Part shown: piece after piece, positions 1 through 64,000 of the stretch
How positions within the stretch are numbered: position 1 is the first letter of the stretch
Layout: the number at the start of each line of letters is the position of its first letter
Origin: an uncultured bacterium
Lineage (GTDB): Bacteria > Patescibacteriota > Doudnabacteria > UBA920
DNA: 64,000 bases
NCBI GenBank assembly: GCA_963749445.1
Contig: CAVVMJ010000004.1
Coordinates: forward strand, 16,483-80,482
Reading direction: 5' to 3'
Position numbers and translations under genes: made by a program
Notes under the pieces: generated by a model
Seen by the model: only the letters and a program-made list of their open reading frames with translations
What the model was told of the DNA's origin: nothing
The model's database searches: none

Positions 1-248
1 CGGTTTGTTGCAGCTGGACAAAATTATTAATTTTGTCACTGTCGGAAAATCGCTCATCCAGCATAGCCACGGTTAAATGGTCGCCAATAGTTTTTGGCGC
101 TAACGTAATCCAGCATTCCCAAAGCCGAACCGGCTGACAACAGCAATAATATCGGCTTTTCAGCGCTGTCGGCAAGCAGTTGGTTTAGGGCTTCCCCGGC
201 TGCCGCGGCCGCTGCCTCCCGGCTTGACTCCCTGATAGTCTTTATCAT
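1..248 (-). CDS. Partial or truncated ORF resembling the N-terminus of NagB/Pgl-type sugar-phosphate isomerases/lactonases
   Basis: 64-aa ORF MIKTIRESS...LLLLSAGSALGMLDY resembles the N-terminus of glucosamine-6-P deaminase / 6-phosphogluconolactonase (LGLATGSTPLGLY motif region). It ends at a stop at 54, near the window edge. Confidence 0.25.
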
Positions 249-345
249 AAGATAATCTTAACTGATTTTTCAGTTTTTTCAAAGCCAAATTTTTTGAAAC
301 CAACCGGCATTTATTTGCGTATAATAAAGTCGGAAAGGATTATAT

Positions 346-1307
346 TTATGAGAAATAAAAGCCTGGCGACAATTGTTATCATTTTAGTAGTGGCCGCAGC
401 CGGCGGTTTTTGGTATACCCAAAAAATTAACCAAAAACAGGCTAAGGATTTTAACAACAAAATCGCCCTGCTGCAAAAGCAGGTCGGCGCCTTGGAATCC
501 GACATCACCAAAATTGCCAGCAGCACCACCGCTTCGGCTTTGTCCGAGCGGGAACTTGCCAACCGCCAGCAGGTCATCCAAAAATCCCAGGATCAGATGC
601 TCACCGACGCCGTGGCCAAAGTCACGCCGAGCGTGGTGTCCATTGTGGCGTCCAAAGACGTGCCCAACTACCAAATCGTTTACGTTAACCCCTTTGGCGA
701 CGATCCGTTTTTTCAGAATTCCGGCATCCAGGTGCCGGAGTACCAGCAAAACGGCACCACTCATCAGCAAGTGAGCGCGGGCACCGGATTTTTAATCACC
801 GCGGACGGCTTTATCTTTACTAACAAGCATGTGGTCGTCGACGACCAAGCCGATTACACGGTGCTGCTTAGCAGCGGCAAACAATTGCCCGGAAAAGTTA
901 TTTATAAAGATCCGACTAACGACTTGGCTGTAGTTAAAATCAGCGGCAGCGGTTACAGGGCGGTTAACCTGGACGATTCGTCCAAGCTTGCGCTCGGCCA
1001 GACTGTATTTGCGGTCGGCAACGCGTTGGGGCAGTACAACAATTCGGTGTCGGTCGGCGTGATTTCCGGGCTTAACCGCTCCATTGAGGCCAGCGGCAGC
1101 CAGCTGGGCACGGAACAATTAAACGGCGTTATCCAGACCGACGCGGCTATTAATCCGGGCAACAGCGGCGGCCCGCTTTCCGATTTAGACGGCAATGTCG
1201 TGGGAGTTAACGTGGCTACGGTCCAGGGTTCCAACAATATTAGTTTTTCCATTCCCATAAACACGGTTAAGCCGATTTTAAAGAGCGTGTTGGGGAAGAA
1301 TTTTTGA
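346..1307 (+). CDS. HtrA/DegP-family trypsin-like serine protease (S1C), N-terminal membrane anchor, no obvious PDZ domain
   Basis: Motifs GTGFLITADGFIFTNKHVV (His region), NDLAVVKI (Asp) and GNSGGPL (catalytic Ser). The ATG at 346 is preceded by GGAAAGGA. An N-terminal TM helix is followed by a coiled-coil. Confidence 0.8.
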
Positions 1308-1331
1308 TTTTTGATTTTTGATCGATCCGAG

Positions 1332-1431
1332 TTTGATGGGCATCTTCGTGGTTCCACAACCGCTGACTAAAAATTATCAAATGACGATTGGTTGAGGTCG
1401 AGGCTTGTGTTGGCAAGAAGATGCCCATCAA
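1332..1431. mobile_element. MITE-like element copy 1 (~100 bp) with terminal inverted repeats TTGATGGGCATCTTC
   Basis: Left end TTGATGGGCATCTTCGTGGTTCCACAACC; right end GGCAAGAAGATGCCCATCAA, the reverse complement of the left. The internal sequence is shared with the copies at 9624 and, inverted, at 10306 and 48885. Confidence 0.7.
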
Positions 1432-1493
1432 CTTTAATCGAAGTACAAAAAAACTCTCCTTGGACGGAGAGTTTTTTGAATATCGCGATAATG

Positions 1494-2174
1494 TCATTCT
1501 TCAATCGCGAACGGATTGAAATCCGTATCCCGGTCGTAGTAGTCTTCGTGCTCTTTGCGTTTTAAAAAGTTGACCACCGCGTAAGTCAGGGGCGTGGCCA
1601 CCACTTCAAACAAAACTTTAAATACGTAAATCGTGGCCATTAAATTAAACATTGCCGGCAGCGGAAGAACGCCGTAAAAGGCAATTAGCGTAAAAGTAAA
1701 CGAGTCCACTGCTTCGCCCGCAATGGTGGACCCAATTGTCCGGCTCCACAAATATTTGCCCGAGGTCCAGATTTTCATTTTGGCCAAAACAAACGAGTTC
1801 AAAAACTCGCCGGCAAAATAAGCGCACAAACTGGCAAACACCAGCCGCGGCACAAAGCCCAGAATTTGTTCGTAAGCGGCCTGTCCGGTCCAATCCTTGG
1901 CCGCCGGCAAATATTGCACGGCCGCCAAAGTCAATGCCATCATAACTAAGCAGCTAAAACCAATCCAAATTATCCGCCGCGATTTGGCGTAGCCGTAGAC
2001 TTCGGTCAAAATGTCGTCAAAAATATAGGAGATGGGAAACAAAATCGTGCCGCCGTCAAAATTGAACGGGCCAATTCTGGCCACTTTGGCCGAGGCAATG
2101 TTGGAAATAATCAAAACGGCCACAAACAGGCCGCAAATAATGTCGTAGTATTTAAAAATTCTGGTTTGCGCCAT
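1494..2174 (-). CDS. YhhQ/DUF165-family queuosine-precursor (preQ0/preQ1) transporter
   Basis: Polytopic membrane protein with the characteristic ILFPISYIFDDILTEVYGY motif of the YhhQ vitamin-uptake-transporter family. Confidence 0.65.
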   Translation of the reverse strand: MAQTRIFKYYDIICGLFVAVLIISNIASAKVARIGPFNFDGGTILFPISYIFDDILTEVYGYAKSRRIIWIGFSCLVMMALTLAAVQYLPAAKDWTGQAAYEQILGFVPRLVFASLCAYFAGEFLNSFVLAKMKIWTSGKYLWSRTIGSTIAGEAVDSFTFTLIAFYGVLPLPAMFNLMATIYVFKVLFEVVATPLTYAVVNFLKRKEHEDYYDRDTDFNPFAIEE

Positions 2175-2422
2175 ATGGCAATTTTTTGTTGATGGACATA
2201 TTTAGGTAACGCCTATGTGTCATTCCGGAATTTTTGTCTGTCTTTTGCACACATCGGTCAGACAAAAATATCCGGCCTGCCCGCCAAAGCTTCAGCGACG
2301 GCGGGAATCCAGAATTAAGCAATTTCTTGTTTCTGGATCCCCGCATATTTTTCAGGACCGATGTAATCTTTGAACCTGAAAAATTGCGGGATGACAGTAA
2401 CAGGATTAAGCGGATTCGCTTA

Positions 2423-3615
2423 TTAAATAACCACCCTGCGCAAATACGACGGAATCCGCACCAAGACTTCATAGGGAATAGTCTGGCAGATTTTGGCAAT
2501 GTTTTCCACGGAGTTTACGTCAGTCGGATTTGGACTTATCAGGTTTACTTTTTGTTCCAAATGAACGTTGGGCACATCACTTACGTCAATGGAAGTAATG
2601 TTCATGCTCACTCGTCCTAAAATCGGGCAAGCGATATTATCCACCGTAAAACTTCCGGTTCCGGACAGCCTTCTGTCAAAGCCCTCGGTGTAGCCTACGG
2701 GCACGGTGGCGACTTTCATATCGTGGCCAGCGGTAAAGGTAATATTATAGCCAACGCCTTCGCCGGGTTTAAGCGTTCTTATGGAGCTGATTATGGAGAC
2801 CATGCCCAAAGCGGGTTTTAAACCAATTTGGATGTGCGGGGAAAACTTAAAGCCGTACAGGCCGATGCCCAAACGCAAAACATCGGCATCAATATTTTGC
2901 GCAAAGGCCGCGCCGGCCGTGTTGGCCAAATGCTTGAATTTTATGGGTCCGAATTGTTTTCCGCTTCGCCGGCCAGTTTATTCCAAAGCGCGATTTGTTT
3001 TTTGGTAAAATCCGTATTTGCGTTGTCCGCGTCGGCCAAATGCGAACAAACGCCCTCGATTTTGATCAGCGGATTGCTTTTGATGATCTTTATCGCTTCG
3101 GGCAATTCATCGGGCGACAATCCCTGCCTACGCATGCCGGTATCAATTTTCAGATGGAAATTTGCCGCCCGTTTTAAATTTTTATCAATCAGTTTAAGCT
3201 GTTCCAAACTGATTATGGCAAAAGCCGTGTTTTTGAGTTTGTGATGGTTAATGTTTTCGGCCGTAGTGTAGCCCAAAATCAACAGCGGAGTTTTAATGCC
3301 TTCGTGCCTCAATGTCCGCGCCTCAAACAAAGAATCCACCATAAAAAACGGCAAACTCATTTGCCCCCTCTCCCTTTGGGAGAGGGTCGGGGTGAGGGTT
3401 TTGCGATTATAATCATCAAGGATTTTTGCCACCTCCACCAACCCGTGCCCATAAGCGTTGCTTTTTAACACCGGCGCGAATTTTACGTTTGGGCAAAGTT
3501 TTTGGTAAGCGCGCAAGTTATGGAGAATGTTGTCGCGATAAATCAGCACCTCAATCAGCGGCCGGTACGGATCCCGGGATTTTTTGAGTTTTTTTAGTGC
3601 TGATAAAAATGTCAT
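2423..3615 (-). CDS. alr: Alanine racemase, read in two frames (frameshift near 2929-2945) and carrying an in-frame palindromic insertion
   Basis: N-terminal part (3615..2941) has the PLP-lysine motif VLKSNAYGHG. C-terminal part (2929..2423) matches the alanine racemase C-terminal domain. Combined length is ~397 aa. The 21-bp palindrome CCCTCTCCCTTTGGGAGAGGG at 3366-3386 encodes extra residues (PTLSQRERG). Confidence 0.75.
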
Positions 3616-3751
3616 ATGGGTATTATACCCGTTGCTTGGTTTATTGACAATTTTTGTTTTCCGTGTTATTTTAGGGCATTGTACCAGTCTTCCGGCTGGG
3701 GCAATACTTCGTCCCGTTTGAGACGAAAATTTCAAAAAAAGGGGGTTCCTC

Positions 3752-4411
3752 ATGGACCCCGCAGTAAAGAGAAATTTGGAAGACCCTCTCGCGATGTTAC
3801 CGCGCTCAAGCATCGTCGAGTTCAAAAAGGGTCAGCTCATCTACAACAATCGCCAGCCAGCCACTAACATTTATCTCGTGATCGAGGGGAAAGTGAAGGT
3901 CTCGCGGATGGGGGGTGACGGCCGCCAGGTGGTGGTGGATATCTACCAGCCCGACGAGTTCTTCGGGGAGTCGGCGTTCCTGAATCTTTCGCACCGGTCC
4001 GAGCAGGCCATCGCTCTGGACAACACCAGGCTGATGGCCTGGACGACCGAGGAAATCGAGGAAATGATCACGAGCCGGCCGCGCTTGGCGGCAGCGCTGC
4101 TGCAAATCCTCACAAAGCGGTCGATGGATTTCACATGGCGCATCCAGAGCCTGTGTATGGACAATATCGCGCAGCGCCTGGCTCGTTCGCTCATCCTGTT
4201 TGCCGACCGTATGGGGACGCGAGAAAAAGGCAGTCTGGTCCGCATGGCGCCGCTCACCCACGAGCTGCTGGCGCAGTACGTCGGCACGTCGCGCGAAATC
4301 GTAACGCATTACATGAACCATTTCCGGAGAGAGGGCTATCTGGAGTACTCGCGGCAGAGCATCATTCTCGACCGCGATGCCCTGAAGGAGTGGCTGGGGT
4401 ATTATAGCTAG
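3752..4411 (+). CDS. Crp/Fnr-family transcriptional regulator (cNMP-binding domain plus C-terminal HTH); GC-rich, probably horizontally acquired
   Basis: cNMP-binding signature IYLVIEGKVKVS...DEFFGESAF; C-terminal HTH TSREIVTHYMNHFRREGYL. GC content (~58%) is well above the flanking genes. Confidence 0.8.
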   Translation: MDPAVKRNLEDPLAMLPRSSIVEFKKGQLIYNNRQPATNIYLVIEGKVKVSRMGGDGRQVVVDIYQPDEFFGESAFLNLSHRSEQAIALDNTRLMAWTTEEIEEMITSRPRLAAALLQILTKRSMDFTWRIQSLCMDNIAQRLARSLILFADRMGTREKGSLVRMAPLTHELLAQYVGTSREIVTHYMNHFRREGYLEYSRQSIILDRDALKEWLGYYS

Positions 4412-4728
4412 GGGGGCAACGCGCCTCGGCATAAAGGAGGCGCGGCAAAAAACAGATGGAGGGGAGTAGGAGATTCGCAGGCGCGCCGTTTTGAGGGGAA
4501 CGGCGCGTTTGATTTTTTAGACTCAATACGTTACGTTTTTTTCTATCTATCTCGAAGAGTGCAGCCGACCCGTTCGGTCAAACTCAGGATCGCCCTGAGC
4601 GAAGCCGAATGGGCGAGGAGAGATCTATTTATATCGTATTTTAACAGATTTTTCCCTCAGATGCATTCGGTCGAAATGGAAATACTTTTTCTATTTTGTC
4701 GCTGGAGTATTTATTTTCATACATCAAA

Positions 4729-4761
4729 CAAAAACCCCGCTCTTTGTTTCCAAAGCGCGGG
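4729..4761 (-). terminator. Rho-independent terminator downstream of the cold-shock gene
   Basis: On the minus strand GCCCCGCGCTTTGGAAACAAAGAGCGGGGTTTTT: a GC-rich stem followed by a T-run, immediately after the csp stop. Confidence 0.6.
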
Positions 4762-4780
4762 GCTAAAGTTGTAACGCAGA

Positions 4781-4978
4781 TTAAGCGCGCTGGACGTTGA
4801 CCGCGTTCATCCCTTTGGGGGAGTCTTCGGTGTCAAACGTAACAGCGTCGCCTTCCTGCAGTTCGTCAAAAGTGACGCCGACTAAGGCCTTGCTGTGGAA
4901 AAAGAGGTCTTTGTCCAAGCCATCGGCTTTAATAAAGCCAAAGCCTCTGTCGGTTTTCTTTTTGATAATACCGTTCAT
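4781..4978 (-). CDS. cspA: Cold-shock protein (CspA family, single cold-shock domain)
   Basis: 65 aa; the RNP1-like motif GFGFI is present (KKKTDRGFGFIKADG...DLFFH), plus a C-terminal beta-strand region. The size is typical for this family. Confidence 0.9.
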   Translation of the reverse strand: MNGIIKKKTDRGFGFIKADGLDKDLFFHSKALVGVTFDELQEGDAVTFDTEDSPKGMNAVNVQRA

Positions 4979-5299
4979 GAAGTTGAAGTTGAATTTAGAT
5001 TGATAAGAAAAATATATTTGTGAAATTCGACGACTTTTCTATAAATATTTTTTGCCCCATGAGTATAACAGATATGGGGTATCCTGTCAACAGCTTGGGG
5101 AATTGACGGGGATTGATGGGCATCTTCGTGGCAAATGGGTGAAATTGCGAGCCCCGATGCAGAGGGGCGCGGCAATCCCGATACTTAACGGGATTGCTTC
5201 GTCCACCTTCGCTAAAGCTTCGGCGGATAAATCGGATGCACTCCTCGCAATTTCATTTGATAATTTGAGATCTATAACGGAATCGCCATTTTTGTCCGG

Positions 5300-6560
5300 C
5301 GATGAAAGAAGTAGGCAACAATTGCCCCAAAAACCAGTACCAATACCAGCCAAAGGTTGGGTACGTACAGGTTCCACAAATCCCACAGGCTTATCCAGGA
5401 AAGCGAGATTGTGCCGCGTACCGTGGCCACAGTGTCCAGAAAGGTCGCCGGTTTGTTTATTCAATTGATCCAGAGTGTTTTGTTGGTCGCTGATTTGCTG
5501 AGTTTAAGTTAGCCGACCGGTTATTGTAGTCCGAATTTTCTTGTGCCAAACGGTTTTGCAGATTTTTGATTTGGCTTTGTAAGGCCTGTTCCTGGGTCTC
5601 TATTTCATAGGCCCTGCCCAGGGTGCTGGGCGGTTCGTTTTGCAAAGTTTTAAGATTATTGGCGGCGGAATTGATTTGTGCCCGCAATGAGGCAACAGTT
5701 TGGTTATGGCTGATGTTTAGCTGGTTCAGGCCGGCATTAAGCTGGTCCAAAGTTTTTTGTGTATCGTTTTGCTGGTTCTCAATTAAAACTTTCTGTGGCA
5801 GTAGGTTTTCGCTGGACAGAGTTTCCGTGTAAAATCTGGCGCCGGACAGGTTTTTAACCTGAGTTTTAAAAGTTTCCAGTTTATCCGCGGGGATAACAAA
5901 GCTTAAGATAGCCTGCTCTTGGAACTGTTGGAAGCATCCACGCGCCCGTCAAAGCCGCGGACAATAGTTTGCAGCTGCCCGGAAAGTTTTGCACGTCGCG
6001 GGTTTGAATATCGGCTGAATAATCAGTTTTTAACAGTTCGCGGTTGTCGCTGCTGGGTACTTCGGCCGGCGAGGGCGGCGTTGGAGGATAATATTGCAGG
6101 CTGTTATCCGATGACAAATTGGAAGCCATATTTTCCCGTTGCGCGGAATTTTGGTTCATCGGTACATCCGTGCTTGGGGCCATAGGCGGAGATCCGGCCG
6201 CGCTTTTTTGATCCAGATGATTGGCGCTGCCTGCTGCGTAACATCGGCACTTTGGTTTTGCGCCACAGAACCGATGGAAAGTGTTTGCGAAAATTCCTGG
6301 TTAGATTTATCTGCCCCGTTGCCGTTAAGCGAGCCAATCAATAAAACCACAATGGCCAATCCGGTAAAGGCTAAAGACAGCCATGGCAGTTTAAGGGTTG
6401 CGCGATATCATCCGGCTTTACATTTGGGGACAGCTTGCCCAATATTTCGCTTTTCATCACCTGATGGTTTTGGGGCAAAATTTGTTTTGCCCGTCCCCAG
6501 TCAGTTAAGGTTTTTTCAATGTTGTTCATATGGTTTAAGAAACTTATTTAAATTTTTTCC
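5300..6560 (-). pseudogene. Degraded anti-sigma / DUF5667-like gene downstream of the ECF sigma factor; paralog of 54205..55377
   Basis: Fragmentary minus-strand ORFs: a TM-like MAIVVLLIGSL and a coiled-coil with Q/N-rich LQNEPPSTLGRAYEIETQEQALQSQIKNLQNRL. These resemble the intact anti-sigma-like protein at 54205..55377. No single long frame exists. Confidence 0.25.
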
Positions 6561-6673
6561 ATTTCCATCCCGACCGACGACGAGTGCATCCGAGGAGGAG
6601 TGGAGGGATCTGTTATATTAGAAATAGATTCCTCGGCTCCGCTAAAGCTCCGCTCGGAATGGCAAGTAGAAAA

Positions 6674-7259
6674 CTAGGAATCACTTTGAAGCAACAGCAG
6701 ACGTGCCCGCGCTAATGCCCGATGCATCCTCACCCTCACGGCCACGGCATTAATGTTTAAAACGCGTGCGACTTCATTCAGCGGCAAATCCGCAATATAG
6801 CGCAGGCGAAAAAGTTCGCGGTCGTCTTCGGAAAGCCTGTTTAAAAGCTGGTCAACTAAAATTTTATTATCCGGTGTATTCCGGCCATCATCAGCAATAT
6901 CATTTTCAGCTAATTGGCCGGTCAGTTTCGTGCCGTGATTTCTGCCAATGCTGCCGGCATTCGTTTTTGGCAATGGCAAATAGCCAGGAACTTACCGGGT
7001 AGCCCCGGGGCTGGAAACGGGGGAGCGCCTGTATGGCCTTAAGCCAGGTGGATTGCAGCAAATCTTCAGCCAAAGTTTTATTGCGCGTAACATTGACCAA
7101 ATAGCCAAACAGCTTGGGGGTTAAGGCGTCCCATAACATCCCCAAAGCTTCTTTGTCGCCATTTTGGGCTTTTTTCACGAGCGTTAGTTCTTGTTGTTGG
7201 TCCATAGGCTGATTGTAGATCAAATTCAATCTTTTCAATAGGATAATACCCCAAAGCAT
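6674..7259 (-). CDS. ECF (sigma-70 family) RNA polymerase sigma factor, read in two frames (frameshift ~6906-6979)
   Basis: Region-2-like sequence (LVKKAQNGDKEALGMLWD...FAIAKNECR) in ORF 6906..7259. Region-4 HTH (LSEDDRELFRLRYIADLPLNEVARVLNINAVAVRVRMHRALARAR) is in ORF 6674..6979. Confidence 0.65.
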
Positions 7260-7339
7260 GAAAATGTTACAGGGCTATTTTGGGCATAAAAAAATTAAGT
7301 AATTGTTTACTTAATTAAAAAGTTCCAACTTTTTTCATA

Positions 7340-7735
7340 TGGTGGAGATGCCGGGAGTTAAACCCGGGTCCAAAACTTTTTTAGCCTTCCAATTATTCAC
7401 AAGATTAGTCAGCTCAATGGCCTTAATGACAGGAGCTGACCAGATATCATCAAGGATGATTTACGTTAGCTTAGGCCTAATCGGTGCAAATCAAACCGAT
7501 TAACGTGCAGCCCCTAATGAAGCCGCTGATCTATGGTTGGGGCGGACTTTGGGGCGGCGCCCTAACTTAGTATTAAGCGAAGGCAAGTGCCGGAGCTGGC
7601 AAAGGCGTTAGCCAATGCGGCCTTCACTTTAGAAAATGCGTTAGCATTTATTTGAGCCTAATGGTTTTACGAGCGCATTCAGCTGCTCGTCTTGTATATT
7701 GAAAGATGTCAAAGTCCTGTCAAAATCCGTCATCC
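7340..7735 (-). ncRNA. ssrA: tmRNA (ssrA), ~396 nt
   Basis: Minus-strand RNA begins GGGGAUGACGGAUUUUGACAGG (compare E. coli GGGGCUGAUUCUGGAUUCGACGGG) and ends ...GGACCCGGGUUUAACUCCCGGCAUCUCCACCA, a T-arm plus acceptor plus CCA. The acceptor pairs GGGGAUG with CAUCUCC and includes a G3.U wobble (alanine identity). A conserved CUCGUAAAA precedes the tag region. smpB lies 2.7 kb away. Confidence 0.75.
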
Positions 7736-8407
7736 CCACGTCGGAATATATATTATCACAGATTTTGTTTTTGACAAGGCTTATTTTTAGCAGCGATTTT
7801 AAATTGGCGATTTTGCCGTCGGTAATATCCCATTCGTAGATGTCCGTGTTGGCGATGTCCTTGGTCGTGTCTTTGCCGCGGTAAATGCGCGGCATATCGG
7901 GAAAGTGAAACAACAAAAGGCGGATAGGCCCGTTGTGACAAATTATCCCGACGTTTTTGCCCGGATTGTTGGTAATAATGTCCAAGACGGCGCTTACCGT
8001 GCGCTGGCGGACATCATCCACGTTTTCCCCGCCGAACGGGCGGTAATCAAATACCTGCAAGCGCTCCATTTCTTCGTGGTTTGGCAGCAGCTTGTCCCAT
8101 TCCGGAAGCGGTTTGCCGGCCAGACTGCCGAAATCCCGTTCATGCAGCCGCCGGTCGTGGATTACCGGGATGGGTTTTTCTAACCTTTTGTTAATCAGCG
8201 CCGCGCTCTCTTCGGCCCGGTGCAGATAAGAGGTATAAAGACGTCAAGTTTTAGCTGCTTGATTATCGGGATAATCCTCTCCACCTGCATTATCCCGTTG
8301 GTATCCAAATAGTCGTCAATAAAAATGCCCTGCCGGATGTGCTCGGCGTTGCTCGGCGTTTCGCCGTGGCGGATAAAGTAGAGCGTGGTTTGGGGATTGT
8401 CGGTCAT
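7641..8407 (-). CDS. Histidine-phosphatase (phosphoglycerate-mutase-like) family protein, frameshifted; the predicted 3' end overlaps the tmRNA 5' end
   Basis: N-terminal fragment (8407..8195) has the RHG motif LYFIRHGETPSN. The downstream fragment (8069..7641) has VGIICHNGPIRLLL, typical of the PGAM/SixA superfamily. The true stop is probably upstream of 7735. Confidence 0.5.
7745..7776 (-). promoter_or_regulatory. Candidate sigma-70-type promoter for ssrA
   Basis: On the minus strand TTGTCA, a ~16-18 nt spacer, then TGATAATAT (extended -10), ending ~10 nt upstream of the tmRNA 5' G. Confidence 0.4.
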
Positions 8408-8414
8408 TAGAGAA

Positions 8415-8795
8415 TTAAGAATTTTGAATATAGAATTTAGTTTTTTTGATTATTCCGTGGAGCAATTTGCTTAGTTCTGTGTAGGAGCTTTCCATGTTTG
8501 ATAAGTCGGTCGCAGTAATATAACCAAGTTTTTCCGAAAATAGAAGTTGGCTTTGGATTTCCGTTAAGGAACCAAGGGCGATCGAGTAAAACTGCAATTT
8601 TTCCTTGTATGACTGTCTGCTGAAACCTTCGGCAATATTTGAGTTTAAAGAAACAGCTGCCCGCCTTAATTGTGAAGTTAAGGCAAACAGCTCTTCTTTG
8701 GGAAACGATTTTGTAAGTTTATATATTTCTAAACCAAGCTTGAAAGCCGACTGCCAGACTTTAAGATCCGTAAATGATTTAATGGTTTTTTCCAT
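8415..8795 (-). CDS. Four-helix-bundle protein of the '23S rRNA-intervening-sequence protein' family
   Basis: FTDLKVWQSAFKL...IY..T..FPKEE.F.LTSQLRRAAVS...NIAEGFSRQS matches the TIGR02436/PF05635 signature. Length 126 aa. Confidence 0.8.
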   Translation of the reverse strand: MEKTIKSFTDLKVWQSAFKLGLEIYKLTKSFPKEELFALTSQLRRAAVSLNSNIAEGFSRQSYKEKLQFYSIALGSLTEIQSQLLFSEKLGYITATDLSNMESSYTELSKLLHGIIKKTKFYIQNS

Positions 8796-8830
8796 TGCAA
8801 TCCAAAATTCTAAATTCCAGATTCTGTATT

Positions 8831-9248
8831 CTATTTTCTGGATTTTTTGCGGGATTTTGCGGCCGGCGCTTTAGGCAAATGCTTGGCAATGTTTTTCCAG
8901 TGGCCGCGCAGTTCCCGCTTCAGAAGTTCCACTTCCTTGGGGCTGGCTTTTTCCAGTTTTTTGTATTTGGCCACGACTTCATCAATGGCTTGCTGATAGG
9001 TTTTTTGGCTCAGGGTCTTCATTTGCTCCAGCTGCTCCATAACTTCGCCTTTGGCTTTAACGGCCCAAGTTTTCATATGTTTTCGGTGCTTTGAGGCTTC
9101 TTTGCTGCCGTAAAAATAATAAGCTGCCGGCCGCGGCGGCCAACGCGGCCAAACCGGTGGCGGTTTTTACGAGCGGATGGGTTTTGTGTGCCGTTATAGT
9201 GCTCCTTTTGTATAATCTACTAAATAGACAAATCCAGAAAATATACAA
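8831..9248 (-). CDS. Hypothetical small protein: N-terminal TM segment plus basic coiled-coil C-terminus; frames joined by an apparent indel
   Basis: ORF 9057..9248 encodes a TM helix (TGLAALAAAAGSLLF). ORF 8831..9076 encodes a Lys-rich coiled-coil ending KSRKKSRK. No recognisable family. Confidence 0.3.
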
Positions 9249-9323
9249 ATTACTAAAAGTCCGAAATACGAAACGGCCGATTTGGATTTGTATATTAGTT
9301 TAATATTTTTATATTTCGAATAG

Positions 9324-9587
9324 TTATTTTTTACTTTTTTTATAAATGTTGCTAAAAAAGCTGCTTAAAAATTTGAATTTCGCGCCCTGTTCTTTGACAT
9401 TTTGCCGCAGTTCCGACAATTCGCCGGAAATAATATCCGCCTCGCTTTTGGCTTTGTGGGAAATGTATTTGATGTCTTTGAGGATTTTGATCAGGTAAAT
9501 TAAAATGACGGCGAAAATCACTGTTAACACCACCACAGCCACGCTGGTAATAAAGAAAAACACATGCATTTGATAAAAATCGGTCAT
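9324..9587 (-). CDS. Small membrane protein (TM helix plus coiled-coil), DUF948-like
   Basis: N-terminal TM FFFITSVAVVVLTVIFAVILIYLI followed by a charged coiled-coil. The architecture resembles DUF948 proteins. Confidence 0.35.
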   Translation of the reverse strand: MTDFYQMHVFFFITSVAVVVLTVIFAVILIYLIKILKDIKYISHKAKSEADIISGELSELRQNVKEQGAKFKFLSSFFSNIYKKSKK

Positions 9588-9623
9588 AGTTTTTGTATTT
9601 TAGTTGAGTGATTGGTTGAGTTT

Positions 9624-9722
9624 TTAATGGGCATCTTCGTGGCACCACAATTACCAACTAATAACTATCAGATAACGTCTGGTTGAGGTCGGAGGTTGTG
9701 TTGGCAAGAAGATGCCCATCAA
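9624..9722. mobile_element. MITE-like element copy 3
   Basis: TTAATGGGCATCTTCGTGGCACCACAA...GGTTGAGGTCGGAGGTTGTGTTGGCAAGAAGATGCCCATCAA, nearly identical to copy 1. Confidence 0.7.
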
Positions 9723-9769
9723 CTTTCATCATTATATCATATTAAGTATGGGCCGGGAAATCCTGGTAT

Positions 9770-10294
9770 TTATTGAACAATTCTTGCAAAATGCTTTGAT
9801 ATTCGTCCGAATGGTCTGGTCGTGCCCGACTTCCAGGATTTCATCGTTAATATTGGTGGCGAGGTGGTCCAGTTGTAGGAGCCGCTGGCGTAAGTTTTGT
9901 CCGTAACCACGGCCTTGGTATGCATAATGCCGTCTTCGTTGCGTTCGTAAACCGGGATGCCGGCGTTTTCCAGCTCTTTGACAATGTCTTTTTGCCCGCT
10001 GGCTTGGTCTATTTGCGTCTTGTCGGTAAGTCCGATGACGGTTAAGCCGCGGTATTTGGCTCCCAAAAGTGCGTCTTTAATGTCCTGCCGGGTAAAAGTG
10101 TAAACCGAAAAATAAACAAATTTGTCCGCGTCTTGGATGACGCTGATGATTTCCTTGTTTAGTTCATGCTCGTGGTTGTAATAGACCGCGATTTGGTGCG
10201 CGGGCAGGTAGCGGCTGGTGTAGTATATTTGTCCAATAAGTCCTATCAGTCCTATTATAATCAGAATGTATATGGCGTCTCTTTTTGTTTTCAT
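9770..10294 (-). CDS. Phospholipase-D-family (HKD) nuclease, Nuc-like, N-terminal membrane anchor; the C-terminus probably continues in another frame
   Basis: HKD motif IMHTKAVVTDKTYASGSYNW (H-x-K-x4-D...GSxN). An alternative frame after NWTTS gives ATNINDEILEV, the NDEN motif of Nuc endonucleases, which implies a 1-nt indel. The gene is bracketed by MITE copies at 9624 and 10306. Confidence 0.65.
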   Translation of the reverse strand: MKTKRDAIYILIIIGLIGLIGQIYYTSRYLPAHQIAVYYNHEHELNKEIISVIQDADKFVYFSVYTFTRQDIKDALLGAKYRGLTVIGLTDKTQIDQASGQKDIVKELENAGIPVYERNEDGIMHTKAVVTDKTYASGSYNWTTSPPILTMKSWKSGTTRPFGRISKHFARIVQ

Positions 10295-10305
10295 ATTTTT
10301 GAGTT

Positions 10306-10404
10306 TTTAATGGGTATCTTCGTGCCAATATAACCTGCGATCTTAACCAAGCGCTACCTGATAATTATCAGTTAGCGATTGTGGAACCACGAAGATGCCC
10401 ATTA
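10306..10404. mobile_element. MITE-like element copy 4 (inverted orientation)
   Basis: TTAATGGGTATCTTCGTGCC...CTGATAATTATCAGTTAGCGATTGTGGAACCACGAAGATGCCCATTAA. Its reverse complement aligns with copy 1. Confidence 0.7.
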
Positions 10405-10414
10405 ACGATATATC

Positions 10415-10849
10415 TTAATTTCCAAATTTCCTAATTTCTTTTTGTGCTTCCCTCTTTTTGATATATTCCCGCCTGTCGGTTTTTTTGCGCGCACGGCCGA
10501 TGCCGATTTTGATTTTTACCAGGCCGCGGCTGCCTTGGAAAATCTCCAGGGGGATTATCACCAGCCCCTTTTCTTTGCCGATGAGTTGGTTGATTTCGTG
10601 TTTGTTCAAAAGCAGTTTGCGGCTGTGGGTTGGATCATATTGTTCATTGGCGGCATATTTATACGGCCCAATGTGGCAGTTGATCAGGCTCGCACCGGTA
10701 GAGGAAACAGTCACGTAACTGCCGGCTAAAGACACGTTGCCGCTTTTTATGGACTTGACTTCCGGGCCAGACAAAACCATACCGGCATGGTAAGCATCTT
10801 TAATGTCGTAATCAAACCTCGCCCGTTTGTTGTCGGCAAAAATTTTCAT
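10415..10849 (-). CDS. smpB: SsrA-binding protein SmpB
   Basis: FDYDIKDAYHAGMVLSGPEVKSIK...LLLNKHEI and a basic C-terminal tail. Canonical SmpB, 144 aa. Confidence 0.9.
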   Translation of the reverse strand: MKIFADNKRARFDYDIKDAYHAGMVLSGPEVKSIKSGNVSLAGSYVTVSSTGASLINCHIGPYKYAANEQYDPTHSRKLLLNKHEINQLIGKEKGLVIIPLEIFQGSRGLVKIKIGIGRARKKTDRREYIKKREAQKEIRKFGN

Positions 10850-10937
10850 GCTTATATTGTAGCATTTTTTGAAATTTATGCCATAATTAAAATAGTAGAT
10901 GAAACATTGGGGTTTATGCTATAATAAAGTCATCTTT

Positions 10938-12749
10938 ATGCCGAGTGAAACATCAAAACTTTACCCCGGTCATTTGCTGGCAACCGCACTTTCTGAGCTG
11001 AAAATGACCTCGCAACTTAGCGGCGAGCCTGAGATTTCAGTGCCGGATGCCAAGTTTGGCGATTACGCCACTAACGTAGCCTTGATTTTGGGCAAAAAGC
11101 TCAAATTGCCGCCGGTTGAGGTGGCCAATAAAATCGCGGACAGGCTAAAACAACTGGACACGGAGCGGGTATTTGCCGATATCAGCGTGGCCGGGGGGTT
11201 CATTAACCTTAATTTGTCGCGGGAATATTTGCTAAAAAACCTTTCGCGGATACTGGAGCAAAAGGACAACTTTGGCTCGCCCTGGAACAATGAAGACAAG
11301 ACCGTCATCGTGGAATATTTCCAGAATAACGTGGCCAAGCCCCCGCACGTCGGGCATTTGCGCAGCGCCGTGGTGGGCGACAGCCTGCTGCGGTTGTTCC
11401 GGTTTTTGGGATACCGGGCGGTATCGGATACCCATATCGGCGACTGGGGCACGCAGTTTGGCATTTTGATTTTGGCGTATAAGACTTTCGGCAAAAAATC
11501 CGTTGTGGAAAAAAATCCCATTGACGAGCTGAATAAGCTTTACGTGGAAATGTCGGCGAAAATAGAAGCGGATCCGGCTTTAAAGGAATCGGCAAAAGCT
11601 GAATTTAAAAAATTGGAAGACAGCGACGCGGAAAACCGCAAGCTTTGGCAATGGTTTGTTATGGAATCCGTGGCGGATTTTGAACGGTACCGGAAGCTGT
11701 TGGGGCTGCTGAGGTTTGACCATAACCTGGGCGAAAGTTTTTACGAAGACAAAATGCCGAGCATTTTATCGGAGCTGCAATCAAAGGGTTTAGTAACCAA
11801 AGGCGAGACTGGGGAATTATATGTTGATCTAGAAAAATATAAATTAGGACGATGCCTTTTGGCGAAGTCCGACGGCGCCACGACTTATCACCTTCGGGAT
11901 TTTGCCACTTATATTTACCGGAAGAAGGAATTTAATTTTTATAAAAATATTTATGTCGTAGACAACCGCCAGTCCCACCATTTTAGGCAGTTGTTCAAGG
12001 TTTTGGAATTGGCCGGGTACCCGGCGGGAAAAGACAGCTTCCACGTGGAGTTGGGATTTATGAGCCTGCCCGAAGGGCCGATTTCCACGCGCAAAGGAAA
12101 TATTATCAGCCTGCAAAATTTAGTTGATGAAGCGGAAAAGCGCGCTCTGGCCATAATTGAAGAAAAAAACCCCGGGCTTAAGAAAAAGAAGGCGGTGGCC
12201 GGCCAGGTCGCGCGCGCCGCCATAAAATATTTTGACCTTTCCCACAATCGCAAAACCGAATTCGTGTTCACTTGGGACAAAGCCTTGTCGTTTGAGGGGA
12301 ACACGGGGCCGTATTTGCAATATACGCACGCACGAATTTTTGGCATTTTAAGGAAGTCGTCTACCACCCCGTCCCGCCAAGGCGGGACACCCCTCCTGTC
12401 CCAGGAGGGGAATACTGCAGCTCCGCGGAGCTCTCCTCCTAAAATAGGAGGAGTACCCGCCGCAGGCGGGGGAGGTGGTATAAATCCGCACGAAATAGCT
12501 GTCCTCCGCAAACTCAACCAATTCCCCGAAGTCCTGGAACAGGTGGCCGTAGATTATATGCCGAATTTGTTATGCAATTATTTGTTTGAACTCGCACAGT
12601 CGTTTAATTCATTTTATCAGGAAATTCCGGTCTTGCAGGAAGAAGACGGCCAATTAAAATCATTCCGACTGCAACTGATTACCGCCACCGCGCAAGTCAT
12701 TAAAAATGGCCTGAATTTATTGGGTATAGAAGCCCCTGAAGAAATGTGA
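10938..12749 (+). CDS. argS: Arginine--tRNA ligase (ArgS), class I, carrying a ~130-bp in-frame palindromic insertion
   Basis: HIGH-type motif PPHVGHLRSAVVGD. Anticodon-binding C-terminus ...YLFELAQSFNSFY. The insert at 12361-12489 encodes TTPSRQGGTPLLSQEGNTAAPRSSPPKIGGVPAAGGGG and is built from nested GC-rich palindromes. Confidence 0.9.
   Translation: MPSETSKLYPGHLLATALSELKMTSQLSGEPEISVPDAKFGDYATNVALILGKKLKLPPVEVANKIADRLKQLDTERVFADISVAGGFINLNLSREYLLKNLSRILEQKDNFGSPWNNEDKTVIVEYFQNNVAKPPHVGHLRSAVVGDSLLRLFRFLGYRAVSDTHIGDWGTQFGILILAYKTFGKKSVVEKNPIDELNKLYVEMSAKIEADPALKESAKAEFKKLEDSDAENRKLWQWFVMESVADFERYRKLLGLLRFDHNLGESFYEDKMPSILSELQSKGLVTKGETGELYVDLEKYKLGRCLLAKSDGATTYHLRDFATYIYRKKEFNFYKNIYVVDNRQSHHFRQLFKVLELAGYPAGKDSFHVELGFMSLPEGPISTRKGNIISLQNLVDEAEKRALAIIEEKNPGLKKKKAVAGQVARAAIKYFDLSHNRKTEFVFTWDKALSFEGNTGPYLQYTHARIFGILRKSSTTPSRQGGTPLLSQEGNTAAPRSSPPKIGGVPAAGGGGGINPHEIAVLRKLNQFPEVLEQVAVDYMPNLLCNYLFELAQSFNSFYQEIPVLQEEDGQLKSFRLQLITATAQVIKNGLNLLGIEAPEEM
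12361..12489. repeat. Family-1 modular palindromic element (units A-B-C-D) inserted in frame in argS
   Basis: TACCACC-[GTCCCGCCAAGGCGGGAC]-[CCTCCTGTCCCAGGAGG]-...-[CTCCTCCTAAAATAGGAGGAG]-[CCCGCCGCAGGCGGG]-GGTGGTA. The same modules recur at 16165, 25381, 50906, 57617, 12841 and 39318. Confidence 0.8.
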
Positions 12750-12750
12750 A

Positions 12751-12900
12751 CCGCTGATTGGTCGCTGACCCATTCGGCAAAGCTCAGGGTCACCCCGAGC
12801 GAAGTCGAGGGGTGATAGGGACGCTGATCAATCGCTGAAGTGCGGAGCTTCCCCTCCTTGCTGAGGAGGGGTGGACGCCGTAGGCGGACGGGGTGGTTGG
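12751..12900. repeat. Intergenic composite repeat: family-2 element (CCCATTCGGCAAAGCTCAGGGTCACCCCGAGCGAAGTCGAGGGGTG) followed by a family-1 module
   Basis: The same family-2 then family-1 arrangement recurs at 39157-39460. The family-2 core also occurs at 4555, 22941, 37871 and 38471. Confidence 0.75.
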
Positions 12901-12940
12901 AGTGTAGTGTGCCGATTCATCGGCTTATTGATGAGAAAAT

Positions 12941-13373
12941 ATGAACGAAACGGACAAAAAATTTATTTACGATTTTATCCATCAGCAAAAGATAGCGGTT
13001 TTGGCCACGGTGAATAAATCCGTCCAGCCGGAAGCGGCGGTCATGGAATTCGGGGAAACCGAAAGTTTGGAAATAATCTTTAATACTTTAGTCGAGCCGC
13101 ATTATCGCAAATACAAAAATCTGCAGAAAAATCAGGCCGTAGCATTGGTTATCGGCTGGGAAGATAATATTACCGTCCAATATGAAGGTCTGTGCCATGG
13201 AGCTTAAAGGCGAGGAACGCGACAAGTACAAAAAGATTTTTTTCCAAAAGAATTTCGAAGCGGCAAAGTGGGACAAAAACCCGGAAATCAGGTATTTTTT
13301 AATCACCCCCAAATGGGTGCGCTACTCCGACTACGACGGCAAGCCTTACAAGATTATTGAATTAAAGTTTTAA
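12941..13373 (+). CDS. Pyridoxamine-5'-phosphate-oxidase-like FMN-binding split-barrel protein (general stress protein 26 family), frameshifted near 13190
   Basis: KIAVLATVNKSVQPEAAVMEF...ALVIGWED plus a C-terminal KWVRYSDYDG. These are typical of the PNPOx-like fold. The two ORFs overlap at 13182-13207. Confidence 0.55.
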
Positions 13374-13398
13374 AGTCTGGGTAACAAATCAAGGTTAT

Positions 13399-14565
13399 AT
13401 GAGACATTCTAGAGAGCGGTCGGAGGAATCAAGGAATGAATACTCTGCTGCAGATTTGTTAAACTTGTTGGAGTTTAAAAAGCCTTTATTATTTCACCCT
13501 AATTGGATTTTGAATAATGTGCCTAATTTGTATTTTCATTTTAGGCGGAATAAAAAGTACCGTTCTTCCGAAGGACAGATTGATTGGGGTAAAATAATAG
13601 CTACATTGCCGCCTGAATGGCAGAAAAGATGGACAATTTTGCAACCAGAGGGCAGAGAAGAAGTTGACGTTGTCATTAATAGTCTTGTAGGCGCGTTAGA
13701 GCGCTTGCGGCCTGCAACTTTTGGGCCAAGCTGGATCGAGTATAACAACAATTCTACATACGAGTATTTTAAGAGACATTTCAGAAATGAAGACGCTAGT
13801 GTAAATTGGCAGATTCTTTTAAACTTTTTGCCTCCTCAGTGGAGAGAAAAGTGGTCATATGTCAAACCAAAAGAAAAAAGTAAGGTGAAATCGGCTGAGT
13901 TACCTGAAATTATTGCTGCTGCGTCACGAGAGAAGGGGCAAGATATAAGCCCGAAAGAACAAGATGTTATTGATAAAATAGTAGCCACTGCTCCTGAGGA
14001 ATTTAATCAACGTGGTTTGACTATTTGGTGTAATCAGCAAGTCAACAAAGTTTTATTAGAGCACCCGGACATAGCTGAAAGAGCAAAAATTATCGTTGCC
14101 GAAGTTCGAAATGAGGTTTTGTTTCGAATTAACAAAAAACGATTTGAAGAATTAAAGCAACAACTTAAGCCTTTTCTGCAGCCATCCGCTAAACTTAGCC
14201 CTCGATTTTTTGACGACAATTTTAATGCTTCCAGCCAATTTTTACAACGGCATTTCAGGAAAGCTGACGGTTCCATAGATTGGGATTTTATTGTTAAAAA
14301 GTTAGGAATAGAAGAGTACTTTCAAATGAAGGAGTTATGGGACGAGAATTCAGCATTCGAAGAATTAAGAGAACTACTGGAACGAGAAAATCCTGAAAAT
14401 TTTAACCCAAAATGGATTGAGGAGCATAACTTAAGACTTTATACTTATTTTAGAACCAATAGAAGTTTTAGAAATTTCAAAGGGGCGGTGGATTGGGATG
14501 GGATAATGAATAAAATACCAAGCAGTTGGAAAAAGAGATTTAGCCTTTTAGTTTGGAATAGATAA
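13399..14565 (+). CDS. Hypothetical protein with four ~70-aa Trp-rich internal repeats
   Basis: Repeats share [NS]W[IL]..N....Y.YF+R+FR...G.[IV][DN]W..I...LPP.W+.+WS, e.g. YFKRHFRNEDASVNWQILLNFLPPQWREKWS and YFRTNRSFRNFKGAVDWDGIMNKIPSSWKKRFS. No known family recognised. Confidence 0.5.
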   Translation: MRHSRERSEESRNEYSAADLLNLLEFKKPLLFHPNWILNNVPNLYFHFRRNKKYRSSEGQIDWGKIIATLPPEWQKRWTILQPEGREEVDVVINSLVGALERLRPATFGPSWIEYNNNSTYEYFKRHFRNEDASVNWQILLNFLPPQWREKWSYVKPKEKSKVKSAELPEIIAAASREKGQDISPKEQDVIDKIVATAPEEFNQRGLTIWCNQQVNKVLLEHPDIAERAKIIVAEVRNEVLFRINKKRFEELKQQLKPFLQPSAKLSPRFFDDNFNASSQFLQRHFRKADGSIDWDFIVKKLGIEEYFQMKELWDENSAFEELRELLERENPENFNPKWIEEHNLRLYTYFRTNRSFRNFKGAVDWDGIMNKIPSSWKKRFSLLVWNR

Positions 14566-14581
14566 ATATTAACTTTTTATT

Positions 14582-17500
14582 ATGCCAGAGGAAAAATCAC
14601 AACAATCACCACAATCTAATGCTCCCGATTTCAACAAACTGGAGCAGGAGATTTTAAAGTTTTGGGAAGAAAATAACATCTTCCAAAAATCCCTGGACCA
14701 GAGTTTGGGCAAGCCGCCTTACATTTTTTACGACGGCCCGCCGTTTGCAACCGGCTTGCCGCATTACGGCAGTATTTTGCCGTCTGTCATCAAAGACGCG
14801 ATCCCGCGCTACCAAACCATGAAGGGCCGTTTTGTGCGTAGGCGCTGGGGCTGGGATTGCCACGGCTTGCCCATTGAAAATATCGTTGAGCAAAATTTAA
14901 AAATCTCCGGCAAAAAACAAATTGAAGAAATCGGGCGTGGAGAATTTTAACAAAGTTTGCCGCGAAAACGTGCTGGGTTTTGCCGCCGAGTGGGGTAAAA
15001 TGGTCAAACGGATCGGCCGCTGGGTGGAGTTTGAAAATTCTTATAAGACCATGGACACGTCTTATATGGAATCCGTGTGGTGGGCCTTAAAGCAGATTTG
15101 GGACAAGAAATTGATTTATGAGGACAGGAAAATTTTGCTTTACTGCTCGCGTTGCGAAACGCCGATATCCAATTTTGAAGTGGCCATGGACAACTGCTAC
15201 CGCGACGTTACCGAAGAATCGGTTTACGCCAAGTTCAAGTTGCTGCCGCGGCAGAGGATCATTAACGACCTGACCAATGACAAAACTTATATGCTGGCCT
15301 GGACCACCACGCCGTGGACTTTGCCGGGCAACACTTCGCTGAACGTCGGCCCGGATATTAAGTATGTGTTGGTGGAGCAGAAACGGCGAGCGTTACATTT
15401 TAGCCAAAGACCGGCTGGATGTTTTGGACGGGGAGTACGAATTAGTTTCAGAATTTCCGGCCCGGTCCTTGGACGGTTTAGAGTATGAACCGCTGTATCC
15501 GGCCATTATTCCCTAAACGCACATAACGGCTTAAAGGTGCCGGATTTAGTTGGCGACCCGGCCCGCGCCCACGCGTGTATCTGGCGGATTTTGTGACCAC
15601 GAAAGACGGCACCGGCATTGTGCACAACGCGGCCATGTACGGCGAGGAAGATTACGAGCTGGCCAAGGAAAAAAATTTGCCGCGGCTGGATATGCTGGAC
15701 CATAAAGGCCAGTATTTGGAACGGACGCGTGCCCAAGCATTTGCAAGGCGTATTCTTTAAGGATGCCGAGCCGGTTGTACTTAAAGATTTAAAGACGCGC
15801 AACCTAGTTTACAAAATTTTAAATTACACCCACAGCTACCCGCACTGCTACCGCTGCGGCACGCCGCTGTTTTATAACGCCCTGCCCGCGTGGTTCATCA
15901 ACATCCAAAAAATCAAACCCCGCTTGCGGCAGCTCAACGCGCAACAAATGCAGTGGTACCCCGAATATTTAAAGGCCGGCCGGTTTGACAAAAGCGTGGA
16001 GAGTGCGCCGGACTGGAATATTTCCCGCAACCGCTATTGGGCCACGGCTTTGCCGTTTTGGAAGTGCCAGAATAAGGAATGCAAACACGTTGCCTGTATT
16101 GGATCAATATCAGAATTGATTGAACGGTCAATAAATTTTAAAGAAGTATACCCAGATTTTACTCCAACCACCCCGTCGGCTGACGCCGCCGCCCCTCCTC
16201 AGCAAGGAGGGCAAGCTTCCGACTACGCCAAGGCTTCGTCGGACGAGCCGCGGCTTCCCGCCGTAGCTTTAGCAAGGCGGGAGCCTCTCCTCCAAATCTT
16301 CGGAGGAGTACCCCGCGATAGCGGGGGAGGTGTATGAATCACTCGATCTTCATCGGCCTTACATTGATCAGGTAATCCTAAAATGCCCGCAAGTGCGGGG
16401 GGCAAATGATGCGCGTGCCCGAAGTCGTGGACTGCTGGGTGGAAAGCGGCTCTATGCCGTTCGCGGAACTGCACTATCCGTTTGAAAACACAGATTTATT
16501 TCAGCAGCGCTTCCCCGCGGATTTCGTGTCCGAGTACATCGGTCAGGTCAGGGCCTGGTATTATGTGATGTTAGTGATGTCCGCGGTTTTGTTCGACAAA
16601 GCACCGTTTAAAAATTTAATGACTACGGGTAACATTTTGGCCGAAGACGGCAGCAAGATGTCCAAGTCCAAGCAAAATTATCCCGACCCGAATTTATTGA
16701 TTGAAAGGTACGGCGCCGACGCGCTTGCGGTTTTATCTTTTGACCTGCCCGGTGGTGGGCGGCGACGACATCAACTTTTCCGAAAAGAGCGTGCAGGAAA
16801 TCAGCCGCAAGGTTAACATGTTAGTTTATAACGTGTGGTCGTTTTATCGGATGTACCAACCGCGGAATGACGCGGAATTTAACGCGGAAAAACGCGGAGA
16901 CGAATCCCAACATATTCTAGACAAATGGATTGTTTCCGGAACTTGCGCATTGGCAGGGAGAGGTCACAAAATATCTGGACGCTTACGATACCGTGCGGGC
17001 CGGCAAAATAATTACTGGTTTTATAAATGACTTGTCAACCTGGTACGTGCGCCGCAGCCGCGAGCGTATTAAGGAAAATTCCGAGGATTCCAAAAAAGCC
17101 CTGCAAACATTGGGCTTTGTATTGGTTGAATTGTCCAAAATGCTTGCGCCGTTTATGCCGTTTTTGGCGGATTTTATCTATAAAGATTTAACCGGGCAGG
17201 AATCGGTGCATTTATCCGAATGGCCAAAGCCGCGTTTGGAGCTGCACGATGAAAAGCTGGAAAGCGTGATGTCAACGGCGCGCCAGATCGTGGAGCAGGG
17301 TTTGTCCCTGCGCAGGGAAAACAGCCTCAAAGTTAGGCAGCCCTTGGCTGAACTGGAATATTTTATTAAGGAGAAAAACCATTTGCTCAGCGCGGAGCTT
17401 GAACAGGTTTTGGCCGATGAACTGAACGTCAAACTGGTGAGCGGCCGGTCGGATTTTGTGCCTAAAGCGGGCTGGGCGTACAGGGAAACGCCGACTTTTA

Positions 17501-17794
17501 AGCTTGCGCTGAATTTGGAATTATCCGAGGAGCTCAAAAAGGAAGGCGCTGGCTCGTGAATTGGAGCGCCTGGTGCAGGATTTGCGCAAAAAAAGCGGCC
17601 TCAAAGTCGGGGAACTGGTTGATGTTTATTACAACACGACTGATGGCGGGGTGGAGGAAGCGCTGCTGAATCTGTTTGACCGCAAAAAAACTTTTGTCAA
17701 CCAAGTGCAAAAAAGTTTGGAAGTGGAAGTGGATTTTGAAATTCAGGGACAGGTAGAAGGCAAGACGGTGTGGGTGGGGATGAATAAAATTTAG
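14582..17794 (+). CDS. ileS: Isoleucine--tRNA ligase (IleS), full length but split into at least 7 ORFs by +/-1 indels, with a family-1 palindromic element inserted (16165-16332)
   Basis: [10 protein letters not shown] (HIGH-like), [21 protein letters not shown], the CP1 editing region, the zinc motif CP(K)CGG and the KMSKS motif. The breaks I traced lie in homopolymer runs, for example GGG near 14928 and CCC near 15506. Confidence 0.85.
16165..16332. repeat. Family-1 modular palindromic element inside ileS (A-B-E-C-D arrangement)
   Basis: CCAACCACCCCGTC...GCCCCTCCTCAGCAAGGAGGGC...CTCTCCTCCAAATCTTCGGAGGAGTACCCCGCGATAGCGGGGGAGGTG. Encodes [15 protein letters not shown].... Confidence 0.75.
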
Positions 17795-17799
17795 CTCCT

Positions 17800-17875
17800 A
17801 CGAACGTACGAACTATGTCGAACTACGAACTTTCCGTAGTTCGTAGTTCGTGCCGTTCGTAAGTTCGTAGGATAT
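17800..17875. repeat. Long imperfect palindrome built from TACGAAC units between ileS and recO
   Basis: CCTACGAACGTACGAACTATGTCGAACTACGAACTT / AAGTTCGTAGTTCGTGCCGTTCGTAAGTTCGTAGG, a ~35-bp stem. It may act as a terminator or processing site. Confidence 0.5.
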
Positions 17876-17877
17876 TT

Positions 17878-18603
17878 ATGCCGCGAGAAAATACATACTT
17901 ATCGATAATCCTCAAAAAGCAGGCCTTTAAAGAAGCGGATGAGTTGATTACGGTTTATACCAAGGAAACGGGCAAGCTGCGCGTTTTGGCCAAGTCGGTG
18001 AAATTTTCCAAAAGCAAGCTGCAGCATGGGCTGCAGGTTTTATTTTTAGTTAAAATCAGCTTGGTCGGTTCTAAACTACCCAGAGTTATAGGTACCCAAG
18101 TCGTGGCTAGCTTTCCCAACATCCGTGAAAATTTGCGCGCGGCCAAAATGGCTTTTTACGCTTTGGAGCTGGCGTTAAAATTTACGGCGGATGAGCATAA
18201 AAACGAAAAACTGTTTGGATTACTGGAAGAGTTTTTAAATTTTTTGGATGCCCACGCCCAGGACTCGCGGCTTTTGGAGTGCGGTTTGGCTAAATTTAAA
18301 ATTGAATTTTTGGATGCCGTGGGGTTTAGGATTTCGGCCGACCGGCCAAAAGATTTTAGCGGCGACATCGGTTTTTCCAACAGCCGGGGAGGGTTTGTGT
18401 TTGGCGGACGGGCGGATGATTATCAAAATTTAACAATTCCGGCATATGAGCAATTTCATGCTCTGCGCGCCGCGGATTTTGAGGGGCTTGCGGCTTTTGG
18501 CCGGCCTATGGGGAATTTGGGCGAACTTCAGGGAATTTTATCCGATTTTTTGCAGTATCATCTGGAACGCGACATTAAATCCGAGCGGTTTTTGGGGCAG
18601 TAA
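17878..18603 (+). CDS. recO: DNA repair protein RecO
   Basis: N-terminal OB-fold region LSIILKKQAFKEADELITVYTKETGKLRVLAKSVKFSKSKL, length 241 aa, and synteny with DNA-repair genes. Confidence 0.75.
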   Translation: MPRENTYLSIILKKQAFKEADELITVYTKETGKLRVLAKSVKFSKSKLQHGLQVLFLVKISLVGSKLPRVIGTQVVASFPNIRENLRAAKMAFYALELALKFTADEHKNEKLFGLLEEFLNFLDAHAQDSRLLECGLAKFKIEFLDAVGFRISADRPKDFSGDIGFSNSRGGFVFGGRADDYQNLTIPAYEQFHALRAADFEGLAAFGRPMGNLGELQGILSDFLQYHLERDIKSERFLGQ

Positions 18604-18656
18604 AAAAAGTGGTATAATATAGTTGCTTTTAGTTTGCATCCGGACGATAAACAAGA

Positions 18657-18757
18657 TTGATGGGCATCTTCGAGATTGTATTTAAGTTAGCGATAATTTT
18701 TTATGTCGGTTAATAAATATCAATTAATTTTGTAATTGCACGAAGATGCCCATCAAC
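18657..18757. mobile_element. MITE-like element copy 5 (divergent interior)
   Basis: GATTGATGGGCATCTTCGAG...GCACGAAGATGCCCATCAA. Sits between recO and the DUF11 surface-protein gene, next to an extended -10 TGGTATAAT at 18609. Confidence 0.65.
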
Positions 18758-18778
18758 TCCGTGTAAAATTCTATAATT

Positions 18779-20623
18779 ATGGACCAACAACCATCCGCCA
18801 ACAATCAAATCCCCAAAACCAGCGAAGCGCCTTTTGTGCAGAAAACTTTGGGTCAGGGCCAGATGCCCGCTGCACCGCAGGCACTTTCAGTTGCTTCGCG
18901 GTCAGGCGGTCTGGGGGGATTTTACCGCGAAAACCGCTGGTACATTTGGGCGATTGTCGTCGGGGTGGTTATTATCGGCGTGCTGTCGTATTTCGCCTTC
19001 CGTAAAACTCCGGCCCTAGCCCCCAAAGATGCCAACGTTAGTATTTCCGTGGATGTGCCCCAAACCGCGCCGGCCGGCGGCCAGGCGATTTATAAAATCA
19101 AAGTGGAAAACGACGACCCCCAGCCATTGATCGGTTTGTCGCTGGAACTCACGTATGCCGACGGCGTAACATTTGTCAGCAGCAGTCCCAATCCGCAAAA
19201 TTTGTCCGGCACGCTGTTTACGGTTCCCGATTTGACGTCCGGGCAAAACGCGGTGGTTATAGTTAAAACCCAGGTGGCCGGCAACGTCAACGATACCAAA
19301 AATCTTTTAATTAAGCTGCATTACAAATACAGCAATTTTAATTCAGAATTCATCAAGCAACAAACGGTAACTATCCGCCTGACCGCTTCGGACGTCACGC
19401 TGGACGTTAACGGGCCAGCCACCACCAATAACGCGCAAATCGCGGTTTATACCGTGAGGTACCAGAACAATTCGCAAAACGCGATTTCCGGCGCGCGCGT
19501 GCAGTTAAACTTTCCGGACGGGTTTTCTTTTGCCACGGCCCAGCCGCCGCCGGACTCCAACAACAACATTTGGAATGTGGACAGCTTGGCCCCCGGGGCA
19601 TCGGGCACTATTTCCATTCAGGGCTCCTTTGCTTCGGCCAATCCGGGTGAAGGCAAAACCGTGTCCGCTGACTTTTTAATCTTGGGGCAAGACGGTCAGT
19701 ACTTTACCCAAAACAGCGGCAGTTTTACCACCACTTTGGCGAGTTTGCCGCTGCTGCGTGAGCCAGGAAATAGCCAACTTAAACGGCAACGATGTGGTTA
19801 ACCCCGGTGATACCCTGAGGTTTAACATCAAATACCAGAATAATTCCAGCGTGGTGGCCAATGGCGTGAATATTCTTTTGACTTTAAATTCCAAAGCCGT
19901 GGATTTCGGCACGGCCCAAGCCGAAGGCGGCCAGGTAAGCAACAATACTATTTTGTGGAACGCTTCCTCCGTGTCCAACTTGGCCAGTTTGAACCCCAGC
20001 GATTCCGGTCAGTTGAATTTTTCCGTCAGGTTGAAAAATCCGGCCACGCGCGATTCATCCAAAAATTTAACCGTGGTCAGCGACATTAAAATTAAATCAA
20101 ACGAGTACGATGCTTATTTTCCGGGCAATGAGCTGACGTTAAAGATTGCCGGGCCGGTGAGTTTGACCTCGGCTTTAAATTACCAAAGCGGCCAGATGCC
20201 GCCCAGGTCGGCAAGCCGACGCTTTATACCGCAATTTTTACTTTAACCAATACTACCGACGATTTTACCGGCGGCACTTTAATGGCGTTTATTCCTCTGG
20301 GCGCCGGCGGTTTTGTGGCCGGCAGCGTCAATTCCGCGGAAGCCGGCCGGGCGCAGTTTGACCCCTCCACCAACAAACTTACCTGGCAGGTCGGGCCGCT
20401 TCCGGCGCACAGCGGCCAGTTTAGCGCGGCAAGGACGCTGCAGTTCGGCATCAGATCGCTTCCTTCGGCCTCGCAGGCCGGAACCAACCCCAGCTTAATT
20501 ACCAACATCCGATTCAGCGCCACCGACACTTTTACCAACCAAACCGTCAGCGCTTCGGCTGACGACCTGACCACTTACAGCGCCTCGGGGCAAGCCGGCC
20601 AAAACGGCACGGTGCAGAATTAA
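18779..20623 (+). CDS. Large cell-surface protein with tandem DUF11-type beta-sandwich repeats, split into 3 ORFs by frameshifts
   Basis: N-terminal TM (WYIWAIVVGVVIIGVLSYFAF). Repeats such as IYKIKVENDD...LELTYADGVTFVSSSP, YTVRYQNNSQNAISGARVQLNFPDGFSF and FNIKYQNNSSVVANGVNILLTL match the DUF11 'conserved repeat domain' pattern. Confidence 0.6.
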
Positions 20624-20723
20624 GTATGTATAATGTATAATGAATAAGGATGAAACCCGGCATATTGTTATCAAGGATTGAAAATAGTTATCTGAACAGA
20701 TCGTCAAAACAGATCGTCAAATT

Positions 20724-20754
20724 TAAAACCTCGGGCTGGCCGAGGTTTTGTTTT
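20724..20754 (+). terminator. Rho-independent terminator after the DUF11 surface-protein gene
   Basis: AAAACCTCGGGCTGGCCGAGGTTTTGTTTTT (stem AACCTCGG/CCGAGGTT plus a T-run). Further hairpins lie at 20766-20790 and 20822-20846. Confidence 0.6.
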
Positions 20755-20862
20755 TAGAATAGCTGATGACTTTCCGGGGAAAGTCATCAACCTCTCCTGC
20801 CCTTCGGATGCACTCGGGCACCCTCCCCATATCTTGGGGAGGGGGATAATGTTGCTGCGCGC

Positions 20863-22065
20863 TTAGGGATAAATATACCCGTGGATGGCCGGGTCGTTGG
20901 CGGAGAGCGTGCGGGTGTCAACGCGGTTATAGTGGTCGTAGTTCATTTCGGAAATAGTGATGGTGCCGTCGCCGTTAACCGACTCCACGTAGCCCACGTG
21001 GCCGTAGCGCCCGTAATATTCTCCCGGCGCGTTGGTAAATACCACCGCGGCGTGCGCGGCCGGCTCCGAGCCGGTAACGTAACCGCTGGCACGGGCATTG
21101 GCCAGCCAGTTTTTGGCGTTGCCGCCGAAAGTAATTTTCATGCGGCTGGCCACGTAATAGGTGCAGTAGCCGATGGGGAAGTAGTGGTTGTCGCCGTCGT
21201 AGCCGCTGCTGATGCTGGTGACAATGTCCGGGCTGCCTCCGGATGCGCCCGATTTGGCTTTGGGCGTTTTGGGCGGCGCGGGCGGGGTCGGCGCCGTGGC
21301 CAGCACGCCGTCGGGGATGAACAAATAGTCGCCGGGGTTGATGTCTTCGGCGCTGTCCAGGCCGTTGTAGGAAATAATCGTTTCCAATAATTGGGCGGCC
21401 GAGGCATCCCGCGCTTTTTTGTCGCTGCTGTATTTTAACGGATTATATTTGGCGGCCAAGTCCGGCAGGGTGGTATTGCTGTCGGCGGTTACCGCGACGC
21501 CGTTGGCCGGCGGAATAATCAAATCCCAGTCCGGCTGTATTGTGTCCGACGTAAGCGCGGGGTTGCTCCAGAGAATGCTGTTGACCGAAATGCCGTTTGC
21601 GGCCGCGATGCTTTTTAGGCTGTCGCCCGGCCGGGTGGTGTAAACTTTTTTGGCGACGTTGGTAACCATGGCCTTGATGCTGTCGGGGCTGGGCGCGGCA
21701 ATGCCGTTGTCGGTAAAGGTCGCGCTAAAGCCGTTTGCGGAAGAATCGGGAACGGCGGACGGGTCCAAACCGGCAAAATCATCGGCCTGGACCCGCTCAA
21801 TCAGGCTGGTGGCCGTGAACATGGTAATCGTGGCGCTGTTCTTGGCGGCAAGTTTACTGTTCAAATATTGGTGTTTGGACAATAAATCTGCGGCAAAGCT
21901 TTGGTCGTTAAAATATTGCGAGCTGCCAAAACCGAAAAAGTGCAGGTTCATAATGGCGACACCCAGAGCCAGGATCAAAATGAGCAGCTCGCCGGAAAAC
22001 TTCATGGCAAAATCAAAAATATCCAGCCGTTTTAAGTGGGTGGCCGGGAAAGCGTTAACATGCAC
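20863..22065 (-). CDS. Peptidoglycan hydrolase: N-terminal TM, LysM domain(s) and a C-terminal CHAP amidase/peptidase domain
   Basis: LysM YTTRPGDSLKSIAAANGISVNSILWSN. CHAP GYCTYYVASRM...GHVGYVESVNGDGTITISEMNY (catalytic Cys and His context). Confidence 0.75.
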   Translation of the reverse strand: MHVNAFPATHLKRLDIFDFAMKFSGELLILILALGVAIMNLHFFGFGSSQYFNDQSFAADLLSKHQYLNSKLAAKNSATITMFTATSLIERVQADDFAGLDPSAVPDSSANGFSATFTDNGIAAPSPDSIKAMVTNVAKKVYTTRPGDSLKSIAAANGISVNSILWSNPALTSDTIQPDWDLIIPPANGVAVTADSNTTLPDLAAKYNPLKYSSDKKARDASAAQLLETIISYNGLDSAEDINPGDYLFIPDGVLATAPTPPAPPKTPKAKSGASGGSPDIVTSISSGYDGDNHYFPIGYCTYYVASRMKITFGGNAKNWLANARASGYVTGSEPAAHAAVVFTNAPGEYYGRYGHVGYVESVNGDGTITISEMNYDHYNRVDTRTLSANDPAIHGYIYP

Positions 22066-22611
22066 GCGCTTAAAATGCGGAGCGCGTCTTTTGAGGAGAT
22101 AGAGATTTTTTTTAACGTAGTACTGGAAGAAAAAGGCAATCCGGAAAGAAAGTTTTTTTAGCCTGGCCCGCCAGGCGGCAATAGTCGGAATGTTAACTCC
22201 TTACTTGGCGCTTTTTGATAGGCAGATATAAATTTTGGCGCAAAGTAATAATATATAGAGGCGTTTGTCGGCAGTAAAACCCGATTTTTCCCAATAAACC
22301 CAGCACCTTCCTGGGGAGAATTACATCCCGCAGGAAAAGTAACTGTCATACCAATCCTTCCCTGTAGTAAGCTGAAATTTCAGGGAAGGTGCTAGGTAAA
22401 TCCGGCCTTTATCGCTATATATTTTAATATTTCTTTGATGTCTCCCATATAGTTTAGTTGATGCAAAATCCATAAGCAAGGGTTTCATCCACAACCGGCC
22501 GATTTTGCCCATAAGTCCAGTAGGTTTTATTTTCTTGGCTTATTTTAAAGCAAATTTAGCAAAACGAGCTTGCAAAATTTTTTAAACCTGGTATGTGCTA
22601 TAATTTTATTG

Positions 22612-22640
22612 TCCACAGATTCACCGATTCCACAGATGCT
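22612..22640 (+). promoter_or_regulatory. Conserved motif TTGTCCACAGATTCAC(C/T)GATTCCAC upstream of uvrD; a second copy lies at 63963-63991
   Basis: Two near-identical ~29-bp copies. The uvrD upstream region also holds the inverted partner ATCTGTGCATCAGTGGACAA at 22677-22696. Confidence 0.3.
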
Positions 22641-22702
22641 GCAGTTTTAAAATTCTATATCTGTGCATTCAGTGTTATCTGTGCATCAGTGGACAAAGTA
22701 AT

Positions 22703-24958
22703 ATGGATTTATCATCTTTAAACGACAGGCAACAACAGGCAGTCACGGCCCCGCTCGGGCCGGTTTTAGTGCTGGCCGGGCCGGGGAGCGGGAAGACAAA
22801 GACTTTGACCCACCGCATTGCGTATATAATAGAGCAAAAGCTGGTGCGGTCGGAAAATATTCTGGCTTTGACTTTTACCAACAAAGCGGCTAAGGAGATG
22901 CGCGAAAGGGTTAGCGTGTTGCTTGCCCGATATAAATCGGCTGCCGACCCATTCGGCAAGCTCAGGGTCGCCCCGAGTGAGTCGAGGGGCGAAAGTTTAA
23001 CCATGGGTACATTCCATTCCGTTTGCGCCAGATTGCTGCGCAAGGAAATTCCGGCTTTGGGTTATGGTTCAGATTTTGTGATTTTTGACACCGAAGACCA
23101 AAGAAAAGTTTTGCGGGAAATTTGTGATGAGTTGCGTTTGGACAAAAAATTGCCCCCGTCTTTGTTTGCCGCTTTGATCTCCCGCGCTAAAAATCTTTTG
23201 CAAACGCCGGCGGAATTGGATTTGGGCCTGGATAATCCTTTTGCGGAAAAACTTCAGGAAGTTTACGCGCGCTACCAGGATTCTTTGTATAAACAAAACG
23301 CTCTGGATTTTGACGACCTGCTTATGTTAATGGTTAAAATTTTGCAGGGTAGCGACAAAGTCCTGCGCAAATACCAAAAACAGTTCAGTTATATTCTGGT
23401 GGATGAGTATCAGGACACCAACCTTGCCCAATACGCGCTTCTTCAGCTGCTTGGCGAGTATCACCAGCTTTTTGTGGTTGGCGATGATGCGCAGAGCATT
23501 TACGGCTTCCGTGGTTCGGACATCCGCAACATTTTAAACTTTGAAAAGGATTTTCCCGAATGCCAAATCATCAAGCTTGAGCAAAACTATCGTTCCTCGC
23601 AAAACATTTTGGCGGCCGCGCAAAAAGTCATTGAGCTAAACAGCGAGCAAAAACCCAAAACTTTGTGGACGAAAAATTCCTCCGGCGAGAAAGTTATTCT
23701 ATACGGCGCGGAGGACGAACGCGCGGAAGCCGAATTTGTGGCAAAACAAATAATCAGGTTATCTGCCGTAGAGGCACGCCGTGGCGTGCCTTCATCCGAT
23801 GAATTAGAATATGAAACCGATGATAGCCAAGCCGAACCAAAACCTTTTTCTATCCTTGATCGATTTATCAAAGCCAGAAAAATGCAGGGGCAGTATTCAA
23901 CATTGGGCCAAAGCCTTTTGCCGCAACTGCCGTCCAAACATGACAGCCTAAAGGAATTTTGCGTGCTTTACCGCACGCACGCCCAGAGCCGCGCTTTGGA
24001 AGAAGTTTTCATTCAAGCGGCGATCCCGTACCAGATTGTCGGCGGCTTAAAATTTTACGAGCGCAAGGAGATTAAGGACGTGTTGGCTTATTTGCGGCTG
24101 CTCCTAAATTTCCGCGATTTTGTGTCTTTAAAACGCGTCATTAACGAGCCGCCGCGGGGAATTGGGGATAAATCGTACTTAACGATTAGAGATTTCATAT
24201 TGGATTTTAATCAGAGGAATGTTAACGGCGCGGCGTCGGAAAATCGGAAAATCGGAAAATCGGATTCCGACATCCGACTTTCCGACTTCCGAATCGCTTT
24301 GGCAGACGTCCAGCTACCCCCCAAACAATGGCAATCTGCCCAGGATTTTTTTGCCACGCTGGAAGATTTATCCGAACTGCCGAAAACCGCGACTTTGCCC
24401 CAACTGATGAAGGCCATAACCAGGCGTTCGGCTTACGAAAAGTTTTTGCGCGACGGTTCGGAGCAGGGCGAGAGCCGCTGGGAAAACGTGGAAGAGCTGT
24501 GGACCGTGGCCGCCAAGTTTGGCAACTTGCCCTGGCGCGAAGGCGCGCAGGCGCTTTTGGAGGAAGTGGCTTTGCTTTCGGAAATTGATTCCAAGGACGA
24601 ACATCAGGACAGCGTAACCTTAATGACGCTTCACAGCGCCAAGGGTTTGGAATTTGACAACGTGTTTTTCGTGGGGCTGGAAGAGGGGATTTTGCCGCAC
24701 TCGCGCAGTTTGCTGGATCCAAAAGAATTGGCCGAAGAGGTGCGCTTGGCTTACGTCGGGCTCACGCGCGCGCGCAAGCGCTTGTTTTTGGTGTACGCGC
24801 AACATCGCAGGATTTTTGGCAATGTGCAGGCCGGCCGCCCTTCCCGCATTTTGCGCGTTTTGCCCAAAGAAAATTTGCAGCTTTTGGGGGCAGCCAAAGA
24901 AATTTATTTAAATGATGCCGTTGACGGCGGGATTACGGTGGAAGAGATGGAGTATTAA
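22703..24958 (+). CDS. uvrD: UvrD/PcrA-type ATP-dependent DNA helicase (SF1) carrying three separate in-frame palindromic insertions
   Basis: Walker A LAGPGSGKTKTLT, motif II LVDEYQDTN, C-terminal VGLTRARKRLFL. Inserts: family-2 at 22941-22990 (ADPFGKLRVAPSESRG), the GTAG-type hairpin GTAGAGGCACGCCGTGGCGTGCCTTC at 23775-23800, and the CGGAAAATCGG/CCGACTTCCGA palindrome at 24230-24300. Confidence 0.85.
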   Translation: MDLSSLNDRQQQAVTAPLGPVLVLAGPGSGKTKTLTHRIAYIIEQKLVRSENILALTFTNKAAKEMRERVSVLLARYKSAADPFGKLRVAPSESRGESLTMGTFHSVCARLLRKEIPALGYGSDFVIFDTEDQRKVLREICDELRLDKKLPPSLFAALISRAKNLLQTPAELDLGLDNPFAEKLQEVYARYQDSLYKQNALDFDDLLMLMVKILQGSDKVLRKYQKQFSYILVDEYQDTNLAQYALLQLLGEYHQLFVVGDDAQSIYGFRGSDIRNILNFEKDFPECQIIKLEQNYRSSQNILAAAQKVIELNSEQKPKTLWTKNSSGEKVILYGAEDERAEAEFVAKQIIRLSAVEARRGVPSSDELEYETDDSQAEPKPFSILDRFIKARKMQGQYSTLGQSLLPQLPSKHDSLKEFCVLYRTHAQSRALEEVFIQAAIPYQIVGGLKFYERKEIKDVLAYLRLLLNFRDFVSLKRVINEPPRGIGDKSYLTIRDFILDFNQRNVNGAASENRKIGKSDSDIRLSDFRIALADVQLPPKQWQSAQDFFATLEDLSELPKTATLPQLMKAITRRSAYEKFLRDGSEQGESRWENVEELWTVAAKFGNLPWREGAQALLEEVALLSEIDSKDEHQDSVTLMTLHSAKGLEFDNVFFVGLEEGILPHSRSLLDPKELAEEVRLAYVGLTRARKRLFLVYAQHRRIFGNVQAGRPSRILRVLPKENLQLLGAAKEIYLNDAVDGGITVEEMEY

Positions 24959-24960
24959 AA

Positions 24961-25044
24961 AAGCATATAGCAGTTAGCATTTAGCAGATAGGGGTTTTGT
25001 ATTCTCGCCTAAATGCTATATGCTAACTACTAAATGCTAAACCA
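24961..25044. repeat. Family-3 intergenic element (TTAGCATTTAGC-rich imperfect hairpin) between uvrD and rsmA
   Basis: AGCATATAGCAGTTAGCATTTAGCAG...CGCCTAAATGCTATATGCTAACTACTAAATGCTAA. Related copies at 40268-40350 and 47407-47480 occupy the same stop-to-start position. Confidence 0.7.
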
Positions 25045-25989
25045 ATGAATATTGATAAGCTCAAAAATTTACTCCAGCGCTATGGTTTAAAACCCAATTT
25101 TACTTATGGGCAGAATTTTTTGGTTGACGATGATGTGTTGGACGAAATTGTTGAGGCGGCGGAAATCACACCGGCTGACAATATTCTGGAAATCGGTCCG
25201 GGCATTGGGAATTTAACGCGGCTGTTATGCGAACGCGCGGGATTTGTGCTATCCGTGGAAAAAGACCCAAAATTTTTGCCGATATTAAAAGCCGTAAAGA
25301 AAGATCATAAAAATTTCCGTTTTGAAATTGCGGACGCTTTAAAATTTGATTTTTTGAAAGAACTAAATCAGCTGCAGTCATCTCCTCCTAATATAGGAGG
25401 AGTATCCCGCGAAGCGGGGAGAGGTGGTATTTCGGGGGCAGCTACCACCCCGTCCCGACAAGTCGGGACACCCCTCCTGTCCCAGGAGGGGAATACTGTG
25501 TCCTATAAGGTCGCCGCCAACATCCCGTACTACATTACCGGAAAAATTTTGCGGATGTTACTGGCCGCGAAAATTAAACCGACCAGCATTACCATTTTGA
25601 CGCAAAAAGAAGTGGCACAGACCTTGGCGGCTAAGGCGGGGGATTTATCCTTGCTCGCGATTTCCGTTCAGCTTTACGGCGAGCCGCGGTTGGTTAAAAT
25701 CGTGCCGGCAAAAAGTTTTTATCCGCAGCCCAAAGTGGATAGCGCGATTGTGCGGATTGATATCCATCCGAAACCAAAATATAATTTTGCCGATGAAAAA
25801 CAATTCTTCCGTGTTTTGCGCGCCTGCTTTGCCGGCAAAAGAAAACAGCTTCACAACACGTTGAAGAATAATTTGGGTTTGGAAAAAGGACGGGTTGATA
25901 AAATTTTATCAGCCGCCAAAATAAATCCCGCGGCCCGGCCGCAGGAGCTGAGTATTGCGCAGTGGATTGATTTGAGTAAAAAAATTTAA
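25045..25989 (+). CDS. rsmA: 16S rRNA (adenine1518/1519-N6)-dimethyltransferase RsmA/KsgA with an in-frame family-1 palindromic insertion
   Basis: GQNFLVDDDVLDEIV...ILEIGPGIGNLT (SAM-binding). The insert at 25381-25497 encodes SSPPNIGGVSREAGRGGISGAATTPSRQVGTPLLSQEGNT between conserved blocks. Confidence 0.85.
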   Translation: MNIDKLKNLLQRYGLKPNFTYGQNFLVDDDVLDEIVEAAEITPADNILEIGPGIGNLTRLLCERAGFVLSVEKDPKFLPILKAVKKDHKNFRFEIADALKFDFLKELNQLQSSPPNIGGVSREAGRGGISGAATTPSRQVGTPLLSQEGNTVSYKVAANIPYYITGKILRMLLAAKIKPTSITILTQKEVAQTLAAKAGDLSLLAISVQLYGEPRLVKIVPAKSFYPQPKVDSAIVRIDIHPKPKYNFADEKQFFRVLRACFAGKRKQLHNTLKNNLGLEKGRVDKILSAAKINPAARPQELSIAQWIDLSKKI

Positions 25990-25994
25990 AGGGA

Positions 25995-26215
25995 TTGTTG
26001 CGGAGCCTTCTCTCCTTTCATAGGCACTCATCGAGAATGAGGGGAGATGTCCCGAATGCATCTGAGGGACAGAGAGGTGGCTCCCGTTCGGGAACCACCT
26101 CTCTGTCACCGAAAGCGATTTTATCCTTTTGACTTTCGGCGACATCTCCCCTCACCCGCAGTATTGCTTATGAAAGGGGAGAAGGCTCCGCAGTCGTCCT
26201 CGTTTACCAATCAAT
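25995..26215. repeat. Three-tier nested palindrome (~220 bp) between the convergent rsmA and DUF192 genes
   Basis: Outer arms GCGGAGCCTTCTCTCCTTTCAT / ATGAAAGGGGAGAAGGCTCCGC. Middle arms GAGGGGAGATGTC / GACATCTCCCCTC. Core GACAGAGAGGTGGCTCCCGTTCGGGAACCACCTCTCTGTC. Confidence 0.7.
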
Positions 26216-26220
26216 CTAAA

Positions 26221-26739
26221 TCAGTTTCCCAACCGGACCTCATCTCCGGTTTTTATTTTATTCGCGTCGCTCCATCCCGCGTTTACTTCCAGAACTTGAT
26301 CAATCATCGCCGGCGGATAGTAGAGGGTCAACTTATCGCTCAGGGATTTTGGCGCCGGCACGTTTGGCGTGATGCCGATGATTTTGCCGTCGTTTATCCA
26401 AATCAAATCCAAATCAAAATGCATGCGCGGCATCCAGAAGGCGGGTTTGATGCCGTTGCCTCCGCCGGAGGCGGATCCGCCTCCGGCGGAAAAATCAAAC
26501 AGCATACCATCATCGTATGCCATTGATTCGCGATCAGACAACCCCTCTGCCATATCAGCGGATGTCGTGGCAATTTGCACGTTTAAAGTTTGATCGGATA
26601 TTTTTATTTGGTGATTGTAAAGCGAAACTGTTTTATCAGGTACAACAACCGGCGGAGCGGGGGATTGCTTGGCGCAGCCAGCGGCTAAAAGCAAAAACAG
26701 CAGCGGCAAACCGATATGTTTATTTAGAATTTTGACCAT
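26221..26739 (-). CDS. DUF192 (COG1430) family secreted protein with a perfect 30-bp palindrome in frame
   Basis: N-terminal signal/lipobox-like MVKILNKHIGLPLLFLLLAAGC. C-terminal LTLYYPPAMIDQVLEVNAGWSDANKIKTGDEV. The palindrome TCCGCCGGAGGCGGATCCGCCTCCGGCGGA at 26461-26490 encodes SAGGGSASGGG. Confidence 0.55.
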   Translation of the reverse strand: MVKILNKHIGLPLLFLLLAAGCAKQSPAPPVVVPDKTVSLYNHQIKISDQTLNVQIATTSADMAEGLSDRESMAYDDGMLFDFSAGGGSASGGGNGIKPAFWMPRMHFDLDLIWINDGKIIGITPNVPAPKSLSDKLTLYYPPAMIDQVLEVNAGWSDANKIKTGDEVRLGN

Positions 26740-26807
26740 GCTACGCGAGATTTAGCAAAAAAATCCGTATAGCCGTATTCTATCCGTAATCCGTAAAGTT
26801 GGCTATT

Positions 26808-26836
26808 GCAAAATTTCGTGGGATGTGCTATAATAT
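26808..26836 (+). promoter_or_regulatory. Sigma-70-like promoter (TTGCAA, 17-nt spacer, TGCTATAAT) upstream of the 27045 gene cluster
   Basis: TTGCAAAATTTCGTGGGATGTGCTATAAT. The extended -10 TGnTATAAT also occurs at 10913, 18609, 22592 and 31204. Confidence 0.5.
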
Positions 26837-27044
26837 ATATAGAAGTTCGGAAAAGATACAGGAAACCAAAATTTACCCGCCTAAATTTAGCTAACAAAAC
26901 AAGCAAAAAGCTAAATTTTGGCGGGGAACAAATGACAATTGGCAGGGTTTGTTTACGGTTTGGCTCTTATGGGCCAGGCTGATATTTTCTTGGAATAATG
27001 CATTTTTTGGTTCCGTGAAACACAAATAAAATCAAGCAAAGCAA

Positions 27045-27521
27045 ATGAAAACTGACTGGCAGCATCATTACAAGTTTTTTCAGGCGATTGCGGCATTTTT
27101 TGCCCCGATTGTTTTGATCGGAGTCGGAGTTGGACTGACTGTTTTAGTAAGCATTATGCCAGTTCACGCGCAAACTTCAGCTTTTATTCCGAGCGGTGTG
27201 GGAGGAATAATTGCTCCCGGAGCTTGCCCGCCCGCCGGATTAGGGGATTGCGATACCTTAACTTTTACGCCTGACTGCGGGGCGGTAATCGGGATTGTCG
27301 GTCCTTACGGCAGTAATTGGGGATTATACCAATGGGATATGCCGCCGACTGAACCTCCTATAGGCCCTCCTTATGACGAATGGGACGCTTCTTACTTAAC
27401 TAATGGTTTTCCGTACACGCACGCCGGGGAATTTATGGTGGGCTATGCCATACCCAGCCTGGATCCGGAAATTTGTCCTTTGCCAATGCTCATAAGTATC
27501 GGTACCAGTTTATTTAAGTAA
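27045..27521 (+). CDS. Hypothetical Cys/Pro/Gly-rich secreted or membrane-anchored protein (first gene of the T4SS-like cluster)
   Basis: N-terminal TM/signal anchor FFAPIVLIGVGVGLTVLVSIMPVHAQT, then a Cys-containing extracellular region. No family match. Confidence 0.4.
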   Translation: MKTDWQHHYKFFQAIAAFFAPIVLIGVGVGLTVLVSIMPVHAQTSAFIPSGVGGIIAPGACPPAGLGDCDTLTFTPDCGAVIGIVGPYGSNWGLYQWDMPPTEPPIGPPYDEWDASYLTNGFPYTHAGEFMVGYAIPSLDPEICPLPMLISIGTSLFK

Positions 27522-27557
27522 GATGATTGTCCCGTAAGAAAAAATAAAAACAAAAGT

Positions 27558-28418
27558 ATGGACAGCGTAAATTTTCAAAATACTCAAACTCAATCGAGTC
27601 TCCATTTAGGCCATTTTAGTTTGGTGCTCTCGGTGGCGGTTTTGCTTTTGGGGATTTCCTGGATGAAGAATCCGCAGTTGTTTGCGGTTTTGCAATTTCA
27701 CCAAAGCGACGCGCAAACGGCGAGCGCGGACGCGCCGCGTTATTACGCTTACGTTACGCCGCCCGAAGACCAGCCCCAGCCCGCGGTGTTAGGCGCGAGC
27801 ACCAACCAGGGGCCGAGCATTATCCAGGACGACGGCACCGTGGTGCCGGTGGATATGGGCCAGGTTTTGGCCGCCAGCACCCAAGGCGTGGCGCTGTCTT
27901 TGGATGACATTAAAGTCAACCAGGTGCCGGATTCGGACGCGGACGCGCAAACATATTTTACGGCCGCGCAAAAGATTGAAAGCGGCTCCATTGGCGACGC
28001 GACGTTCGGCGCGGCTTTGACCTCGGGCGACCAGAACCAGATTAACCAACAGGCGCAAAAAATAATCGCGGTCCGCGACGCTTTGCAGCAGCTTGCCGTG
28101 CCACAAAGTTTGGTTAAACTGCAAAAATTAAAAATCATCCAATATAATTCTTCCATAAGTCTTTTGCAGAATTTTACCCAGGGCGACAAGAATTCGGATT
28201 TGGTTAACGAAGATATGCAGCAATTTTTAAAAAGCCAGCAGGATTTGGAAGCGGAAAGCGCCGTGGTGGCGCAAAAATATCCGACGCTGGATCCTGACGC
28301 GACTTTGTATGTTAATCCGGACGGCACGCCGACAAATATCCAGTCTGCCGAGGTAACGGCAAGCCAGGATAATTCTTTAACCGGTTCATCTTTAGACGAC
28401 GGCAATGCAGGCCAATAA
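27558..28418 (+). CDS. Hypothetical membrane-anchored extracellular protein (Q/A/D-rich)
   Basis: N-terminal TM HFSLVLSVAVLLLGISWM; the rest is low-complexity and coiled-coil. Confidence 0.4.
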   Translation: MDSVNFQNTQTQSSLHLGHFSLVLSVAVLLLGISWMKNPQLFAVLQFHQSDAQTASADAPRYYAYVTPPEDQPQPAVLGASTNQGPSIIQDDGTVVPVDMGQVLAASTQGVALSLDDIKVNQVPDSDADAQTYFTAAQKIESGSIGDATFGAALTSGDQNQINQQAQKIIAVRDALQQLAVPQSLVKLQKLKIIQYNSSISLLQNFTQGDKNSDLVNEDMQQFLKSQQDLEAESAVVAQKYPTLDPDATLYVNPDGTPTNIQSAEVTASQDNSLTGSSLDDGNAGQ

Positions 28419-30327
28419 GTTTCAAAAAATAGTTATCACGTTTTTAATTTTTAGCCAATTAGCATTCTGGCCGGCTTTTGCCTTGGCTTTTGTTAATACC
28501 GCCGCAGGTTCGTTAAACCCGGTGCCAATTAATGACACTGGTTCAATTGCTGCCAATAGCCTTTTTGATGGGGCATTTACTACCATAAAGACTTCTTATA
28601 CGGCTTGTACCGCTGATATAAAGGGTTTTGAGGCTACCGATAACGCCGCCTCGCTTGGTTTTTCGTTTTCTGCAATTATCGGCGGCGGGGGAGCACTAGC
28701 TGCGCAATTGCAACTAGAGGTTACAGCTTATAACAGTTATTTAAATACTCCGCTTTTGCCTCTGTGCCCAGGTATGCTTGCTTTGATGGCAACTTTGGAT
28801 AAGCTAACGGCTCCTAATACTTATACTAGCACGTTAAAACAGCAATTAGTGACTCAGATGAGATCTGACATCCAAACTTATAATGATAAACTCAAAACCG
28901 CCCAAGCTAGATATAACGTTGCCAGCCAAAGTGTTTGGAAGGCGTTGATGATTACCGTGTTAATCAACACCACCAAATCCGTGGCCGATCAGCTGGTGAA
29001 TAAGCTGGTGAATAATTATAAAATCGCCAACATCAAAGCCTACACCGATTCCTTGGCCACGCTGGCGTACGACAACCAATTTATCCGCGATAATTTTCCG
29101 GGTTCGCAGGATCAGCTGATGGCGCGGGCGATTTTGACAAATCCGATATTGCGGTCGCAAATCCAGCCGGGAATTTATACGGAGATAAATCAGAATCTGG
29201 GTTTTCAGCCGATGACCTTAAGCACCAGCGACCCGAATTATTACGCCAAGATGGCTGCCGTTGGAGCGACTAGCAACAATCCTTATTATGTGCAGACCGC
29301 TTTTGTTGTTGGCGTTGACGCGTCCCATGCTAATTCGGTGGCGCATGCCCAATTGCAGATTAGCCAGGGTAACGGTTATAAAGCGCCGGTCAATTGCGCC
29401 GGCAGTTTGTCCCAACAAAAACAGATTGATACGCAGACAAAAGCCGCCTCTGACCAGCTGGCCAACCGCCAGGCTTTATTGACTAATTTGCAGCAGGCCC
29501 AGGCGTTGGGCCAGAATGTTCCGGTCGCCGATTTGGCAAGAGCCCAAGCGGATTATAATTCGGCGCTGGCGGCCTGGAATAACGTGCCTTACACCGTCAG
29601 CGGACAAAATAGCGTCAGTAACGCCGCCGTGGGCGGCGGCAACAACACCGAAGGCACTATGGCCATAGTGATGTGCGAGGCGGTCGCTTCGCCGGCCGTT
29701 CTGGTTAACCAGGGTATTGACGCGATGTTTAAAGCCGTGGGCGCGAATATTTCACAATATAACAGCAATAACCTGCCCGGTTTCTTGAGCGCGATTGGCG
29801 GCATTGCCACGCAAATCGGTTCCAGTATGATTTTGGGCGGGATTACGGGCAATTCTTCCACAGTCAATGAAAAAATGGCCATTGGCCAGGCTATAAGCGC
29901 GACCACGGGGGCCACCGTCCAAACTATCAGCAACGCGGCCATAGCCAGCGCCGAGGGCAGCGGAGTTTTGTTTAACTCCACCCAAGGCGCGGGTAGCAGC
30001 GCGACTTTGAGCTGGCAGATTTTTACTATGAAATTGCCTACGGCCAGCTATGTGATAATTGTGAGCAGCACTAATCCCGTTGGTCCGAACCCGCGGCAGC
30101 CGCTTACCGGCAGTATGACAGTAAGCCCGACCTCCTACACCAATTACGTTTTGACTGTTTACGACGCCACGGGTAAAAGTTTAGGCACGGCCACTACATA
30201 TATCTCACCCGCCGCCACTCAACAGTCTTACAATTCCAATCCTAACGCTCCGGCCGTCGCCGGCGCCTTTACCATGGCCGCGCCTTTGGACATCCGCGGC
30301 CCGGCAGTGGCTTTGCATCCGAGATAG
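28405..30327 (+). CDS. Large hypothetical secreted protein (640 aa), Q/N/A/T-rich
   Basis: N-terminal signal-like FQKIVITFLIFSQLAFWPAFALA. No recognisable domain. Adjacent to the other secreted proteins of the cluster. Confidence 0.4.
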   Translation: MQANKFQKIVITFLIFSQLAFWPAFALAFVNTAAGSLNPVPINDTGSIAANSLFDGAFTTIKTSYTACTADIKGFEATDNAASLGFSFSAIIGGGGALAAQLQLEVTAYNSYLNTPLLPLCPGMLALMATLDKLTAPNTYTSTLKQQLVTQMRSDIQTYNDKLKTAQARYNVASQSVWKALMITVLINTTKSVADQLVNKLVNNYKIANIKAYTDSLATLAYDNQFIRDNFPGSQDQLMARAILTNPILRSQIQPGIYTEINQNLGFQPMTLSTSDPNYYAKMAAVGATSNNPYYVQTAFVVGVDASHANSVAHAQLQISQGNGYKAPVNCAGSLSQQKQIDTQTKAASDQLANRQALLTNLQQAQALGQNVPVADLARAQADYNSALAAWNNVPYTVSGQNSVSNAAVGGGNNTEGTMAIVMCEAVASPAVLVNQGIDAMFKAVGANISQYNSNNLPGFLSAIGGIATQIGSSMILGGITGNSSTVNEKMAIGQAISATTGATVQTISNAAIASAEGSGVLFNSTQGAGSSATLSWQIFTMKLPTASYVIIVSSTNPVGPNPRQPLTGSMTVSPTSYTNYVLTVYDATGKSLGTATTYISPAATQQSYNSNPNAPAVAGAFTMAAPLDIRGPAVALHPR

Positions 30328-30420
30328 TAATCGTAAGCATATTTAAATCGATAAACACTAAACCCAGAGGAAAGCCCCTGGGTTTTGAATTTTGCTTTAA
30401 ATGATGATTGATTATTTGAC

Positions 30421-30458
30421 GGCCGTCTAAAAAGCAGTCATAATGATAATATAAAGCA
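30421..30458. promoter_or_regulatory. Imperfect 38-bp palindrome (core GACGGCCGTC), ~20 bp upstream of the PaaX-like regulator; candidate operator
   Basis: ATGATTGATTATTTGACGGCCGTCTAAAAAGCAGTCAT. Same architecture as the perfect palindrome at 31027-31064. Confidence 0.55.
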
Positions 30459-30480
30459 CTAACATTGATTGAGAACAAAT

Positions 30481-31023
30481 ATGGCAAAAAGGAAATTAAC
30501 GGTAACGGCGCAAATTTTGTTATATCTATTTACCGCGGTGGATATGCTGCCGCGGCCGTTTGAATCCAAAATGGGTTATTATAAAAGATTGTTTTTCGGC
30601 AAAGTCCCTTATCGCACTTTTGCCAGCGCCTTAAACAGTTTGGAGAGGCGGGGTATTATAAAAATTTACAAGGATACATCGGGCGAGAAATTTATAAAAC
30701 TTACTCATAAGGGGCAGTTGGAAACTTTATTGCTAAAAGCCAAACAGGGCGTTAACTGTCACGGGAAGTGGGACGGCAAGTGGAGATTGGTAATATTTGA
30801 TATCCCCGAGGATGCGAGAGAGAAGCGCAATGAATTTAGAATATTGCTCAAGAAAAATAGTTTTAAAGGTTTGCAGGCCAGCGTGTTCATTAGCCCTTAT
30901 CCTTTGAACAGAGAAGCGATAACCTATTTGCGGGAAAGTAAGCTGATCCAATATATTAGGATTTTAAAAGTTGAGGAAATGGATAGTGATAAAGATTTAA
31001 AGCGGCATTTTAATTTGAGGTAA
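30481..31023 (+). CDS. PaaX-like transcriptional regulator (N-terminal winged helix plus C-terminal Cas2-like/PaaX_C fold)
   Basis: wHTH region YRTFASALNSLERRGIIKI. C-terminal W-x-LVIFDIPED...R..FR.LL.K..F..LQ.SVF, a Cas2/PaaX_C-like beta-alpha-beta motif. Confidence 0.45.
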   Translation: MAKRKLTVTAQILLYLFTAVDMLPRPFESKMGYYKRLFFGKVPYRTFASALNSLERRGIIKIYKDTSGEKFIKLTHKGQLETLLLKAKQGVNCHGKWDGKWRLVIFDIPEDAREKRNEFRILLKKNSFKGLQASVFISPYPLNREAITYLRESKLIQYIRILKVEEMDSDKDLKRHFNLR

Positions 31024-31026
31024 TAT

Positions 31027-31064
31027 ATGATTGCATTTTAGACGGCCGTCTAAAATGCAATCAT
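31027..31064. promoter_or_regulatory. Perfect 38-bp palindrome ATGATTGCATTTTAGACGGCCGTCTAAAATGCAATCAT just after the regulator stop; candidate operator/terminator
   Basis: An exact reverse-complement palindrome with the same core and flanks as the site at 30421-30458. It lies upstream of the TGGTATAAT promoter at ~31204 for the VirB6-like gene. Confidence 0.55.
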
Positions 31065-31333
31065 TAAAAATTGAACTTTGCCGGTCTGGCGGCCGAGGAA
31101 GAGCGAAAAGTATCGTAAGTTTGGCAACCTGAGGATAACTCGGGATCTTTTTGTTCGTTAAGGGCGGCCGTTTGGCCGGATTTTGTGTTTTAAATTTATT
31201 TGTGGTATAATTCGGTCATCTGGATAAGTCAAAAGGCCAATATTTGCTGAAGTTTTGGGGATGATATCGGCTTTATGGAAAATTGAGGGAGATAAGCAAA
31301 ATATAGGCGGGATTCTTAACAAATTCCACTCTT

Positions 31334-34300
31334 TTGAAGAAACTAAAATCAAAATTTAGAGCCCTGCCGGCCTATTGCGTTTTGGCAATCCTGCTATTGA
31401 CCCTGGCAGGCGGTTTTTTGCTGCCTTTAGATAATAATGCCCAGGCTCTTAGTATAGGACCGGGCACGGATTGTTCCGGAAGCCGTTCGCCAGATGTTAA
31501 TAGTGGTATGAGAGTATGTAATACGAGCAATGTTAACATATCCGTTGATACTTATGTTCCAGACCCAAACGGAAATCTTCAGAAGGGAAATCTTGTTAAA
31601 ATCACTCCGACCGATACTATAACTTTGAAGGTTGTTATTACTTTGAATAATCCGCCTGACATAAAGGCTAACCCTAATGGGAGCGGCGCGGACGAATTTT
31701 ATTTTCCCGGGGTAGCGAAAAACCCTGATATTTTAGGTTTCGGGGTTACCATAACGCCCCAAGATACGACAAATTTTTGTAAGAATGTGAACATAAGCGT
31801 GATTCTTGGCGGCTCATACCAGCGTTGTCAAAGCAATGTGGGTACTCAAACTTGGCAGCCAAGTTCTTTGACAACTTTTACAGCAGGAAGTCCTGTTTAT
31901 ACAGACACCTTAACTATTAGTCCAGATCAATTCCAATACTTGGGAATTACCAAAAAAAGGGATATTAACAATCCGACCGGTTCCCCTGGCCTAAATCAAA
32001 TTTTTGTCTATCCTGATATGAAGCTTAGCACGACTTTATCATCGGATTGGGCTACAAATTTTGCCGGTGGAGCACCGTTATTTGTTGAGCTTTATGCTAA
32101 CAGCACTGACAAACAGAATGATACATCCAGCAATCCGCCGGCTTGTGTAGGCCAAGTCAATAACGGCACCAGCACGCCGCCAAGTTGTGTTCCTGGCTAT
32201 GGCACCATTACTTCTTCTGGCGGCAGCACTAGTGCCGGCGGTAGCGACTTGATTGGTCTAATCAACAGAATTCTCGGCACTCTTTTGGGGATTATCGGCG
32301 AGTTTATTTATTTTTTGTTTTACAATCTGCTGGCGCCGATGATGCAGGCTATGCTGCAAATCCACACTTATACCGATACATTCGTGGGCGTAATTTACCC
32401 GGCCTGGATTGTGGTGCGCAACGCCTGCAATATTATGTTCATTGTGGCCATTATTGCCATTGCCATGGGCACGCTGTTTCGGGTGGAAAGCTACCAGTAT
32501 AAACATCTTTTAGTGCAATTAATTATTGCGGCACTGCTGGTGAATTTCAGTTTGGTCATTGGCCAGGCGATTTTGGGCGTGGCTGACACGGCGCAAAACC
32601 AATTTTTGCCCAATAACGTGGATGTTATCCGCAGCTTGGGCAAAAATTTAATGGTGCAAAATATGTCCCAAGCCTGGAATTTTAATATTTCCCAGGGATA
32701 TTTTAGCACTACGGTCCAGCAGTTGTTTTTGTTGGCCATGTCCATCGGAAGTTTTTTGGTATTTCTCGCCATTACCGTATTTTTGGTAATCAGGATGGTG
32801 ATGTTATGGATTTTGTTGATGGTTTCGCCGGTTGCTTACGTGGCCGGGATTTTGCCTACGACTACCCAGTACCGGAGTATGTGGTGGAGTAATTTTATCA
32901 AGTACGCTTTCTTTACCCCGATTATGGCGTTCTTGCTGAACATCGCGGCTTACATTGCCAATATGCAAACCAACAACGGCGTGCTGAATTATTTAAAAGT
33001 TGATTCCACCGCTTTGGGAAGCAGCAGCTTTGCGTCTTTCGTGTTTTTGTCGGCGAGCAATATAATTTTGCTGGTATTCCTGTTTGCCGCGCTAATGGTA
33101 GCCGACAAGCTCGGCGTCATCGGCGGCAACGTCGCCGCCACCTGGGGCAAAAAAGGCCTGCTGGCGCCGTTTGCTAGCGCGGGCTGGCTGGGCAAACGTG
33201 GGTTGGGTTGGGTAAACCGAAAAAGGCAGGAAATCGGAGCCGGTCTGTTGGAGCAGGAAGGTTCGCATATGCCGGGTTTTTGGAAAAAAACAGGTTTTTT
33301 ACTTAGTAATCCCGACGCATTTTTTAAAGGCTGGCAGGCTCGTGCGGAAGAATTAAAACATCAAGCGGAAGGCACGGCTACCGCTGGCGGTCGGGAAATG
33401 TCCGAACGGTTTTTAACTACGGAATATCGTCCTTGGAAAGCTGGCTTTGGGCACGCGCACATTAGAATTCCTTACCGGCAGTTTGCGGAAAGAAAGGATG
33501 AAAATGCTTTGGTCCAGGATTATTCAACTATGCGTAAAGAAAGTTTAATGTCTGCGGCAATGGACGCCGAAAAACTTGGTGGGGAAGAGGGCAAAAGAAG
33601 ACGACGCGCCATTGTCTTGGCGGCTGCCAAGCAAGGTTATATGGACGACTTGCTTAGAAAAAATCATTTTGCCAGTCAATATGCCGATAAAGACGGAACT
33701 TTTTATAGTGCGGAAGTTTTAAACCGATTTTTGTATGGTTATTTAGGGGAAGACGAACAAGCTCAACGCTTAATGGCTGAAGATTTGGAGGAATTAGGCA
33801 AGACAACCGGCCATTATGAATATTTAGGGCATGCATATTTTGATAATGATACGGGGAAGTTTAAACGGGGCATGGAGTCAGTTGGCGATGCCGAAGGCGT
33901 CGGCAGCAGAATAATCAAAGGAGGCAAATTAAAAAATACCTGGCAGGTTGGTTATTCCGTGGGTGAGCTGAAAAAAGTTAGCGGTCGTGCGCGTTCGCAG
34001 ATCGCGCCTCACAATATGGTTACTTTGAGGGCGGAATTGGACGGTAGCGGAAATTTTAAGGACAAAAACGAAATTCATGATCAAATGTACGGCAGAGTTA
34101 GTGGTGACCTTGATGAGTACCAGCAGGGCGTTTTGTCAATGTTTGACGGTGCCACACTACAGCAAGCGAGTTTTTCACAGGGAAGGTCTAAGGAATGGAT
34201 TTTGAGCGAGGACATTGATAAAAATACCGGCGCGGTTATTGTCAAAGACGATCTTGACGTAAAGCGCATCCAGAGGTTGTATGAAGAAAATCCGGATTTT

Positions 34301-34987
34301 GTGCGCACCATGTATGCCCAGTTAACCAATATGCAGCCTTCCGAGGTCAAAGGAATTAAAGTAGTAAAATTAGATGCGGCAGGTAAAACAGGTCCTGTTA
34401 CCCACTTGGGTGATACCACAGTTACCGTAACGCCAGTCATTAAGACTGTGTCTACCGAAGTACTTGATAGTAAAACTTTGGGTCTCGTTAAAGACGAAAA
34501 AGAAGCTTTAATACAAGGTAAGGTTATAGATAATGCTATTGAGTCCGCTTATGCAGGCACTATTTCTCCGGCAGCCCTAGAAGCGAATCTTGCTGGCGTT
34601 TTGCCTGCTACACCGCCAGCACGTGTTACTGCAATTAAGGACGAAATATACAAAAAGGTTAAGGATGAATATTCAGAAAAATATGATCCTATGACCGTAA
34701 TTTCTAGAATGGATAAAAAGTATAATTTTACGCCAGCGGAAATATCAGAATTAAGGAAAGAGTTTCAGCCATTGGCAGGACAGGCTTTTGATAGAGCCAC
34801 AACTGCAAATCGGGCAGTAACCAGAGCTGACTTTGACGCAGTAGTAAGGACAAAGATTGCCGCAGTGGCTGGACGTTTAGGCGCAGCTAGTAAATTAGCA
34901 AAAACCTTTACTGATCCACATAACCCAGCAGCAGCTGCTAATTTGGCTGCCGCTGAAAAATTGTTTATTGATCATATGAGTCCATAA
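31334..34987 (+). CDS. Giant polytopic membrane protein, VirB6/TrbL-like: ~300-aa extracellular N-domain, 7-8 TM helices, ~600-aa hydrophilic C-domain; likely TTG start
   Basis: Signal-like N-terminus. The TM cluster (LLGIIGEFIYFLFYNLLAPMM ... FVFLSASNIILLVFLFAALMV) resembles TrbL/VirB6 and TcpH-type conjugation channel proteins. Located in the same cluster as VirB4 and the PrgI-like protein. Confidence 0.4.
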   Translation: MKKLKSKFRALPAYCVLAILLLTLAGGFLLPLDNNAQALSIGPGTDCSGSRSPDVNSGMRVCNTSNVNISVDTYVPDPNGNLQKGNLVKITPTDTITLKVVITLNNPPDIKANPNGSGADEFYFPGVAKNPDILGFGVTITPQDTTNFCKNVNISVILGGSYQRCQSNVGTQTWQPSSLTTFTAGSPVYTDTLTISPDQFQYLGITKKRDINNPTGSPGLNQIFVYPDMKLSTTLSSDWATNFAGGAPLFVELYANSTDKQNDTSSNPPACVGQVNNGTSTPPSCVPGYGTITSSGGSTSAGGSDLIGLINRILGTLLGIIGEFIYFLFYNLLAPMMQAMLQIHTYTDTFVGVIYPAWIVVRNACNIMFIVAIIAIAMGTLFRVESYQYKHLLVQLIIAALLVNFSLVIGQAILGVADTAQNQFLPNNVDVIRSLGKNLMVQNMSQAWNFNISQGYFSTTVQQLFLLAMSIGSFLVFLAITVFLVIRMVMLWILLMVSPVAYVAGILPTTTQYRSMWWSNFIKYAFFTPIMAFLLNIAAYIANMQTNNGVLNYLKVDSTALGSSSFASFVFLSASNIILLVFLFAALMVADKLGVIGGNVAATWGKKGLLAPFASAGWLGKRGLGWVNRKRQEIGAGLLEQEGSHMPGFWKKTGFLLSNPDAFFKGWQARAEELKHQAEGTATAGGREMSERFLTTEYRPWKAGFGHAHIRIPYRQFAERKDENALVQDYSTMRKESLMSAAMDAEKLGGEEGKRRRRAIVLAAAKQGYMDDLLRKNHFASQYADKDGTFYSAEVLNRFLYGYLGEDEQAQRLMAEDLEELGKTTGHYEYLGHAYFDNDTGKFKRGMESVGDAEGVGSRIIKGGKLKNTWQVGYSVGELKKVSGRARSQIAPHNMVTLRAELDGSGNFKDKNEIHDQMYGRVSGDLDEYQQGVLSMFDGATLQQASFSQGRSKEWILSEDIDKNTGAVIVKDDLDVKRIQRLYEENPDFVRTMYAQLTNMQPSEVKGIKVVKLDAAGKTGPVTHLGDTTVTVTPVIKTVSTEVLDSKTLGLVKDEKEALIQGKVIDNAIESAYAGTISPAALEANLAGVLPATPPARVTAIKDEIYKKVKDEYSEKYDPMTVISRMDKKYNFTPAEISELRKEFQPLAGQAFDRATTANRAVTRADFDAVVRTKIAAVAGRLGAASKLAKTFTDPHNPAAAANLAAAEKLFIDHMSP

Positions 34988-35003
34988 ATATAAAGAAGCA
35001 ATC

Positions 35004-36373
35004 ATGTCTAGTTTAGCTTACGTCCTAAATTTCAAAAATCTATTTTTGTTAGATGTAGAAGCTTTGGCTGACCAAAGCGTTTTAGATAAGCTATCCCAAA
35101 TAGCCAATGATACGATGTTTGAATTGGAACCGGGGACCGCGCTGGAATTTTATCAGCAGCTTGACGCAATAATCAAAGAAAATTTGCAGTACTTGCAAGA
35201 GAATCGGGATGCGTATAATCAACTTATGGTAATTTTGTGGCAGTTGTCGTGGAAGGCTTTGCCGGCCATGCCGCTTAAGCAAAGCCAAAATCTTTTGGCG
35301 AGCAGTTTGGTTGGTTCGTTAAAGCTGGGAGTGAACGTTTCGGAACGTTTAAAAAGGATAATTTACCCCCTTGAATTCGGACTGGGTCCGGACAAAGAAT
35401 TACGCCGCAGTTGGTCGTATTCCATGGAACATAACCAGGAAAATATCGGCGAGAGAGATATTTTATTGGAAAAGAAAGCGTTGCGCCAAAGTTAGGCAAC
35501 TGGCTGAAGAGCTATAATAGTGAGCAGAATTTAACAGCCGGACGTTCCAAATTCAACCAAATTAATTTTTTAGACTCCAATAAGGATGCTAATAAGCTTG
35601 ATAAGGAAGATAAAGAAGTATTAAAACAAATTTTGGAAATTTACGATTGGCTGTTATTCCCGCCGCCGGGGCCGGAGATAATTTATGATAATCAGCCGGA
35701 TGAAAGAGGGCAGACCCAAGATATCGGCCCGGCTATGAATGCGACTAGAGCCACGATGCCGAAAGAACTTTACGAGTCCAGTAGTCAGCTGCAGCCTCTA
35801 AAGACCTTAAAGCCAACGCCTCCATCGGTGCCGACGCCGGGGAATCAGCCGGCGGCGAGGAAGGTGGGGATGGAGGAGATTATGGCTGCCGCGGATCAAA
35901 CGCGGATCCCGACTGCAGCCGCGGATATACACGCGGATAGTGGAAGCAAAGAACAGGAAGCAGGAGTCAAAAAGCAGGAGTCAAGAAGTGCTCCATCCTT
36001 GGAAAAGAAGGAAAGTGAAGAGCTCGGGCCCGGGGTAAGTTTGGGTGTTGTGTTGCCTAACTATAAAAAATCGGTTCCTCCGGCGACGATTACCGCGGAA
36101 AGTTTGGCGGCGAAGATGGCAAAGGCGCGGAACGACACGGAATCTAACCCCGATAGCAGAGCCGATAAATCGGCACGCTACGGGGCAGGCGCGGAAGAAC
36201 ACGGAACGCAACCTCCGGCGACAACCGTAAATTACATCCAGCAAAAATCTGAAGCACGGTCCAAAGCCGAACAGTATCTGCAGCAGGAAATTGATCGGAA
36301 GCTGCGGGGGTTGGAGGAGAAGACGAAAAGAAATGACAAAATTGACCCTTCGACAAGCTCAGGGCAGGCATAA
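35004..36373 (+). CDS. Hypothetical protein(s) in two frames (35004..35495 and 35633..36373); possibly one frameshifted gene
   Basis: No family match. The second part is Pro/Ser/Glu-rich and low-complexity. Confidence 0.3.
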
Positions 36374-36420
36374 ATGAGCAAAAATGACAAAATGCTTTTT
36401 AAGCAGAAGTCGAATATTAA

Positions 36421-36834
36421 ATGAAAATTTTTCAATCAAAAGTTAAAAAGTTTGCCGGCACAACTTATGGAGAGCTTTTTCCCCAAGCTTTTGCGGCCTA
36501 TAAAAAATTAAAGAAAAACAGCAAACGAAAACCTTATATCCGTTCGGTTTATTTTGATACCGACAAAATATTTTTGGATTACTTCTGGAATCATCTACAT
36601 AACAAAAATAACATTCGTGATAAAGCAAGGAGGCTAAAGTTTTACGACTGCGCTTTGGATTTAATAGCTAACTCAAGAGTTGAACCTTACTCGTTTCAAA
36701 ATCCTATGACCAATAAAGAGATACTGCATCGTTTTGCCGGTTTAAGTAAGGAAGGGGAAATGTTTTATGTTCAAATTAAAGAAGATAAAAGAACCGATCA
36801 AAAACATTTTATATCGGTATTTCCAGAAACTTAA
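36421..36834 (+). CDS. Hypothetical protein in an AT-rich segment (with 36997..37281)
   Basis: 137-aa ORF with no recognisable domain. The low GC of 36380-37300 suggests foreign origin. Confidence 0.3.
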   Translation: MKIFQSKVKKFAGTTYGELFPQAFAAYKKLKKNSKRKPYIRSVYFDTDKIFLDYFWNHLHNKNNIRDKARRLKFYDCALDLIANSRVEPYSFQNPMTNKEILHRFAGLSKEGEMFYVQIKEDKRTDQKHFISVFPET

Positions 36835-37393
36835 AAGACCTTCCGCCAAGTTGTGGTTGCAGGAACTGCAAGCCACGGCCGAAAGCCTTTTGCCAGATCT
36901 TCCGCAAGTGTGGTATATGAACCACGGGCCGAAGACCTGTATATATACAGTAGCATAAATTATAAAACTGTCAAGTCAAAAATTTAGCTTAAGATTATGA
37001 GAAAAATTATCATTCATAACTGGTTAATTTTCACAGGAAAACGAGGTTTGGATATACTCGCGAATCGGGGGTTGTTTCAGCTTTTATTTTTGACGTTTCC
37101 AAAGGCCTACCTTTGGTCGCGTGGACTGGCGTTCAACCTGCGCCGCTTGTCCGACATGTCCGGCGAAATGTTAGCTTCTGCAGTTGCCTCATTCCGCCTT
37201 GGTGAACATGGGGTGATTCAGTTTATTGCACCCGCGTTTGGAACAATACCTTTTAGTATTCCCGAAAACCATCGTACTTAGCCCTTTTGCCTTTCGGATG
37301 TGCGTTACTTCTTGTTCCAGAAGTTATTGCGCCATTTCCTGCGAAAACTAACCAGTTACAATAAATAAGACGGATTAATTATAATAGTGTTAC

Positions 37394-39154
37394 ATGCAAA
37401 GCGAACATATCCAAACAATCCAAAACCTAATTAAAACTACGGCGGTTTTGACGTCCGCGGAAAAGAGCGAGTGGCTGGAATTGGTGGATTTGATGAACGA
37501 CCGGCAGCTGTTGGAATTGGAGCGGATTTTAGAAGACGCAAACAAGAATCAAGAATCAAGAATCAAGAGTCAAGAAGCAAAACTTACACAGGCGGGCGTG
37601 TCTTTGGCTCAAGTTCGGCCGGCGATTCCATCGGCGATTCCAAAATCAACCGTTCCGACCGCCAAGCCATTGCCGCTTGCCTCGCCCCAATTTTCCCAAA
37701 ATGATATTTTGACGCCGGGAAAGAAAGAACTTTCTAGCACAAGCGCGATTGTAAAATCCTCAAAAATTGGAGCGGGACCGGTTCCGCCCGCGCCAAAAAA
37801 ACTTCCGATTGCCCAGGAGCCGGGGCCCGGACCTTCCTTTAAGCATATTCTCAATTTCCCCAAAGCGGGCGGCCCGTTCGACAAAGCTCAGGGCCGCCTC
37901 GAACGAAGCCGAGATGGCGGCGGCGGTGCGACTTTTCCGCCGTCTGCGGGATCATTGCCGCTTCCGCAAGTCCGTCTGGAAAGCAAAACCATAGAGCCGA
38001 AAAAAGAGTCGCCGTTTTTGAGCAAGCTCAAGGCTATCTTTTCCGAAAAAGAATTGCCGCCCCCGCCGCAAATTCCGCCAGGCGATATTTTGATATCTGG
38101 CAAGAAAGATTTTTCCAAACCAAGCACTGTTGTGGCTTCTTCAAAAATTGGAGCAAGCGCGACTGGGCACACTGATAAATTAGCCGCGTCTAAAACATCC
38201 CCAAAGCCGTTATCGGAATACAAAAAGTCCGAAGCTAGGCCCAAGCCGTCGCCCAAGCTCGAACAACCCGCCAGCACCACCATCAATATTTTCATGAATA
38301 AAGGTGAACCGGCAAAATTTTCCGATTTAGAGCAGGTTGTCAAGGCCATACAGCGACCGTCGGAGTCTTCTCCGATTTTAGGCAAGAGCGAGCCGGCCGA
38401 GGCGGATTTATCAGCGCCAGCTCCAATCGGGGCCTCGCAGCCGCCGCAGCCAAAAATCAGTTATGAGCCCGCGGCCCATTCGGCACAGCTCAGGGCCGCC
38501 CCGAGCATGGCCGAGGGGGCGGCCGCCGCCGTGTCAACCGCGATGTCGGCTGCCAAGGCCGCTTCCGCCGTGGCCCCGAGCGCAGCCGAGGCGGAAGCGG
38601 TTAGCCCGGCTCCCACCCCGTGGAATCAGGAAGAGTCCGGTCTGTACAAGCCGAATAAAAAACCTGATTCGGGAGCCGTGGCGGCGAAAACAACGGCCAC
38701 CCAACAAGGCCTGGCGCCGGGATTAAATTTTTCCGAAGGGCCAAGCGCGGCCGCGCTGAAAAGCAGGCTAATGACCGAGCCGGGCCCGGGACCAAACAAG
38801 CAGGCATCTTCCGCAGTTTCCGCGTCGGGGAGAATTATTTTGCAGGAAAAGCCGGGAGATAATATGAAATTGGAAACCCTGAACGATGTTACGGCCCTTA
38901 AGCCCGATGATTTACAGAAACACGCCACCGGCACCCTGTTCCGCAAATGCCAAAAGCTCATTAGCCAGTACGGGCCGCACGAAGTGGTTTTTCGTTTGGA
39001 GCAAAGTCCTCTATATAAAGCTTACATCAATACCGGCGTGGCTTGGCTGAAAGAAGGGGCCAGAAAAGCCCAAGGCGTCGCCACTTTGCAGCTGCCCGGA
39101 GAAGATTTTGAACGCTTTGTGGATTTTTTGATTATGTTGCGCAGTAGAGCGTAG
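37394..39154 (+). CDS. Pro/Ala/Ser-rich repeat protein with a structured C-terminal domain; contains a tandem 9-mer repeat and two in-frame family-2 palindromic insertions
   Basis: Duplicated block DILTPGKKELSSTSAIVKSSKIGAGP / DILISGKKDFSKPSTVVASSKIGASA. Tandem CAAGAATCA x4 at 37546-37575 (NQESRIKSQE). Family-2 inserts at 37871-37920 and 38471-38520. Confidence 0.4.
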   Translation: MQSEHIQTIQNLIKTTAVLTSAEKSEWLELVDLMNDRQLLELERILEDANKNQESRIKSQEAKLTQAGVSLAQVRPAIPSAIPKSTVPTAKPLPLASPQFSQNDILTPGKKELSSTSAIVKSSKIGAGPVPPAPKKLPIAQEPGPGPSFKHILNFPKAGGPFDKAQGRLERSRDGGGGATFPPSAGSLPLPQVRLESKTIEPKKESPFLSKLKAIFSEKELPPPPQIPPGDILISGKKDFSKPSTVVASSKIGASATGHTDKLAASKTSPKPLSEYKKSEARPKPSPKLEQPASTTINIFMNKGEPAKFSDLEQVVKAIQRPSESSPILGKSEPAEADLSAPAPIGASQPPQPKISYEPAAHSAQLRAAPSMAEGAAAAVSTAMSAAKAASAVAPSAAEAEAVSPAPTPWNQEESGLYKPNKKPDSGAVAAKTTATQQGLAPGLNFSEGPSAAALKSRLMTEPGPGPNKQASSAVSASGRIILQEKPGDNMKLETLNDVTALKPDDLQKHATGTLFRKCQKLISQYGPHEVVFRLEQSPLYKAYINTGVAWLKEGARKAQGVATLQLPGEDFERFVDFLIMLRSRA

Positions 39155-39156
39155 TT

Positions 39157-39460
39157 CCGCTGATTGGTCGCTGGCCCATTCGGCTATGCTCAGGGTCACC
39201 CCGAGCGAAGTCGAGGGGTGATAGGTACGCTGATATGACGCTGAATCCGATAGTTAAAGTTGAACGAAATGTCAAAGATTGTCAAAGATTTTTTGTATGA
39301 GAAGGAATCCTTTGAGATCCGCGGAGTTCTCCTCCTGGAACAGGAGGAGTACCCCGACTTGTCGGGGGGAGGTGGTAGATTTTCCGCAGTTTCATACCGC
39401 CCCGTCCGCTTCGCGGCCACCCCGCCTATCTTAGGCGGGGAGCTCCGCGGTTCAGCGACC
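39157..39460. repeat. Intergenic composite repeat (family-2 element followed by family-1 modules)
   Basis: GATTGGTCGCTGGCCCATTCGGCTATGCTCAGGGTCACCCCGAGCGAAGTCGAGGGGTGATAGG ... TCTCCTCCTGGAACAGGAGGAGTACCCCGACTTGTCGGGGGGAGGTGGTA. The ORF 39260..39505 is only the translation of this repeat. Confidence 0.75.
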
Positions 39461-39667
39461 TATCAGCGTACCAATCCGCCTTCGCATAAAGCTTCGGTGG
39501 ACTAAGTCAGCGTTAATTCAGCGGAGCGTTTCCACTATAATTTGCCTATAAATACCTTAAATTCATACAGTTTGTGTTATAATGAACCTATATGCAACCC
39601 AGTAATACAACCTCCCATAGCGCCACTTTTCTTTGTTTGTCTATAAATTTAAAGGTTTAGTGGAAGT

Positions 39668-40267
39668 TTGCATTTTAATAGCGGTTTCAAAAAAATAAAA
39701 GTGGCGCCGACCAAACGCCTTAAAAGGCCCATAATTTGCGATTATGATGACAAAAATAACATTAACTTACAAAAATTCCTCATGCCTGCAAAAGGCGTTT
39801 GGAATGGGAGGTTGATATACTGGGTGCAATTTCCCGTACCTCAATTTACCGAAGTGGAAGATAAAATTATCGGATCGCTTACCGTTAAGCAGTTCGGGGT
39901 GATTTTTGGCGGCGGCGTGCTGATTTTTTTGGCTTTTACCTTGACCAAAAGCGTTGTTGTGCTGATTTTCGCTGCCGTCATATTCGGCCTGCCGACTTTA
40001 GGTTTGGCTTTTGCCAGGCTTAACGGGCGGCCGATGTACAACATGATCGGGAATTTCGTGGGTTTTTTGACCAGCGCCAAGGTCTTAGTGTTCCATAAGG
40101 AAGGCTCTTTGGTTTCCGATCGGGAGAGAAAAGACAAAACCCCGCCGGTTGCCGCCGCCCCAAACCCGGATGGAACAAAAGCCGTAAGCCCGAAACAAAG
40201 GCTAAGGGAGGTTAATAAGATGCTGGAACAAAACGCGCAGAAGGAAGAGGAGTTGTTCAAGAAATGA
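39668..40267 (+). CDS. PrgI/VirB3-like small two-TM protein immediately upstream of VirB4
   Basis: KIIGSLTVKQFGVIFGGGVLIFLAF matches the PrgI-family 'F.GPLTLRQF.YL..G' segment preceding two TM helices. Gene order PrgI-like then VirB4 is as in monoderm T4SS. Confidence 0.45.
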   Translation: MHFNSGFKKIKVAPTKRLKRPIICDYDDKNNINLQKFLMPAKGVWNGRLIYWVQFPVPQFTEVEDKIIGSLTVKQFGVIFGGGVLIFLAFTLTKSVVVLIFAAVIFGLPTLGLAFARLNGRPMYNMIGNFVGFLTSAKVLVFHKEGSLVSDRERKDKTPPVAAAPNPDGTKAVSPKQRLREVNKMLEQNAQKEEELFKK

Positions 40268-40350
40268 GCATTTAGCATTTAGCATTTAGCGATTAGCCAG
40301 ACATGTTTGGCTAAATGCTAACTGCTAACTGCTAAATGCTAACTGCCAGA
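40268..40350. repeat. Family-3 intergenic element (TTAGCATTTAGC-type)
   Basis: GCATTTAGCATTTAGCATTTAGCGATTAGCCAGACATGTTTGGCTAAATGCTAACTGCTAACTGCTAAATGCTAACTGCC. Confidence 0.7.
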
Positions 40351-43300
40351 ACTATGAAACTGGAAATGCAAAATAAAAATAAAGCCGCAGTCAAATCCAC
40401 GCAAAGTTTTTTGAGAATCAGCGAAATCAAGAACGACGTGGTGGTTTTGGACGACGGCACGCTGCGCGCGATTTTGTCCGTGTCCAGCACCAATTTTGAT
40501 TTAAAAAGCCAGGAAGAACAGAACGCGATTATTTATAATTTCCAACGGTTCGTGAATTCCCTGGAATTTTCCATCCAGATTCTGATGCAAAGCCGCAAAA
40601 TGGAAATCGGCAGCTATTTGGAAAAGCTTAAAAATATCGCGGAAAAGCAAACCAATGAGCTTTTGCGGGTGCAGACGTTGGAATACATAGAGTTCATTAA
40701 CCGGCTGATTGAAAACGCCAGCATTATGAATAAGAATTTTTACGTGATTGTGCCGCTGGATGAAAGCATTTTCCCACCGGCCGGCGGATTCTTTAGCAAA
40801 ATATTCGGCGGCGGCAAGGCCAAGGCGGTAAAACAGCGCATTGAAAATTTTGAGAAGCTTAAGGAAAAATTGGAAAACCGAGTGACGGCGGCTTCGGCCA
40901 ACCTGTCCAGCATCGGCCTGCAGTCCGTGCAGCTGAAAACCGAAGGCCTAATCCAGCTGTATTACAATTCTTACAATTTTGAATCCGCACCCGTGGTGGA
41001 TACCGGCAAGCTGAAGGATATGAATGTTGTTCAATAAGGTGATACCAATATACTAATGCATACGAATGATACTAATAATACGAATCCTGTATCTGATGGC
41101 TTAATTTATAAGGAATTATCGTATTTGATTAACGGAGTTTTGTATTCCACCCACAATGAATTGGGGCCATATGCAAGGGAAAAACAGTATGTTGATGTGG
41201 CGGAGAGAATATTTAAGGAAAAAAGTATTAAATGCATTAAAGGACAACGAATCGGTGATTCAGGCAATATTTTGGATTTGCTGGTGGACGATAAAGTTCT
41301 CTTAGAATTTAAGGCCAAACGGATTTTGACGAAAGAAGATTACTATCAAACCCAAAGATACTTGCAGGAGACAGGTTTAAAATTAGCGATTCTAGTTAAT
41401 TGTAGGGACAAGTATATTAAGCCCAAGCGCATAGTTAGGATTGATAATTGGAAAAATCCGCATTAGTATTATTCGTATTATTCGTATTGATTAGTATATT
41501 AGTATCTTATGAGTTTATTTAAAATCAAAACCGAAAAAGAGCTGGAAGAAAAAAAGTCCATGCTCCAGGAAGCCGAAGCCGAGCACGATTTAAGCAAAAA
41601 ATTGGGCGACGTGGAAAAAATCTACCGCGAAGGCCTGACTACGCTCAAAGGACCTAATCGCTCCGGCCAGCCTGAAATTCCAGAATTCTTATTTTGAACT
41701 CAACGGCAAATTCGCCCGCAGTTTTTTTGTGCTGGCTTATCCGCGGTTTTTATCCAGCAACTGGCTGTCATTCATCATCCAGGCCGAAGGCGCCCTGGAT
41801 TTGTCCATGTTCATTTATCCGATTGATTCGGAGACCATTTTAAAAAAACTTAAATCCAAAGTCGGGGAACTTGGCAGCCAGATGTCCATTAACCAGGAAA
41901 AGGGCATGTGCGCGACCCGATGCTGGAAACGGCCTACAAAGACGTGGAGGGCTTGCGCGACCAGCTGATGCAGGGCACGGAACGGTATTTCCGCTTTGCC
42001 CTTTATTTTACCATTTACGCCGAAGACTTAAAGGAACTGGACAAAGATTCCAGCTACGCTTGGAGAGCGCGTTTGGGGCCAAGTTGATTGTGACCAAGCG
42101 CGCGATAATGCAAACCCAGGACGGCTTTAATTCCACGCTGCCTTTGGGCAAAGACCAGCTGGCTGTGGCAACAACATGAACACCAGCCCGCTGTCCACCT
42201 GTTTTCCGTTTGTGTCCTCGGATTTAACCAGCAATGACGGGATTTTGTACGGCATCAACCGGCATAACAACAGCCTGATTCTGTTTGACAGGTTCGCTTT
42301 GGAAAACGCCAATTCCGTGGTTTTCGCCAAATCCGGCGCGGGCAAATCTTACGCGGTCAAATTGGAAGTTTTGCGCTCATTTGATGATCGGCACGGAAGT
42401 GATTATCGTGGACCCGGAAAACGAATACAAACATTTGGCCGACGCCGTGGGCGGGACTTATTTGAGCGTGAGCTTGAATTCCGACTCGCGCGATCAATCC
42501 GTTTGATTTGCCGCGGCCATTGAAGGCGAGGATAATGCCGACGTACTGCGCTCGGCCGTGGTCAATTTGTTGGGCCTGTTTATCTTTGATGCTCGGCAAA
42601 CTTAACCCGACGGAAGAAGCCTTAATGGACAAGGCCATTTGGCAGACTTACGCCAAAAAGGATATTACGGCCCAGTCGGATTTTACGACCGTGGAGTATC
42701 CGACCATGAACGATTTGGTGGAAATTTTGCACGGCATGGTGGGCGCGGAAAGTCTGGCACAGCGGCTCGAGCAAATTCACGGAAGGCACTTTTGCCGGAC
42801 TGTTTAACCAGCCCACCAACGTGGTGCTCAACAACCAGCTGGTGGTGTTTTCCATCCGCGATTTGGAAGATGAACTGCGGCCCATAGCCATGTACATGAT
42901 TTTAAATTACATTTGGAACGATTGTGCGCAGTGAGCTGAAAAAGCGCATTTTGGTGGTGGACGAAGCCTGGATTATGATGCAGCACGAGGACAGCGCGCG
43001 CTTTTTGTTCGGCATTGCCAAGCGGGCGCGCAAATATTATCTCGGCCTGACCACGATAACCCAGGACGTGGCGGATTTTATGGCGTCGCCATACGGCAAG
43101 CCGATTGTCACCAATTCTTCCATCCAATTGTTGTTAAAACAATCGCCGGCGGCCATTAACATTATCGCGGAAACTTTCTTTTTGACCGAAGGCGAAAAAT
43201 ATCTGCTTTTGGAAAGCGAAGTCGGGGAAGGCATTTTCTTTGCGGGGTTAAAACACGCGGCCATAAAAATTTACGCTTCCTACGTGGAAGACCAGATTAT

Positions 43301-43358
43301 TACCACGGACCCGAAGCAATTATTGGAGATACAAGAGAGCCAGGAAAAGCTTAGCTAA
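40336..43358 (+). CDS. VirB4/TrbE/PrgJ-family type-IV-secretion ATPase, interrupted by a 463-bp mobile cassette (41042-41504) and several +/-1 indels
   Basis: N-domain (40336..41037) with VVVLDDGTLRAILSVSSTNFDLKSQEEQ...LEFSIQILMQSR. After the cassette: FARSFFVLAYPRF, Walker A VVFAKSGAGKSYAVK, TEVIIVDPENEY, Walker B RILVVDEAWIMM, TITQDVADF. Confidence 0.7.
41042..41504. mobile_element. Small mobile cassette: ~45-bp terminal inverted repeats made of ATACTAAT/ATACGAAT units flanking a GxxExxY-family nuclease gene, inserted in virB4
   Basis: Left GATACCAATATACTAATGCATACGAATGATACTAATAATACGAAT. Reverse complement of right GATACTAATATACTAATCAATACGAATAATACGAATAATACTAAT (~40/45 identical). The ORF start codon lies inside the left TIR. 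Confidence 0.6.
41056..41466 (+). CDS. GxxExxY-family protein (PD-(D/E)XK nuclease superfamily)
   Basis: YKELSYLINGVLYSTHNELGPYAREKQYVD...LDLLVDDKVLLEFKAKRILTKEDYYQTQRYLQETGLKLAILVNC matches the GxxExxY / PDDEXK_3 pattern (G..E..Y...A.......G; DLLVE..V.ELKAV......H.AQLL.YL..TGL.LGLL.NF). Confidence 0.6.
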   Translation: MHTNDTNNTNPVSDGLIYKELSYLINGVLYSTHNELGPYAREKQYVDVAERIFKEKSIKCIKGQRIGDSGNILDLLVDDKVLLEFKAKRILTKEDYYQTQRYLQETGLKLAILVNCRDKYIKPKRIVRIDNWKNPH

Positions 43359-43359
43359 T

Positions 43360-43440
43360 AACGATTAACGATTGACGATTAACAATTAACTTCTGATTTT
43401 TGGGGTTAATCGTTAATTGTGAATTGTTAATTGTTTTTTA
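43360..43440 (+). terminator. Family-4 inverted repeat (TAATCGTTAATTG units) followed by a T-run; terminator-like, after virB4
   Basis: AACGATTAACGATTGACGATTAACAATTAAC ... GTTAATCGTTAATTGTGAATTGTTAATTGTTTTTTATTTTT. A half copy lies at 52917-52950 next to tRNA-Arg. Confidence 0.55.
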
Positions 43441-43445
43441 TTTTT

Positions 43446-46038
43446 ATGGCCGACACAGTCACAATTGACGCGGCGGGAACCGCCACCCAGCCGGCGGATT
43501 CCGGCGGAGGCAAGGATCCAAAATTTTGGTCAATCCCCGGCAGTCCCGGGGATTTGCCTGAGGTTACCGTTGGCCGAGTCTATCTTAACCACAATCGTTA
43601 TGTGCCGCCGAGGAGGCAGTTTTTTGGGATAAAAGCCGGGGACACACTTACCTTGACCGGCGATGGCCTGGATGCTTATAACCAGGCGGTGTTTCTTGAT
43701 GACAAGGCAAATGGGCGGAAAAATCAGGAGCCAGTGATAAATCAGTCTTATGGCAATAGGGTGATTGCAACTTTTACAGTGCCGGATTTGGGGGATTTTA
43801 CCGGTTTGCTTCGCTTGCGGCTCACCAGCGAGAATAAGTCGTTTACCAACCGGACGATTGATGAGCCAAAGCTGATGTATTTTGCGGAAACCGAGGAAGA
43901 AAAGAAAAACGGGTTCAATCTAAAGAAGAGGAGGCTCAAAAACAGGCGCGCCAAGCGCAGCAGACGGATATTAAAGGCCAAGAAGCTGAAAAGCCGGCGG
44001 CAGCTAAATCTCCCGCCGCCGCCTCGGCAGCTGATCAGGCAAAAAAACCGGAAGATGAAGGCGCGGATGACGGCGCTGAAGCGGGGGAAACAGAAGAAGC
44101 AGGAACAGAAATACAAGAACAACAGCGGACTATTCTGCCGGAAACTGACAAACAATCCGCGGAACTGGTCGGGGAGTATTTTGACAAGCACCCGGAGGTG
44201 ATAACGGATGCCAAAGTCAGAAGTGAGATTTTAGGAGCGCTTGGCAGCGGCGATTTGACTAAGTTGAGCGAAGAAAGTCGCGCGCAACTGAAACCCGATG
44301 GATCTTTATATCGGCATATCAGCGGCATGGCGCTGATGGGAAATCAGCAGCTGCAATCAATGGGAGTTACTGCCCAACAATCCGTGCAGTTGAGAAGGGC
44401 CATGGAAATCGTCAAAAATCAGACGGTTTCAATGGAAGGGCATGCTGAAGTAGAGGCTACGGTACAAGGCCCGAAGCCGGCGCAAACCGAAGTTAAGCAA
44501 GAAACGGAAGTCCAAGCCAAAACTACGGTCAGCGGCCAGGTTCAGGGCGGAGTCGCGGGGGAGGTAGGTGGGGAAGTTAAGGTTCAAGGCGAAACCTCGC
44601 AACAAATAAAATCTGAAACGTCCGCGCAAGCCGGGACAGAGGCGCAAATTAGCGGACAACCTCAAGTCGGAGCTTCGACATCCGCCACAGCCGAAGGGCA
44701 GGTTTCCGCCCAGGCCGGTCTGACGGCCAAAATTCAGTTGGCGGCAAAGCAGAATATGGGAGAGGTCGGGGAGTATTTGGATAAAAATCGGGACAAAATT
44801 GCCAGTAGCGATTCTGGCACCAGAGACAGAATTTTAGCGGCTTTGGCTAATGGCAGTTCTGATAATTTTAGCGATGCCGATAAAGCTGTTTTAAAGAAGA
44901 CTTTGGAGTTGCTGGGTAAGGATAATTCAGCGCCGGCGCCGGTTAGAGTAGCGGCTGATTCTTTTTTCCAACCCCAATCTGCGCCAGCGGTACCATCACC
45001 CGAATCGCAACCAGCCGCGCAGCAGCCGGCTGAACCATCCGGAAAAAGGAGCCGGAGCCGCAGGCGCCCAAGGAGCCTTTATCGTCTCAAGCAAAACAGC
45101 CTGTCGCTCCCGCGCCTGCTGCGGAACAAGCGTTATCCCAAACAAGTACCCTGGGGCTTGGTACTGTAGATGGAATAAAACCGTCACCTCCGGCTGAAAT
45201 TCCCGAAGCGGCGCGGGAAATTATTGAAAGACTCAAGAAGAAAGGCGAGGAGTTGTCTGGCGCTGCTGGATTATCTAGTGGAGGTGTTGAAGCGGAAGCG
45301 GTTTTATCGGAAGTTCCTTTAAAAACGCAGCTGCCTGGTAAATCCGGAGAACCTGGACAACAGGGGCAGCCGCCTTTGGCCCCTGGAGCCGGCGGAGAAG
45401 GACAAGCGGGCCCGCCTGCTGAAGGAGCGGAAAAAGCGCCGGAACAACCTGCACCGCCAGCGGCTGCCCCCGCGCAGCCACCTTCTCCGGGAGGCGAGGG
45501 TCTTGGCCAACAGCCGACCGCCGTCCCTGCTGCGCCGCCGGAAGCCGAACCTCCTCCGGAAGCGGCAGACGAAGCCGTACCGGAAGCCGAGGCGGCGGTG
45601 GCTGGAGCGGAAGCCGGGACTGCCGCAGGAGCCGCAGCCGCAGCGCCACCCTTGGCAGCAGCTTTGGCAATGGAAGGGATGCTCCCGCCCAGAAAAAAGT
45701 GGTGGCTGGCTTTGTTTGGCGCGTTTGCCGGGCTGATAACATTTTTTGGTTTTTTTGCCGGCTGGGGAGTAATGGTCAGGTATTGGTGGCAGGGCAGGAA
45801 GCTTGCGCCGGAAAAGGCATTATCAAGTTTCCAAAAAATTGCCACGGTAATTTTATTTTTTGTGCCGTTTGTGCTGTTGTTTGGGTTTGTTATTGGGATA
45901 ATTTACATTGGTTGTAATACCCCGATTGTCGGCACCGCGACTAATTTTACCTTAAAATCTTTGGGTTACGGCGATGTATGTAAATCTTTAAATAGCCTGA
46001 CAAGCCCGGGCGTAAATTCCGGCAGCGTCGGGCCGTGA
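43446..46038 (+). CDS. Large low-complexity acidic protein with an N-terminal Ig-like domain and a C-terminal 3-TM anchor, read in three frames (indels near 43905 and 45040)
   Basis: N-terminus MADTVTIDAAG...VTVGRVYLNH...TLTLTGDGLD (beta-sandwich-like). E/Q/A/P-rich middle. C-terminal TM region KKWWLALFGAFAGLITFFGFFAGWGV...FVPFVLLFGFVIGIIYI. Confidence 0.4.
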
Positions 46039-46254
46039 CATTTGCGTGTTTAATTTTTTTGATGGCTTGATGGGAATCTTCTTGCTGATAGTATGGTTTG
46101 CTGTGATTATCGCGCCACCGATAAATATCGGCTGGCGGTAATTCCGCCCCGAAGATTCCCACAAATCCGGAAATCGCAATTTCTTTTGCGTCTTGACAAA
46201 ATTATGATATAATATAAACGAATAAAATTATTATTTATTTTTTGAAACAAAAAT

Positions 46255-47406
46255 ATGAATAAAAAAGCCATTGCCATTTTGGGTGCGATTTTTCTCTTGA
46301 TTGTGGGGACTTTGGGTTTTTTGATTTATGCCAAATACGGCGGTAAAAAAACTACTCCGGCGCCAGTCGCGGTTATTCCGGCTTCAACGTCAACTCCGGC
46401 AACCGCGTCCAGTACCCCGCCGGTTGCCACTCCTCCGCCGAACCAGCAGTTTACTAAGCTTTTGTCCAGCCAGGTGGTTTCCCCGATCCTGTTTTATAAC
46501 GGCCAGGGCGTGTCTTATTTTGATCCCAGCGGGCAGCTTTACCAGGCGGCCTTGCAGTCCGGCGGCGGTGTGTCCGCTCCCCAGTTTGCCAATCCCCAGG
46601 CTTTAAACGTTCAGACAAAATCCGACATCAGCGAAATCCTGTGGCCGCCGGCTGGCGATAATTTTATAGCGGAGTCCGATAGCGGCAGCCAAAGAGTCTG
46701 GAGTTTTTACAACAGCCAAACCCGCAGCTATACCGATTTGCCGCCGCAAGTGGAAGCTTTTGACTGGCTGCCCTCTGGCCAGCAGATTTATTACATTTGG
46801 CTGGACAGCGGTAAGGCCGCGCTCAATATTGGCGACGGCGACACCAACAATTGGAAGTACATTGCCGATATGTGGGAGCAGGATGACGCTTTGAGCGTCT
46901 CTCCGGACGGACGGAATATTTTGTATTACGAACGCAATACCGCCACTTCCACCAACCCGATTAACCTGGTCACCCCCGACGGAAAAATCTGGAAAACATT
47001 GATTTCCACGGGCATAAATTACGGTGTGTTGTGGAGCCCGGACAGCCAAAAGTTTTTGTTCGGCAAAAAAGATTCCACCGGCAGTTTTTACCAGTTGTGG
47101 TATTACAATTTGTTGACCGGGCAGGTCAGCCCGTTGTATCTTAATACCACGGTCAACAAAGTAGTGTGGGGCAAAGACAGCCAAACGATTTACGCGGCCG
47201 TCCCGCTCAGCGGGATTGCCGGCAGCGGAAATTTGACCACGGACAGTTTTTATAAATATAACACCCAAACCGGCGACAAGCAGCAGTACGATCCGGGCAG
47301 CACTGCAATTGACGGGGAAAACCTGTTTTTAAACAGCGACGGATCCGGCCTGTTTTTCAAGAACGCGCAGGATGGGGGGTTGTACGATCTGAATTTGAAC
47401 CAATAA
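46255..47406 (+). CDS. Secreted or membrane-anchored TolB-like beta-propeller (PD40 repeat) protein
   Basis: N-terminal TM AIAILGAIFLLIVGTLGFLIY, a Pro/Thr linker, then PD40-like repeats (SPDGRNILYYERN; LWSPDSQKFLFGKKD; VVWGKDSQTIYAAV). Confidence 0.5.
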   Translation: MNKKAIAILGAIFLLIVGTLGFLIYAKYGGKKTTPAPVAVIPASTSTPATASSTPPVATPPPNQQFTKLLSSQVVSPILFYNGQGVSYFDPSGQLYQAALQSGGGVSAPQFANPQALNVQTKSDISEILWPPAGDNFIAESDSGSQRVWSFYNSQTRSYTDLPPQVEAFDWLPSGQQIYYIWLDSGKAALNIGDGDTNNWKYIADMWEQDDALSVSPDGRNILYYERNTATSTNPINLVTPDGKIWKTLISTGINYGVLWSPDSQKFLFGKKDSTGSFYQLWYYNLLTGQVSPLYLNTTVNKVVWGKDSQTIYAAVPLSGIAGSGNLTTDSFYKYNTQTGDKQQYDPGSTAIDGENLFLNSDGSGLFFKNAQDGGLYDLNLNQ

Positions 47407-47480
47407 AAGCGTTTAGCAGATAGCATTTAGCGTTTAGCCAGACAGTTTTGCGTGGCTAAGTGCTAATTGCTATATGCTAA
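47407..47480. repeat. Family-3 intergenic element
   Basis: AGCGTTTAGCAGATAGCATTTAGCGTTTAGCCAGACAGTTTTGCGTGGCTAAGTGCTAATTGCTATATGCTAACAGC. Confidence 0.7.
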
Positions 47481-47490
47481 CAGCTTTTTT

Positions 47491-48813
47491 ATGGCCAAAT
47501 CATCCGTTGTTTTCATCTGTTCCAACTGCCAATATAAAGCTCCGCGCTGGCAGGGCAAGTGTCCGAGTTGCGGGCAGTGGAATACTTTAGAAGAGAGGCA
47601 AGAGATTAGAGATAAGAGACAAGTGGGAAGAGCGTCCGAGCCTTTGGATTTAGGCTCGGTTGATTTAAGTTTGCAAAAACGCATTGTAACCGGCATTTCG
47701 GAATTTGACAGCGTGGTCGGGGAAGGAATGGTGCCCGGCAGTTTGGTGCTCCTCGGCGGAGATCCGGGCATTGGCAAGTCCACGTTGGCTCTGCAGTTGT
47801 CTATGCGGTTGCCGGATGGCGTACTTTATGTCTCCGGCGAGGAGTCCGCGCATCAAATCAAACTGCGGGCTTCGCGCATAAGCAAAACCCAAAGCCTACA
47901 GGTGTTGGCGGAAACCGATTTAGGTGTCGTTTTGGCCACGGTGGAGGCAAACCATCCTTCCTTGGTCATTATCGATTCCATCCAAACTATGTACAGCGAG
48001 GAAACCAGCGGCGTGGCCGGCGGCGTTGCCCAGGTGACCAACGCGGTGCAGCAGGTGATGCGTCTGGCCAAACAGAACCACATTACTTTTATTATAATCG
48101 GCCATGTTACCAAAGAAGGTTACTTGGCAGGGCCGAAAACTTTGGAGCATATGGTGGACACGGTGCTGTATTTGGAAGGGGAACGGTTCGCGAGTTTCCG
48201 GATTTTGCGGTGCGTCAAAAACCGGTTTGGCACGACCAACGAAGTCGGCGTATTTGAGATGGTCAGGGAAGGATTGGTTGAGGTTAAAAACCCGTCGCAG
48301 TTATTTTTGGGGGAGGAGCAATTGCAGGCCAGCGGCAACGTGATAACTTCGGTGATGGAAGGCAGCCGCGCCCTGCTTTTGGAAATCCAGGCGCTCACAT
48401 CCACCACCAACTTTGGTTACCCCAAGCGTACCACGGCCGGGTTTGATAACAATCGCCTGCAATTATTGACCGCGATTTTGTCCAAGCGCGCGGGACTGAA
48501 TTTGTCCAACCAGGACATTTACATTAACGTGGTCGGCGGCATTAAAATAGACGAGCCGGCCGCGGATTTGGCCGTGGCCTTGGCCATTGTTTCGTCGCTG
48601 AAAGATTCGGTAATGGCCGGCACGGTCGTAATAGGCGAGCTGGGGCTTTCCGGCGAAGTCCGCTTTGTGCCGAACCTGGAAAAGCGCGTCAAAGAAGCCC
48701 AAAAACTGGGTTTTAAGCGCGTAATTTGCCCTCGGGGACGGGAAAAACTGGGCGGCGGTCAAATAGAGGTACTACCGGTAAAAACTTTAACCGAAGCCAT
48801 AAAATTGATATAA
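47491..48813 (+). CDS. radA: DNA repair protein RadA/Sms
   Basis: N-terminal C4 zinc finger CSNCQYKAPRWQGKCPSCGQWN. Walker A GGDPGIGKSTLALQ, the KNRFG motif and a C-terminal Lon-protease-like domain. Confidence 0.9.
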   Translation: MAKSSVVFICSNCQYKAPRWQGKCPSCGQWNTLEERQEIRDKRQVGRASEPLDLGSVDLSLQKRIVTGISEFDSVVGEGMVPGSLVLLGGDPGIGKSTLALQLSMRLPDGVLYVSGEESAHQIKLRASRISKTQSLQVLAETDLGVVLATVEANHPSLVIIDSIQTMYSEETSGVAGGVAQVTNAVQQVMRLAKQNHITFIIIGHVTKEGYLAGPKTLEHMVDTVLYLEGERFASFRILRCVKNRFGTTNEVGVFEMVREGLVEVKNPSQLFLGEEQLQASGNVITSVMEGSRALLLEIQALTSTTNFGYPKRTTAGFDNNRLQLLTAILSKRAGLNLSNQDIYINVVGGIKIDEPAADLAVALAIVSSLKDSVMAGTVVIGELGLSGEVRFVPNLEKRVKEAQKLGFKRVICPRGREKLGGGQIEVLPVKTLTEAIKLI

Positions 48814-48884
48814 ATAGTGTCAAGGGTCACCCTTGACACTATTTGAGGAAATGGTTTAGATTGCCTTGAAATAAGGGTTTTTTG

Positions 48885-48983
48885 TTGATGGGCATCTTTT
48901 TGCCAATACAACCCTCGACCATTGTCTATCGTTGGCCGATAATTACCAGTCAGCGATTGTGGAGCCACGAAGGTGCCCATCAA
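48885..48983. mobile_element. MITE-like element copy 6 (inverted orientation) at the edge of the GC-rich DksA/IS1595 island
   Basis: TTGTTGATGGGCATCTTTTTGCC...CCGATAATTACCAGTCAGCGATTGTGGAGCCACGAAGGTGCCCATCAA. Confidence 0.7.
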
Positions 48984-49144
48984 GCCATAAAAAATAATTT
49001 CGCCGGCCAAACCCTCAGAGGGAATGGCCGGCGCCGTCGTCGGTAGCCGAGCAATTGGGCTCCGACGAGTCCGTAAAATAATACCTGTCAATCCATTGCT
49101 CTGTAGGAAAGGCAGCCATTATCTTGCGGGTGTTGGTTGCGTGG

Positions 49145-49528
49145 TCAGCTGGCTTGCGCCAGTAATTCTCCGACGGGCATCCCGTCGGGTTCGTTGCGGT
49201 CCACTGCCTCCTGACACTTGAGGCAGTATTCGGTCCACGGCACTGCATCCAGCCGTTTGGGTTTGATTTCCCCTTCGCAATGCAGGCAGACTCCGTAGCT
49301 GCCGTCAACAATGCGGGCCAGCGCGTCTCGCACGTTGTGAAGGAGGTTAGACCCGCGGTTCAAATTGTGGATGGAGAGTTCGCATTCTCCAGCAAGCTGG
49401 ATTTCGTCCATGGCGTCGGGTGTTTTCTCAATAACGATGCCTTTCCGGCATCGTGGTACGGCAATGGTTAACTCGGCCTTTATGGCCTCGAGCGCCGTCC
49501 TGTGTTTTTCAATTTCCGTTTTATTCAT
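49145..49528 (-). CDS. DksA/TraR-family C4-type zinc-finger protein; GC-rich, probably horizontally acquired
   Basis: CLHCEGEIKPKRLDAVPWTEYCLKCQ (a CxxC-x17-CxxC finger) and an N-terminal coiled-coil. GC content is above the genome average. Confidence 0.65.
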   Translation of the reverse strand: MNKTEIEKHRTALEAIKAELTIAVPRCRKGIVIEKTPDAMDEIQLAGECELSIHNLNRGSNLLHNVRDALARIVDGSYGVCLHCEGEIKPKRLDAVPWTEYCLKCQEAVDRNEPDGMPVGELLAQAS

Positions 49529-49665
49529 TTTCGTATGGATCCTAGAGTAAGGAAATCAACCCAACAAAAAACAAGATGCGCGTTTACAACCACGCATCCT
49601 CCGTTGAGTTGGAGTGATTATGGCATTTATTGGCATTTTAGTCAAAACCAGCTTATTGGGTATGC

Positions 49666-50460
49666 CTAGTCAAATGGAACAGGCTTTAGCGTTTTAGATA
49701 AGTAATCATTGGGTGAAGTAAAGATTTCCGGTAAGGAAAATCTGAGGCAAAATTCACTCACGTATTCGGGTAGGTATTGTGGGGTGGTGTGGTGGTACAT
49801 CCTGCGGATAAAAGTCCTTAAGTTTCCAAACATTCCTTCAATTTCGGAGGTCAGGCCAAACTCAAATTTCTTGTGTATATCGACCTTGTGCTTAACCTGC
49901 CACCACTGCTCAATTTGTTTGTAAATACCAGCTCCGTCGGTTTGCAGTTTAGTCTTAGGCTCTATGCTCTGAAAAATGAATTGCGCGGCTTCGGTCTTGT
50001 TGACTGAATTTTTAAAAATCACCTGATGGGCTAATTTTTTACTTCCTACCTGTTTGGCTAATAGTAATGAGAGTTGTTTAAAGTAAGCTTCATCCATTTG
50101 GACACAACCAGTTAAAATCGGCTGCAAATCGGGCAAATGCAATCGAAATTCCCTAAACCAACGGTATACGGCTTCTTCCCCCACATGGCAGAGTTTCTGG
50201 GTCTGGAGCACCGGAATCCTTTGGGTCCAGCACCACAGTAAAGCGTAAAAGGTTCTCAAATTTAATTTCATGCCTGAAAGCCAGGTACCGACCAGCAGGC
50301 TAAAAGGTTTCCGGCACTTCCTACAGCGATAACGATTTTCCGATGAATATACCTTACGGCTACGACACCTGGGACAGGCAAGATTCTTCCCAAAGATGAT
50401 TTGCCTTAATTGCTGTCTAATTTTGGCCTCACTGGGTATCTGGTTTAAGAGTGCGATCAT
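49666..50460 (-). CDS. IS1595-family transposase (N-terminal zinc ribbon plus DDE domain)
   Basis: Zn ribbon CPRCRSRKVYSSENRYRCRKCRKPFS. DDE-region motifs GCVQMDEAYF, LQTDGAGIYKQI and SEIEGMFGNLRTFI, typical of IS1595/ISXO2-like transposases. The element ends were not resolved. Confidence 0.7.
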   Translation of the reverse strand: MIALLNQIPSEAKIRQQLRQIIFGKNLACPRCRSRKVYSSENRYRCRKCRKPFSLLVGTWLSGMKLNLRTFYALLWCWTQRIPVLQTQKLCHVGEEAVYRWFREFRLHLPDLQPILTGCVQMDEAYFKQLSLLLAKQVGSKKLAHQVIFKNSVNKTEAAQFIFQSIEPKTKLQTDGAGIYKQIEQWWQVKHKVDIHKKFEFGLTSEIEGMFGNLRTFIRRMYHHTTPQYLPEYVSEFCLRFSLPEIFTSPNDYLSKTLKPVPFD

Positions 50461-50634
50461 GGGACAAGAGAGTTAATTATCGTTAAAGATATATTACTCT
50501 TGTTCCATCTGCCCTAGTATACTCAGCTTATTTATTGAAATTGTGAGGAGTACATCCGACGAGCAATCCTATATTTATTAGTTGACGGGATTGCTTCGGA
50601 TGCACTCGCAATTTCTGGAAAAATTTATGATTGG

Positions 50635-52839
50635 CTATTCAAAATGTACGCTTTTGCCGGCGATTTTTTCTTTCAAAAGCGGATAGTTGTCTAAATTCAA
50701 ATCATCTTTCAAAATCGCCAAAGCTTCCTGGCGGGCGGGTTCGATCAAAGATGTATAGGAGGGGTTAAAGTATTTAAAATTCCAGCCGGATTGCTGGGAG
50801 CCGTAGACTTCGCCAAAGCCGCGGGTTTTTAGGTCCAGTTCGGCGAGTTCAAAGCCGTCCTGGGTTTTAGTGAAAGATTCAAGGCGTGCGATGGTATCAT
50901 TTTTAACATCTGCTCCAACCACCTCCCCCCGCTTCGCGGGGTACTCCTCCTTAGAAAAGAAGGAGAGGCTCCGCGGATTGTTCGAGGTTAACTGCGGAGC
51001 TTCCCCTCCTTGCTGAGGAGGGGTGTCCCGACGAAGTCGGGACGGGGTGGTTGGACTCATAAATAAAAAACAATAGCTTTGATGTTCGGCGCGGCCGACG
51101 CGGCCGCGGAACTGGTGGAGCTGGGCCAGGCCAAATCTTTCCGCGCCTTCAATGACCATTACGCTGGCGTTGGGGATGTCCACGCCGACTTCCACCACGG
51201 ACGTGGAAACCAAAATTTGGATTTTGTTTTCCAAAAAGTCTTTCATTACGCTCTCTTTTTCCGCGCCCTTGAGCCGGCCGTGCATCAGGCCGATGTTAAA
51301 CTTGGGAAAAACTTTTTTTAAATTTTTCAGTTCGGTCTTGGCGGCTTTGACGCCAAGTTTATCACTTTCTTCAATCAGCGGCGTAATTACAAACACCTGA
51401 CGGCCGGTGTTTATCTGGTTTGCGATAAATTCATAAGCCTGCCCGCGGTTTTTGTGTTCAACCAGCTTGGTCACAATCGCTTTGCGCCCCAGGGGCTTCA
51501 TCTTTATTTGGGAAATATCAAGTTCCCCGTAAAAAGCCAGCTGTAGGGTGCGGGGGATGGGAGTTGCGGATAATGATAGCAAATGCGGTACTTTTCCACT
51601 AGTTTTCATCAACTCCGCCCGCTGCTCCACTCCAAACCGGTGTTGCTCGTCAATAATTACCAGAGCCAAGTTTTTGAATTTTACTTTTTTTTGCAGCAAA
51701 GCGTGCGTGCCTATATATAGACCGGGGCGGCCTTCCGCAATTTGTCTGGTTAAATTAGATTTTTGTATTTTTCCCAGTTGGTCCAAAGAGAAAGAATTGG
51801 TCAAAAGCGCAGTTGAACATAACTTCTGGCCAGAAGTTATGTTCAACAAGTATTTTTTTGTTGTTTCAAAATGCTGGCGGGCTAAAATTTCCGTGGGCGC
51901 CAAAAAGACGGCTTGATAATCGTCGGAGATTGCCTGTAAGGCTGCTATCAGCGCCACCAAAGTTTTGCCGCTGCCTACGTCGCCTTCCAAAAGCCGGTTC
52001 ATGGGCCGCGGTTTTTCCAAATCCTGCAGAATTTCCCAGGCGGCTTTTTTTTGCGCCGGTGTGAGTTCAAAAGGCAAAGTTAAGACAAAGTTTTTGATTA
52101 GCGTCTGGTCAAATTTTATCGGGTAAGCCTGTTTTACGGCCAGCTCCAGTTTGTGTTTTTGCGCCAGCAATTGATTGTAAAAAATTTCTTCAAATGCCAG
52201 GCGGGCTTTGGCCTCCGCCAGCTTTTCGGCGTCATCGGGAAAGTGCGAAAACTTGACGGTGTCGGCAATGGGCAAAAGCCGTTGGCGCCGCAAAATGTCG
52301 GCCGGTAAATTGTCGGTTAAACTATCGGCGAGGTTTAAAACTGCGCCTATCGCGCGCCGGAAAGTTTTGGGGTAAACTTTTTCCGGCAAGCGGGGATAGA
52401 GGGGAACCAAGCGGGAAGTGTGTAGGGGGAAATCGGATACTTTTTCGTAGGTTGGGTTAGTGAGTTGGAGGCTGAAATTGTAGATTTCCGGCGCGCCTGC
52501 CAGGAAAACCTCGTCGCCTTTTTGCAGCTGGTCGGCTACGTACCCTTGGTTAAACCACACGACTTTTAAAGAGCCGGTGTCATCGGAAACCACGGCTTCG
52601 GCCAAAGACATCCGGCTGCGGAACGAAAAACGCCTGCTGATTTGTTTAACGGTAACTTTAATGCTGGCATTTTCGCCCGGGGTTAAATCCTTGATTTTTT
52701 TGATTTGGGAAAAATCCAAATACCTTCGCGGGAAATACAGCAGCAAATCCCGAGCCGCGGTGAGGCCGAGCTTTTTTAAAGCCGCAACCTGCGGCTTGGT
52801 AAAGATTTTTATTTGCTCAATGGCGTCGTCAAGTTGCAT
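50635..52839 (-). CDS. recG: ATP-dependent DNA helicase RecG with an in-frame family-1 palindromic insertion
   Basis: N-terminal wedge domain, helicase motifs GDVGSGKTLVA, DEQHRFGV and QLHQFRGRVGR. The insert at 50906-51054 encodes TTPSRLRRDTPPQQGGEAPQLTSNNPRSLSFFSKEEYPAKRGEVVG. Confidence 0.9.
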   Translation of the reverse strand: MQLDDAIEQIKIFTKPQVAALKKLGLTAARDLLLYFPRRYLDFSQIKKIKDLTPGENASIKVTVKQISRRFSFRSRMSLAEAVVSDDTGSLKVVWFNQGYVADQLQKGDEVFLAGAPEIYNFSLQLTNPTYEKVSDFPLHTSRLVPLYPRLPEKVYPKTFRRAIGAVLNLADSLTDNLPADILRRQRLLPIADTVKFSHFPDDAEKLAEAKARLAFEEIFYNQLLAQKHKLELAVKQAYPIKFDQTLIKNFVLTLPFELTPAQKKAAWEILQDLEKPRPMNRLLEGDVGSGKTLVALIAALQAISDDYQAVFLAPTEILARQHFETTKKYLLNITSGQKLCSTALLTNSFSLDQLGKIQKSNLTRQIAEGRPGLYIGTHALLQKKVKFKNLALVIIDEQHRFGVEQRAELMKTSGKVPHLLSLSATPIPRTLQLAFYGELDISQIKMKPLGRKAIVTKLVEHKNRGQAYEFIANQINTGRQVFVITPLIEESDKLGVKAAKTELKNLKKVFPKFNIGLMHGRLKGAEKESVMKDFLENKIQILVSTSVVEVGVDIPNASVMVIEGAERFGLAQLHQFRGRVGRAEHQSYCFLFMSPTTPSRLRRDTPPQQGGEAPQLTSNNPRSLSFFSKEEYPAKRGEVVGADVKNDTIARLESFTKTQDGFELAELDLKTRGFGEVYGSQQSGWNFKYFNPSYTSLIEPARQEALAILKDDLNLDNYPLLKEKIAGKSVHFE

Positions 52840-52842
52840 AGT

Positions 52843-52916
52843 GGTGCTTCCAGCAGGAATCGAACCTGCATCCCAGCCTTCGGAGGGCTATACTCTATCC
52901 GTTGAGCTATGGAAGC
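52843..52916 (-). tRNA. tRNA-Arg (anticodon CCG)
   Basis: Reverse complement GCTTCCATAGCTCAACGGATAGAGTATAGCCCTCCGAAGGCTGGGATGCAGGTTCGATTCCTGCTGGAAGCACCA. Cloverleaf with a 7-bp acceptor, anticodon loop CTCCGAA, T-loop TTCGATT and an encoded CCA. Confidence 0.85.
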
Positions 52917-52947
52917 GGGTTAATCGTTAATCGTGAATTGTTAATTG

Positions 52948-53418
52948 TTAGAATTTGAACCGGTGCATAATTTTTTGCACAGGGGTTTCCTCGGTTTCTT
53001 CATGCTCCGGCAAATGGCTAAGCAAGAACCGCCTTATTGCTTCCGGGTCCTGTTCTTCCAACTCCAGGATCATCAAATTGTTAAGCAGCGCCGTAGTTTG
53101 CAGGTTAAGCGTTTTGTGCCTTTCGTTGTGGACAATCCAAAAATGTTTGATTTGTTTGTAGGGGAACATTAAATTGCCAAATTTTACCCCGCGATGATCC
53201 AGTTCAATAACTACAATTTGCGGCTTTTGGCGCGCAAAGAAAAAAATGAACGCGGCAATAATCGCCAGGCACACGGCGGCAAAAAAATCCCGCTCAATGG
53301 CGAAAAAACCGATAATCAAAATGCTCACCGCCGCCAGGGTAATGAACCAGGCGTGGTTTTTTTCGTAGTGCCGAAACTCCGGCGCCTGCCAGGAGATGAT
53401 GGTTTGGTTTGTAGCCAT
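52948..53418 (-). CDS. Hypothetical membrane protein (two N-terminal TM helices)
   Basis: HAWFITLAAVSILIIGFFAI...AAVCLAIIAAFIFFFA. No family match. Confidence 0.35.
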   Translation of the reverse strand: MATNQTIISWQAPEFRHYEKNHAWFITLAAVSILIIGFFAIERDFFAAVCLAIIAAFIFFFARQKPQIVVIELDHRGVKFGNLMFPYKQIKHFWIVHNERHKTLNLQTTALLNNLMILELEEQDPEAIRRFLLSHLPEHEETEETPVQKIMHRFKF

Positions 53419-53422
53419 AGTT

Positions 53423-53680
53423 TTATTTGGGTGAAAGAACCCAGTAATTAATGACTCCCCAAATGATAATCAAGGTAATGAATATGGTTGTAATGAAGAT
53501 GCCGACTTGATTTGCCTGTTTCCAGGCTTTGTGGGCGCTATAAAGCCAAAAAATTTCTGAAACTAAATTGCTGAGTAAGCCGTACTGCGGGAGCTTAAAC
53601 GAAGTTAGCAAAAAGCCAAGCATGGTAAACCCAATCAACCCTACTTGCATCAGAGAATTTGCAGTCAAAAATTTTTTCAC
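53423..53680 (-). CDS. Hypothetical small membrane protein (3 TM)
   Basis: 85-aa hydrophobic ORF. No family match. Confidence 0.3.
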   Translation of the reverse strand: MKKFLTANSLMQVGLIGFTMLGFLLTSFKLPQYGLLSNLVSEIFWLYSAHKAWKQANQVGIFITTIFITLIIIWGVINYWVLSPK

Positions 53681-53803
53681 AAAAAAAACGGGTTTTATTT
53701 TGCCTTTCGGCTTCGCTCAAGGCACTCGCCTCGTTTTAAGGATCGTCGTTGGTTGAGGCCTCACAAAGGCCGAAACCACGAGCGAGCTTTGACGTAGTCA
53801 AAG

Positions 53804-53894
53804 CGAGTCGAGTGGCGGAAGCGAGAGGATTCGAACCTCTGAGGGACTCATCATCCCTAGCAGTTTTCAAGACTGCCCCGATAGACCGCTCCGG
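53804..53894 (-). tRNA. tRNA-Ser (anticodon TGA) with a long variable arm
   Basis: Reverse complement GGAAGCGTGCCGGAGCGGTCTATCGGGGCAGTCTTGAAAACTGCTAGGGATGATGAGTCCCTCAGAGGTTCGAATCCTCTCGCTTCCGCCA. Anticodon loop CTTGAAA, a type-II variable arm and an encoded CCA. Confidence 0.8.
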
Positions 53895-54204
53895 CACGCT
53901 TCCTGATCTACCTCGATCGTAGAAGCCGATAAATCGGCGCACTACACACGGTGGTTAACTATATTATACCATTTTATATCTTAGTAAGCAACAAGTAGTA
54001 CTATCCGCCTTCGCCAAGGCTTCCGCCTCCGCTAAAGCTACGGCGGACAAGTCGGCGGATTGCCCGCTATGTTTTATATTGATATTGTGGGCAACAAAAA
54101 CAACCCACCTCTAGAATGGGTTGTTTTTATATTTTTCGGTTTTAAAGCTTCCGTGGACTGCCATCCTGAATTGAGGAAATATGCTTATTTCCTCTATCAA
54201 GATA

Positions 54205-55377
54205 TCAGTGGTTATAATCCGTTTGCGGCGCGGGGTCTTCTATAATATAGCTGCCGACGGCGGTGTTGGGGTCGGGGAGAGCGGATTGGCTGCCGGCCGG
54301 GGTAGAGGTGGAAATATTTTTGTCGCTTGGGTCGGTGGAAGTCGCGCTGGCCGGCGTAGTGGTCGCCGTTCCTTTGACTTGTCCGGCCATGTCCACAATA
54401 TTAATTTGCCGGGCGATTAAAACGGTATCCGTTTGGTCACCCAAAATTTGCACGGTTTGGTTGAGTTTTAGATCCTGCGGGGCAATAACGGCTCCTTTGG
54501 AGTCTTTAACAATTGTCGATCCGGTCAAAGTGAATGTTTTATTTTTGACGGATACGGTGTTGTAGCTAAGTTGGCTAATAGTACCCGTGGCGCTGACGGC
54601 ATTGGGGTTGGACTGCAACGTCGCCAAAGCTTGGTCTCCTTCGGCCGCGGTGAGGTATTGCTGAATGGCCGCCACTTTGCCGGCGGTTTTCTGGGCGGCT
54701 GCCAGCACGCTCTTGTTTACGCCCGCGGTTTTTTGGGAGTTTAAATTCTTAAGCAGTGCCTGTTGGTTGTTGGTTATGGTTTGCAGAGATGCGATTAAAG
54801 GATGATTTTGGCTAATCGCGGTTGTACTGGCTTGGTTTAAAGCGTCAATGGTGTTTTGGGTTTCCGCCGCCAATTCGCTTAAAGCTGCAGCCTGCTTTTG
54901 CGGGTCACTGCTGCCGGATCCGTTGAGCGCGAGTTGGGCATCGTCCAGGCGCTGTTGGGCAATGGCCACCTGGAGATTGATTTTTTGCTGCTCATTTAAG
55001 GTAAAGGCCAGTTGCGCGTGTTCGCCGGCTTTTTTAAGTCCAAAAAAAGTATCGCCCGGGCGGCTAACGTAGGTCGCGTAACCGGTGCTGATTCCCAAAG
55101 CGGCCAAGAGCAGTACGGACATGCTGACCGCGGCAAAACGCGACACGTGGAGCCAGCCAAGCCAAAGTTTTCTTGCCGGAGCCAGAATGTATTTGCGCTG
55201 CATGGCTGGTTCGGGCACGGTTTTTTTGGGGAGATTTGATAAAGCCAAAGCCAAATCCAGCATCCCTGCCAGTTCGTCGGTGATTGCCGGATACTTTGAA
55301 AGAATCTCCGCTTTGGTGCGGCCGGCTTTGAGCTCCTCTAGAGCTTTGTCGTAAATTTGTTCTATATCCTGGGGCAT
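54205..55377 (-). CDS. Anti-sigma-factor-like membrane protein (N-terminal cytoplasmic domain, one TM, extracytoplasmic coiled-coil/DUF5667-like domain)
   Basis: Immediately downstream of the ECF sigma gene. TM FAAVSMSVLLLAALGISTGYA. Q/A/N-rich coiled-coil C-domain. Confidence 0.45.
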   Translation of the reverse strand: MPQDIEQIYDKALEELKAGRTKAEILSKYPAITDELAGMLDLALALSNLPKKTVPEPAMQRKYILAPARKLWLGWLHVSRFAAVSMSVLLLAALGISTGYATYVSRPGDTFFGLKKAGEHAQLAFTLNEQQKINLQVAIAQQRLDDAQLALNGSGSSDPQKQAAALSELAAETQNTIDALNQASTTAISQNHPLIASLQTITNNQQALLKNLNSQKTAGVNKSVLAAAQKTAGKVAAIQQYLTAAEGDQALATLQSNPNAVSATGTISQLSYNTVSVKNKTFTLTGSTIVKDSKGAVIAPQDLKLNQTVQILGDQTDTVLIARQINIVDMAGQVKGTATTTPASATSTDPSDKNISTSTPAGSQSALPDPNTAVGSYIIEDPAPQTDYNH

Positions 55378-55597
55378 ATCTGGTTGGGTTATTGTGACGA
55401 CCTGTGTTTGAAACAGTAGTAGGGCATTGGGTATGGCGGCCGGTACGGAGAATGGTAATAGGATATTGGTTTTGGCGGCCGGTATGGTGGTAGGTTTTAA
55501 GGTATTTGTTACCTAAAACCCATTCCTTACAACCACACCGGACGCCACGCCTTATACCTTACTACTTATTTCTGTACTGGCCGCTACACCTTATAAC

Positions 55598-56194
55598 CTA
55601 CAACCGTTTATTTATCCGTTGTCTGATTAATTCCTGCAACTTTACTATCGCTCGGTGCTGAATAACCCTTATGCTGCCTTCGCTTTTGTGGAGCATCTCG
55701 GCAATGGTGGGGTTGTCCAAATCTTCAATAAATTTTAACTTGATGACAATTTGTTGTTCCGCGGGTAATTGTTTAAGCGCGGTCATAAACATCCGCTGGT
55801 CCTGGTTCAGGTTTACCGCGTCCACAATGTTGGCTTCGTATTCCAGCGTGTTTTCAAGTTCGTCCAGCGGCACGTCTGATTTTTTTTCGCGGTAATAATC
55901 AATCACCGCGTTGCGCGCTATCTGGTACAGCCAGCCCTGCAAAGCGTCGCCATCGCGCACCGAGTGGATTTTGCCGAAAGCTTTTAAAAAGATTTCTTCG
56001 GCCAAGTCTTCGGCCACTTCTTTGTGGCTGACGCGGAAGTAAATAAAGCGGTAAATCCTTTTAAAAAACAGGTTGTAAATTTCCCCAAACGCCGCCTGAT
56101 CCCCGTGCTTGGCTTTGCCAAAAACATCGGCGGAAAGGGCTTTTTCCGAGTCGGAATTTAACGAGTTGATTATATAGACGGAACTTGGGTCCAT
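55598..56194 (-). CDS. ECF (sigma-70 family) RNA polymerase sigma factor
   Basis: Region 2 (FGEIYNLFFKRIYRFIYFRV...AEDLAEEIFLKAF...WLYQIARNAVIDYYR) and region 4 (QQIVIKLKFIEDLDNPTIAEMLHKSEGSIRVIQHRAIVKL). Confidence 0.8.
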   Translation of the reverse strand: MDPSSVYIINSLNSDSEKALSADVFGKAKHGDQAAFGEIYNLFFKRIYRFIYFRVSHKEVAEDLAEEIFLKAFGKIHSVRDGDALQGWLYQIARNAVIDYYREKKSDVPLDELENTLEYEANIVDAVNLNQDQRMFMTALKQLPAEQQIVIKLKFIEDLDNPTIAEMLHKSEGSIRVIQHRAIVKLQELIRQRINKRL

Positions 56195-56565
56195 TTGTTA
56201 CAAAGGGGATTTATTAGGCAATGTTTGGGCGATTTTTGCAAAATTTCGTTTTTTCGTTTCTATGGCGCTTACTATTCAAAATGTATTGTAGCATATTTTA
56301 AGGACTTGATGCTTATACGAATCTGCCTGCTGATTGGGTTTGGCAAACAAAAAATCCAAAACAGGTTTGGATTTTTTTGTGGCGGAGAGGGGGGGATTGT
56401 GAGCCCCGAAAGGCTTTGACACCTTTATCCAGCACCTTCTTATAATATCGTGCAATGAGAATGAATAGTTGGGAGAGTTATCTTTTTGCAGGATTTAAAT
56501 ACTTGGTATGAAGGTGCTGGATTTACCGGTTTACCCCGCACCAATTTTTCGTAACATATATTCTG

Positions 56566-56657
56566 GTGGCGGAAAGGGGGGGATTCGAACCCCCGGAAGG
56601 CTTTGATACCTTCACCGGTTTAGCAAACCAGCGCACTAGGCCACTATGCGACCCTTC
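56566..56657 (-). tRNA. tRNA-Ser (anticodon GCT) with a long variable arm
   Basis: Reverse complement GGAAGGGTCGCATAGTGGCCTAGTGCGCTGGTTTGCTAAACCGGTGAAGGTATCAAAGCCTTCCGGGGGTTCGAATCCCCCCCTTTCCGCCA. Anticodon loop TTGCTAA, T-loop TTCGAAT, CCA encoded. Confidence 0.75.
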
Positions 56658-56699
56658 CACCAGCAAAATATATGATTGTAAAAAAGCAAAGAAATTGGT

Positions 56700-56755
56700 G
56701 CGGGGTTTAGCAAACCAGCGCTACTTGGGCCTCTATGCGACCTCTCCATCAATTA
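56700..56755 (-). pseudogene. tRNA-Ser(GCT) 5'-half pseudo-copy (acceptor 5' strand, D-arm and anticodon arm only), 45 nt upstream of the intact gene
   Basis: Reverse complement GGAGAGGTCGCATAGAGGCCCAAGTAGCGCTGGTTTGCTAAACC, then unrelated sequence (CCGCACCAATTT...) where the variable and T arms should be. Confidence 0.45.
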
Positions 56756-56933
56756 AATATATTAAAATTGCCTTATTATTCTAGCAAAAAGTTCAATCTC
56801 TGGCAATTGTAAGGCACCAGACGGAGGAGGCGCCGTTGCGCTTTAAGACTTGGGCGGCTTCAAGGAGGGTGGCGCCGGTAAATCAAAATCAAAATGGGGC
56901 ATGCAAAATTAAAAAATCCCCGCTTGGGAATTT

Positions 56934-57206
56934 TTAAATTCGTTTATAAATTTGGCTGTAGACTACCGAGCGATGCTGGATTATCAGGATTTTAACGTTA
57001 TTTTGCTCAATTTTAAAAATGACGCGGTAGTCGCCGACGCGAAGCTTGCGGTAGCCTTTGAGCGAACGGCGCAGGGGCTTGCCGTAAAAATCGGGATACG
57101 CGGACAACCGCCGCTCTATCGCCGAGCGGATTTTTTGTTTCCATTCTTCCGAAAGTTTGGGAATGTCATCCCTGACGACCAAAGGATGGTAGCTTAGCTT
57201 GAACAT
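56934..57206 (-). CDS. RelE/ParE-family type II toxin
   Basis: MFKLSYHPLVVRDDIPKL...LKGYRKLRVGDYRVIFKIEQNNVKILIIQHR is the canonical RelE/ParE signature. Overlaps the antitoxin stop by ~1 codon. Confidence 0.75.
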   Translation of the reverse strand: MFKLSYHPLVVRDDIPKLSEEWKQKIRSAIERRLSAYPDFYGKPLRRSLKGYRKLRVGDYRVIFKIEQNNVKILIIQHRSVVYSQIYKRI

Positions 57207-57207
57207 A

Positions 57208-57426
57208 TTACCAAGCTTTAGAATGGGGGACAAAGCGCGCTTTTTTACTGTCGCGCGAGCCGGCAATGGCGTCCCAAACCCGGTCTTCCTCCATTTCCAA
57301 AGCCGTTTCCAGCAAATGGGCGGCTTTGGTGGCTTGGGGAACGTCGTCGCGCAGCGCCAGCCTGTTAAGCCCTTGCCTAACGTGGCCGGGGAGGCTAATG
57401 TTGATTCTTGCTTTTGTGGTGGGCAT
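57208..57426 (-). CDS. Ribbon-helix-helix (CopG/RelB-like) antitoxin
   Basis: 72 aa; N-terminal beta-strand (ARINISLPGHVRQGLNRLA) plus two helices. Encoded immediately upstream of the toxin. Confidence 0.6.
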   Translation of the reverse strand: MPTTKARINISLPGHVRQGLNRLALRDDVPQATKAAHLLETALEMEEDRVWDAIAGSRDSKKARFVPHSKAW

Positions 57427-57474
57427 AGCTTTAGTGTATCAAAAGTGTATCAGTTATGTCAAGTCCTAAAATGG

Positions 57475-58251
57475 CTAATCTCGGGCAACAGTTAGGCACC
57501 AGACGGAGGAGGCGCCGTTGCGCTTGAGGACTTGGGCGGCTTCAAGGAGGGTGGCGCCGGTGGTGGTGACATCGTCGATTAATATCAGATTTTTATTTTT
57601 TATCGTCAAGGCATCTCCAACCACCCCGTCCGCCTGCGGCGGCCACCCCTCCTTAAAAAGGAGGGGAGTTGGGGACAGCGCAAAGGCGTCGCGGACGTTT
57701 GTTAGGCGCTGTTCGCGCTTTAGGTCTTTTTGGGTTTTGGTGGATTTGATTCTTATCAGCGCGTCCATAACCGGCAAATTTAATTCTTTGCCCATTGCCC
57801 GGCATAAAATTTCGGATTGGTTAAACCCGCGCCAGCGCAGGCGTCTGGGGTGCAAAGGCAGGGGGACTAGCAGGTAGTTGGTAGTAAGTAGGGGGTAGCC
57901 AACCTTAATTTGATCGGCTAAAAATTTTCCCAGTTCCTCGTAAATGCCCGGCAAAAAACTGTATTTGCCTTTGATTAAAATGTTGGCGACGGATTCGTCG
58001 TGGTAATTTAAAATGGATATTAACCTGTCGGCGCAATGGGGCGTCAGGCATCCCGGATGGGTAAAGCCGCCAAGGGACTGTTTTTGGCAGACAATGCAGT
58101 GCTGGAATTCCAATCTTGATAATTCCGATAAACATCTAGGACACACAAAGTTCCTCTCCGCCCCGCACCGCAGGCATTGGATAGGGAACAGGGTATCCAA
58201 TACAAAAGTTCTGGCGTCAATAAGGAAAGGTTTTATTAAAGTTCGATACAT
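57475..58251 (-). CDS. comFC: ComF/GntX-family protein (N-terminal zinc-finger plus phosphoribosyltransferase domain) with an in-frame family-1 palindromic insertion
   Basis: CLRCGAERNFVCPRCL...CIVCQKQSL...HPGCL zinc motifs. PRTase LILIDDVTTTGATLLEAAQVLKRNGA. The insert at 57617-57674 encodes EGWPPQADGVVGD. Confidence 0.7.
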   Translation of the reverse strand: MYRTLIKPFLIDARTFVLDTLFPIQCLRCGAERNFVCPRCLSELSRLEFQHCIVCQKQSLGGFTHPGCLTPHCADRLISILNYHDESVANILIKGKYSFLPGIYEELGKFLADQIKVGYPLLTTNYLLVPLPLHPRRLRWRGFNQSEILCRAMGKELNLPVMDALIRIKSTKTQKDLKREQRLTNVRDAFALSPTPLLFKEGWPPQADGVVGDALTIKNKNLILIDDVTTTGATLLEAAQVLKRNGASSVWCLTVARD

Positions 58252-58267
58252 ACTTTTGTCAGGGGCT

Positions 58268-59029
58268 TTAAAATCCTAGCTTAGAACGAAATTCTGACCC
58301 TCCGAGTATAAAACCAGCCGCGATATTGACGATCTGAGAGGTTTCATTTGGAGCTTTAGAAATTAAAAAGCAGATAAGCCCCAACGCAAGACAAAATTTT
58401 GTGAGCTCGATGCCTTTATTTATCAGATGTTTTTCAGTATTATGTTCTGCATTTTCGCCGCTTTCTATTACCAAAGAATCCAGTACTGCTTTAATTTTTT
58501 TTGATTCCCCAAAACTAATATCCATAGGAACCTCAAGTATGAATTTAAAGTCCGGCCTAAGAGCCAAAACAAGCCTATGGGCGTTACTGTTATTAGTTGT
58601 ATAAGTTTCAGTCATCTCGTTGCTATTTTGTATATTTTTAGCGGGTTGATTTGAATCGGAATTTTTTTTAGACGAAGCCTTTATTTTTGGAGTCCAATTA
58701 ACCATTTTAGTGGGGTCAACCCCGTATTTTTCGTAATCTTTAATTACTTTTAGGATCCGATTCCTATAAGTAGCCAATGAGGCAACGCTAAAGCGATCAC
58801 TATTTTTTGTACAAACGCTCCTGTAGATTTGTTCAAAGTTAGCTTTGAAGCTTTCTAAAGAATTTCGCTCATCATCATTGATTTCAGTTTCAAATAGCTT
58901 TAAAGCTGACTTTAAAGCTCCTCCCGTATTTTGAGGATATTTTCTACTTCTGATGGCCCTATCTATAAATTGATAAAGGTCAGTAAACTTTTCCATAAAA
59001 CTCCTTTTTATTAATAGTTTTGGTTTCAT
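58268..59029 (-). CDS. Hypothetical protein with a C-terminal TM helix, in an AT-rich (foreign-looking) segment next to the TA pair
   Basis: 253-aa ORF with no family match and GC clearly below the flanks. Confidence 0.35.
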   Translation of the reverse strand: MKPKLLIKRSFMEKFTDLYQFIDRAIRSRKYPQNTGGALKSALKLFETEINDDERNSLESFKANFEQIYRSVCTKNSDRFSVASLATYRNRILKVIKDYEKYGVDPTKMVNWTPKIKASSKKNSDSNQPAKNIQNSNEMTETYTTNNSNAHRLVLALRPDFKFILEVPMDISFGESKKIKAVLDSLVIESGENAEHNTEKHLINKGIELTKFCLALGLICFLISKAPNETSQIVNIAAGFILGGSEFRSKLGF

Positions 59030-59157
59030 TATAGCGCGTTAAAAAACTCTGTCAAGTCTTATTAGGATAAGAAAAGCACTCAATTGAAAATCCCCTTTTA
59101 AACAAAAGGGGATTTTCAATTACTATCTTATCCAATATGAATTTATCTATATAAATT

Positions 59158-61740
59158 TTAAGCCATCACCGGCAACTTTTCCTGCTGGTGAAGGGTGAAG
59201 ACGATTTTGTCGGATTTCGGCTCGGATTTGGAGCGGGACGGGTCTTTTTTGACGTCCGCGCTAATTAGGCCGCCTTGCAAAGATTTGCCGGAGATGATTT
59301 TTTCGGCCAGCGGGTCTTCCAAAAGTTCCTGGATGTTCTTGCGCACAAAGCGCGCGCCCTGGGCCGGGTCAAAACTCTTATCAGAAATAAATTTTATGAC
59401 GGCGGGGCTAATTTTGAGCTGGACGTTTTGTTCCAGCAGGCGGCTTTGCAAATTCGCGACCTGCAGCTGGGTTATTTTTTTTAGCTGGGTAAGACCCAAT
59501 GGCCTAAAAACAATAATTTTGTCTATGCGGTTTAAAAATTCCGGACGGAAATCTTGTTTTAGGTTTTCCATTACCCCGTCTTTAATCCGTTCGTAATTCG
59601 CTTCCAGTTTTTCCTGCTCGGTTTGCGAGCCGTTATCCCGTTCGGCAAAACCGATTTTAACCGCAGCCGAGGTGAGCTCCTGCATCCCAAGATTGGAAGT
59701 CATAATCATCACCGTGTTGCGGAAATTGACTTTTTTACCCTCCGCGTCGGTCAACTGGCCATCTTCCAAAATTTGCAGTAAAATATTGAACACGTCGGGA
59801 TTGGCTTTTTCAATTTCATCAAACAAGACCACGCAGTAAGGTTTGCGTCGTACGGCTTCGGTCAGGCGGCCGCCTTCGCCGTAGCCCACGTAGCCGGCCG
59901 GCGCGCCTATAAGCCGGGAGACGTTGTGGCGCTCCATAAATTCGCTCATATCCACGCGCACCAGCGCTTCCTCGTCCTCAAAAACTTCGCTGGCCAAAAC
60001 TTTGGCGGTTTCGGTTTTGCCCACGCCGGTTGGGCCTAAAAATATAAACGAGCCCAACGGCCGGTTGGGGTTGGCAATGCCGGCGCGCGAGCGCCTTATG
60101 GATTTGGCGATTTCCTTCAACGGCTTCGTCCTGGCCGATAATTTTGGCTTTTAAGATTTTTTCCAAATTGGCCAGGCGCGACATTTCGGTTTTGGCCAGA
60201 CTGGGACAAAGGGATTTTGGTCATCATGGACACGGTGTGGGCAATGTCCTCGCTGCCGATAATGTGTTTGGGGCTTTGTTGTTCCTGCGCTAAGCCTTGC
60301 GACAGCTCGGTTTTTTGCCGCAGCAGTTTTTCTTCCTGGGTGCGCAAATGCAGGGCTGTGGTAAAATCCTGGCCCAGCACGGCTTTGGTTTTTTCCTCTT
60401 CCAGTGCCGCCAAGTCGGCTTCAATTTTTTTGGTGGCGCGCAAGAAGTTTGGAATTGGAATTGATGCTGCGCAAAAACGCGGCGGTTTCGTCAATTAAGT
60501 CCACGGCTTTGTCCGGCAAAAACCGGTCCTGAATGTAGCGGTCGGACAGTTCCACCGCGGCTTTGACGGCTTCGTCGGTAATGGTGACGTTGTGGTGTTT
60601 TTCGTAATTGCTTTTAATTCCGTTTAAAATTTCTATGGATTCTTCCTTGCTGGGTTCGTCCACCAAAATCGGCTGGAAGCGGCGCTCCAATGCCGCGTCT
60701 TTTTCAATGTGCTCTTTGTATTCCTTAAGCGTGGTGGCGCCAATCGCGCGCAGTTCGCCGCGGGCCAGCGCGGGTTTTAAAATATTGGCCGCGTCCAAGG
60801 AGCCCGTGGTGGCGCCGGCGCCGACCATGGTGTGGAGTTCGTCTATGAATAAAATGATGTTTTTGTCGTTTTTAACCTCATCTATAATTTGTTTGAGGCG
60901 GTTTTCAAATTCGCCGCGGAACATTGAGCCGGCTACAATCAAGGCCAAATCCAAATTTAAAATGCGTTTGTCCAGCAAAGAGTCGGGGACTTCGCGTTTG
61001 GCAATGGACAGGGCCAGGCCTTCCACGATGGCGGTTTTGCCTACGCCGGCCTCGCCTATAAGTATGGGATTGTTTTTGGTGCGGCGGTTTAAGATGCTTA
61101 CCAGCCGTTCAATTTCGTGCTTGCGGCCGATTACCGGATCCACCAAACCGTCTTTGGCTTTTTTGGTTAAGTCCGTGGTGAAGTATTCAAGCAGCCCGGC
61201 TTTTTTGCCGTCCAGCCGCGGCATGGCTTGCGGCGGCATGTCGTGCGGCGAAAATCCCGGCTCACCGGCCGGCACTTCGGGGAATTTGGATATATTGTCA
61301 AACACGCCGGACAAATTTTGTTCCAGCTCCTGAATGTCCACGCCGAGTTTGTTTAAAATGACCTTGGCTTTGCTTTGGGGCACCGCCAGAATGCCGTGCA
61401 AAAAATGTTCGGTGCCGATGAATTGGTAGCCGTACTGGCTGGCCACCATGGCCGATTTTTCAATCACGGATTTTAAATTTTCCGAAAGAATGGGTTTCCA
61501 GACCGCCGCGGTGTTGTTGGTGTTGACCAAAATCAACTCCTGTTTTATTATTTCCGGCGTGAGCTTGGTCTTGGTTAAAATTTCCGCCGCAAAAGAGCTC
61601 TTTTCGGAAATGACGCCGTACAAAAGATGCTCGGTGCCAATGTGGTCGTGCTTAAGTTCCTCGCTGACCAATTGCGCCATAATCAGCGCGTTTTTGGCGC
61701 GGCTGGACAGGCGCTCTAAAATGTAAGTAAAATTCGTCAT
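59158..61740 (-). CDS. clpB: ClpB/ClpC-type AAA+ chaperone (Clp_N, D1 and D2 AAA+ modules plus a coiled-coil middle region), read in three frames
   Basis: Clp_N repeats ([13 protein letters not shown] / [12 protein letters not shown]), D1 Walker [17 protein letters not shown]2 Walker [16 protein letters not shown], sensor [15 protein letters not shown]. Frameshifts near 60120 and 60460. Confidence 0.8.
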
Positions 61741-61827
61741 AATCTTGTACTTTATTATACGAGTTCAAAAGATAATTTGTTTCCGGATTTGTGCTAATAT
61801 TATAACAGGAATATCCATTGTAGCATA

Positions 61828-61857
61828 ATTATCACTCTTGTCAAGAGACTGCTAGCT
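61828..61857. promoter_or_regulatory. CIRCE-like inverted repeat in the clpB/recX divergent intergenic region
   Basis: AATTATCACTCTTGTCAAGAGACTGCTAGC versus the CIRCE consensus TTAGCACTC-N9-GAGTGCTAA (about 4 mismatches). Confidence 0.25.
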
Positions 61858-61860
61858 TTA

Positions 61861-61938
61861 CTAACTACTAATCTTTACGAATATACTAATGCGCGGCATC
61901 AGGATTAGTATATTAGTAGCGATTCGTAGTTAGTAAAG
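61861..61938. repeat. Hairpin built from ACTAAT/TACGAAT units upstream of recX, related in composition to the TIRs of the GxxExxY cassette
   Basis: CTAACTACTAATCTTTACGAATATACTAATGCG / GATTAGTATATTAGTAGCGATTCGTAGTTAGTAAAG. Confidence 0.45.
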
Positions 61939-61950
61939 ACAGTAAAATAA

Positions 61951-62478
61951 ATGTTTAAAAAATTTTCTAAAACTAGAGAGCCAGAAAATTTAGAAAAGGC
62001 CTACGAGTACGCCGTGTTTTTGCTGTCTTTGCAATTGCGAACGGCCGGCGAAATCCGCGAAAAAATGCAGCGGCGGGGATATTCATCGGCCGTGATAGAA
62101 AAGACAATTGATCAGTTGCATGACCAAAAATATCTGGATGACGAAAGATATGCGGTGGTTTTTTTAGACAATTTAAAGCAATACAAAAATTTGGGGTATT
62201 ACGGCATAAAGAAAAAATTTATGCTTAAAAAATTGCCGATGTCGCTCATCGAGAAAGTCCTTGATGAAGGCCTGTCCAAAGAAGAAGAATTAAAAATTGC
62301 CAAAAGATTTTTGAAAAAAGAAGGAGTTGCCGTTAAATCTTCATCAGCTGATGAAGAAACGTCGGCCGTCACTTACAGTACATTTGATGAGGCCCAAAGC
62401 AAACAAAAGCAAAAAATATTCGCCAAACTAAAAAGCCGCGGTTTCCGCGGCGAGGTGATCGCGAAAATGATGTTTTGA
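61951..62478 (+). CDS. recX: Regulatory protein RecX
   Basis: Three-helix-repeat architecture: AYEYAVFLLSLQLRTAGEIREKMQRRGYSSAVIEKTIDQL...DDERYAVVFLDNL. Confidence 0.7.
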   Translation: MFKKFSKTREPENLEKAYEYAVFLLSLQLRTAGEIREKMQRRGYSSAVIEKTIDQLHDQKYLDDERYAVVFLDNLKQYKNLGYYGIKKKFMLKKLPMSLIEKVLDEGLSKEEELKIAKRFLKKEGVAVKSSSADEETSAVTYSTFDEAQSKQKQKIFAKLKSRGFRGEVIAKMMF

Positions 62479-62487
62479 TATTCGTTT

Positions 62488-62514
62488 TGTAGGGGAGGAT
62501 ATTATCCTCCCCTA
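62488..62514. repeat. REP-type hairpin with GTAG head, GTAGGGGAGGATATTATCCTCCCCTAC, immediately flanking the RAYT gene
   Basis: A perfect stem with the conserved 5' GTAG tetranucleotide typical of REP sequences. A sister copy GTAGGGGCGGATATTATCCGCCCCTAC lies at 62724-62752, inside the RAYT ORF. Confidence 0.65.
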
Positions 62515-62516
62515 CA

Positions 62517-63008
62517 TCAAGGGAAATTTTTTGGATTTTCCTTATCCAATTCCCATTGTTTCGGGTTGTTGCCGATATATTCACGAATGCGATTTAAATC
62601 GGCATCGTCGCGTATGACGTGGTCGTAAAAAGATTTTTGCCAGGAGAAATTGGGTAGACCGATTAATCTTAAATTTTTCGATGCCGCCTGTTTAAAATAT
62701 CCGATGATTTTGGGCAGGCCTCTGTAGGGGCGGATATTATCCGCCCCTACGGGGACAATAATGATAATTCCATGAACATGGTTGGGCATAATCTGAAAAA
62801 TGTCCAATGATGTATTTTGGTAATGTTCGGGGATTTGCTTCCAAAATTTTTCAATTGTTTTTCCATGCCCATTCAAAACCATTTCTCCGCCCACAATCTC
62901 GCCAAAACAGCAAATCCTATCCTGCACGCAAACCGTCACAAAATAATAACCGGCCCGGGAATAATCAAATTCCTTTAGCCGGTTATGTTTTCTTAACGAA
63001 AACAACAT
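62517..63008 (-). CDS. REP-associated tyrosine transposase (RAYT, IS200/IS605-like HUH Y1 transposase)
   Basis: YYFVTVCVQDR, HUH motif MPNHVHGII, catalytic Tyr context SWQKSFYDHVIRDDADL. The in-frame REP hairpin encodes VPVGADNIRPYRG. Confidence 0.75.
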   Translation of the reverse strand: MLFSLRKHNRLKEFDYSRAGYYFVTVCVQDRICCFGEIVGGEMVLNGHGKTIEKFWKQIPEHYQNTSLDIFQIMPNHVHGIIIIVPVGADNIRPYRGLPKIIGYFKQAASKNLRLIGLPNFSWQKSFYDHVIRDDADLNRIREYIGNNPKQWELDKENPKNFP

Positions 63009-63012
63009 AAAA

Positions 63013-63951
63013 TTACAAGTTCATCGTCCTTAATCGTTTAATCCTATCCCCAATCGGCGGGTGCGTATTAAATAAACCCGCAAACCAGCTGCGGCCGCCG
63101 TGCGGGTTTTCGGGATGGGAGGATGTGGATTCGTCCCTGTCTTCGTGGAACGGGTTGACGATATACAAGTGCGCAGTGGCGTTGTTGGCTTCGACCAGGG
63201 GAGTGGAATCATCCGATATTTTTTCCAAGGCGCTGGCTAGGCCTTCGGGATAGCGGGTCAGCAGCGCGCCGGAGGCATCGGCCAAGTATTCGCGCTGGCG
63301 GGAGACCGCCAGTTTTATCAGGGTGGCGATGAGAGGGGAGAGGATTGCCAATAAAATGCCGATGCAAAATAAAATTAAACCTAAGTTACCATCATTTTTG
63401 TTACTTCTGCGTCCGCCGAAAAAAGAAAAACGCAAAAACCAATTGGACATTAGGGCAATCATTCCCACCAAAACCACAACCAAAGTCATCAACCTAATAT
63501 CATAATTTCCAATGTGCGAAAGCTCGTGCGCGGTAACACCTTCCAGTTCGGTCTTGTTCAGCTTTTGCAAAATGCCCGTGGTAAAGCAAATTACCGCGTG
63601 CTTTGGGTCGCGGCCCGTGGCAAAGGCGTTGGGCGCGTTGTCGTTTATAATATAAATTTTTGGCGTGGGAATGCCCGCGGCAATGCAAAGATTTTCCACT
63701 ATATTATAGAGTTGCTGATTTGTGGCGCGGTCCACGGCTTGGGCTTTGGAAACCGCCAGGGTGATGGAGTCCGCGAAGTAATAAGAGAACAGCGCCGAAC
63801 CTACGCTAAAAATTACGGCGATATATAAAATCGCGTCATTTTGGTAAACTTGGGCGAATACCCAACCCAGCGCCGAAATCACGACCAAAAAGCTGAATAT
63901 CAATATCCAGCTTTCGCGTTTGTTTTTGTTGATGAGGTCATATGTAAGCAT
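63013..63951 (-). CDS. htpX: HtpX-family M48 zinc metalloprotease
   Basis: TM helices, HEXXH motif AHELSHIGNYD and downstream Glu. Probable start at MLTYDL. Confidence 0.8.
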   Translation of the reverse strand: MLTYDLINKNKRESWILIFSFLVVISALGWVFAQVYQNDAILYIAVIFSVGSALFSYYFADSITLAVSKAQAVDRATNQQLYNIVENLCIAAGIPTPKIYIINDNAPNAFATGRDPKHAVICFTTGILQKLNKTELEGVTAHELSHIGNYDIRLMTLVVVLVGMIALMSNWFLRFSFFGGRRSNKNDGNLGLILFCIGILLAILSPLIATLIKLAVSRQREYLADASGALLTRYPEGLASALEKISDDSTPLVEANNATAHLYIVNPFHEDRDESTSSHPENPHGGRSWFAGLFNTHPPIGDRIKRLRTMNL

Positions 63952-64000
63952 ATGAGATTTTCTTGTCCACAGATTCACTGATTCCACTGATACACAGTTT

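Follow-up and report, generated by a model that had tools for sequence, protein, structure and literature searches.

What are the short inverted-repeat sequences that recur, at a density of approximately one copy per 10 kb, along the 64,000-nucleotide stretch of Patescibacteria (CPR) chromosome analyzed here (the window)? Patescibacteria genomes are small, tightly packed, and usually considered to hold little mobile DNA, and our literature searches turned up no account of repeats of the MITE or REPIN type in CPR/Patescibacteria genomes. A preliminary description of the window had interpreted the repeats as a MITE family. We consider it somewhat probable that the copies represent a small mobile element of Patescibacteria that is non-autonomous and forms a hairpin, and we consider it unlikely that a DDE cut-and-paste transposase is its mover.

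The element consists of two near-invariant 15-nt arms, TTGATGGGCATCTTC and GAAGATGCCCATCAA, arranged as inverted repeats around a spacer of 67–72 nt. With up to three mismatches allowed, TTGATGGGCATCTTC matches the window 15 times, while 100 shuffles of the window gave a mean of 1.9 and a maximum of 7 matches and none of them reached 15. The original proposal of a dispersed, non-coding repeat, about 99 bp long and bounded by terminal inverted repeats, is thus well founded. Six full copies of 99–100 bp with paired, inward-facing arms were identified, together with one solo end. As the preliminary description had stated, all of them are intergenic and both orientations occur; they occupy very short spacers, after stop codons or within gene strings. 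Among the window copies, the arms share 80%–100% identity, compared with 47%–79% for the interiors.

Copy c1 (1333..1431, + strand), a member of subfamily A with two exact arms, adjoins a terminator hairpin between the convergent genes of an HtrA-like protease (294–1307, +) and a Vut_1 transporter (1494–2174, −). Two other subfamily-A copies flank the PLD-nuclease gene (9770–10294), as had been noted: c2 (9624..9722, +) lies downstream of this gene within a minus-strand gene string, and is therefore antisense to transcription, while c3 (10307..10405, −) fills the SmpB-PLD spacer, 9 nt past the SmpB stop and 12 nt ahead of the PLD start. Copy c4 (18657..18756, +), in which both arms are exact, is located between the genes of RecO and a DUF11/CLIPPER protein, and its divergent interior is related to subfamily B and to a Doudnabacteria copy (L003). 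Copy c6 (48885..48983, −), again of subfamily A, directly follows a T-run hairpin between the convergent genes encoding RadA (47467–48813, +) and a DksA-type zinc-finger protein (49145–49528, −). The coordinates first assigned to these five copies were correct to within 1 base. The remaining copy, c5 (46067..46165, −), had been recorded at 46066–84 as a solo end, which is in fact the left arm of a degenerate full copy; c5 is a distant relative of subfamily A, carries 1 and 3 mismatches in its arms, and scores 58 bits as a whole against the family-A profile. The solo left arm at 5113..5136 (+) is genuine, as it comprises the exact 15-mer and roughly six bases (GTGGCA) similar to those that open a family-A interior, and has no partner arm. 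Family profiles match 5113–5133, and an unrelated palindromic repeat (about 5140–5254) begins approximately three bases past the solo arm. A supposed relic at 2186 (near 2189) contains three mismatches, lacks a partner, and is indistinguishable from the approximately two matches expected by chance. The internal core that was said to be shared between copies holds for those at 1333, 9624, 10307, and 48885 (interiors 70%–79% identical), but does not extend to the copy at 18657 (47%–55%).

Beyond the window, 30 further copies with these arms were found in two Saccharibacteria MAGs, one Doudnabacteria MAG, and metagenome contigs; together with the six window copies they form a set of 36. Metagenomes contribute about 26–27 genuine copies; these were selected by exact 12-mers in both arms, and this selection accounts for part of the arm invariance seen outside the window. 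In all 36 copies the total length is 97–102 bp, within a scan that permitted 85–115 bp, and the arm starts are 84–87 bp apart. The interiors fall into subfamilies that are unrelated to each other and still conform to this length. The spacer drifts freely in sequence, but its length is held constant.

Comparison with related genomes argues for mobility. In two relatives (L042 and L044), the element is missing from both the SmpB-PLD and the RecO-DUF11 spacer, and a profile search of loci L042–L053 detected no copy. Conversely, the IleRS-RecO spacer, which is free of the element in the window, holds a family-A copy in locus L005, and this copy is inserted within an older spacer hairpin. These relatives are only approximately 70%–80% identical to the window in DNA, which puts a precise empty-site alignment beyond reach; at read level, neither excision nor insertion was seen. 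In such comparisons the element behaves as mobile DNA, being missing from syntenic spacers and occupying different positions in related genomes. Moreover, subfamily interiors are common to unlinked loci, which indicates that they spread by copying rather than by independent origin. The genes neighboring the copies are unrelated housekeeping genes, and neither a transposase nor any other gene recurs among them.

The most conventional explanation would be a classical MITE, namely what remains of a DDE-transposase insertion sequence after internal deletion, be it the IS1595-family element of the window or another IS elsewhere in the genome, moved by cut-and-paste through transposase binding to its two terminal inverted repeats. 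The size, the inverted ends, the six dispersed non-coding copies within 64 kb in both orientations, the intergenic sites, and the presence/absence polymorphism at orthologous sites (L042, L044, and L005) all fit this explanation, and the window does encode an IS1595-family transposase (ORF at 49666–50460). However, a direct repeat of 2–9 bp at the borders was found in 0 of the 36 copies, and the positional identity of their flanks (17%–29%) equals the random level. IS1595-family elements generate duplications of about 8 bp. In addition, the inverted repeats that best qualify as ends of the IS1595 element (49657–49681 and 50501–50525) bear no likeness to the arms, no arm-like match occurs within 49.5–50.7 kb, and no longer arm-bounded element, such as an autonomous IS with matching ends, was detected in the window, the collected loci, or viral contigs. 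The MITE designation of the preliminary description therefore holds for mobile behavior, size, and inverted repeats, but not for target-site duplication, and the comparison it proposed with the IS1595 ends shows no resemblance to the arms. Overall, we regard a classical MITE as improbable, also because the arms exhibit compensated changes that would not be expected for two independently bound ends.

These changes bring the hairpin into focus. Every one of the 15 arm positions is paired with its counterpart in 34–36 of the 36 copies, while the six positions flanking the arms on each side are paired in only about 22%–36% of copies. Inward of the arms, the stem is extended at positions 16–20 by sequences that are specific to each subfamily and yet complementary (GTG/CAC, TAGCA/TGCTA, TCACA/TGTGA, and AAGGA/TCCTT). 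Compensated double changes within the arms were observed in c3 (TTAATGGG...CCCATTAA) and L030, where G3>A accompanies C>T, in c5 (C9>A paired with G>T, which accounts for one of its arm mismatches), and in L039 (T2>A with A>T). Folding as single-stranded DNA and as RNA gave z scores of −4 to −8 in 17 of 18 folds, the exception being the DNA fold of c6 (−2.4). The folding excess of the interiors is weak (mean z = −0.74), no consensus structure was found in them, and only the terminal stem shows covariation. Since the compensation affects both the arms and the stem extension, it points to selection on a hairpin and not on two independent transposase-binding ends.

A strong fold of this kind could also be expected from a structured noncoding RNA gene, which the preliminary description had raised as an option, and the ATG in each arm (ATGGGCATCTTC, read as MGIF...) could start a micro-protein. 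Several subfamily-B copies do contain a 14-codon ORF (MGIFLLQIKLxDxC*) with some synonymous-looking differences. However, covariance-model searches against Rfam 15 returned no family at the gathering threshold, and relaxed searches gave only noise of the miRNA-hairpin type (E > 0.1). Copies lie both sense and antisense to local transcription and exhibit no covariation beyond the terminal stem, so the pattern of a fixed-orientation RNA with covarying pairs, which we looked for, is not what they show. As for translation, pN/pS in the ATG frame is 0.47 and 0.62, not below the control frames (0.48–0.53), and neither stop positions nor frames are conserved. On these grounds, namely Rfam, orientation, covariation, and pN/pS, the RNA gene and the micro-ORF were rejected as very improbable.

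The hairpin might instead serve the host. It is conceivable, although in our judgment unlikely, that the copies are cis-acting modules, i.e., portable RNA or DNA hairpins under selection in operon spacers as 3′-end stabilizers, RNase III-type processing sites or attenuators, or paired sites for a CPR protein, and that their spread is secondary. Such a role would agree with arms that are near-invariant across Saccharibacteria, Doudnabacteria, and the lineage of the window while the interiors have diverged to unrelatedness; even in one orthologous pair (L018 and L029) the arms are identical and the interiors only 63% identical. This invariance is partly an ascertainment effect in the metagenome copies, and an RNA hairpin needs no invariant stem sequence to function. 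Copies located 0–15 nt past stop codons in gene strings must be transcribed, but they contain neither a terminator T-run nor a strong promoter, and the earlier proposal of promoter or terminator modules found no canonical promoter or intrinsic-terminator signal to build on. The SmpB-PLD spacer holds a long hairpin of differing sequence in the window, L042, L153, and L154, which suggests that this position may need a hairpin; on the other hand, L044 has no obvious hairpin there, and the element itself is missing from the same spacers in most relatives. Each arm holds a quasi-palindrome, GATGGGCATC (GATG-GG-CATC, only 4+4, with a 4-bp stem and a 2-nt loop), which yields two sites approximately 84 bp apart that a protein could bind as a pair. 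Subfamily interiors at unlinked loci nevertheless indicate copying.

Recombination sites that delimit cassettes, in the manner of attC or dif modules, and a composite transposon carrying the PLD gene were also considered. In length the copies resemble attC sites, they are imperfect palindromes, and they lie immediately past stop codons; the gene of the 174-aa PLD nuclease is enclosed by an inverted pair, and an HtrA-like gene in locus L017 by a direct pair. However, the ArgRS-SmpB-PLD housekeeping synteny is conserved in relatives without the element. Inspection revealed no RYYYAAC/GTTRRRY cores, as the ends read TTGATGG...CCATCAA, and no integrase was present among the window proteins scanned against Pfam. 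Rather than forming same-orientation arrays, the copies are dispersed, facing either way, among housekeeping genes in conserved synteny. Integron attC sites and the PLD composite transposon were thus rejected, and this interpretation seems the least credible of those we weighed.

Returning to a mobile hairpin, we propose that the element is recognized and moved in its folded form, most likely as single-stranded DNA, by an enzyme supplied in trans that would cut and rejoin it with no staggered cleavage of the target, in the way put forward for REPINs and RAYT/HUH tyrosine transposases. Copies within operons would be co-transcribed by virtue of that position and would form a perfect double-stranded stem of 15–20 bp in the mRNA, which may alter its processing or stability as a side effect. 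More speculatively, and with low confidence, the invariant 15-nt arms may be what an undescribed enzyme or host factor recognizes in trans, one common to the distant lineages of Saccharibacteria, Doudnabacteria, and the window. This would amount to a second kind of long-lived partnership of hairpin repeat and enzyme, similar to REPIN-RAYT but independent of RAYT, in which the hairpins were perhaps co-opted as processing or stability modules of operons.

End sequences common to several CPR classes would mark horizontal exchange among uncultured symbionts, and the shared arms would provide a handle for finding the enzyme that recognizes the element. Such an element would also explain contig breaks in CPR assemblies; locus L011 ends within a copy. 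The combination of compensated arms with a lack of target duplication offers a test of single-stranded hairpin transposition beyond the RAYT systems known so far. If the element were an ordinary MITE with a parent IS elsewhere in the genome, it would be of cataloguing interest only.

Several known repeat families invite comparison. The Correia/NEMIS elements of Neisseria and the ERIC/IRU elements of enterobacteria are likewise intergenic sequences of approximately 100–150 bp with terminal inverted repeats that occur in either orientation, are co-transcribed with their neighbors, and form long RNA hairpins. Neither shares sequence similarity with the present family. Correia elements, moreover, generate a TA target duplication and contain promoter and IHF motifs, whereas no duplication and no convincing motif of this type were found here.

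PATEs and other derivatives of IS200/IS605, which are mobilized as single-stranded DNA by Y1 HUH enzymes, resemble the element in the absence of target duplication and in their reliance on DNA hairpins. The element always starts with TTGAT and ends with TCAA; ISDra2 inserts after TTGAT, and TCAA is the right cleavage site of IS608. This likeness may be taken as a lead. However, the ends of IS200/IS605 elements are asymmetric, with subterminal hairpins of their own and no terminal inverted repeat, while the ends described here are exact inverted copies. TTGAT and ATCAA are the outermost paired bases of this repeat, and target specificity is thus inseparable from the repeat itself. Apart from a RayT-like gene, no IS200-type TnpA was found in 372 kb of cellular sequence (the window and loci L001–L053).

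That RayT-family gene (62517–63008) scores 22.4 bits against Pfam Y1_Tnp, for which the cut-off is 23, and its homologues are annotated as RayT. A cognate single-copy RAYT gene flanked by the same REP is a feature of REPIN/RAYT systems, but it was not observed at the RayT loci examined (the window, L047, L048/L049, L050/L051, and L052/L053). Instead, the hairpins that flank the window gene and four of five distinct homologous loci are of the GTAG type and have no relation to the arms (none was found upstream of the L050 homologue, and that of L052 has one upstream only), and no copy of the element occurs near any RayT examined, those of relatives included. Because the window RayT carries these different hairpins, we do not assign the mover of the element to it, although a second RAYT may lie elsewhere in the genome. 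Other differences from REPINs are evident as well. A REP is in itself a short palindrome, imperfect and in most cases with GTAG ahead of it, while the arms lack GTAG and are not stable REP hairpins. REPIN populations are described as inherited vertically within lineages, whereas these arms are common to distant CPR classes, and the spacers are far more diverged than those of a REPIN "quasispecies".

Despite these differences, the architecture of the element matches that of REPINs. REPINs comprise two invariant 16-mers in inverted orientation at extragenic sites, with length and hairpin capacity as the critical features of the spacer (PMC3116915). Both the REPINs of Pseudomonas fluorescens SBW25 (GI–GIII) and the BIMEs of E. 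coli combine conserved inverted ends of 15–16 nt with a less conserved spacer of maintained length, as observed here. The capacity for a compensated hairpin is seen in our copies for the arms and the 3–5 bp stem extension, while the spacer has no consensus structure. REPINs and the element described here are also alike in their capacity to fold into a long hairpin, their dispersed extragenic distribution, the occurrence of singlets, and the lack of a target-site duplication, which is not reported for REPINs and was absent from all 36 copies (PMC3116915).

The 15-mer TTGATGGGCATCTTC, with up to three mismatches allowed, occurs 15 times in the window, compared with a mean of 1.9 and a maximum of 7 in shuffled sequences. 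Inward-facing pairs of this arm bound the five full copies of the preliminary description, located here at 1333-1431, 9624-9722, 10307-10405, 18657-18756, and 48885-48983, and the end listed there as solo at 46066 is the left arm of a sixth, degenerate full copy at 46067-46165. The solo end at 5113 was confirmed as an exact arm followed by approximately 6 bases that look like the beginning of a subfamily A interior, with its partner arm absent, and the supposed relic near 2189 carries three mismatches, which is chance level. When oriented by the interior (the sequence between the arms), the subfamily A copies in the window are 1333 (+), 9624 (+), 10307 (-), and 48885 (-), with interiors that are 70%–79% identical. 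Copy 46067 is a distant relative of this subfamily, and the interior of copy 18657 is different, with 47%–55% identity to the others. Another palindromic repeat family, GAAATTGCGAG...GCAATCC...GGGATTGC...GGATGCACTC(C)TCGCAATTTC, has two copies in the window, one at approximately 5140-5254, about 3 bases past the solo arm at 5113, and one at 50537-50615, beside the ORF of an IS1595-family element.

By gene content, the window is an ordinary stretch of chromosome that includes genes for an HtrA-like protease, Vut_1, alanine racemase, Crp, tmRNA, SmpB, ArgRS, IleRS, RecO, UvrD, KsgA, RadA, RecG, ClpB, RecX, and three tRNAs. The host is a CPR bacterium, because the named relatives of the window SmpB and RayT-like proteins belong to Doudnabacteria, Patescibacteria, Parcubacteria, Roizmanbacteria, and Uhrbacteria. 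A number of essential genes are broken up into successive ORFs, five for IleRS and two each for alanine racemase, ClpB, and a sigma factor (14582-17559, 2423-3825, 59158-61740, and 6674-7259), which points to assembly frameshift errors or pseudogenes. At 53813-53903, a selenocysteine tRNA was called by Rfam (50.3 bits, gathering score 47) and a tRNA-Ser(TGA) by ARAGORN; the former call is probably a false positive, most likely due to a long variable arm. The region from approximately 26000 to 46000 is a mostly unannotated block encoding a 1217-aa ORF, a PrgI-family protein, a TraG/VirB4-type P-loop fragment, a PD-(D/E)XK nuclease, and a PaaX/Cas2-like protein. This block may be a conjugative or type-IV-secretion-like island, and its right edge is the site of copy 46067.

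Copies almost fill very short spacers. Copy 10307 begins 9 nt after the SmpB stop codon and ends 12 nt before the start of the PLD nuclease gene (9770-10294), while at loci outside the window a copy starts 0-15 nt past a stop codon; in one of them, L003, translation of ribosomal protein L9 ends at a stop codon within the repeat arm itself. The neighboring genes are co-directional or convergent, and copies are found in either orientation relative to local transcription.

The family was sought elsewhere by a scan for both arms in which a gap of 55-85 nt was allowed and copy lengths of 85-115 bp were acceptable. This yielded four sites in two Saccharibacteria MAGs and one Doudnabacteria MAG among representative genomes, as well as 36 matched loci in metagenomes. 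Six loci (L006, L013, L019, L021, L024, and L037) were discarded as members because the whole contig is a long perfect palindrome around ATGGGCATCTTC, and these have the appearance of contigs folded back during assembly or of inverted repeats with no relation to the family. A covariation of the three outer arm bases, striking at first in the metagenome matches, derived from such palindromic contigs and was discarded with them. The window and the remaining loci provide a set of 36 copies bounded by TTG...CAA, whose interiors fall into subfamily A (n = 14, four of them in the window), subfamily B (n = 11), and several small groups, with essentially random similarity between groups. Despite the tolerance of the scan, their length is constant at 97-102 bp. 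Metagenomes with contig prefixes Ga0182017-Ga0182028 contributed most of the additional copies.

A few matches carry variant outer arm bases, such as L039 (TAGATGGG...CCCATCTA), and L007 and L014 have a 16-nt core in common; all three may be genuine variants of the repeat. The shorter arm pair of L012 (9447-9539), with 87 nt between outer ATGGG...CCCAT and just a 13-nt core in common, lies beside a primase-polymerase/AAA gene on a 62% GC Gemmataceae contig. It is an uncertain member that may be a distant relative outside CPR or a coincidence. Paired arms had no matches in viral contigs, plasmids, or phages, and BLAST returned none either; the 98 single-arm matches in viral contigs are, by a rough estimate, close to the chance expectation, and no convincing partner arm accompanied any of them. 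In the literature searched, MITE- or REPIN-type repeats were not described from CPR bacteria.

Two observations concern the borders of the unit. On one Saccharibacteria contig, L002 (5804-5982) and L004 (981-1159) share approximately 40 nt of flank per side (86% identity over 179 nt), and therefore the repeated unit there is larger than the arm-bounded core or the copy lies within another repeat. With subfamily B copies and window copy 18657 placed in the direction of their interiors, the three bases following the right arm read C[T/C][G/C] in 10 of 14 (L017, L008, L018, L022, L025, L029, L032, L003, and window 18657 being entries in the tally), and several copies possess a CYGCGTAAG-like motif. 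The pattern may come from a preferred target or mean that the element is slightly longer.

The preliminary description regarded the repeat as a MITE. In its classical form, as a small derivative of a DDE insertion sequence, this claim fails on target duplication, on the suggested parent, and on the compensated arms. Direct repeats of 2-9 bp were found at the borders of none of the 36 copies, and copy-flank identity in the same set is at the random level. The IS1595-family element (ORF 49666-50460) was rejected as parent because its candidate inverted repeats are unrelated to the arms. In addition, every arm position is paired in 34-36 of the 36 copies, compared with approximately 22%–36% at six flanking positions per side, and the next 3-5 stem positions are subfamily-specific yet complementary (GTG/CAC, TAGCA/TGCTA, TCACA/TGTGA, and AAGGA/TCCTT). 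Several rare arm changes are also compensated, as in copy 10307 and L030 (G3>A with C>T), copy 46067 (C9>A with G>T), and L039 (T2>A with A>T); the two compensated pairs within the window have a chance probability of approximately 0.003, a rough hand estimate given few arm mutations. Such arm pairing is expected of a folded single strand, whether DNA or RNA, and is not expected of two transposase-binding ends that mutate independently.

Beyond the terminal stem, neither a consensus structure nor covariation was found in the interiors of subfamily A or B. Interiors alone fold slightly better than their shuffles (mean z-score -0.74, with 9 of 36 below -2), whereas the z-scores of whole copies are -4 to -8 for the RNA of either strand and -2.4 to -8.4 for DNA, a strong folding that is due to the arms. 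Short ORFs open at an ATG within each arm, and the MGIF... micro-ORF shows no frame-specific constraint, as its pN/pS is no lower than that of control frames and its stops are not conserved. With no Rfam family matching the copies, no interior covariation, and no ORF constraint, both a structured-RNA gene and a micro-protein were rejected. The common interior motif GATAA/TTATC was set aside as well, being confined to subfamily A by descent. The earlier suggestion of promoter or terminator modules found no canonical features in the copies, where promoter matches are at background (9 of 12 positions) and a T-run is absent. Flipping of the interior, as in an inverton, was rejected because the orthologous L018 and L029 are equally oriented and, by our reasoning, a spacer of approximately 70 bp is too short.

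A serious rival is a host function, in which the repeat would act as an RNA processing or stability hairpin or as a paired protein-binding site, and this is compatible with a mobile origin. In its favor, the orthologous L018 and L029 have identical arms and interiors that are 63% identical, a comparison weakened by ascertainment on exact arms. Some long hairpin, of differing sequence, also occupies the SmpB-PLD spacer in the window, L042, L153, and L154. Many intergenic spacers contain 70-110 nt hairpins built from inverted tandem heptamer-like units (TACGAAC, TAGCATT, TAACGAT, CTTTACTAAC, and others), located in the window at 17796-17872, 24962-25038, 40255-40352, 43351-43446, and 61856-61938, and in relatives at L042 10433-10530, L153 677-766, and L154 561-675 and 1510-1613. 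The hairpin at 61856-61938 is of the same family as that in the SmpB-PLD spacer of L042.

Comparison with relatives bears on mobility. The ArgRS-SmpB-PLD and RecO-DUF11 syntenies are maintained in L042/L043 and L044-L046 (SmpB approximately 81% identical), and exact, fuzzy, and profile searches found no copies in their 20-kb regions. In another relative, L005 (RecO 60% identical), a subfamily A copy is present in the IleRS-RecO spacer, within an older spacer hairpin, and the same spacer of the window is without a copy. No conserved neighbor gene accompanies the copies, and the flanking genes of different loci are unrelated. Relatives without a copy, the different site in L005, and the unrelated flanks thus indicate that copies appear at new positions and were not part of the ancestral spacers. 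The L011 contig breaks off within a copy, which a repeat would be expected to cause. Copies 9624 and 10307 do bracket the PLD gene, as had been described, and PLD was rejected as cargo because it is syntenic in relatives that lack the repeat.

REPINs are REP doublet hairpins moved by a RAYT tyrosine transposase, and because the anatomy of the repeat fits them closely, a RAYT was sought in the window. A custom profile, based on Y1 transposases of solved structure together with the E. coli RAYT, identified the ORF at 62517-63008 (-), which scores 22.4 bits against Pfam Y1_Tnp (cut-off 23), possesses an HUH motif (HVH) and a tyrosine region (IREYIGNNP), and has homologues annotated as RayT. The gene is single-copy, and the order M48 peptidase-RayT-RecX-ClpB is conserved in relatives, which is what vertical inheritance of a RAYT would predict. 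It is flanked in the window by a different hairpin, GTAGGGGAGGATATTATCCTCCCCTAC, with related GTAG hairpins at four of five distinct homologous loci examined, and no copies of TTGATGGG are present at the RayT loci of homologues. The REPIN-RAYT link therefore does not extend to this gene, which was rejected as mobilizer on these grounds together with its synteny and single copy. The RayT coding sequence itself contains a perfect 27-nt in-frame hairpin (62724-62750) encoding VGADNIRPY, and a near-identical hairpin lies just past the stop codon (62489-62515). RayT homologues at L047, L048, and L050 likewise combine an internal hairpin with a related flanking one, the sequence in L048 being lineage-specific, and the peptide at this position is conserved as VGADxIRPY or VG-xGxKP. 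The internal hairpin could be a REP site lying within the gene of its own transposase.

The best-supported reading is that the repeat is a non-autonomous, hairpin-type mobile element and a candidate REPIN analogue whose cognate RAYT was not found in the window. It combines complementary, near-invariant arms with a drifting spacer of constrained length and leaves no target duplication. L027 (12-107) contains a 42-nt mini-hairpin of two arms with just a 6-nt extension and loop (TAGATGGGCATCTTCTCGACA/TGTCGAGAAGATGCCCATCTA), together with a third, solo arm 54 nt upstream, and thereby resembles REP singlet and cluster arrangements. Published features of REPINs include two invariant 16-mers in inverted orientation, a spacer in which length and hairpin capacity are critical, and extragenic dispersal (PMC3116915), and the anatomy of the repeat is closely alike.

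Follow-up and report, generated by a model that had tools for sequence, protein, structure and literature searches.

A GC-rich repeat with two hairpins and a unit of approximately 55 nt occurs repeatedly in the window analysed here (the whole 64-kb stretch of DNA, from a member of the Patescibacteria, an ultra-small bacterium), and it lies in frame within several housekeeping genes. The units probably form a family of DNA palindromes that resemble REP/BIME elements and behave like Rickettsia palindromic elements (RPEs). Each unit consists, in order, of an ACCACC head, a GC-rich hairpin 1, a hairpin 2 of CCTCC..GGAGG and a short tail. The stem of hairpin 1 is conserved while its sequence is free; in hairpin 2, the sequence itself is conserved. 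An nhmmer profile and a covariance model agreed on 12 full units in the window and detected no hidden copies. Further, the pattern ACCACCYC-N10-22-CYCCTCC-N4-10-GGAGGRG matched the window eight times and gave no match in 100 dinucleotide-preserving shuffles. The repeat family in the window is real.

A reading made from the sequence only had described nested palindromes in seven intervals, built from four modules, A to D. The modules were present in all seven intervals, but they resolve into two unit subtypes. The type I unit (modules A+B) reads ACCACCCCGTCC, hairpin 1 and CCCCTCC..GGAGGGG, and the type II unit (modules D+C, inverted) reads ACCACCTCCCCC, hairpin 1 and CTCCTCC..GGAGGAG. Units were mostly paired as inverted type I/type II heterodimers of 117-150 nt, arranged tail-to-tail or head-to-head, which are imperfect palindromes (example termini, CTCCAACCACC...GGTGGTTGGAG). 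Nine of the 12 units were intragenic (argS, ileS, ksgA, recG and a comF-like gene), and these copies had no T-run. Units were also confirmed at the two intergenic places described earlier. The first is a single type I unit (12845..12902, minus strand; covariance model 62.6 bits) located 96 nt past the argS stop codon. The second is a head-to-head heterodimer, in which a type II unit (39323..39381, minus strand; 50.4 bits) forms the left half and is followed by a type I variant (39391..39446, plus strand; 51.6 bits) with the head ACCGCC and the hairpin 2 CCCCGCC..GGCGGGG.

The argS gene (10899..12749, plus strand) is an intact ORF of 616 aa with the Pfam domains tRNA-synt_1d, DALR_1 and Arg_tRNA_synt_N. 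Its heterodimer is tail-to-tail, with a type I unit on the left (12358..12416, plus strand; covariance model 57.2 bits, nhmmer E 1.5e-9; peptide STTPSRQGGTPLLSQEGNT), the centre AGCTCCGCGGAGCT and a type II unit on the right (12427..12484, minus strand; 55.8 bits), whose antisense reading gives SSPPKIGGVPAAGGGGGI. Folding of the whole heterodimer yielded -80.2 kcal/mol (z -8.7). The element occupies a loop of the DALR domain between HARIFGILRK and EIAVLRKL, and most of 120 aligned orthologues possess a loop of 21-30 aa at this site. The identical type I(+)/type II(-) arrangement was found in the identical loop of three other loci (L123, L124 and L125), and the assemblies that share it (GCA_013387205.1, JGI 3300037086 and Logan SRR28624412) come from separate pipelines. 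In four genomes, the variable-loop DNA between the conserved blocks measured 144, 138, 144 and 153 nt, each a multiple of 3. In a neighbor-joining tree of ArgS, the element-bearing sequences were scattered and the nearest relative of the window sequence lacked the element. This distribution would fit repeated insertion at one permissive loop, and it would equally fit a single old insertion followed by many losses or replacements. No target-site duplication was visible at the argS and ileS junctions, where the filled and empty pairs compared were too distant for clean junctions.

The rsmA/ksgA gene (25045..25989, plus strand; Pfam RrnaAD) is intact and encodes 314 aa. Its head-to-head heterodimer comprises a type II unit as the left half (25376..25433, minus strand; covariance model 45.0 bits; peptide SSPPNIGGVSREAGRGGI) and a type I unit (25439..25497, plus strand; 55.1 bits; peptide TTPSRQVGTPLLSQEGNT). 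In the repeat search, this type I unit was 96% identical to that of argS over 57 nt, and the differences include one compensatory change, from C:G to A:T, in hairpin 1. The insert adds 39 aa between DALKFDF and YKVAANIPYY, and the orthologue alignment showed that the basal form of KsgA has 276-280 aa and is insert-free. We used AF2 for structure prediction of KsgA. The mean pLDDT was 87; residues 118-147 scored below 50 and had no secondary structure, and the rest mostly exceeded 90. Comparison of the model with KsgA structures using Foldseek gave TMt values of 0.86-0.89. In this model, the KsgA fold is intact and the insert forms a disordered loop on it.

On the minus strand, the Pfam-confirmed recG gene (50635..52839) is intact and encodes 734 aa. 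It contains a type II unit (50913..50970, plus strand; covariance model 53.0 bits), which recG reads antisense as ..SLSFFSKEEYPAKRGEVVG, and a type I unit (50997..51056, minus strand; 60.3 bits; peptide PTTPSRLRRDTPPQQGGEAPQ). The insert of approximately 47 aa is located between motif VI (..SYCFLF) and the C-terminal domain. Among the 150 RecG homologues listed, the match to the protein is in nearly all cases split into two or more segments, of which the main one stops near residue 595, and alignment with the nearest homologue (67% identity) showed that it lacks the insert. The comF-like gene (57475..58251, minus strand) is also intact (258 aa) and encodes a double zinc ribbon and a phosphoribosyltransferase (Pfam DZR_2 and Pribosyltran). 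It carries a single type I unit (57615..57672, plus strand), the top match of the covariance model at 68.5 bits, which is read antisense as SPTPLLFKEGWPPQADGVVG. Residues 185-256 of this protein align to just 46 Pfam profile positions, consistent with approximately 20-26 extra residues.

The ileS gene (14582..17791, plus strand) is divided into at least seven frame segments in this assembly, as shown by comparison with the intact L121 IleS using tblastn and MAFFT. Its heterodimer consists of a type I unit (16162..16218, plus strand; covariance model 55.7 bits), read as a 16-residue peptide, extra hairpin modules in the centre (16219..16280, plus strand; TCCGAC..GTCGGA and CCCGCC..GGCGGG), which the repeat search assigned to the 'CCGCCTTCGCTAAAGCTTCGGCGGA' repeat family, and a degenerate type II unit (16281..16339, minus strand; 33.1 bits) that ends in GGTGTA, not GGTGGTA. 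The element fills the loop between FKEVYPDF and LDLHRPYID. The ORF at 15618-16337 terminates at a TGA (16335-16337) within the final bases of the element, the extra DNA relative to the intact orthologue amounts to 160 nt, which is no multiple of 3, and approximately nine frame changes occur across 3.2 kb. L124 possesses an intact ileS of 1047 aa with the same heterodimer at the matching loop. Since the frameshifted genes of the assembly also include alr and clpB/C, both of which are split, local sequence errors are possible.

The hosts were thus confirmed by Pfam as ArgS, IleS, RsmA/KsgA, RecG and a ComF-like phosphoribosyltransferase. In the heterodimers of argS, ksgA and recG, one of the three sense frames is stop-free, and this is the host frame in all three genes. 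Further, the inserts are stop-free in each intact host gene and their length is a multiple of 3 wherever measured. In the ArgS, KsgA and RecG alignments, the extra segments occupy hypervariable loops flanked by conserved blocks, and most orthologues lack them. Wherever an orthologue has the peptide, it has the palindromic DNA as well, the opposite of a peptide present without its palindrome. The alignments, the shared DNA, the assemblies and the KsgA model therefore support the proposal of the sequence-only reading that an RPE-like family lies in frame within genes. Some of its details did not hold as proposed. The frame beginning TTPS is used in argS, ileS, ksgA and recG, but not in the antisense-read comF-like gene; the host ORF continues past the element in argS, ksgA, recG and comF, but not in ileS; and argS and ileS are essential hosts, whereas ksgA, recG and comF are dispensable in E. 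coli. From the frame and stop statistics only, we infer that the inserts are translated.

Between genomes, third-codon identity in argS was 0.42-0.48, such that synonymous sites are near saturation. The units embedded in argS were 0.69-0.87 identical between genomes, approximately the level of paralogous window units (mean 0.76), and matched first and second codon positions in conservation. The reading frame past hairpin 1 shifts among the argS orthologues (TPLLSQEG versus HPSLAGGE). Judged from these comparisons, the constraint was shown to lie on the nucleotides and not on the peptide. Both sides of hairpin 1 vary in all six pairs; paired cells accounted for 81.6%, versus 57-68% with slid partners, and the covariation score was 0.273, versus 0.04-0.09. 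G-U pairs were near absent (seven versus 132 other mismatches), and single-stranded DNA of both strands folded alike (z -6.3 and -7.4). The retention of nucleotides despite near-saturated synonymous sites and a drifting frame, together with covarying stems with almost no G-U, points to an element that is a palindrome at the DNA level. Purely selfish DNA that decays would not usually keep its old copies so well conserved, and a function in cis or continuing gene conversion may be the reason.

The unit was also detected in Acidobacteriota, Bacteroidota, Proteobacteria, Chlamydiota and phage contigs, and the isolate genomes that carry it include Hymenobacter, Pontibacter, Pedobacter and Bacteroides rodentium JCM 16496. 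The unit is thus not peculiar to genomes of this type. Copies elsewhere lie mostly at the 3' ends of genes (upstream gene on the same strand, 52 versus 30; downstream gene on the opposite strand, 50 versus 27), and inverted partners are frequent among them. In copies outside the Patescibacteria, AGTTTT often follows hairpin 2, as in an intrinsic terminator, and CCTCC/GGAGG of hairpin 2 is retained across phyla. In-frame copies were found in an Acidobacteriota aldehyde dehydrogenase gene and in phage terminase, portal and MuF-like genes. With a unit common to so many phyla and to phage contigs, the element family reaches far beyond this small, gene-dense genome, and its intragenic habit here is just one of the forms it takes. 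The closest relative of the window had no units in the 21.7 kb searched. Rfam assigned no family to the unit and gave no intron or ribozyme match, Pfam and NCBIfam searches with the insert peptides matched no family, and we found no publication describing the unit. A tblastn search of the window and approximately 205 loci with an IS200 TnpA query, which is a weak test, revealed no mobilising enzyme.

The units might instead be functional cis-elements that persist in genes under host selection, an explanation that overlaps with the preferred one, departs from it on why copies are conserved, and appears unlikely to us without being negligible. They might bind a topoisomerase or a nucleoid protein; other possible roles are the stabilisation or pausing of transcripts and ribosomes by RNA hairpins, and sequestration of the Shine-Dalgarno-like GGAGG. 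The codon-position-like conservation in argS, the covariation of hairpin 1, the retained hairpin 2 and the 3'-end siting with AGTTTT outside the Patescibacteria are as such elements would predict, as are the very stable folds of the heterodimers as RNA (-62 to -88 kcal/mol). However, the matching loops of other lineages are empty or hold unrelated repeats in the ArgS and KsgA alignments, which leaves no host function tied to the site. Further, units may run with or against the host gene (antisense in comF), the near absence of G-U pairs speaks against a purely RNA-level structure, and neither the missing T-runs of the intragenic window copies nor the closest relative, free of units in the DNA searched, agrees with this explanation.

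It is very improbable that the inserts were selected as protein modules, such as flexible Pro/Gly-rich linkers or interaction segments, with DNA palindromy as a by-product. Recurring peptides (TTPS.., PLL..EG and SPP..GGV) that are compatible with folded hosts are consistent with this proposal, but the frame over matching DNA varies by orthologue and copy (TPLLSQEG, TPPQQGG and HPSLAGGE), the comF-like gene reads the opposite strand, identical units are also intergenic and the stems covary. Nor do the peptides belong to a Pfam or NCBIfam family, and the KsgA insert is unstructured in the AF2 model. Intron- or intein-like intervening sequences, removed from RNA or protein, are hardly credible, even though the folds of the elements are closed, multi-branched and very stable, with terminal inverted repeats that bring the ends together. 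An insert that is spliced out needs neither an open frame nor a length that is a multiple of 3, so that the sole stop-free frame of the three intact heterodimers and the argS loop lengths of the four genomes count against splicing, as do the absence of an Rfam intron or ribozyme match and the size of 40-50 aa without conserved blocks, far below that of an intein. Assembly or binning artefacts, in which a metagenome-assembled genome would be joined chimerically at its repeats, can be virtually dismissed despite the quality problems of the window (ileS, alr and clpB/C), because independent NCBI, JGI and Logan assemblies produced by different pipelines have the matching heterodimer at the identical argS codon position, many independent KsgA and ArgS sequences have related inserts, isolate genomes contain the unit and reading frames are preserved on the flanks.

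For the preferred family of REP/BIME-like DNA palindromes, we envisage that a trans-acting activity, or recombination or template switching at hairpins, would seed new sites with unit copies. Selection would then purge all insertions apart from those that have an open frame and lie in a permissive loop at the protein surface, and the surviving inserts would be transcribed and translated into disordered loops rich in Pro, Gly, Ser and Thr that the enzymes tolerate. Heterodimers may predominate because perfect long palindromes are unstable in bacterial DNA.

Among known systems, MITEs include ERIC and RU elements with intragenic copies that fuse to ORFs (Delihas, 2007, PMC2759123; reviewed in PMC10969869). 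Like MITEs, the elements are short and non-autonomous, end in terminal inverted repeats and can become in-frame parts of host ORFs, and many copies from phages and outside the Patescibacteria resemble mobile intrinsic terminators (hairpin plus T-run) such as SPRITE, the S. pneumoniae terminator-like repeat. Unlike in these systems, we found no target-site duplication or parent insertion sequence, window copies lack T-runs, and the size and modular hairpin build differ. The Rfam family whalefall-1 (RF01762), annotated as an sRNA from one metagenome, is similar in having approximately 56 nt and two stem-loops (CUCUCC/GGAGAG, and GUCC...GGAC with a CUUG loop) with a G-rich tail, and it aligns end to end with the minus strand of the type I units in the window. 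However, the scores of 20.8 and 19.2 bits are below the gathering score of 37, so the unit is not a member by the Rfam criterion, and none of eight other unit-bearing loci matched whalefall-1.

REP, BIME and REPIN elements include the GTAG- and CGTC-tagged REP superfamilies (Di Nocera et al., 2013, PMC3733652). The units share with them short GC-rich hairpins, head-to-head and tail-to-tail dimers, a preference for heterodimers of two subtypes (compare the Y and Z REPs of BIMEs), a siting at 3' ends, where neighbouring genes converge or run in one direction, outside this genome, and occasional intragenic copies, some of them in genes for replication and repair; as for CGTC REPs, no associated transposase is known. 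In contrast, the unit combines two hairpins with a conserved head of 8 nt, ACCACCYC, whereas REPs have one stem of 8-9 bp and a tetranucleotide tag. The GTAG tag is absent, and CGTC occurs in the type I units of the window but inconsistently elsewhere. Further, REP families are usually specific to a species or genus, whereas the unit keeps its sequence across phyla, it is mainly intragenic in this genome, and G-T pairing, which in REPs is taken to indicate that the RNA is functional, is nearly absent.

RPE-1 to RPE-10 were described by Ogata et al. (2000, 2002) and are summarised in PMC10969869 and PMC3733652. Both they and the present elements are palindromic repeats of approximately 100-150 bp that lie between genes and in frame in unrelated housekeeping genes of a small-genome bacterium, add peptide segments where the protein fold permits, and have no known transposase. 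The claim that such insertion is rarely documented outside Rickettsia needs revision, as intragenic REPs and MITEs are already known there (PMC3733652, PMC2759123, PMC10969869). RPE-4 and RPE-6 have been assigned to CGTC REP families with single stems of 8-9 bp (PMC3733652), a description that does not fit the double-hairpin unit. The hosts also differ, Alphaproteobacteria for RPEs and Patescibacteria here, as do the build (a dimer of two approximately 55-nt double-hairpin units, which are also found singly) and the range, since RPEs are described from Rickettsia and the present unit occurs across many phyla and phage contigs. The likeness to RPEs claimed here concerns behaviour and not sequence.

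The sequence-only reading had described four palindromic modules in seven intervals of the window. All seven intervals were found to hold these hairpin modules, but alignment of the window copies resolved the four kinds into two versions of a single unit of ~55 nt. Type I units read (Y)YA-ACCACC-CCGTCC, a GC hairpin 1, AC-CCCCTCC(T)-loop-(A)GGAGGGG and A(A)GCTCCGCGG, and type II units read ACCACC-TCCCCC, hairpin 1, TA-CTCCTCC(T)-loop-(A)GGAGGAG and AGCTCCGCGG. A pattern of the part shared by both types matched the window eight times, versus no match in 100 dinucleotide-preserving shuffles. An nhmmer profile detected exactly 12 full units, a covariance model agreed, and neither search yielded a further copy in the window.

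Ten of the 12 units were paired in five inverted dimers of type I and type II (heterodimers; 117-150 nt, five in 64 kb), and two were single, one intergenic (12845-12902) and one in comF (57615-57672). The dimers in argS (12358-12484), ileS (16162-16339) and recG (50913-51056) are tail-to-tail: they meet in a CCGCGG or CTGCAG centre and have their ACCACC heads on the outside. The other two, in ksgA (25376-25497) and between genes (39323-39446), are head-to-head. Thus, nine of the 12 units are intragenic. The G+C content of the units is 52-70%, compared with 42-55% for the window. Terminal inverted repeats were of the form CTCCAACCACC...GGTGGTTGGAG in recG and in the argS of two relatives (L124 and L125), and (A/T)TACCACC...GGTGGTAT in the argS of the window and of a third relative (L123). 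The unpaired head ACCACCYC is conserved across units. CGTC adjoins hairpin 1 in all seven type I units of the window, and CGCC or CGGC is found there in most units elsewhere. The GTAG tag is absent from the units, and no T-run directly follows the hairpin in the window, where the tails read AATACT, AGCTCCGCGG or AAGCTT. In all units, hairpin 2 pairs an anti-Shine-Dalgarno-like CCTCC with a Shine-Dalgarno-like GGAGG, and the head motif and the 5' strand of hairpin 2 vary together between subtypes. CACCTCC of the type II head is identical to the anti-Shine-Dalgarno core of 16S rRNA.

The host genes were identified with Pfam as those of ArgS, IleS, RsmA/KsgA, RecG and a ComF-like zinc-ribbon phosphoribosyltransferase. 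The earlier claim that the host ORF continues through the element was borne out for argS, ksgA, recG and comF but not for ileS, whose ORF meets a TGA within the final bases of the element. Likewise, the common reading frame that had been proposed for all coding copies was found in four genes, where the peptide starts with TTPS, but the comF-like gene reads the opposite strand (SPTPLLFKEGWPPQADGVVG). Peptides at the junctions of element and host are ...ILRKSSTTPSR... and ...GNTVSYKVAANIPYY.... In each of the intact heterodimers (n = 3), stop codons interrupt all sense frames but one, and the gene uses that open frame, which explains most of the preference for the TTPS frame. A stop-free host frame is the pattern that would be expected from a selection filter on translated inserts.

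The ileS copy in the window is an exception to the in-frame rule of the intact hosts: it has 160 nt of extra DNA compared with an intact orthologue and ~9 frame changes in 3.2 kb. When ileS (14582-17791) was compared with the intact ileS of L121, a locus of a relative, these changes were mostly single-base insertions beside short homopolymers. Further, alr (2423-3825) is in two pieces and clpB/C (59158-61740) is in three. The split ileS, alr and clpB/C reflect either residual assembly indel error or gene decay.

Alignments of orthologues of ArgS, KsgA and RecG agreed that the inserts fall between conserved blocks, as had been suggested. In ArgS, the element occupies a variable loop between HARIxGILRK and E..VLRKL, which is 21-30 residues long in most of 120 orthologues (all Patescibacteria-like). 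The basal form of KsgA has 276-280 aa and reads ..DFQ.FFKEQGYKSYKVVANIPYY, and the window protein has 39 more residues before YKVAANIPYY. Nearly all of the best 150 homologues of RecG matched in at least two stretches, the main one ending at ~residue 595; the alignment showed that motif VI and the C-terminal domain are separated by ~47 extra residues, an insert absent from the nearest homologue (67% identity). In the ComF-like protein, the phosphoribosyltransferase Pfam match takes up 72 residues but only 46 positions of the profile; a PDB sequence search with this protein yielded no match. A 94-nt segment at 56786-56879 recurs as a direct repeat at 57468-57561 (89% identical), where it includes the 3' end of the comF-like gene; the repeat may have been left by duplication of a gene end.

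The AlphaFold model of KsgA (mean pLDDT 87) predicts the insert to be a disordered loop, with residues 118-147 below 50 and no secondary structure. Outside the insert, the model superposed on solved KsgA structures with a TM of 0.86-0.89 (Foldseek). The insert peptides matched no Pfam or NCBIfam family, and a search of the 41-aa insert peptide against an index of 5.8 billion proteins gave no candidate with three common 5-residue words.

A type I(+)/type II(-) heterodimer was found at the identical argS loop in three syntenic relatives, GCA_013387205.1, JGI 3300037086 and Logan SRR28624412, which are independent assemblies (NCBI, JGI and Logan). The insert is therefore not confined to one assembly, which argues against an assembly artefact. 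The DNA of the argS loop has a length divisible by three in every case (138, 144 and 153 nt in these relatives; 144 nt for the window), and all eight of the relatives' units are intragenic. In one of the three (L124), the heterodimer also lies at the matching ileS loop, and the gene is intact (1047 aa). Orthologues with the peptide also carried the palindromic DNA, the opposite of what the sequence-only reading had named as a refutation. L121 belongs to the closest relative found (ArgS 76% identical, ileS intact) and has no unit within 21.7 kb.

The element differed in presence and absence among orthologues, and the element-bearing ArgS sequences were scattered in a neighbour-joining tree, suggesting that the argS loop was hit repeatedly or that its content was lost or replaced many times. 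No clear target-site duplication was detected between filled and empty argS and ileS sites, whose loops are too diverged, and neither the argS nor the ileS element is flanked by a direct repeat. In other Patescibacteria, the ArgS and KsgA loops contain other repeat-derived peptides, such as FQFSILNFQ, RHPERSEGS..ILRSDALPQNDA, PPWHP, RFKVQGSSLEPSTLHLEP and SVPIYRP..INGRAT. Judging from these sequences, Patescibacteria appear in general to have such loops colonised by repeats specific to each genome. LTTDH, NAEKRGSGKQ and ADINADLR were also seen in loops of the ArgS and KsgA orthologues.

The peptide is not the level at which the unit is conserved, because the reading frame of hairpin 2 differs between argS orthologues (TPLLSQEG versus HPSLAGGE), owing to a difference in the length of hairpin 1. 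Third-codon positions of argS were 42-48% identical between the window and the relatives, compared with 69-87% for the units embedded in argS; paralogous units of the window were on average 76% identical. An alignment of 133 units (49 sources) was fitted to the covariance model and so leans toward structure; nevertheless, the result clearly exceeded controls in which partners were slid, both in paired cells (81.6% versus 57-68%) and in covariation score (0.273 versus 0.04-0.09). In the same alignment, both sides changed in all six pairs of hairpin 1, and G-U pairs were almost absent (seven, versus 132 other mismatches). Both strands folded equally well as ssDNA, and the heterodimers folded as RNA at -62 to -88 kcal/mol (z -4.4 to -8.7). 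We read this as indicating that the unit is a strand-symmetric DNA palindrome rather than an RNA-only structure.

Unexpectedly, the unit was not confined to one lineage: a pattern scan over one genome per GTDB species yielded at least 120 loci, and ~109 among the matches listed have the full architecture, including features outside the pattern. These ~109 loci belong to Acidobacteriota, Bacteroidota, Burkholderiales, Gammaproteobacteria, Chlamydiota, Verrucomicrobiota, Ignavibacteriota-type MAGs and several Patescibacteria, and among them are isolate genomes of Hymenobacter, Pontibacter, Pedobacter, Maribacter, Robertkochia and Bacteroides rodentium. Both types and their inverted partners also occur in other phyla. 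We rejected the possibility that these matches arose by chance, because hairpin 1 pairing, inverted partners and flanking features that the pattern did not demand are also conserved, namely A before ACCACC, G after it, CA/TA before hairpin 2 and a T/A extension of the hairpin 2 stem. An Acidobacteriota hairpin-1 variant with CACCCCTCCTT resembles helix 45 and the anti-Shine-Dalgarno tail of 16S rRNA; this is probably coincidental, given that hairpin 1 varies freely elsewhere.

In other phyla, the units lie mostly beside the 3' ends of genes, and 18-30% of them are in long ORFs, compared with 47-64% of random positions. In many units of other phyla and phage contigs, hairpin 2 is followed by AGTTT(T), and in sequence such units resemble an intrinsic terminator. 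An Acidobacteriota aldehyde dehydrogenase (locus L057, 3385-3488) contains a heterodimer exactly at the break in its Pfam match. In IMG/VR, 84 stretches matched the pattern; one phage contig (IMGVR_UViG_3300043480_000018) carries units at 495-554, 2427-2535 and 3713-3767, in ORFs for the terminase large subunit, portal and a MuF-like protein. Searches of INPHARED phages and PLSDB plasmids with consensus units (blastn, E <= 0.01) gave no match, to which the low-complexity filter may contribute. Units also lie in a 1026-aa Bacteroidia ORF with a DUF559 domain (L101, 1497-2036).

Genes with in-frame units include those of tRNA synthetases, an rRNA methyltransferase, a helicase, a dehydrogenase, and phage terminase and portal. 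It is conceivable, but in our judgement rather unlikely, that one double-hairpin module (ACCACCCCG, hairpin, CACCCCTCCT..AGGAGGGG, with a CTCCTCC variant) forms a single family across at least 10 phyla and phages, propagated by broadly available machinery and repeatedly colonising genes in frame. If so, the module would be a widespread source of disordered protein loops rather than the curiosity of a single lineage, as in Rickettsia.

Most probably, units are spread either by some activity that targets DNA hairpins or through template switching or recombination; only insertions that leave the frame open in tolerant loops would survive, to be translated as disordered loops. Heterodimers would persist because long perfect palindromes are unstable, as has also been argued for REP dimers (PMC3733652). 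A cis function of the units for the host may explain their strong conservation.

The double-hairpin unit is not the only repeat in the window. A second family (..CCCATTCGGCAAAGCTCAGGGTCACCCCGAGCGAAGTCGAGGGGTGA..) has copies at 4560-4620, 12751-12839, 22950-22990, 37864-37924, 38466-38526 and 39157-39245. Three of them are intragenic, one in ORF 22703-24958 (peptide DPFGKLRVAPSESRGE) and two in ORF 37394-39154; in-frame repeats here are thus not limited to the double-hairpin unit. A third hairpin family (TCCGCCTTCGCTAAAGCTTCGGCGGA, peptide ..FAKASADKS..) is located at 5202-5235, 16218-16251, 39466-39500 and 54022-54055. The copy at 16218-16251 lies within the centre of the ileS heterodimer, and the ArgS orthologue P0005 is similar, indicating that the dimer centre itself accumulates further modules. 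A family of ~100 nt (TTGATGGGCATCTTCGTGG...) is intergenic in both orientations at 1332-1439, 9623-9730, 10304-10405 and 48882-48983 (76-83% identical), with partial copies near 5110, 18654, 18730 and 46064. AT-rich intergenic hairpins lie directly 3' of genes (24962-25040, 40255-40352, 47408-47487, 41041-41085/41462-41506 and 61856-61938); they are built of short tandem words (AGCATTT/AGCGTTT 'TAGC' repeats and ATTAGTAT repeats) and may be the real terminators of this genome. A tmRNA on the minus strand (7340-7737; Rfam, 113 bits) was not reported by ARAGORN, and 53813-53903 (minus strand) scored 50.3 bits as tRNA-Sec in Rfam and was called tRNA-Ser(UGA) by ARAGORN.

Palindromic repeats that colonise genes in frame are usually presented as a peculiarity of Rickettsia. 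In a 2024 review, Rickettsia palindromic elements (RPEs) are still an exceptional case, and similar events elsewhere are a matter of speculation (PMC10969869). Such behaviour is now seen in Patescibacteria, whose genomes are very small and gene-dense, in hosts that span tRNA synthetases and ribosome-biogenesis and repair enzymes. Orthologous loops filled by other repeat families point to a general route by which surface loops are gained and exchanged. Further, REP-like elements are normally lineage-specific, and it is therefore unusual that the unit keeps its sequence across distant phyla and phages. This raises the testable question of which common factor recognises or copies the unit; the cross-phylum spread and the means of propagation are most worth following up. 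The inserts also inflate protein lengths and create spurious 'hypothetical' ORFs and low-complexity peptides, which can lead to errors when Patescibacteria are annotated, when alignments are trimmed and in phylogenomics.

RPEs are palindromic repeats whose copies in housekeeping genes are in frame and add to the protein where its fold permits (PMC10969869, PMC3733652). Guanylate kinase of R. conorii has been expressed with and without its insert. The likeness to RPEs proposed in the sequence-only reading is supported by the ArgS, KsgA and RecG alignments, the analysis of frames and stops, and the KsgA model: both are multi-copy palindromic repeats of about 100-150 bp, with in-frame copies in ORFs between conserved blocks at fold-compatible positions (ArgS, KsgA and RecG). 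In contrast, the host here belongs to Patescibacteria, not Rickettsia, and the unit is unlike the CGTC-1 and CGTC-4 families (with RPE-6 and RPE-4), from which it is set apart by their published description rather than by alignment; these have a single 8-9-bp stem, A/T at stem positions 1-2 and a CCA tail (PMC3733652).

Like MITEs, the elements have terminal inverted repeats, but target-site duplication was not seen (argS and ileS) and no parent insertion sequence was found in any locus examined. The hairpin and T-run of SPRITE-type terminator repeats are absent from the window but present in many phage and other-phylum units. The two-hairpin layout of Rfam whalefall-1 (RF01762) is strikingly similar. 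It matched the minus strand end-to-end at 12359-12413 and 25446-25491, with 20.8 and 19.2 bits against a gathering score of 37, and the unit is therefore not a member; whalefall-1, a metagenomic 'sRNA' motif, may itself be one local form of the unit family. At the gathering threshold, Rfam detected nothing beyond tmRNA and tRNAs in the whole window, and permissive scans gave sub-threshold matches to whalefall-1 and the serC leader, with miRNA and xrRNA matches by chance.

REP/BIME elements share with the unit its hairpins, its head-to-head and tail-to-tail heterodimers and, outside the window, its placement at 3' ends. They are, however, mainly extragenic, whereas nine of 12 units in the window and eight of eight in the three syntenic relatives are intragenic; several species are reported to have REPs inside genes (PMC3733652). 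The unit has two hairpins and an 8-nt head, with no GTAG and inconsistent CGTC. A tblastn search for a RAYT or IS200-like transposase with an IS200 TnpA query, which is a weak test, gave no match in the 64-kb window or ~205 loci, and no Pfam transposase was found in the ORFs flanked by units at three other loci (L094, L095 and L104). No account of the unit or of such repeats in Patescibacteria was found in the papers searched, whether by topic or for the sequence itself. We conclude that the unit is outside every described family with which it was compared, in part by published description, and that the structurally closest system is that of the REP/BIME elements.

Follow-up and report, generated by a model that had tools for sequence, protein, structure and literature searches.

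The uvrD gene of a Doudnabacteria-like CPR bacterium has probably absorbed three independent hairpin-forming segments, each tolerated in a surface loop of the encoded helicase. The gene occupies positions 22703..24958 of the forward strand of a 64-kb stretch of DNA, referred to here as the window. A preliminary description of this DNA had placed three palindromes in frame in the open reading frame (ORF) and had called them unrelated; all three are present and read in frame, and they fall into three different classes without sequence kinship. Insert 1 would be a copy of a dispersed imperfect-palindrome repeat, insert 2 a GTAG-tagged REP of the kind tied to RAYT (HUH/Y1) transposases, a RAYT-like gene with REPs being present in the window, and insert 3 an inverted pair of 7-8-nt tandem arrays, a class common in this genome. 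The segments would have persisted because they preserve the frame, their length being a multiple of three, because they carry no stop in the frame used, and because the surface loops that hold them tolerate extra residues.

The product of 22703..24958 is a UvrD/PcrA (SF1A) helicase. The intact 751-aa ORF matches the Pfam families UvrD-helicase (E=6e-88, 295 bits, cut-off 23) and UvrD_C (E=2e-74, 251 bits, cut-off 25.6), and in the PDB it matches PcrA 1pjr (E=1e-147) and UvrD 2is1 (E=1e-125). The AlphaFold model has the four-subdomain fold 1A/1B/2A/2B and resembles apo PcrA 1qhg (TMt 0.78) and apo UvrD 3lfu (TMt 0.76). The motifs GxGxGKT, TFTNKAA, DEYQDT, VGDxxQSIY, YRS/T, TxHxxKGLEF and VGxTRA are invariant across alignment A1, which comprises 48 proteins, the window UvrD and 47 relatives. 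Inteins, introns and programmed frameshifting were considered for this gene and rejected: the inserts are 26-60 nt long, stop-free and without splicing motifs, and the ORF is continuous.

A profile search of genome contigs with generic UvrD patterns gave only relatives of at most 43% identity and was useless for the analysis of empty sites, and metagenome contigs searched with a clade-specific fragment alignment yielded 13 usable uvrD loci. The insert sites were compared at the nucleotide level in the 14 relatives for which DNA was at hand. None of the three sites is filled in the closest relative, and in a neighbour-joining tree P0002, which lacks the inserts, is the sister of the window uvrD. 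Conservation of the segments as native sequence in orthologs had been named beforehand as the result that would count against insertion, and the alignment does not show it: insert 1 occurs in no relative, the filled forms of site 2 are other palindromes, and insert 3 is absent from 26 of 48, the closest relative included.

Insert 1 (22943..22987, + strand) is a 45-nt copy of repeat family 2. It contains CCCATTCGGCAAGCTCAGGGTCGCCCCGAGTGAGTCGAGGGG in frame and encodes DPFGKLRVAPSESRG, aa 81-95. In 47 of the 47 aligned relatives it corresponds to a clean 15-codon gap, and at the nucleotide level the empty sites read GCCGCC|GAAAGC (L081) and GCAGCC|GAAAGC (L082). Since CGA is present at both junctions, the boundary of the insert is uncertain by up to 3 nt. 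The loop has a predicted pLDDT below 50 at aa 80-96.

A search for the family-2 core elsewhere had been proposed, and five further copies were found within the window, so that with insert 1 the family counts at least six copies in 64 kb. Four of them, at 12767, 38475, 39175 and 4564, are 88-93% identical to insert 1 over 31-46 nt, the copy at 12767 being 91% identical over 46 nt. All five lie on the + strand. Three are intergenic: 4560..4620, 12760..12820 directly 3′ of the ArgRS stop codon, and 39166..39226 just 3′ of ORF 37394-39154. The other two lie within that ORF in two different frames, 37864..37924 being read as GPFDKAQGRLERSRDG and 38466..38526, in the other element frame, as AHSAQLRAAPSMAEG. 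A protein database search with family-2 translations gave two candidates and no matches, so the peptide is not common among the proteins of that database. The uvrD copy has a 1-nt shorter A-run (CAAG versus CAAAG); its reading as a frame-restoring deletion was dropped, as the true ends of the element are not defined.

Insert 1 is therefore a family-2 element as first described, but the word palindrome is generous. As single-stranded DNA it barely folds better than shuffled sequence (z = -1.9), and 8 of 200 shuffles fold equally well. The consensus of the family (alignment A3) forms 16 pairs, some of them U-G, in an imperfect hairpin, and no compensatory changes are found among the six copies.

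Insert 2 (23768..23793, + strand) is a REP-like hairpin headed by GTAG, and its reality as a hairpin is borne out. GTAG is followed by A and by an 8-bp perfect stem with a 4-nt loop, AGGCACGC-CGTG-GCGTGCCT (23772-23791; stem 23772-23779 / 23784-23791), with a DNA fold z = -3.4. This is the form of GTAG REPs, which are stem-loops with GTAG at one end, a 5-13 bp stem and a 2-20 nt loop (Table 1 of PMC3733652). The insert encodes VEARRGVPS and lies in a segment about 7 aa longer than in the modal relative. It is housed in a variable extension of the 2A domain (23756..23947, + strand; aa 352-415) with about 50 aa more than PcrA and UvrD, whose alignments are interrupted at query positions 351-415. 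The extension includes a clade-conserved helix, FSILDRFIKA(K/R)KMQ; the model predicts a helix at aa 384-398 and gives pLDDT below 50 at aa 357-404.

A BLAST search of the 64-kb window found no second copy of the insert 2 sequence, and outside uvrD only chance matches turned up in the window and in the relatives' loci, so that family membership rests on its form and on the fillers found in relatives. Relatives fill this codon position in several ways. REPs of the form GTAGGGG...CCCCTAC occur in L084 (GTAGGGGCGGGTTTGAAACCCGCCCCTAC), L085 (GTAGGGGAGGGTTTGAAACCCTCCCCTAC) and L092 (GTAGGGAAGGGTCTAGACCCTTCCCTAC), and compound REPs in L087; the ...TTCATC subtype of the window recurs in L086 and L089. 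Compared with these last two, the window shows a compensated G-C to C-G change in one stem pair, which could be a sign that pairing is maintained. Neither the closest relative nor most of the others have insert 2 itself, and six relatives are empty at the site.

GTAG-tagged perfect hairpins are found at three loci of the window, with five hits on both strands against 0.33 expected, an enrichment of about 15-fold. The other two loci, whose sequences differ from insert 2, lie in and beside a RAYT-like gene (62517..63008, - strand). The REP GTAGGGGCGGATATTATCCGCCCCTAC (62724..62750) is in frame within the gene, where it encodes VGADNIRPY, and the REP GTAGGGGAGGATATTATCCTCCCCTAC (62489..62515) is directly past the stop codon. 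Insert 2 differs from these REPs in that its tail is TTCATC and not CTAC. The protein has HVH at aa 77-79 and a tyrosine motif, YIGNNP, which aligns with YIYINP of E. coli TnpA-REP (4er8), its sole PDB match (E=0.12). It scores 48.6 bits against NCBIfam NF047646 (E=7e-13, cut-off 80), or 55.3 bits when the 9 REP-encoded aa are removed, and 22.4 bits against Pfam Y1_Tnp (cut-off 23); with both scores under the cut-offs it is named RAYT-like only. It is a candidate mobiliser of GTAG REPs, which it may have moved.

In insert 3 (24236..24292, + strand), which encodes SENRKIGKSDSDIRLSDFR, both arms of the hairpin are built of tandem repeats: (TCGGAAAA)x3.6 spans 24236-24264 and (TTCCGAC)x3.9 spans 24265-24292. 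Tandem Repeats Finder gives the first array a period of 8 with 3.6 copies (100% matches) and the second a period of 7 with 3.9 copies (81% matches). The 17-nt arms are 88% complementary, and the DNA fold has z = -4.6, or z = -3.8 against synonymous shuffles. The hairpin is thus stronger than first quoted, the string given earlier having covered two of the three full 5′ units. The segment that holds it (aa about 503-530) is about 15 aa longer than in relatives, with pLDDT below 50 at aa 511-522. It is not private to the window, since L082 and L083 carry it at the same site with 91% identity over 47 nt.

The same structural class is common in the window. An intergenic hairpin after the uvrD stop (24962..25041, z = -6.2) has 7-nt array arms, AGCATTT-like / CTAAATG, and related copies at 40267-40346 and 47408-47487. 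Many inverted heptamer-array pairs are present, each with a different unit sequence. BLAST with insert 3 returned only chance 10-12-nt matches in the window and in about 100 kb of the relatives' loci outside uvrD.

The claim of repeated, tolerated invasion of coding sequence is upheld by the absence of the inserts from relatives and by the number of genes affected, but insert 3 may be an exception. Its 3′ end overlaps native DFR codons, K/S-DFR being conserved also in relatives without the insert, and L082 carries it at the same site; it may thus have been generated on the spot instead of having invaded, an alternative that has somewhat less than an even chance and that may extend to all tandem-array hairpins. 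By this route slippage on the native TCCGA-CT-TCCGA (SDFR) would be followed by a template switch that copies the array inverted, and the process could recur independently across lineages. The lack of copies outside uvrD, the continuity of the 3′ arm with conserved codons and the difference in unit sequence between the array pairs of the window are all consistent with it. At the same site L092 has a single unit, CTTTCCGACTTCCGAAT, and L089 has only the 3′ array, (TCCGACTC)x3, without a matching 5′ array. Recurrence from a conserved seed would also explain the likeness to L082 despite the tree. However, the frame survives only if the 8-nt and 7-nt units are added in suitable sets, and no intermediate forms are seen within a single lineage. 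The upstream FNQ(R/Y)N codons are also common to the window and L082, as would be expected if a whole segment had been inherited or exchanged and had not arisen separately. Identity between the window and L082 uvrD genes is just 69% over the full length and about 50% at third codon positions, and the sister in the tree is the empty P0002; the likeness of insert 3 is then easier to reconcile with constraint, lateral exchange or repeated origin than with plain neutral decay. Within the favoured explanation, that of absorbed and tolerated hairpins, insert 3 probably owes at least part of its growth to slippage and inverted duplication that started from the native TCCGACTTCCGA (SDFR) codons.

A bolder extension, for which we hold little expectation, is that the tandem-array hairpins of some Doudnabacteria lineages are a self-templating generator of new protein loops. 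Such hairpins would start from short direct repeats already in the gene, lengthen through slippage and inverted copying, and keep their arms paired by intrastrand repair. If so, they would act at a few permissive sites of housekeeping enzymes, and insert 3, unusually conserved and lying in the regulatory 2B domain, may have been co-opted already.

The three insert positions are hot spots of length variation. Orthologues at least 4 aa longer than the mode number 7, 14 and 22 of 48 at sites 1, 2 and 3, respectively, and the six genomes that are short at site 2 are also the six that are short at site 3. Where the DNA of relatives could be folded (14 of them), fillers gave strong structures (-20 to -73 kcal/mol) and short forms did not. 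PcrA, UvrD and UvrD1 alignments gap at all three positions. The same loops would be hit repeatedly in orthologues because selection purges insertions elsewhere. The sites had been expected in loops of 2B and 1B; structure alignments, with the UvrD domain limits reportedly given by Lee and Yang 2006, place them instead in 1A, 2A and 2B. The insert peptides, such as DPFGKLRVAPSESRG and ENRKIGKSDSDIRL, are presumably translated into disordered loops and are probably neutral or nearly so. Other genes of the window also have in-frame palindromes, namely ArgRS, RsmA, DUF192, RecG, ComF-like and RAYT-like. The neighbouring rsmA has a variable palindromic filler in one loop, with empty sites in L081, L089, L090 and L093.

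That the inserts or their hairpins are selected features, and not tolerated passengers, is considered unlikely, although several observations agree with it. As mRNA or DNA hairpins they might cause ribosome or polymerase pausing at domain junctions; as peptide loops they might adjust the regulatory 2B domain; or they might alter UvrD activity and so shift mutation or recombination rates. Insert 3 lies in 2B, the domain that controls the activity of UvrD-family helicases, and together with its upstream codons it is about 90% identical to L082, against 69% for the whole gene. At site 2 eight relatives retain the capacity to form a hairpin although their sequences differ widely, and there is the one compensated pair relative to L086/L089. 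In other phyla repair genes are over-represented among REP-tagged genes, and it has been speculated that such tagging alters mutation or recombination (Di Nocera et al., PMC3733652). However, the closest relative and about half of the orthologues lack each insert and keep all helicase motifs, the fillers of each site are unrelated sequences of 4 to 67 aa, and the inserts are predicted to be disordered. Similar inserts occupy unrelated housekeeping genes, and complementarity of the arms could persist through intrastrand templated repair without selection.

It is scarcely credible that the segments are ordinary lineage-specific UvrD loops whose palindromy is coincidental. Loops do vary in length throughout the UvrD family, insert 1 folds little better than shuffled DNA, and an 8-bp stem such as that of insert 2 is not rare in itself in a 2.25-kb ORF, as it arises in 103 of 500 (21%) synonymous-codon shuffles. 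However, coincidence is contradicted for insert 1 by its membership of a dispersed repeat family and its absence from every aligned relative; for insert 2 it must contend with the enrichment of GTAG hairpins and the canonical REPs at the same site in relatives, and for insert 3 with the fold score and the tandem-array arms. The frameshifted IleRS, Clp ATPase and VirB4-like genes could reflect indel errors and leave the quality of this metagenome assembly not beyond doubt, but uvrD itself is intact, and an artefactual origin of the inserts is very improbable: indel errors do not make 45-60-nt in-frame palindromes, the identical UvrD protein is recorded in two sources (NCBI and ENA), and relatives assembled independently have such inserts in these loops too.

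The uvrD locus offers, in a small space, a natural test of where a well-studied motor protein can take up foreign sequence in its loops: a single gene holds repeats of three classes, and the orthologues offer dozens of independent fillers in the same three loops. Such a repeat load is unexpected in the tiny genomes of CPR bacteria. For the annotation of CPR metagenome-assembled genomes it implies that many 'lineage-specific insertions' in conserved proteins may be translated palindromic repeats.

The inserts represent no new kind of system and no new mechanism. Selfish palindromic repeats that are tolerated inside genes are already known, and the CPR case is apparently first noted here; a literature search returned nothing on point for in-frame or extragenic palindromes in Patescibacteria/CPR, or for STRR hairpins. 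The cyanobacterial STRR, which Mazel and co-workers are said to have described in 1990, are reportedly tandem heptamers with locus- or family-specific units, mostly intergenic. By this description the heptamer arrays resemble the arms of insert 3, as well as those of four other hairpins of the window (24962, 40267, 43359 and 47408). However, the arrays of the window are inverted pairs that form long hairpins, one pair lies in coding sequence, the host is not cyanobacterial, and the unit sequence of insert 3 is not shared by many loci.

Among the MITEs, ERIC and BOX are small non-autonomous repeats with occasional translational fusions in genes (PMC10969869), and the present inserts are likewise small and lie in frame inside a gene. 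MITEs differ in having terminal inverted repeats, target-site duplications and a length of 70-300 bp (PMC10969869), whereas family 2 is an imperfect hairpin of about 45-60 nt with only the ambiguous 3-nt CGA repeat at its junctions. The RPEs of Rickettsia (Ogata et al. 2000, 2002, as summarised in PMC10969869) are palindromic families that interrupt various unrelated housekeeping genes without loss of frame. They share with the uvrD inserts the presence of several palindromic families, in frame, at fold-compatible positions and in a small reduced genome. RPEs are about 100-150 bp, Rickettsia-specific and with conserved peptides, whereas the inserts are 26-60 nt, unrelated in sequence and in a CPR host. 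Size and host therefore place the inserts outside the RPEs, and the resemblance is functional only.

A close precedent in form is that of the GTAG/CGTC REPs and the RAYT/REPtron system. Genes for replication and repair, UvrD/Rep helicases expressly included, carry more than their share of intragenic GTAG/CGTC REPs (Di Nocera, De Gregorio and Rocco 2013, PMC3733652), and GTAG REPs flank RAYT genes. Some GTAG REPs lie wholly within ORFs and encode 10-30 aa, and in Xanthomonas recB different REPs are found at about the same site in orthologues (PMC3733652). The window likewise has a GTAG stem-loop in a repair helicase gene and a RAYT-like gene with GTAG REPs (62489-63008). The differences are that the host belongs to the CPR/Patescibacteria, which are outside the coverage of that paper, that the hairpin in uvrD, which occurs once in the 64 kb, has TTCATC and not CTAC at its end, and that the RAYT-like protein is divergent, scores below curated cut-offs and itself holds an in-frame REP. 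With these differences, the pattern of REPs in repair genes, seen in Proteobacteria and others, is extended to the CPR radiation.

The uvrD open reading frame (22703..24958, + strand) is intact at 751 aa and encloses the interval 22941-24300. Three repeat-type segments are carried in frame in this one helicase ORF, as was reported in the preliminary description. By its sequence, the gene encodes an intact SF1A helicase of the UvrD/PcrA type. It matches Pfam UvrD-helicase (E=6e-88) and UvrD_C (E=2e-74), as well as PcrA (1pjr, E=1e-147) and E. coli UvrD (2is1, E=1e-125) in the PDB, and every helicase motif is unchanged across the 48 sequences of a UvrD alignment (A1). The AlphaFold model compares with apo PcrA and UvrD at TMt 0.76-0.78. 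The nearest database proteins show 62-78% identity, the named ones coming from Candidatus Doudnabacteria/Patescibacteria MAGs, and the gene order LysM/CHAP, uvrD, rsmA, DUF192 is common to the window and a 949-kb contig of a relative. Directly upstream of the uvrD start codon (22609-22696) is a 28-nt inverted repeat with imperfect pairing (79% complementarity), in which CCACAGAT-like units recur; it may be a further array-type hairpin in the promoter/5′ UTR region.

Insert 1 (22943-22987, + strand) consists of 45 nt, GACCCATTCGGCAAGCTCAGGGTCGCCCCGAGTGAGTCGAGGGGC, translated as DPFGKLRVAPSESRG (aa 81-95). It is a clean 15-codon gap in 47 of 47 aligned relatives, and the empty sites read GCCGCC/GAAAGC in the relative locus L081 and GCAGCC/GAAAGC in L082, the slash marking the junction. 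CGA is present at both junctions, which leaves the boundary uncertain by as many as 3 nt. The proposed search for the family-2 core elsewhere revealed five more copies within the 64-kb window, all on the + strand (4560, 12760, 37864, 38466 and 39166); all but that at 37864 show 88-93% identity to insert 1 over 31-46 nt. Three are intergenic, two of these directly 3′ of a stop codon, and two lie within ORF 37394-39154, each read in a different element frame. The consensus of family 2 folds into a 16-pair imperfect hairpin that includes U-G pairs, and the six copies display no compensatory changes. The family membership given in the preliminary description holds, but "palindrome" is generous, because the fold of insert 1 as DNA is only slightly stronger than that of shuffled sequence (z = -1.9). 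A protein database search with family-2 translations gave zero matches, and the element is absent from all relatives' loci compared. Judged from these comparisons, insert 1 is a solid repeat-family insert, and on present data family 2 appears confined to the genome of the window.

Insert 2 (23768-23791, + strand) is GTAG followed by AGGCACGC-CGTG-GCGTGCCT, an 8-bp perfect hairpin. A single stem of this kind is not rare by itself in the uvrD ORF, as 21% of synonymous-codon shuffles also have an 8-bp perfect stem. The hairpin is meaningful because GTAG hairpins are few in the window, though more than expected, and because varied fillers are found at the same codon position in relatives. The 64 kb contain just three loci with a GTAG-tagged perfect hairpin, giving 5 hits over both strands where 0.33 are expected; the other two, GTAGGGGCGGATATTATCCGCCCCTAC and GTAGGGGAGGATATTATCCTCCCCTAC, are in ORF 62517-63008 (- strand) and directly 3′ of its stop. 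Among the 14 relatives whose DNA was obtained, site 2 has canonical GTAGGGG...CCCCTAC REPs in L084, L085 and L092, a compound REP in L087, the window's subtype, G[T/C]AG-stem-loop-stem-TTCATC, in L086 and L089, and a tandem-array hairpin in L082; it is vacant in L081, L088, L090, L091, L093 and L094. Compared by eye, insert 2 and the L086/L089 hairpin differ by one compensated pair (G-C to C-G) and a 1-nt change in loop length.

ORF 62517-63008 matches the NCBIfam REP-associated tyrosine transposase (E=7e-13), carries an HVH motif and a YIGNNP tyrosine motif, and has E. coli TnpA-REP as its sole PDB match. Its score is below curated cut-offs, and it is therefore termed only a RAYT-like HUH/Y1 transposase gene. 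Within the region 62489-63008, one GTAGGGG REP lies in frame inside the gene, translated VGADNIRPY, and a second directly past the stop. When the nine REP-encoded residues are left out, the family match reaches 6.5e-15 and 55.3 bits, against 7e-13 and 48.6 bits with them. An IS1595-family (ISXO2-like) DDE transposase with a zinc ribbon is found at 49666-50460 (- strand).

Insert 3 (24236-24292, + strand) is formed by (TCGGAAAA)x3.6 at 24236-24264 and, directly after it, (TTCCGAC)x3.9 at 24265-24292 (TRF). The arms are 88% complementary, and the fold z is -4.6 vs dinucleotide shuffles and -3.8 vs synonymous-codon shuffles. A short form (...LNLGGRDKELxxKDFRxAF...) is present in 26/48 relatives, the window being 15 aa longer. 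No second copy was found within the 64 kb. Inverted pairs of 7-9-nt tandem arrays are found at many other positions, e.g., just 3′ of the uvrD stop (24962-25041, fold z = -6.2) and at 40267/40310, 43359/43405 and 47408/47455; a single array at 17835 lies beside a perfect hairpin (17819-17850). Because the units of these many pairs differ, we assign insert 3 to a structural class rather than to a sequence family. Two inverted tandem-array pairs, with 7-nt (AGAATTT / AAATTCT) and 9-nt units, lie around two small genes (8411-8440 / 8805-8833 and 41042-41085 / 41462-41505) and look like cassette ends; one gene encodes a 23S rRNA-intervening-sequence protein (PF05635, E=4e-39), the other a PDDEXK_3 protein (PF13366).

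At the same site in L082/L083 (protein P0003), a 47-nt core shows 91% identity to insert 3, and the upstream FNQ(R/Y)N codons are also shared; the whole uvrD genes are only 69% identical, with about 50% identity at third codon positions. In an NJ tree the sister of the window's UvrD is P0002 (from L081), which is empty at site 3. The 3′ arm continues into conserved (K/S)DFR codons. In L092 one CTTTCCGACTTCCGAAT unit is present, and in L089 the 3′ array only. Local generation of insert 3, by slippage and inverted copying seeded on native TCCGA-CT-TCCGA, is a serious alternative, about as likely as transposition. Nested or compound REPs are present at site 3 in L087, L089 and L092, and L082 has a second in-frame hairpin of ~40 aa, CACCCCCACACCAAAT...ATTTGGTGTGGGGG (11556-11780), just downstream of its insert-3 copy.

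Orthologues at least 4 aa above modal length number 7/48 at site 1, 14/48 at site 2 and 22/48 at site 3. The fillers differ in sequence between orthologues and, in relatives with DNA, fold at -20 to -73 kcal/mol vs -1 to -20 for short forms. The six genomes that are short at site 2 are also those short at site 3, so repeat load is a trait of the genome as a whole; in the closest relative (L081), neither the three uvrD sites nor rsmA has a filler. The suggested ortholog alignment speaks against conserved native sequence, with insert 1 gapped throughout, site 2 vacant in 6 of 14 relatives and site 3 short in 26/48. Aligned with PcrA and E. coli UvrD, site 1 falls at UvrD ~80-84, just ahead of the TFH strand, site 2 at ~338-345 and site 3 at ~430-455. 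Lee and Yang in 2006 reportedly set the UvrD domain limits at 1-89 + 215-280 (1A), 90-214 (1B), 281-377 + 551-647 (2A) and 378-550 (2B). By these limits, site 1 is presumably the end of 1A, site 2 in 2A and site 3 in 2B; loops of 1B and 2B had been expected, of which only 2B applies. AlphaFold pLDDT is <50 at aa 80-96, 357-404 and 511-522, and the remainder of the model is confident.

Other genes also have in-frame palindromes. The adjoining rsmA (25045-25989, + strand) has a ~40-aa composite palindrome, SSPPNIGGVSREAGRGGISGAATTPSRQVGTPLLSQEGNTV, at 25375-25500 (RNA MFE -65 kcal/mol); in the same loop its orthologues have different palindromic fillers, or none (L081, L089, L090, L093). In ArgRS (10899-12749, + strand), a 44-aa insert of four or five stacked hairpins (12355-12485, MFE -80 kcal/mol) lies within the DALR anticodon-binding domain and, like the rsmA insert, belongs to window repeat families D2/D3/D7. 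The DUF192 gene (26221-26739, - strand) carries a perfect 13-bp-stem palindrome, TCCGCCGGAGGCGGATCCGCCTCCGGCGGA, in frame as SAGGGSASGGGN (26461-26490), where the Pfam match implies ~22 additional residues. In-frame copies of the hairpin families CCCCTCC...GGAGGGG / GTCCCGAC...GTCGGGAC are found in RecG, a second repair helicase (50635-52839, - strand; copies at 50996-51112), and in a ComF-like phosphoribosyltransferase-like gene (57475-58251, - strand; 57617-57673).

Some genes are broken. Isoleucyl-tRNA synthetase (14573-17556) is in at least 5 reading-frame segments, with frameshifts near 14930, 15340-15520, 15700, 16340-16400 and 16820-16920, and one break at a palindromic repeat ending in a stop codon (16287-16337); it is either a pseudogene or the result of assembly indel errors. 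A putative Clp-type ATPase, judged by N-terminal sequence, is in three ORFs (59158-61740, - strand), and four short ORFs in a row (41871-43358, + strand) have the appearance of a VirB4/TrbE-type ATPase; both are candidate frameshifts or pseudogenes.

The data best fit a picture in which several classes of palindromic repeat insert, or arise, across these genomes. In essential genes the only surviving copies would be those in frame, stop-free and in permissive loops, which would produce recurrent hot spots. Insert 1 would be mobilised by some enzyme, and for insert 2 we infer RAYT-type mobilisation as plausible. A selected role of the hairpins or encoded loops is disfavoured. In its favour, insert 3 is conserved and sits in the regulatory 2B domain, and insert 2 has its one compensated pair; against it, the closest relative is empty, the fillers are heterogeneous and the same phenomenon occurs in unrelated genes.

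In the literature library searched, no publication was found tying CPR/Patescibacteria to in-frame palindromic inserts. In other bacteria, GTAG- and CGTC-tagged REPs were defined by Di Nocera et al. 2013 (PMC3733652); intragenic units encode 10-30 aa, REPs are enriched in replication and repair genes, UvrD/Rep helicases among them, and Xanthomonas recB has differing REPs at roughly one site (PMC3733652). Rickettsia RPEs are the classic in-frame palindromic inserts (PMC10969869). The phenomenon is already known and the mechanism is not new; the uvrD case is a well documented example, notable for three insert classes within one gene together with a comparative hot-spot pattern.
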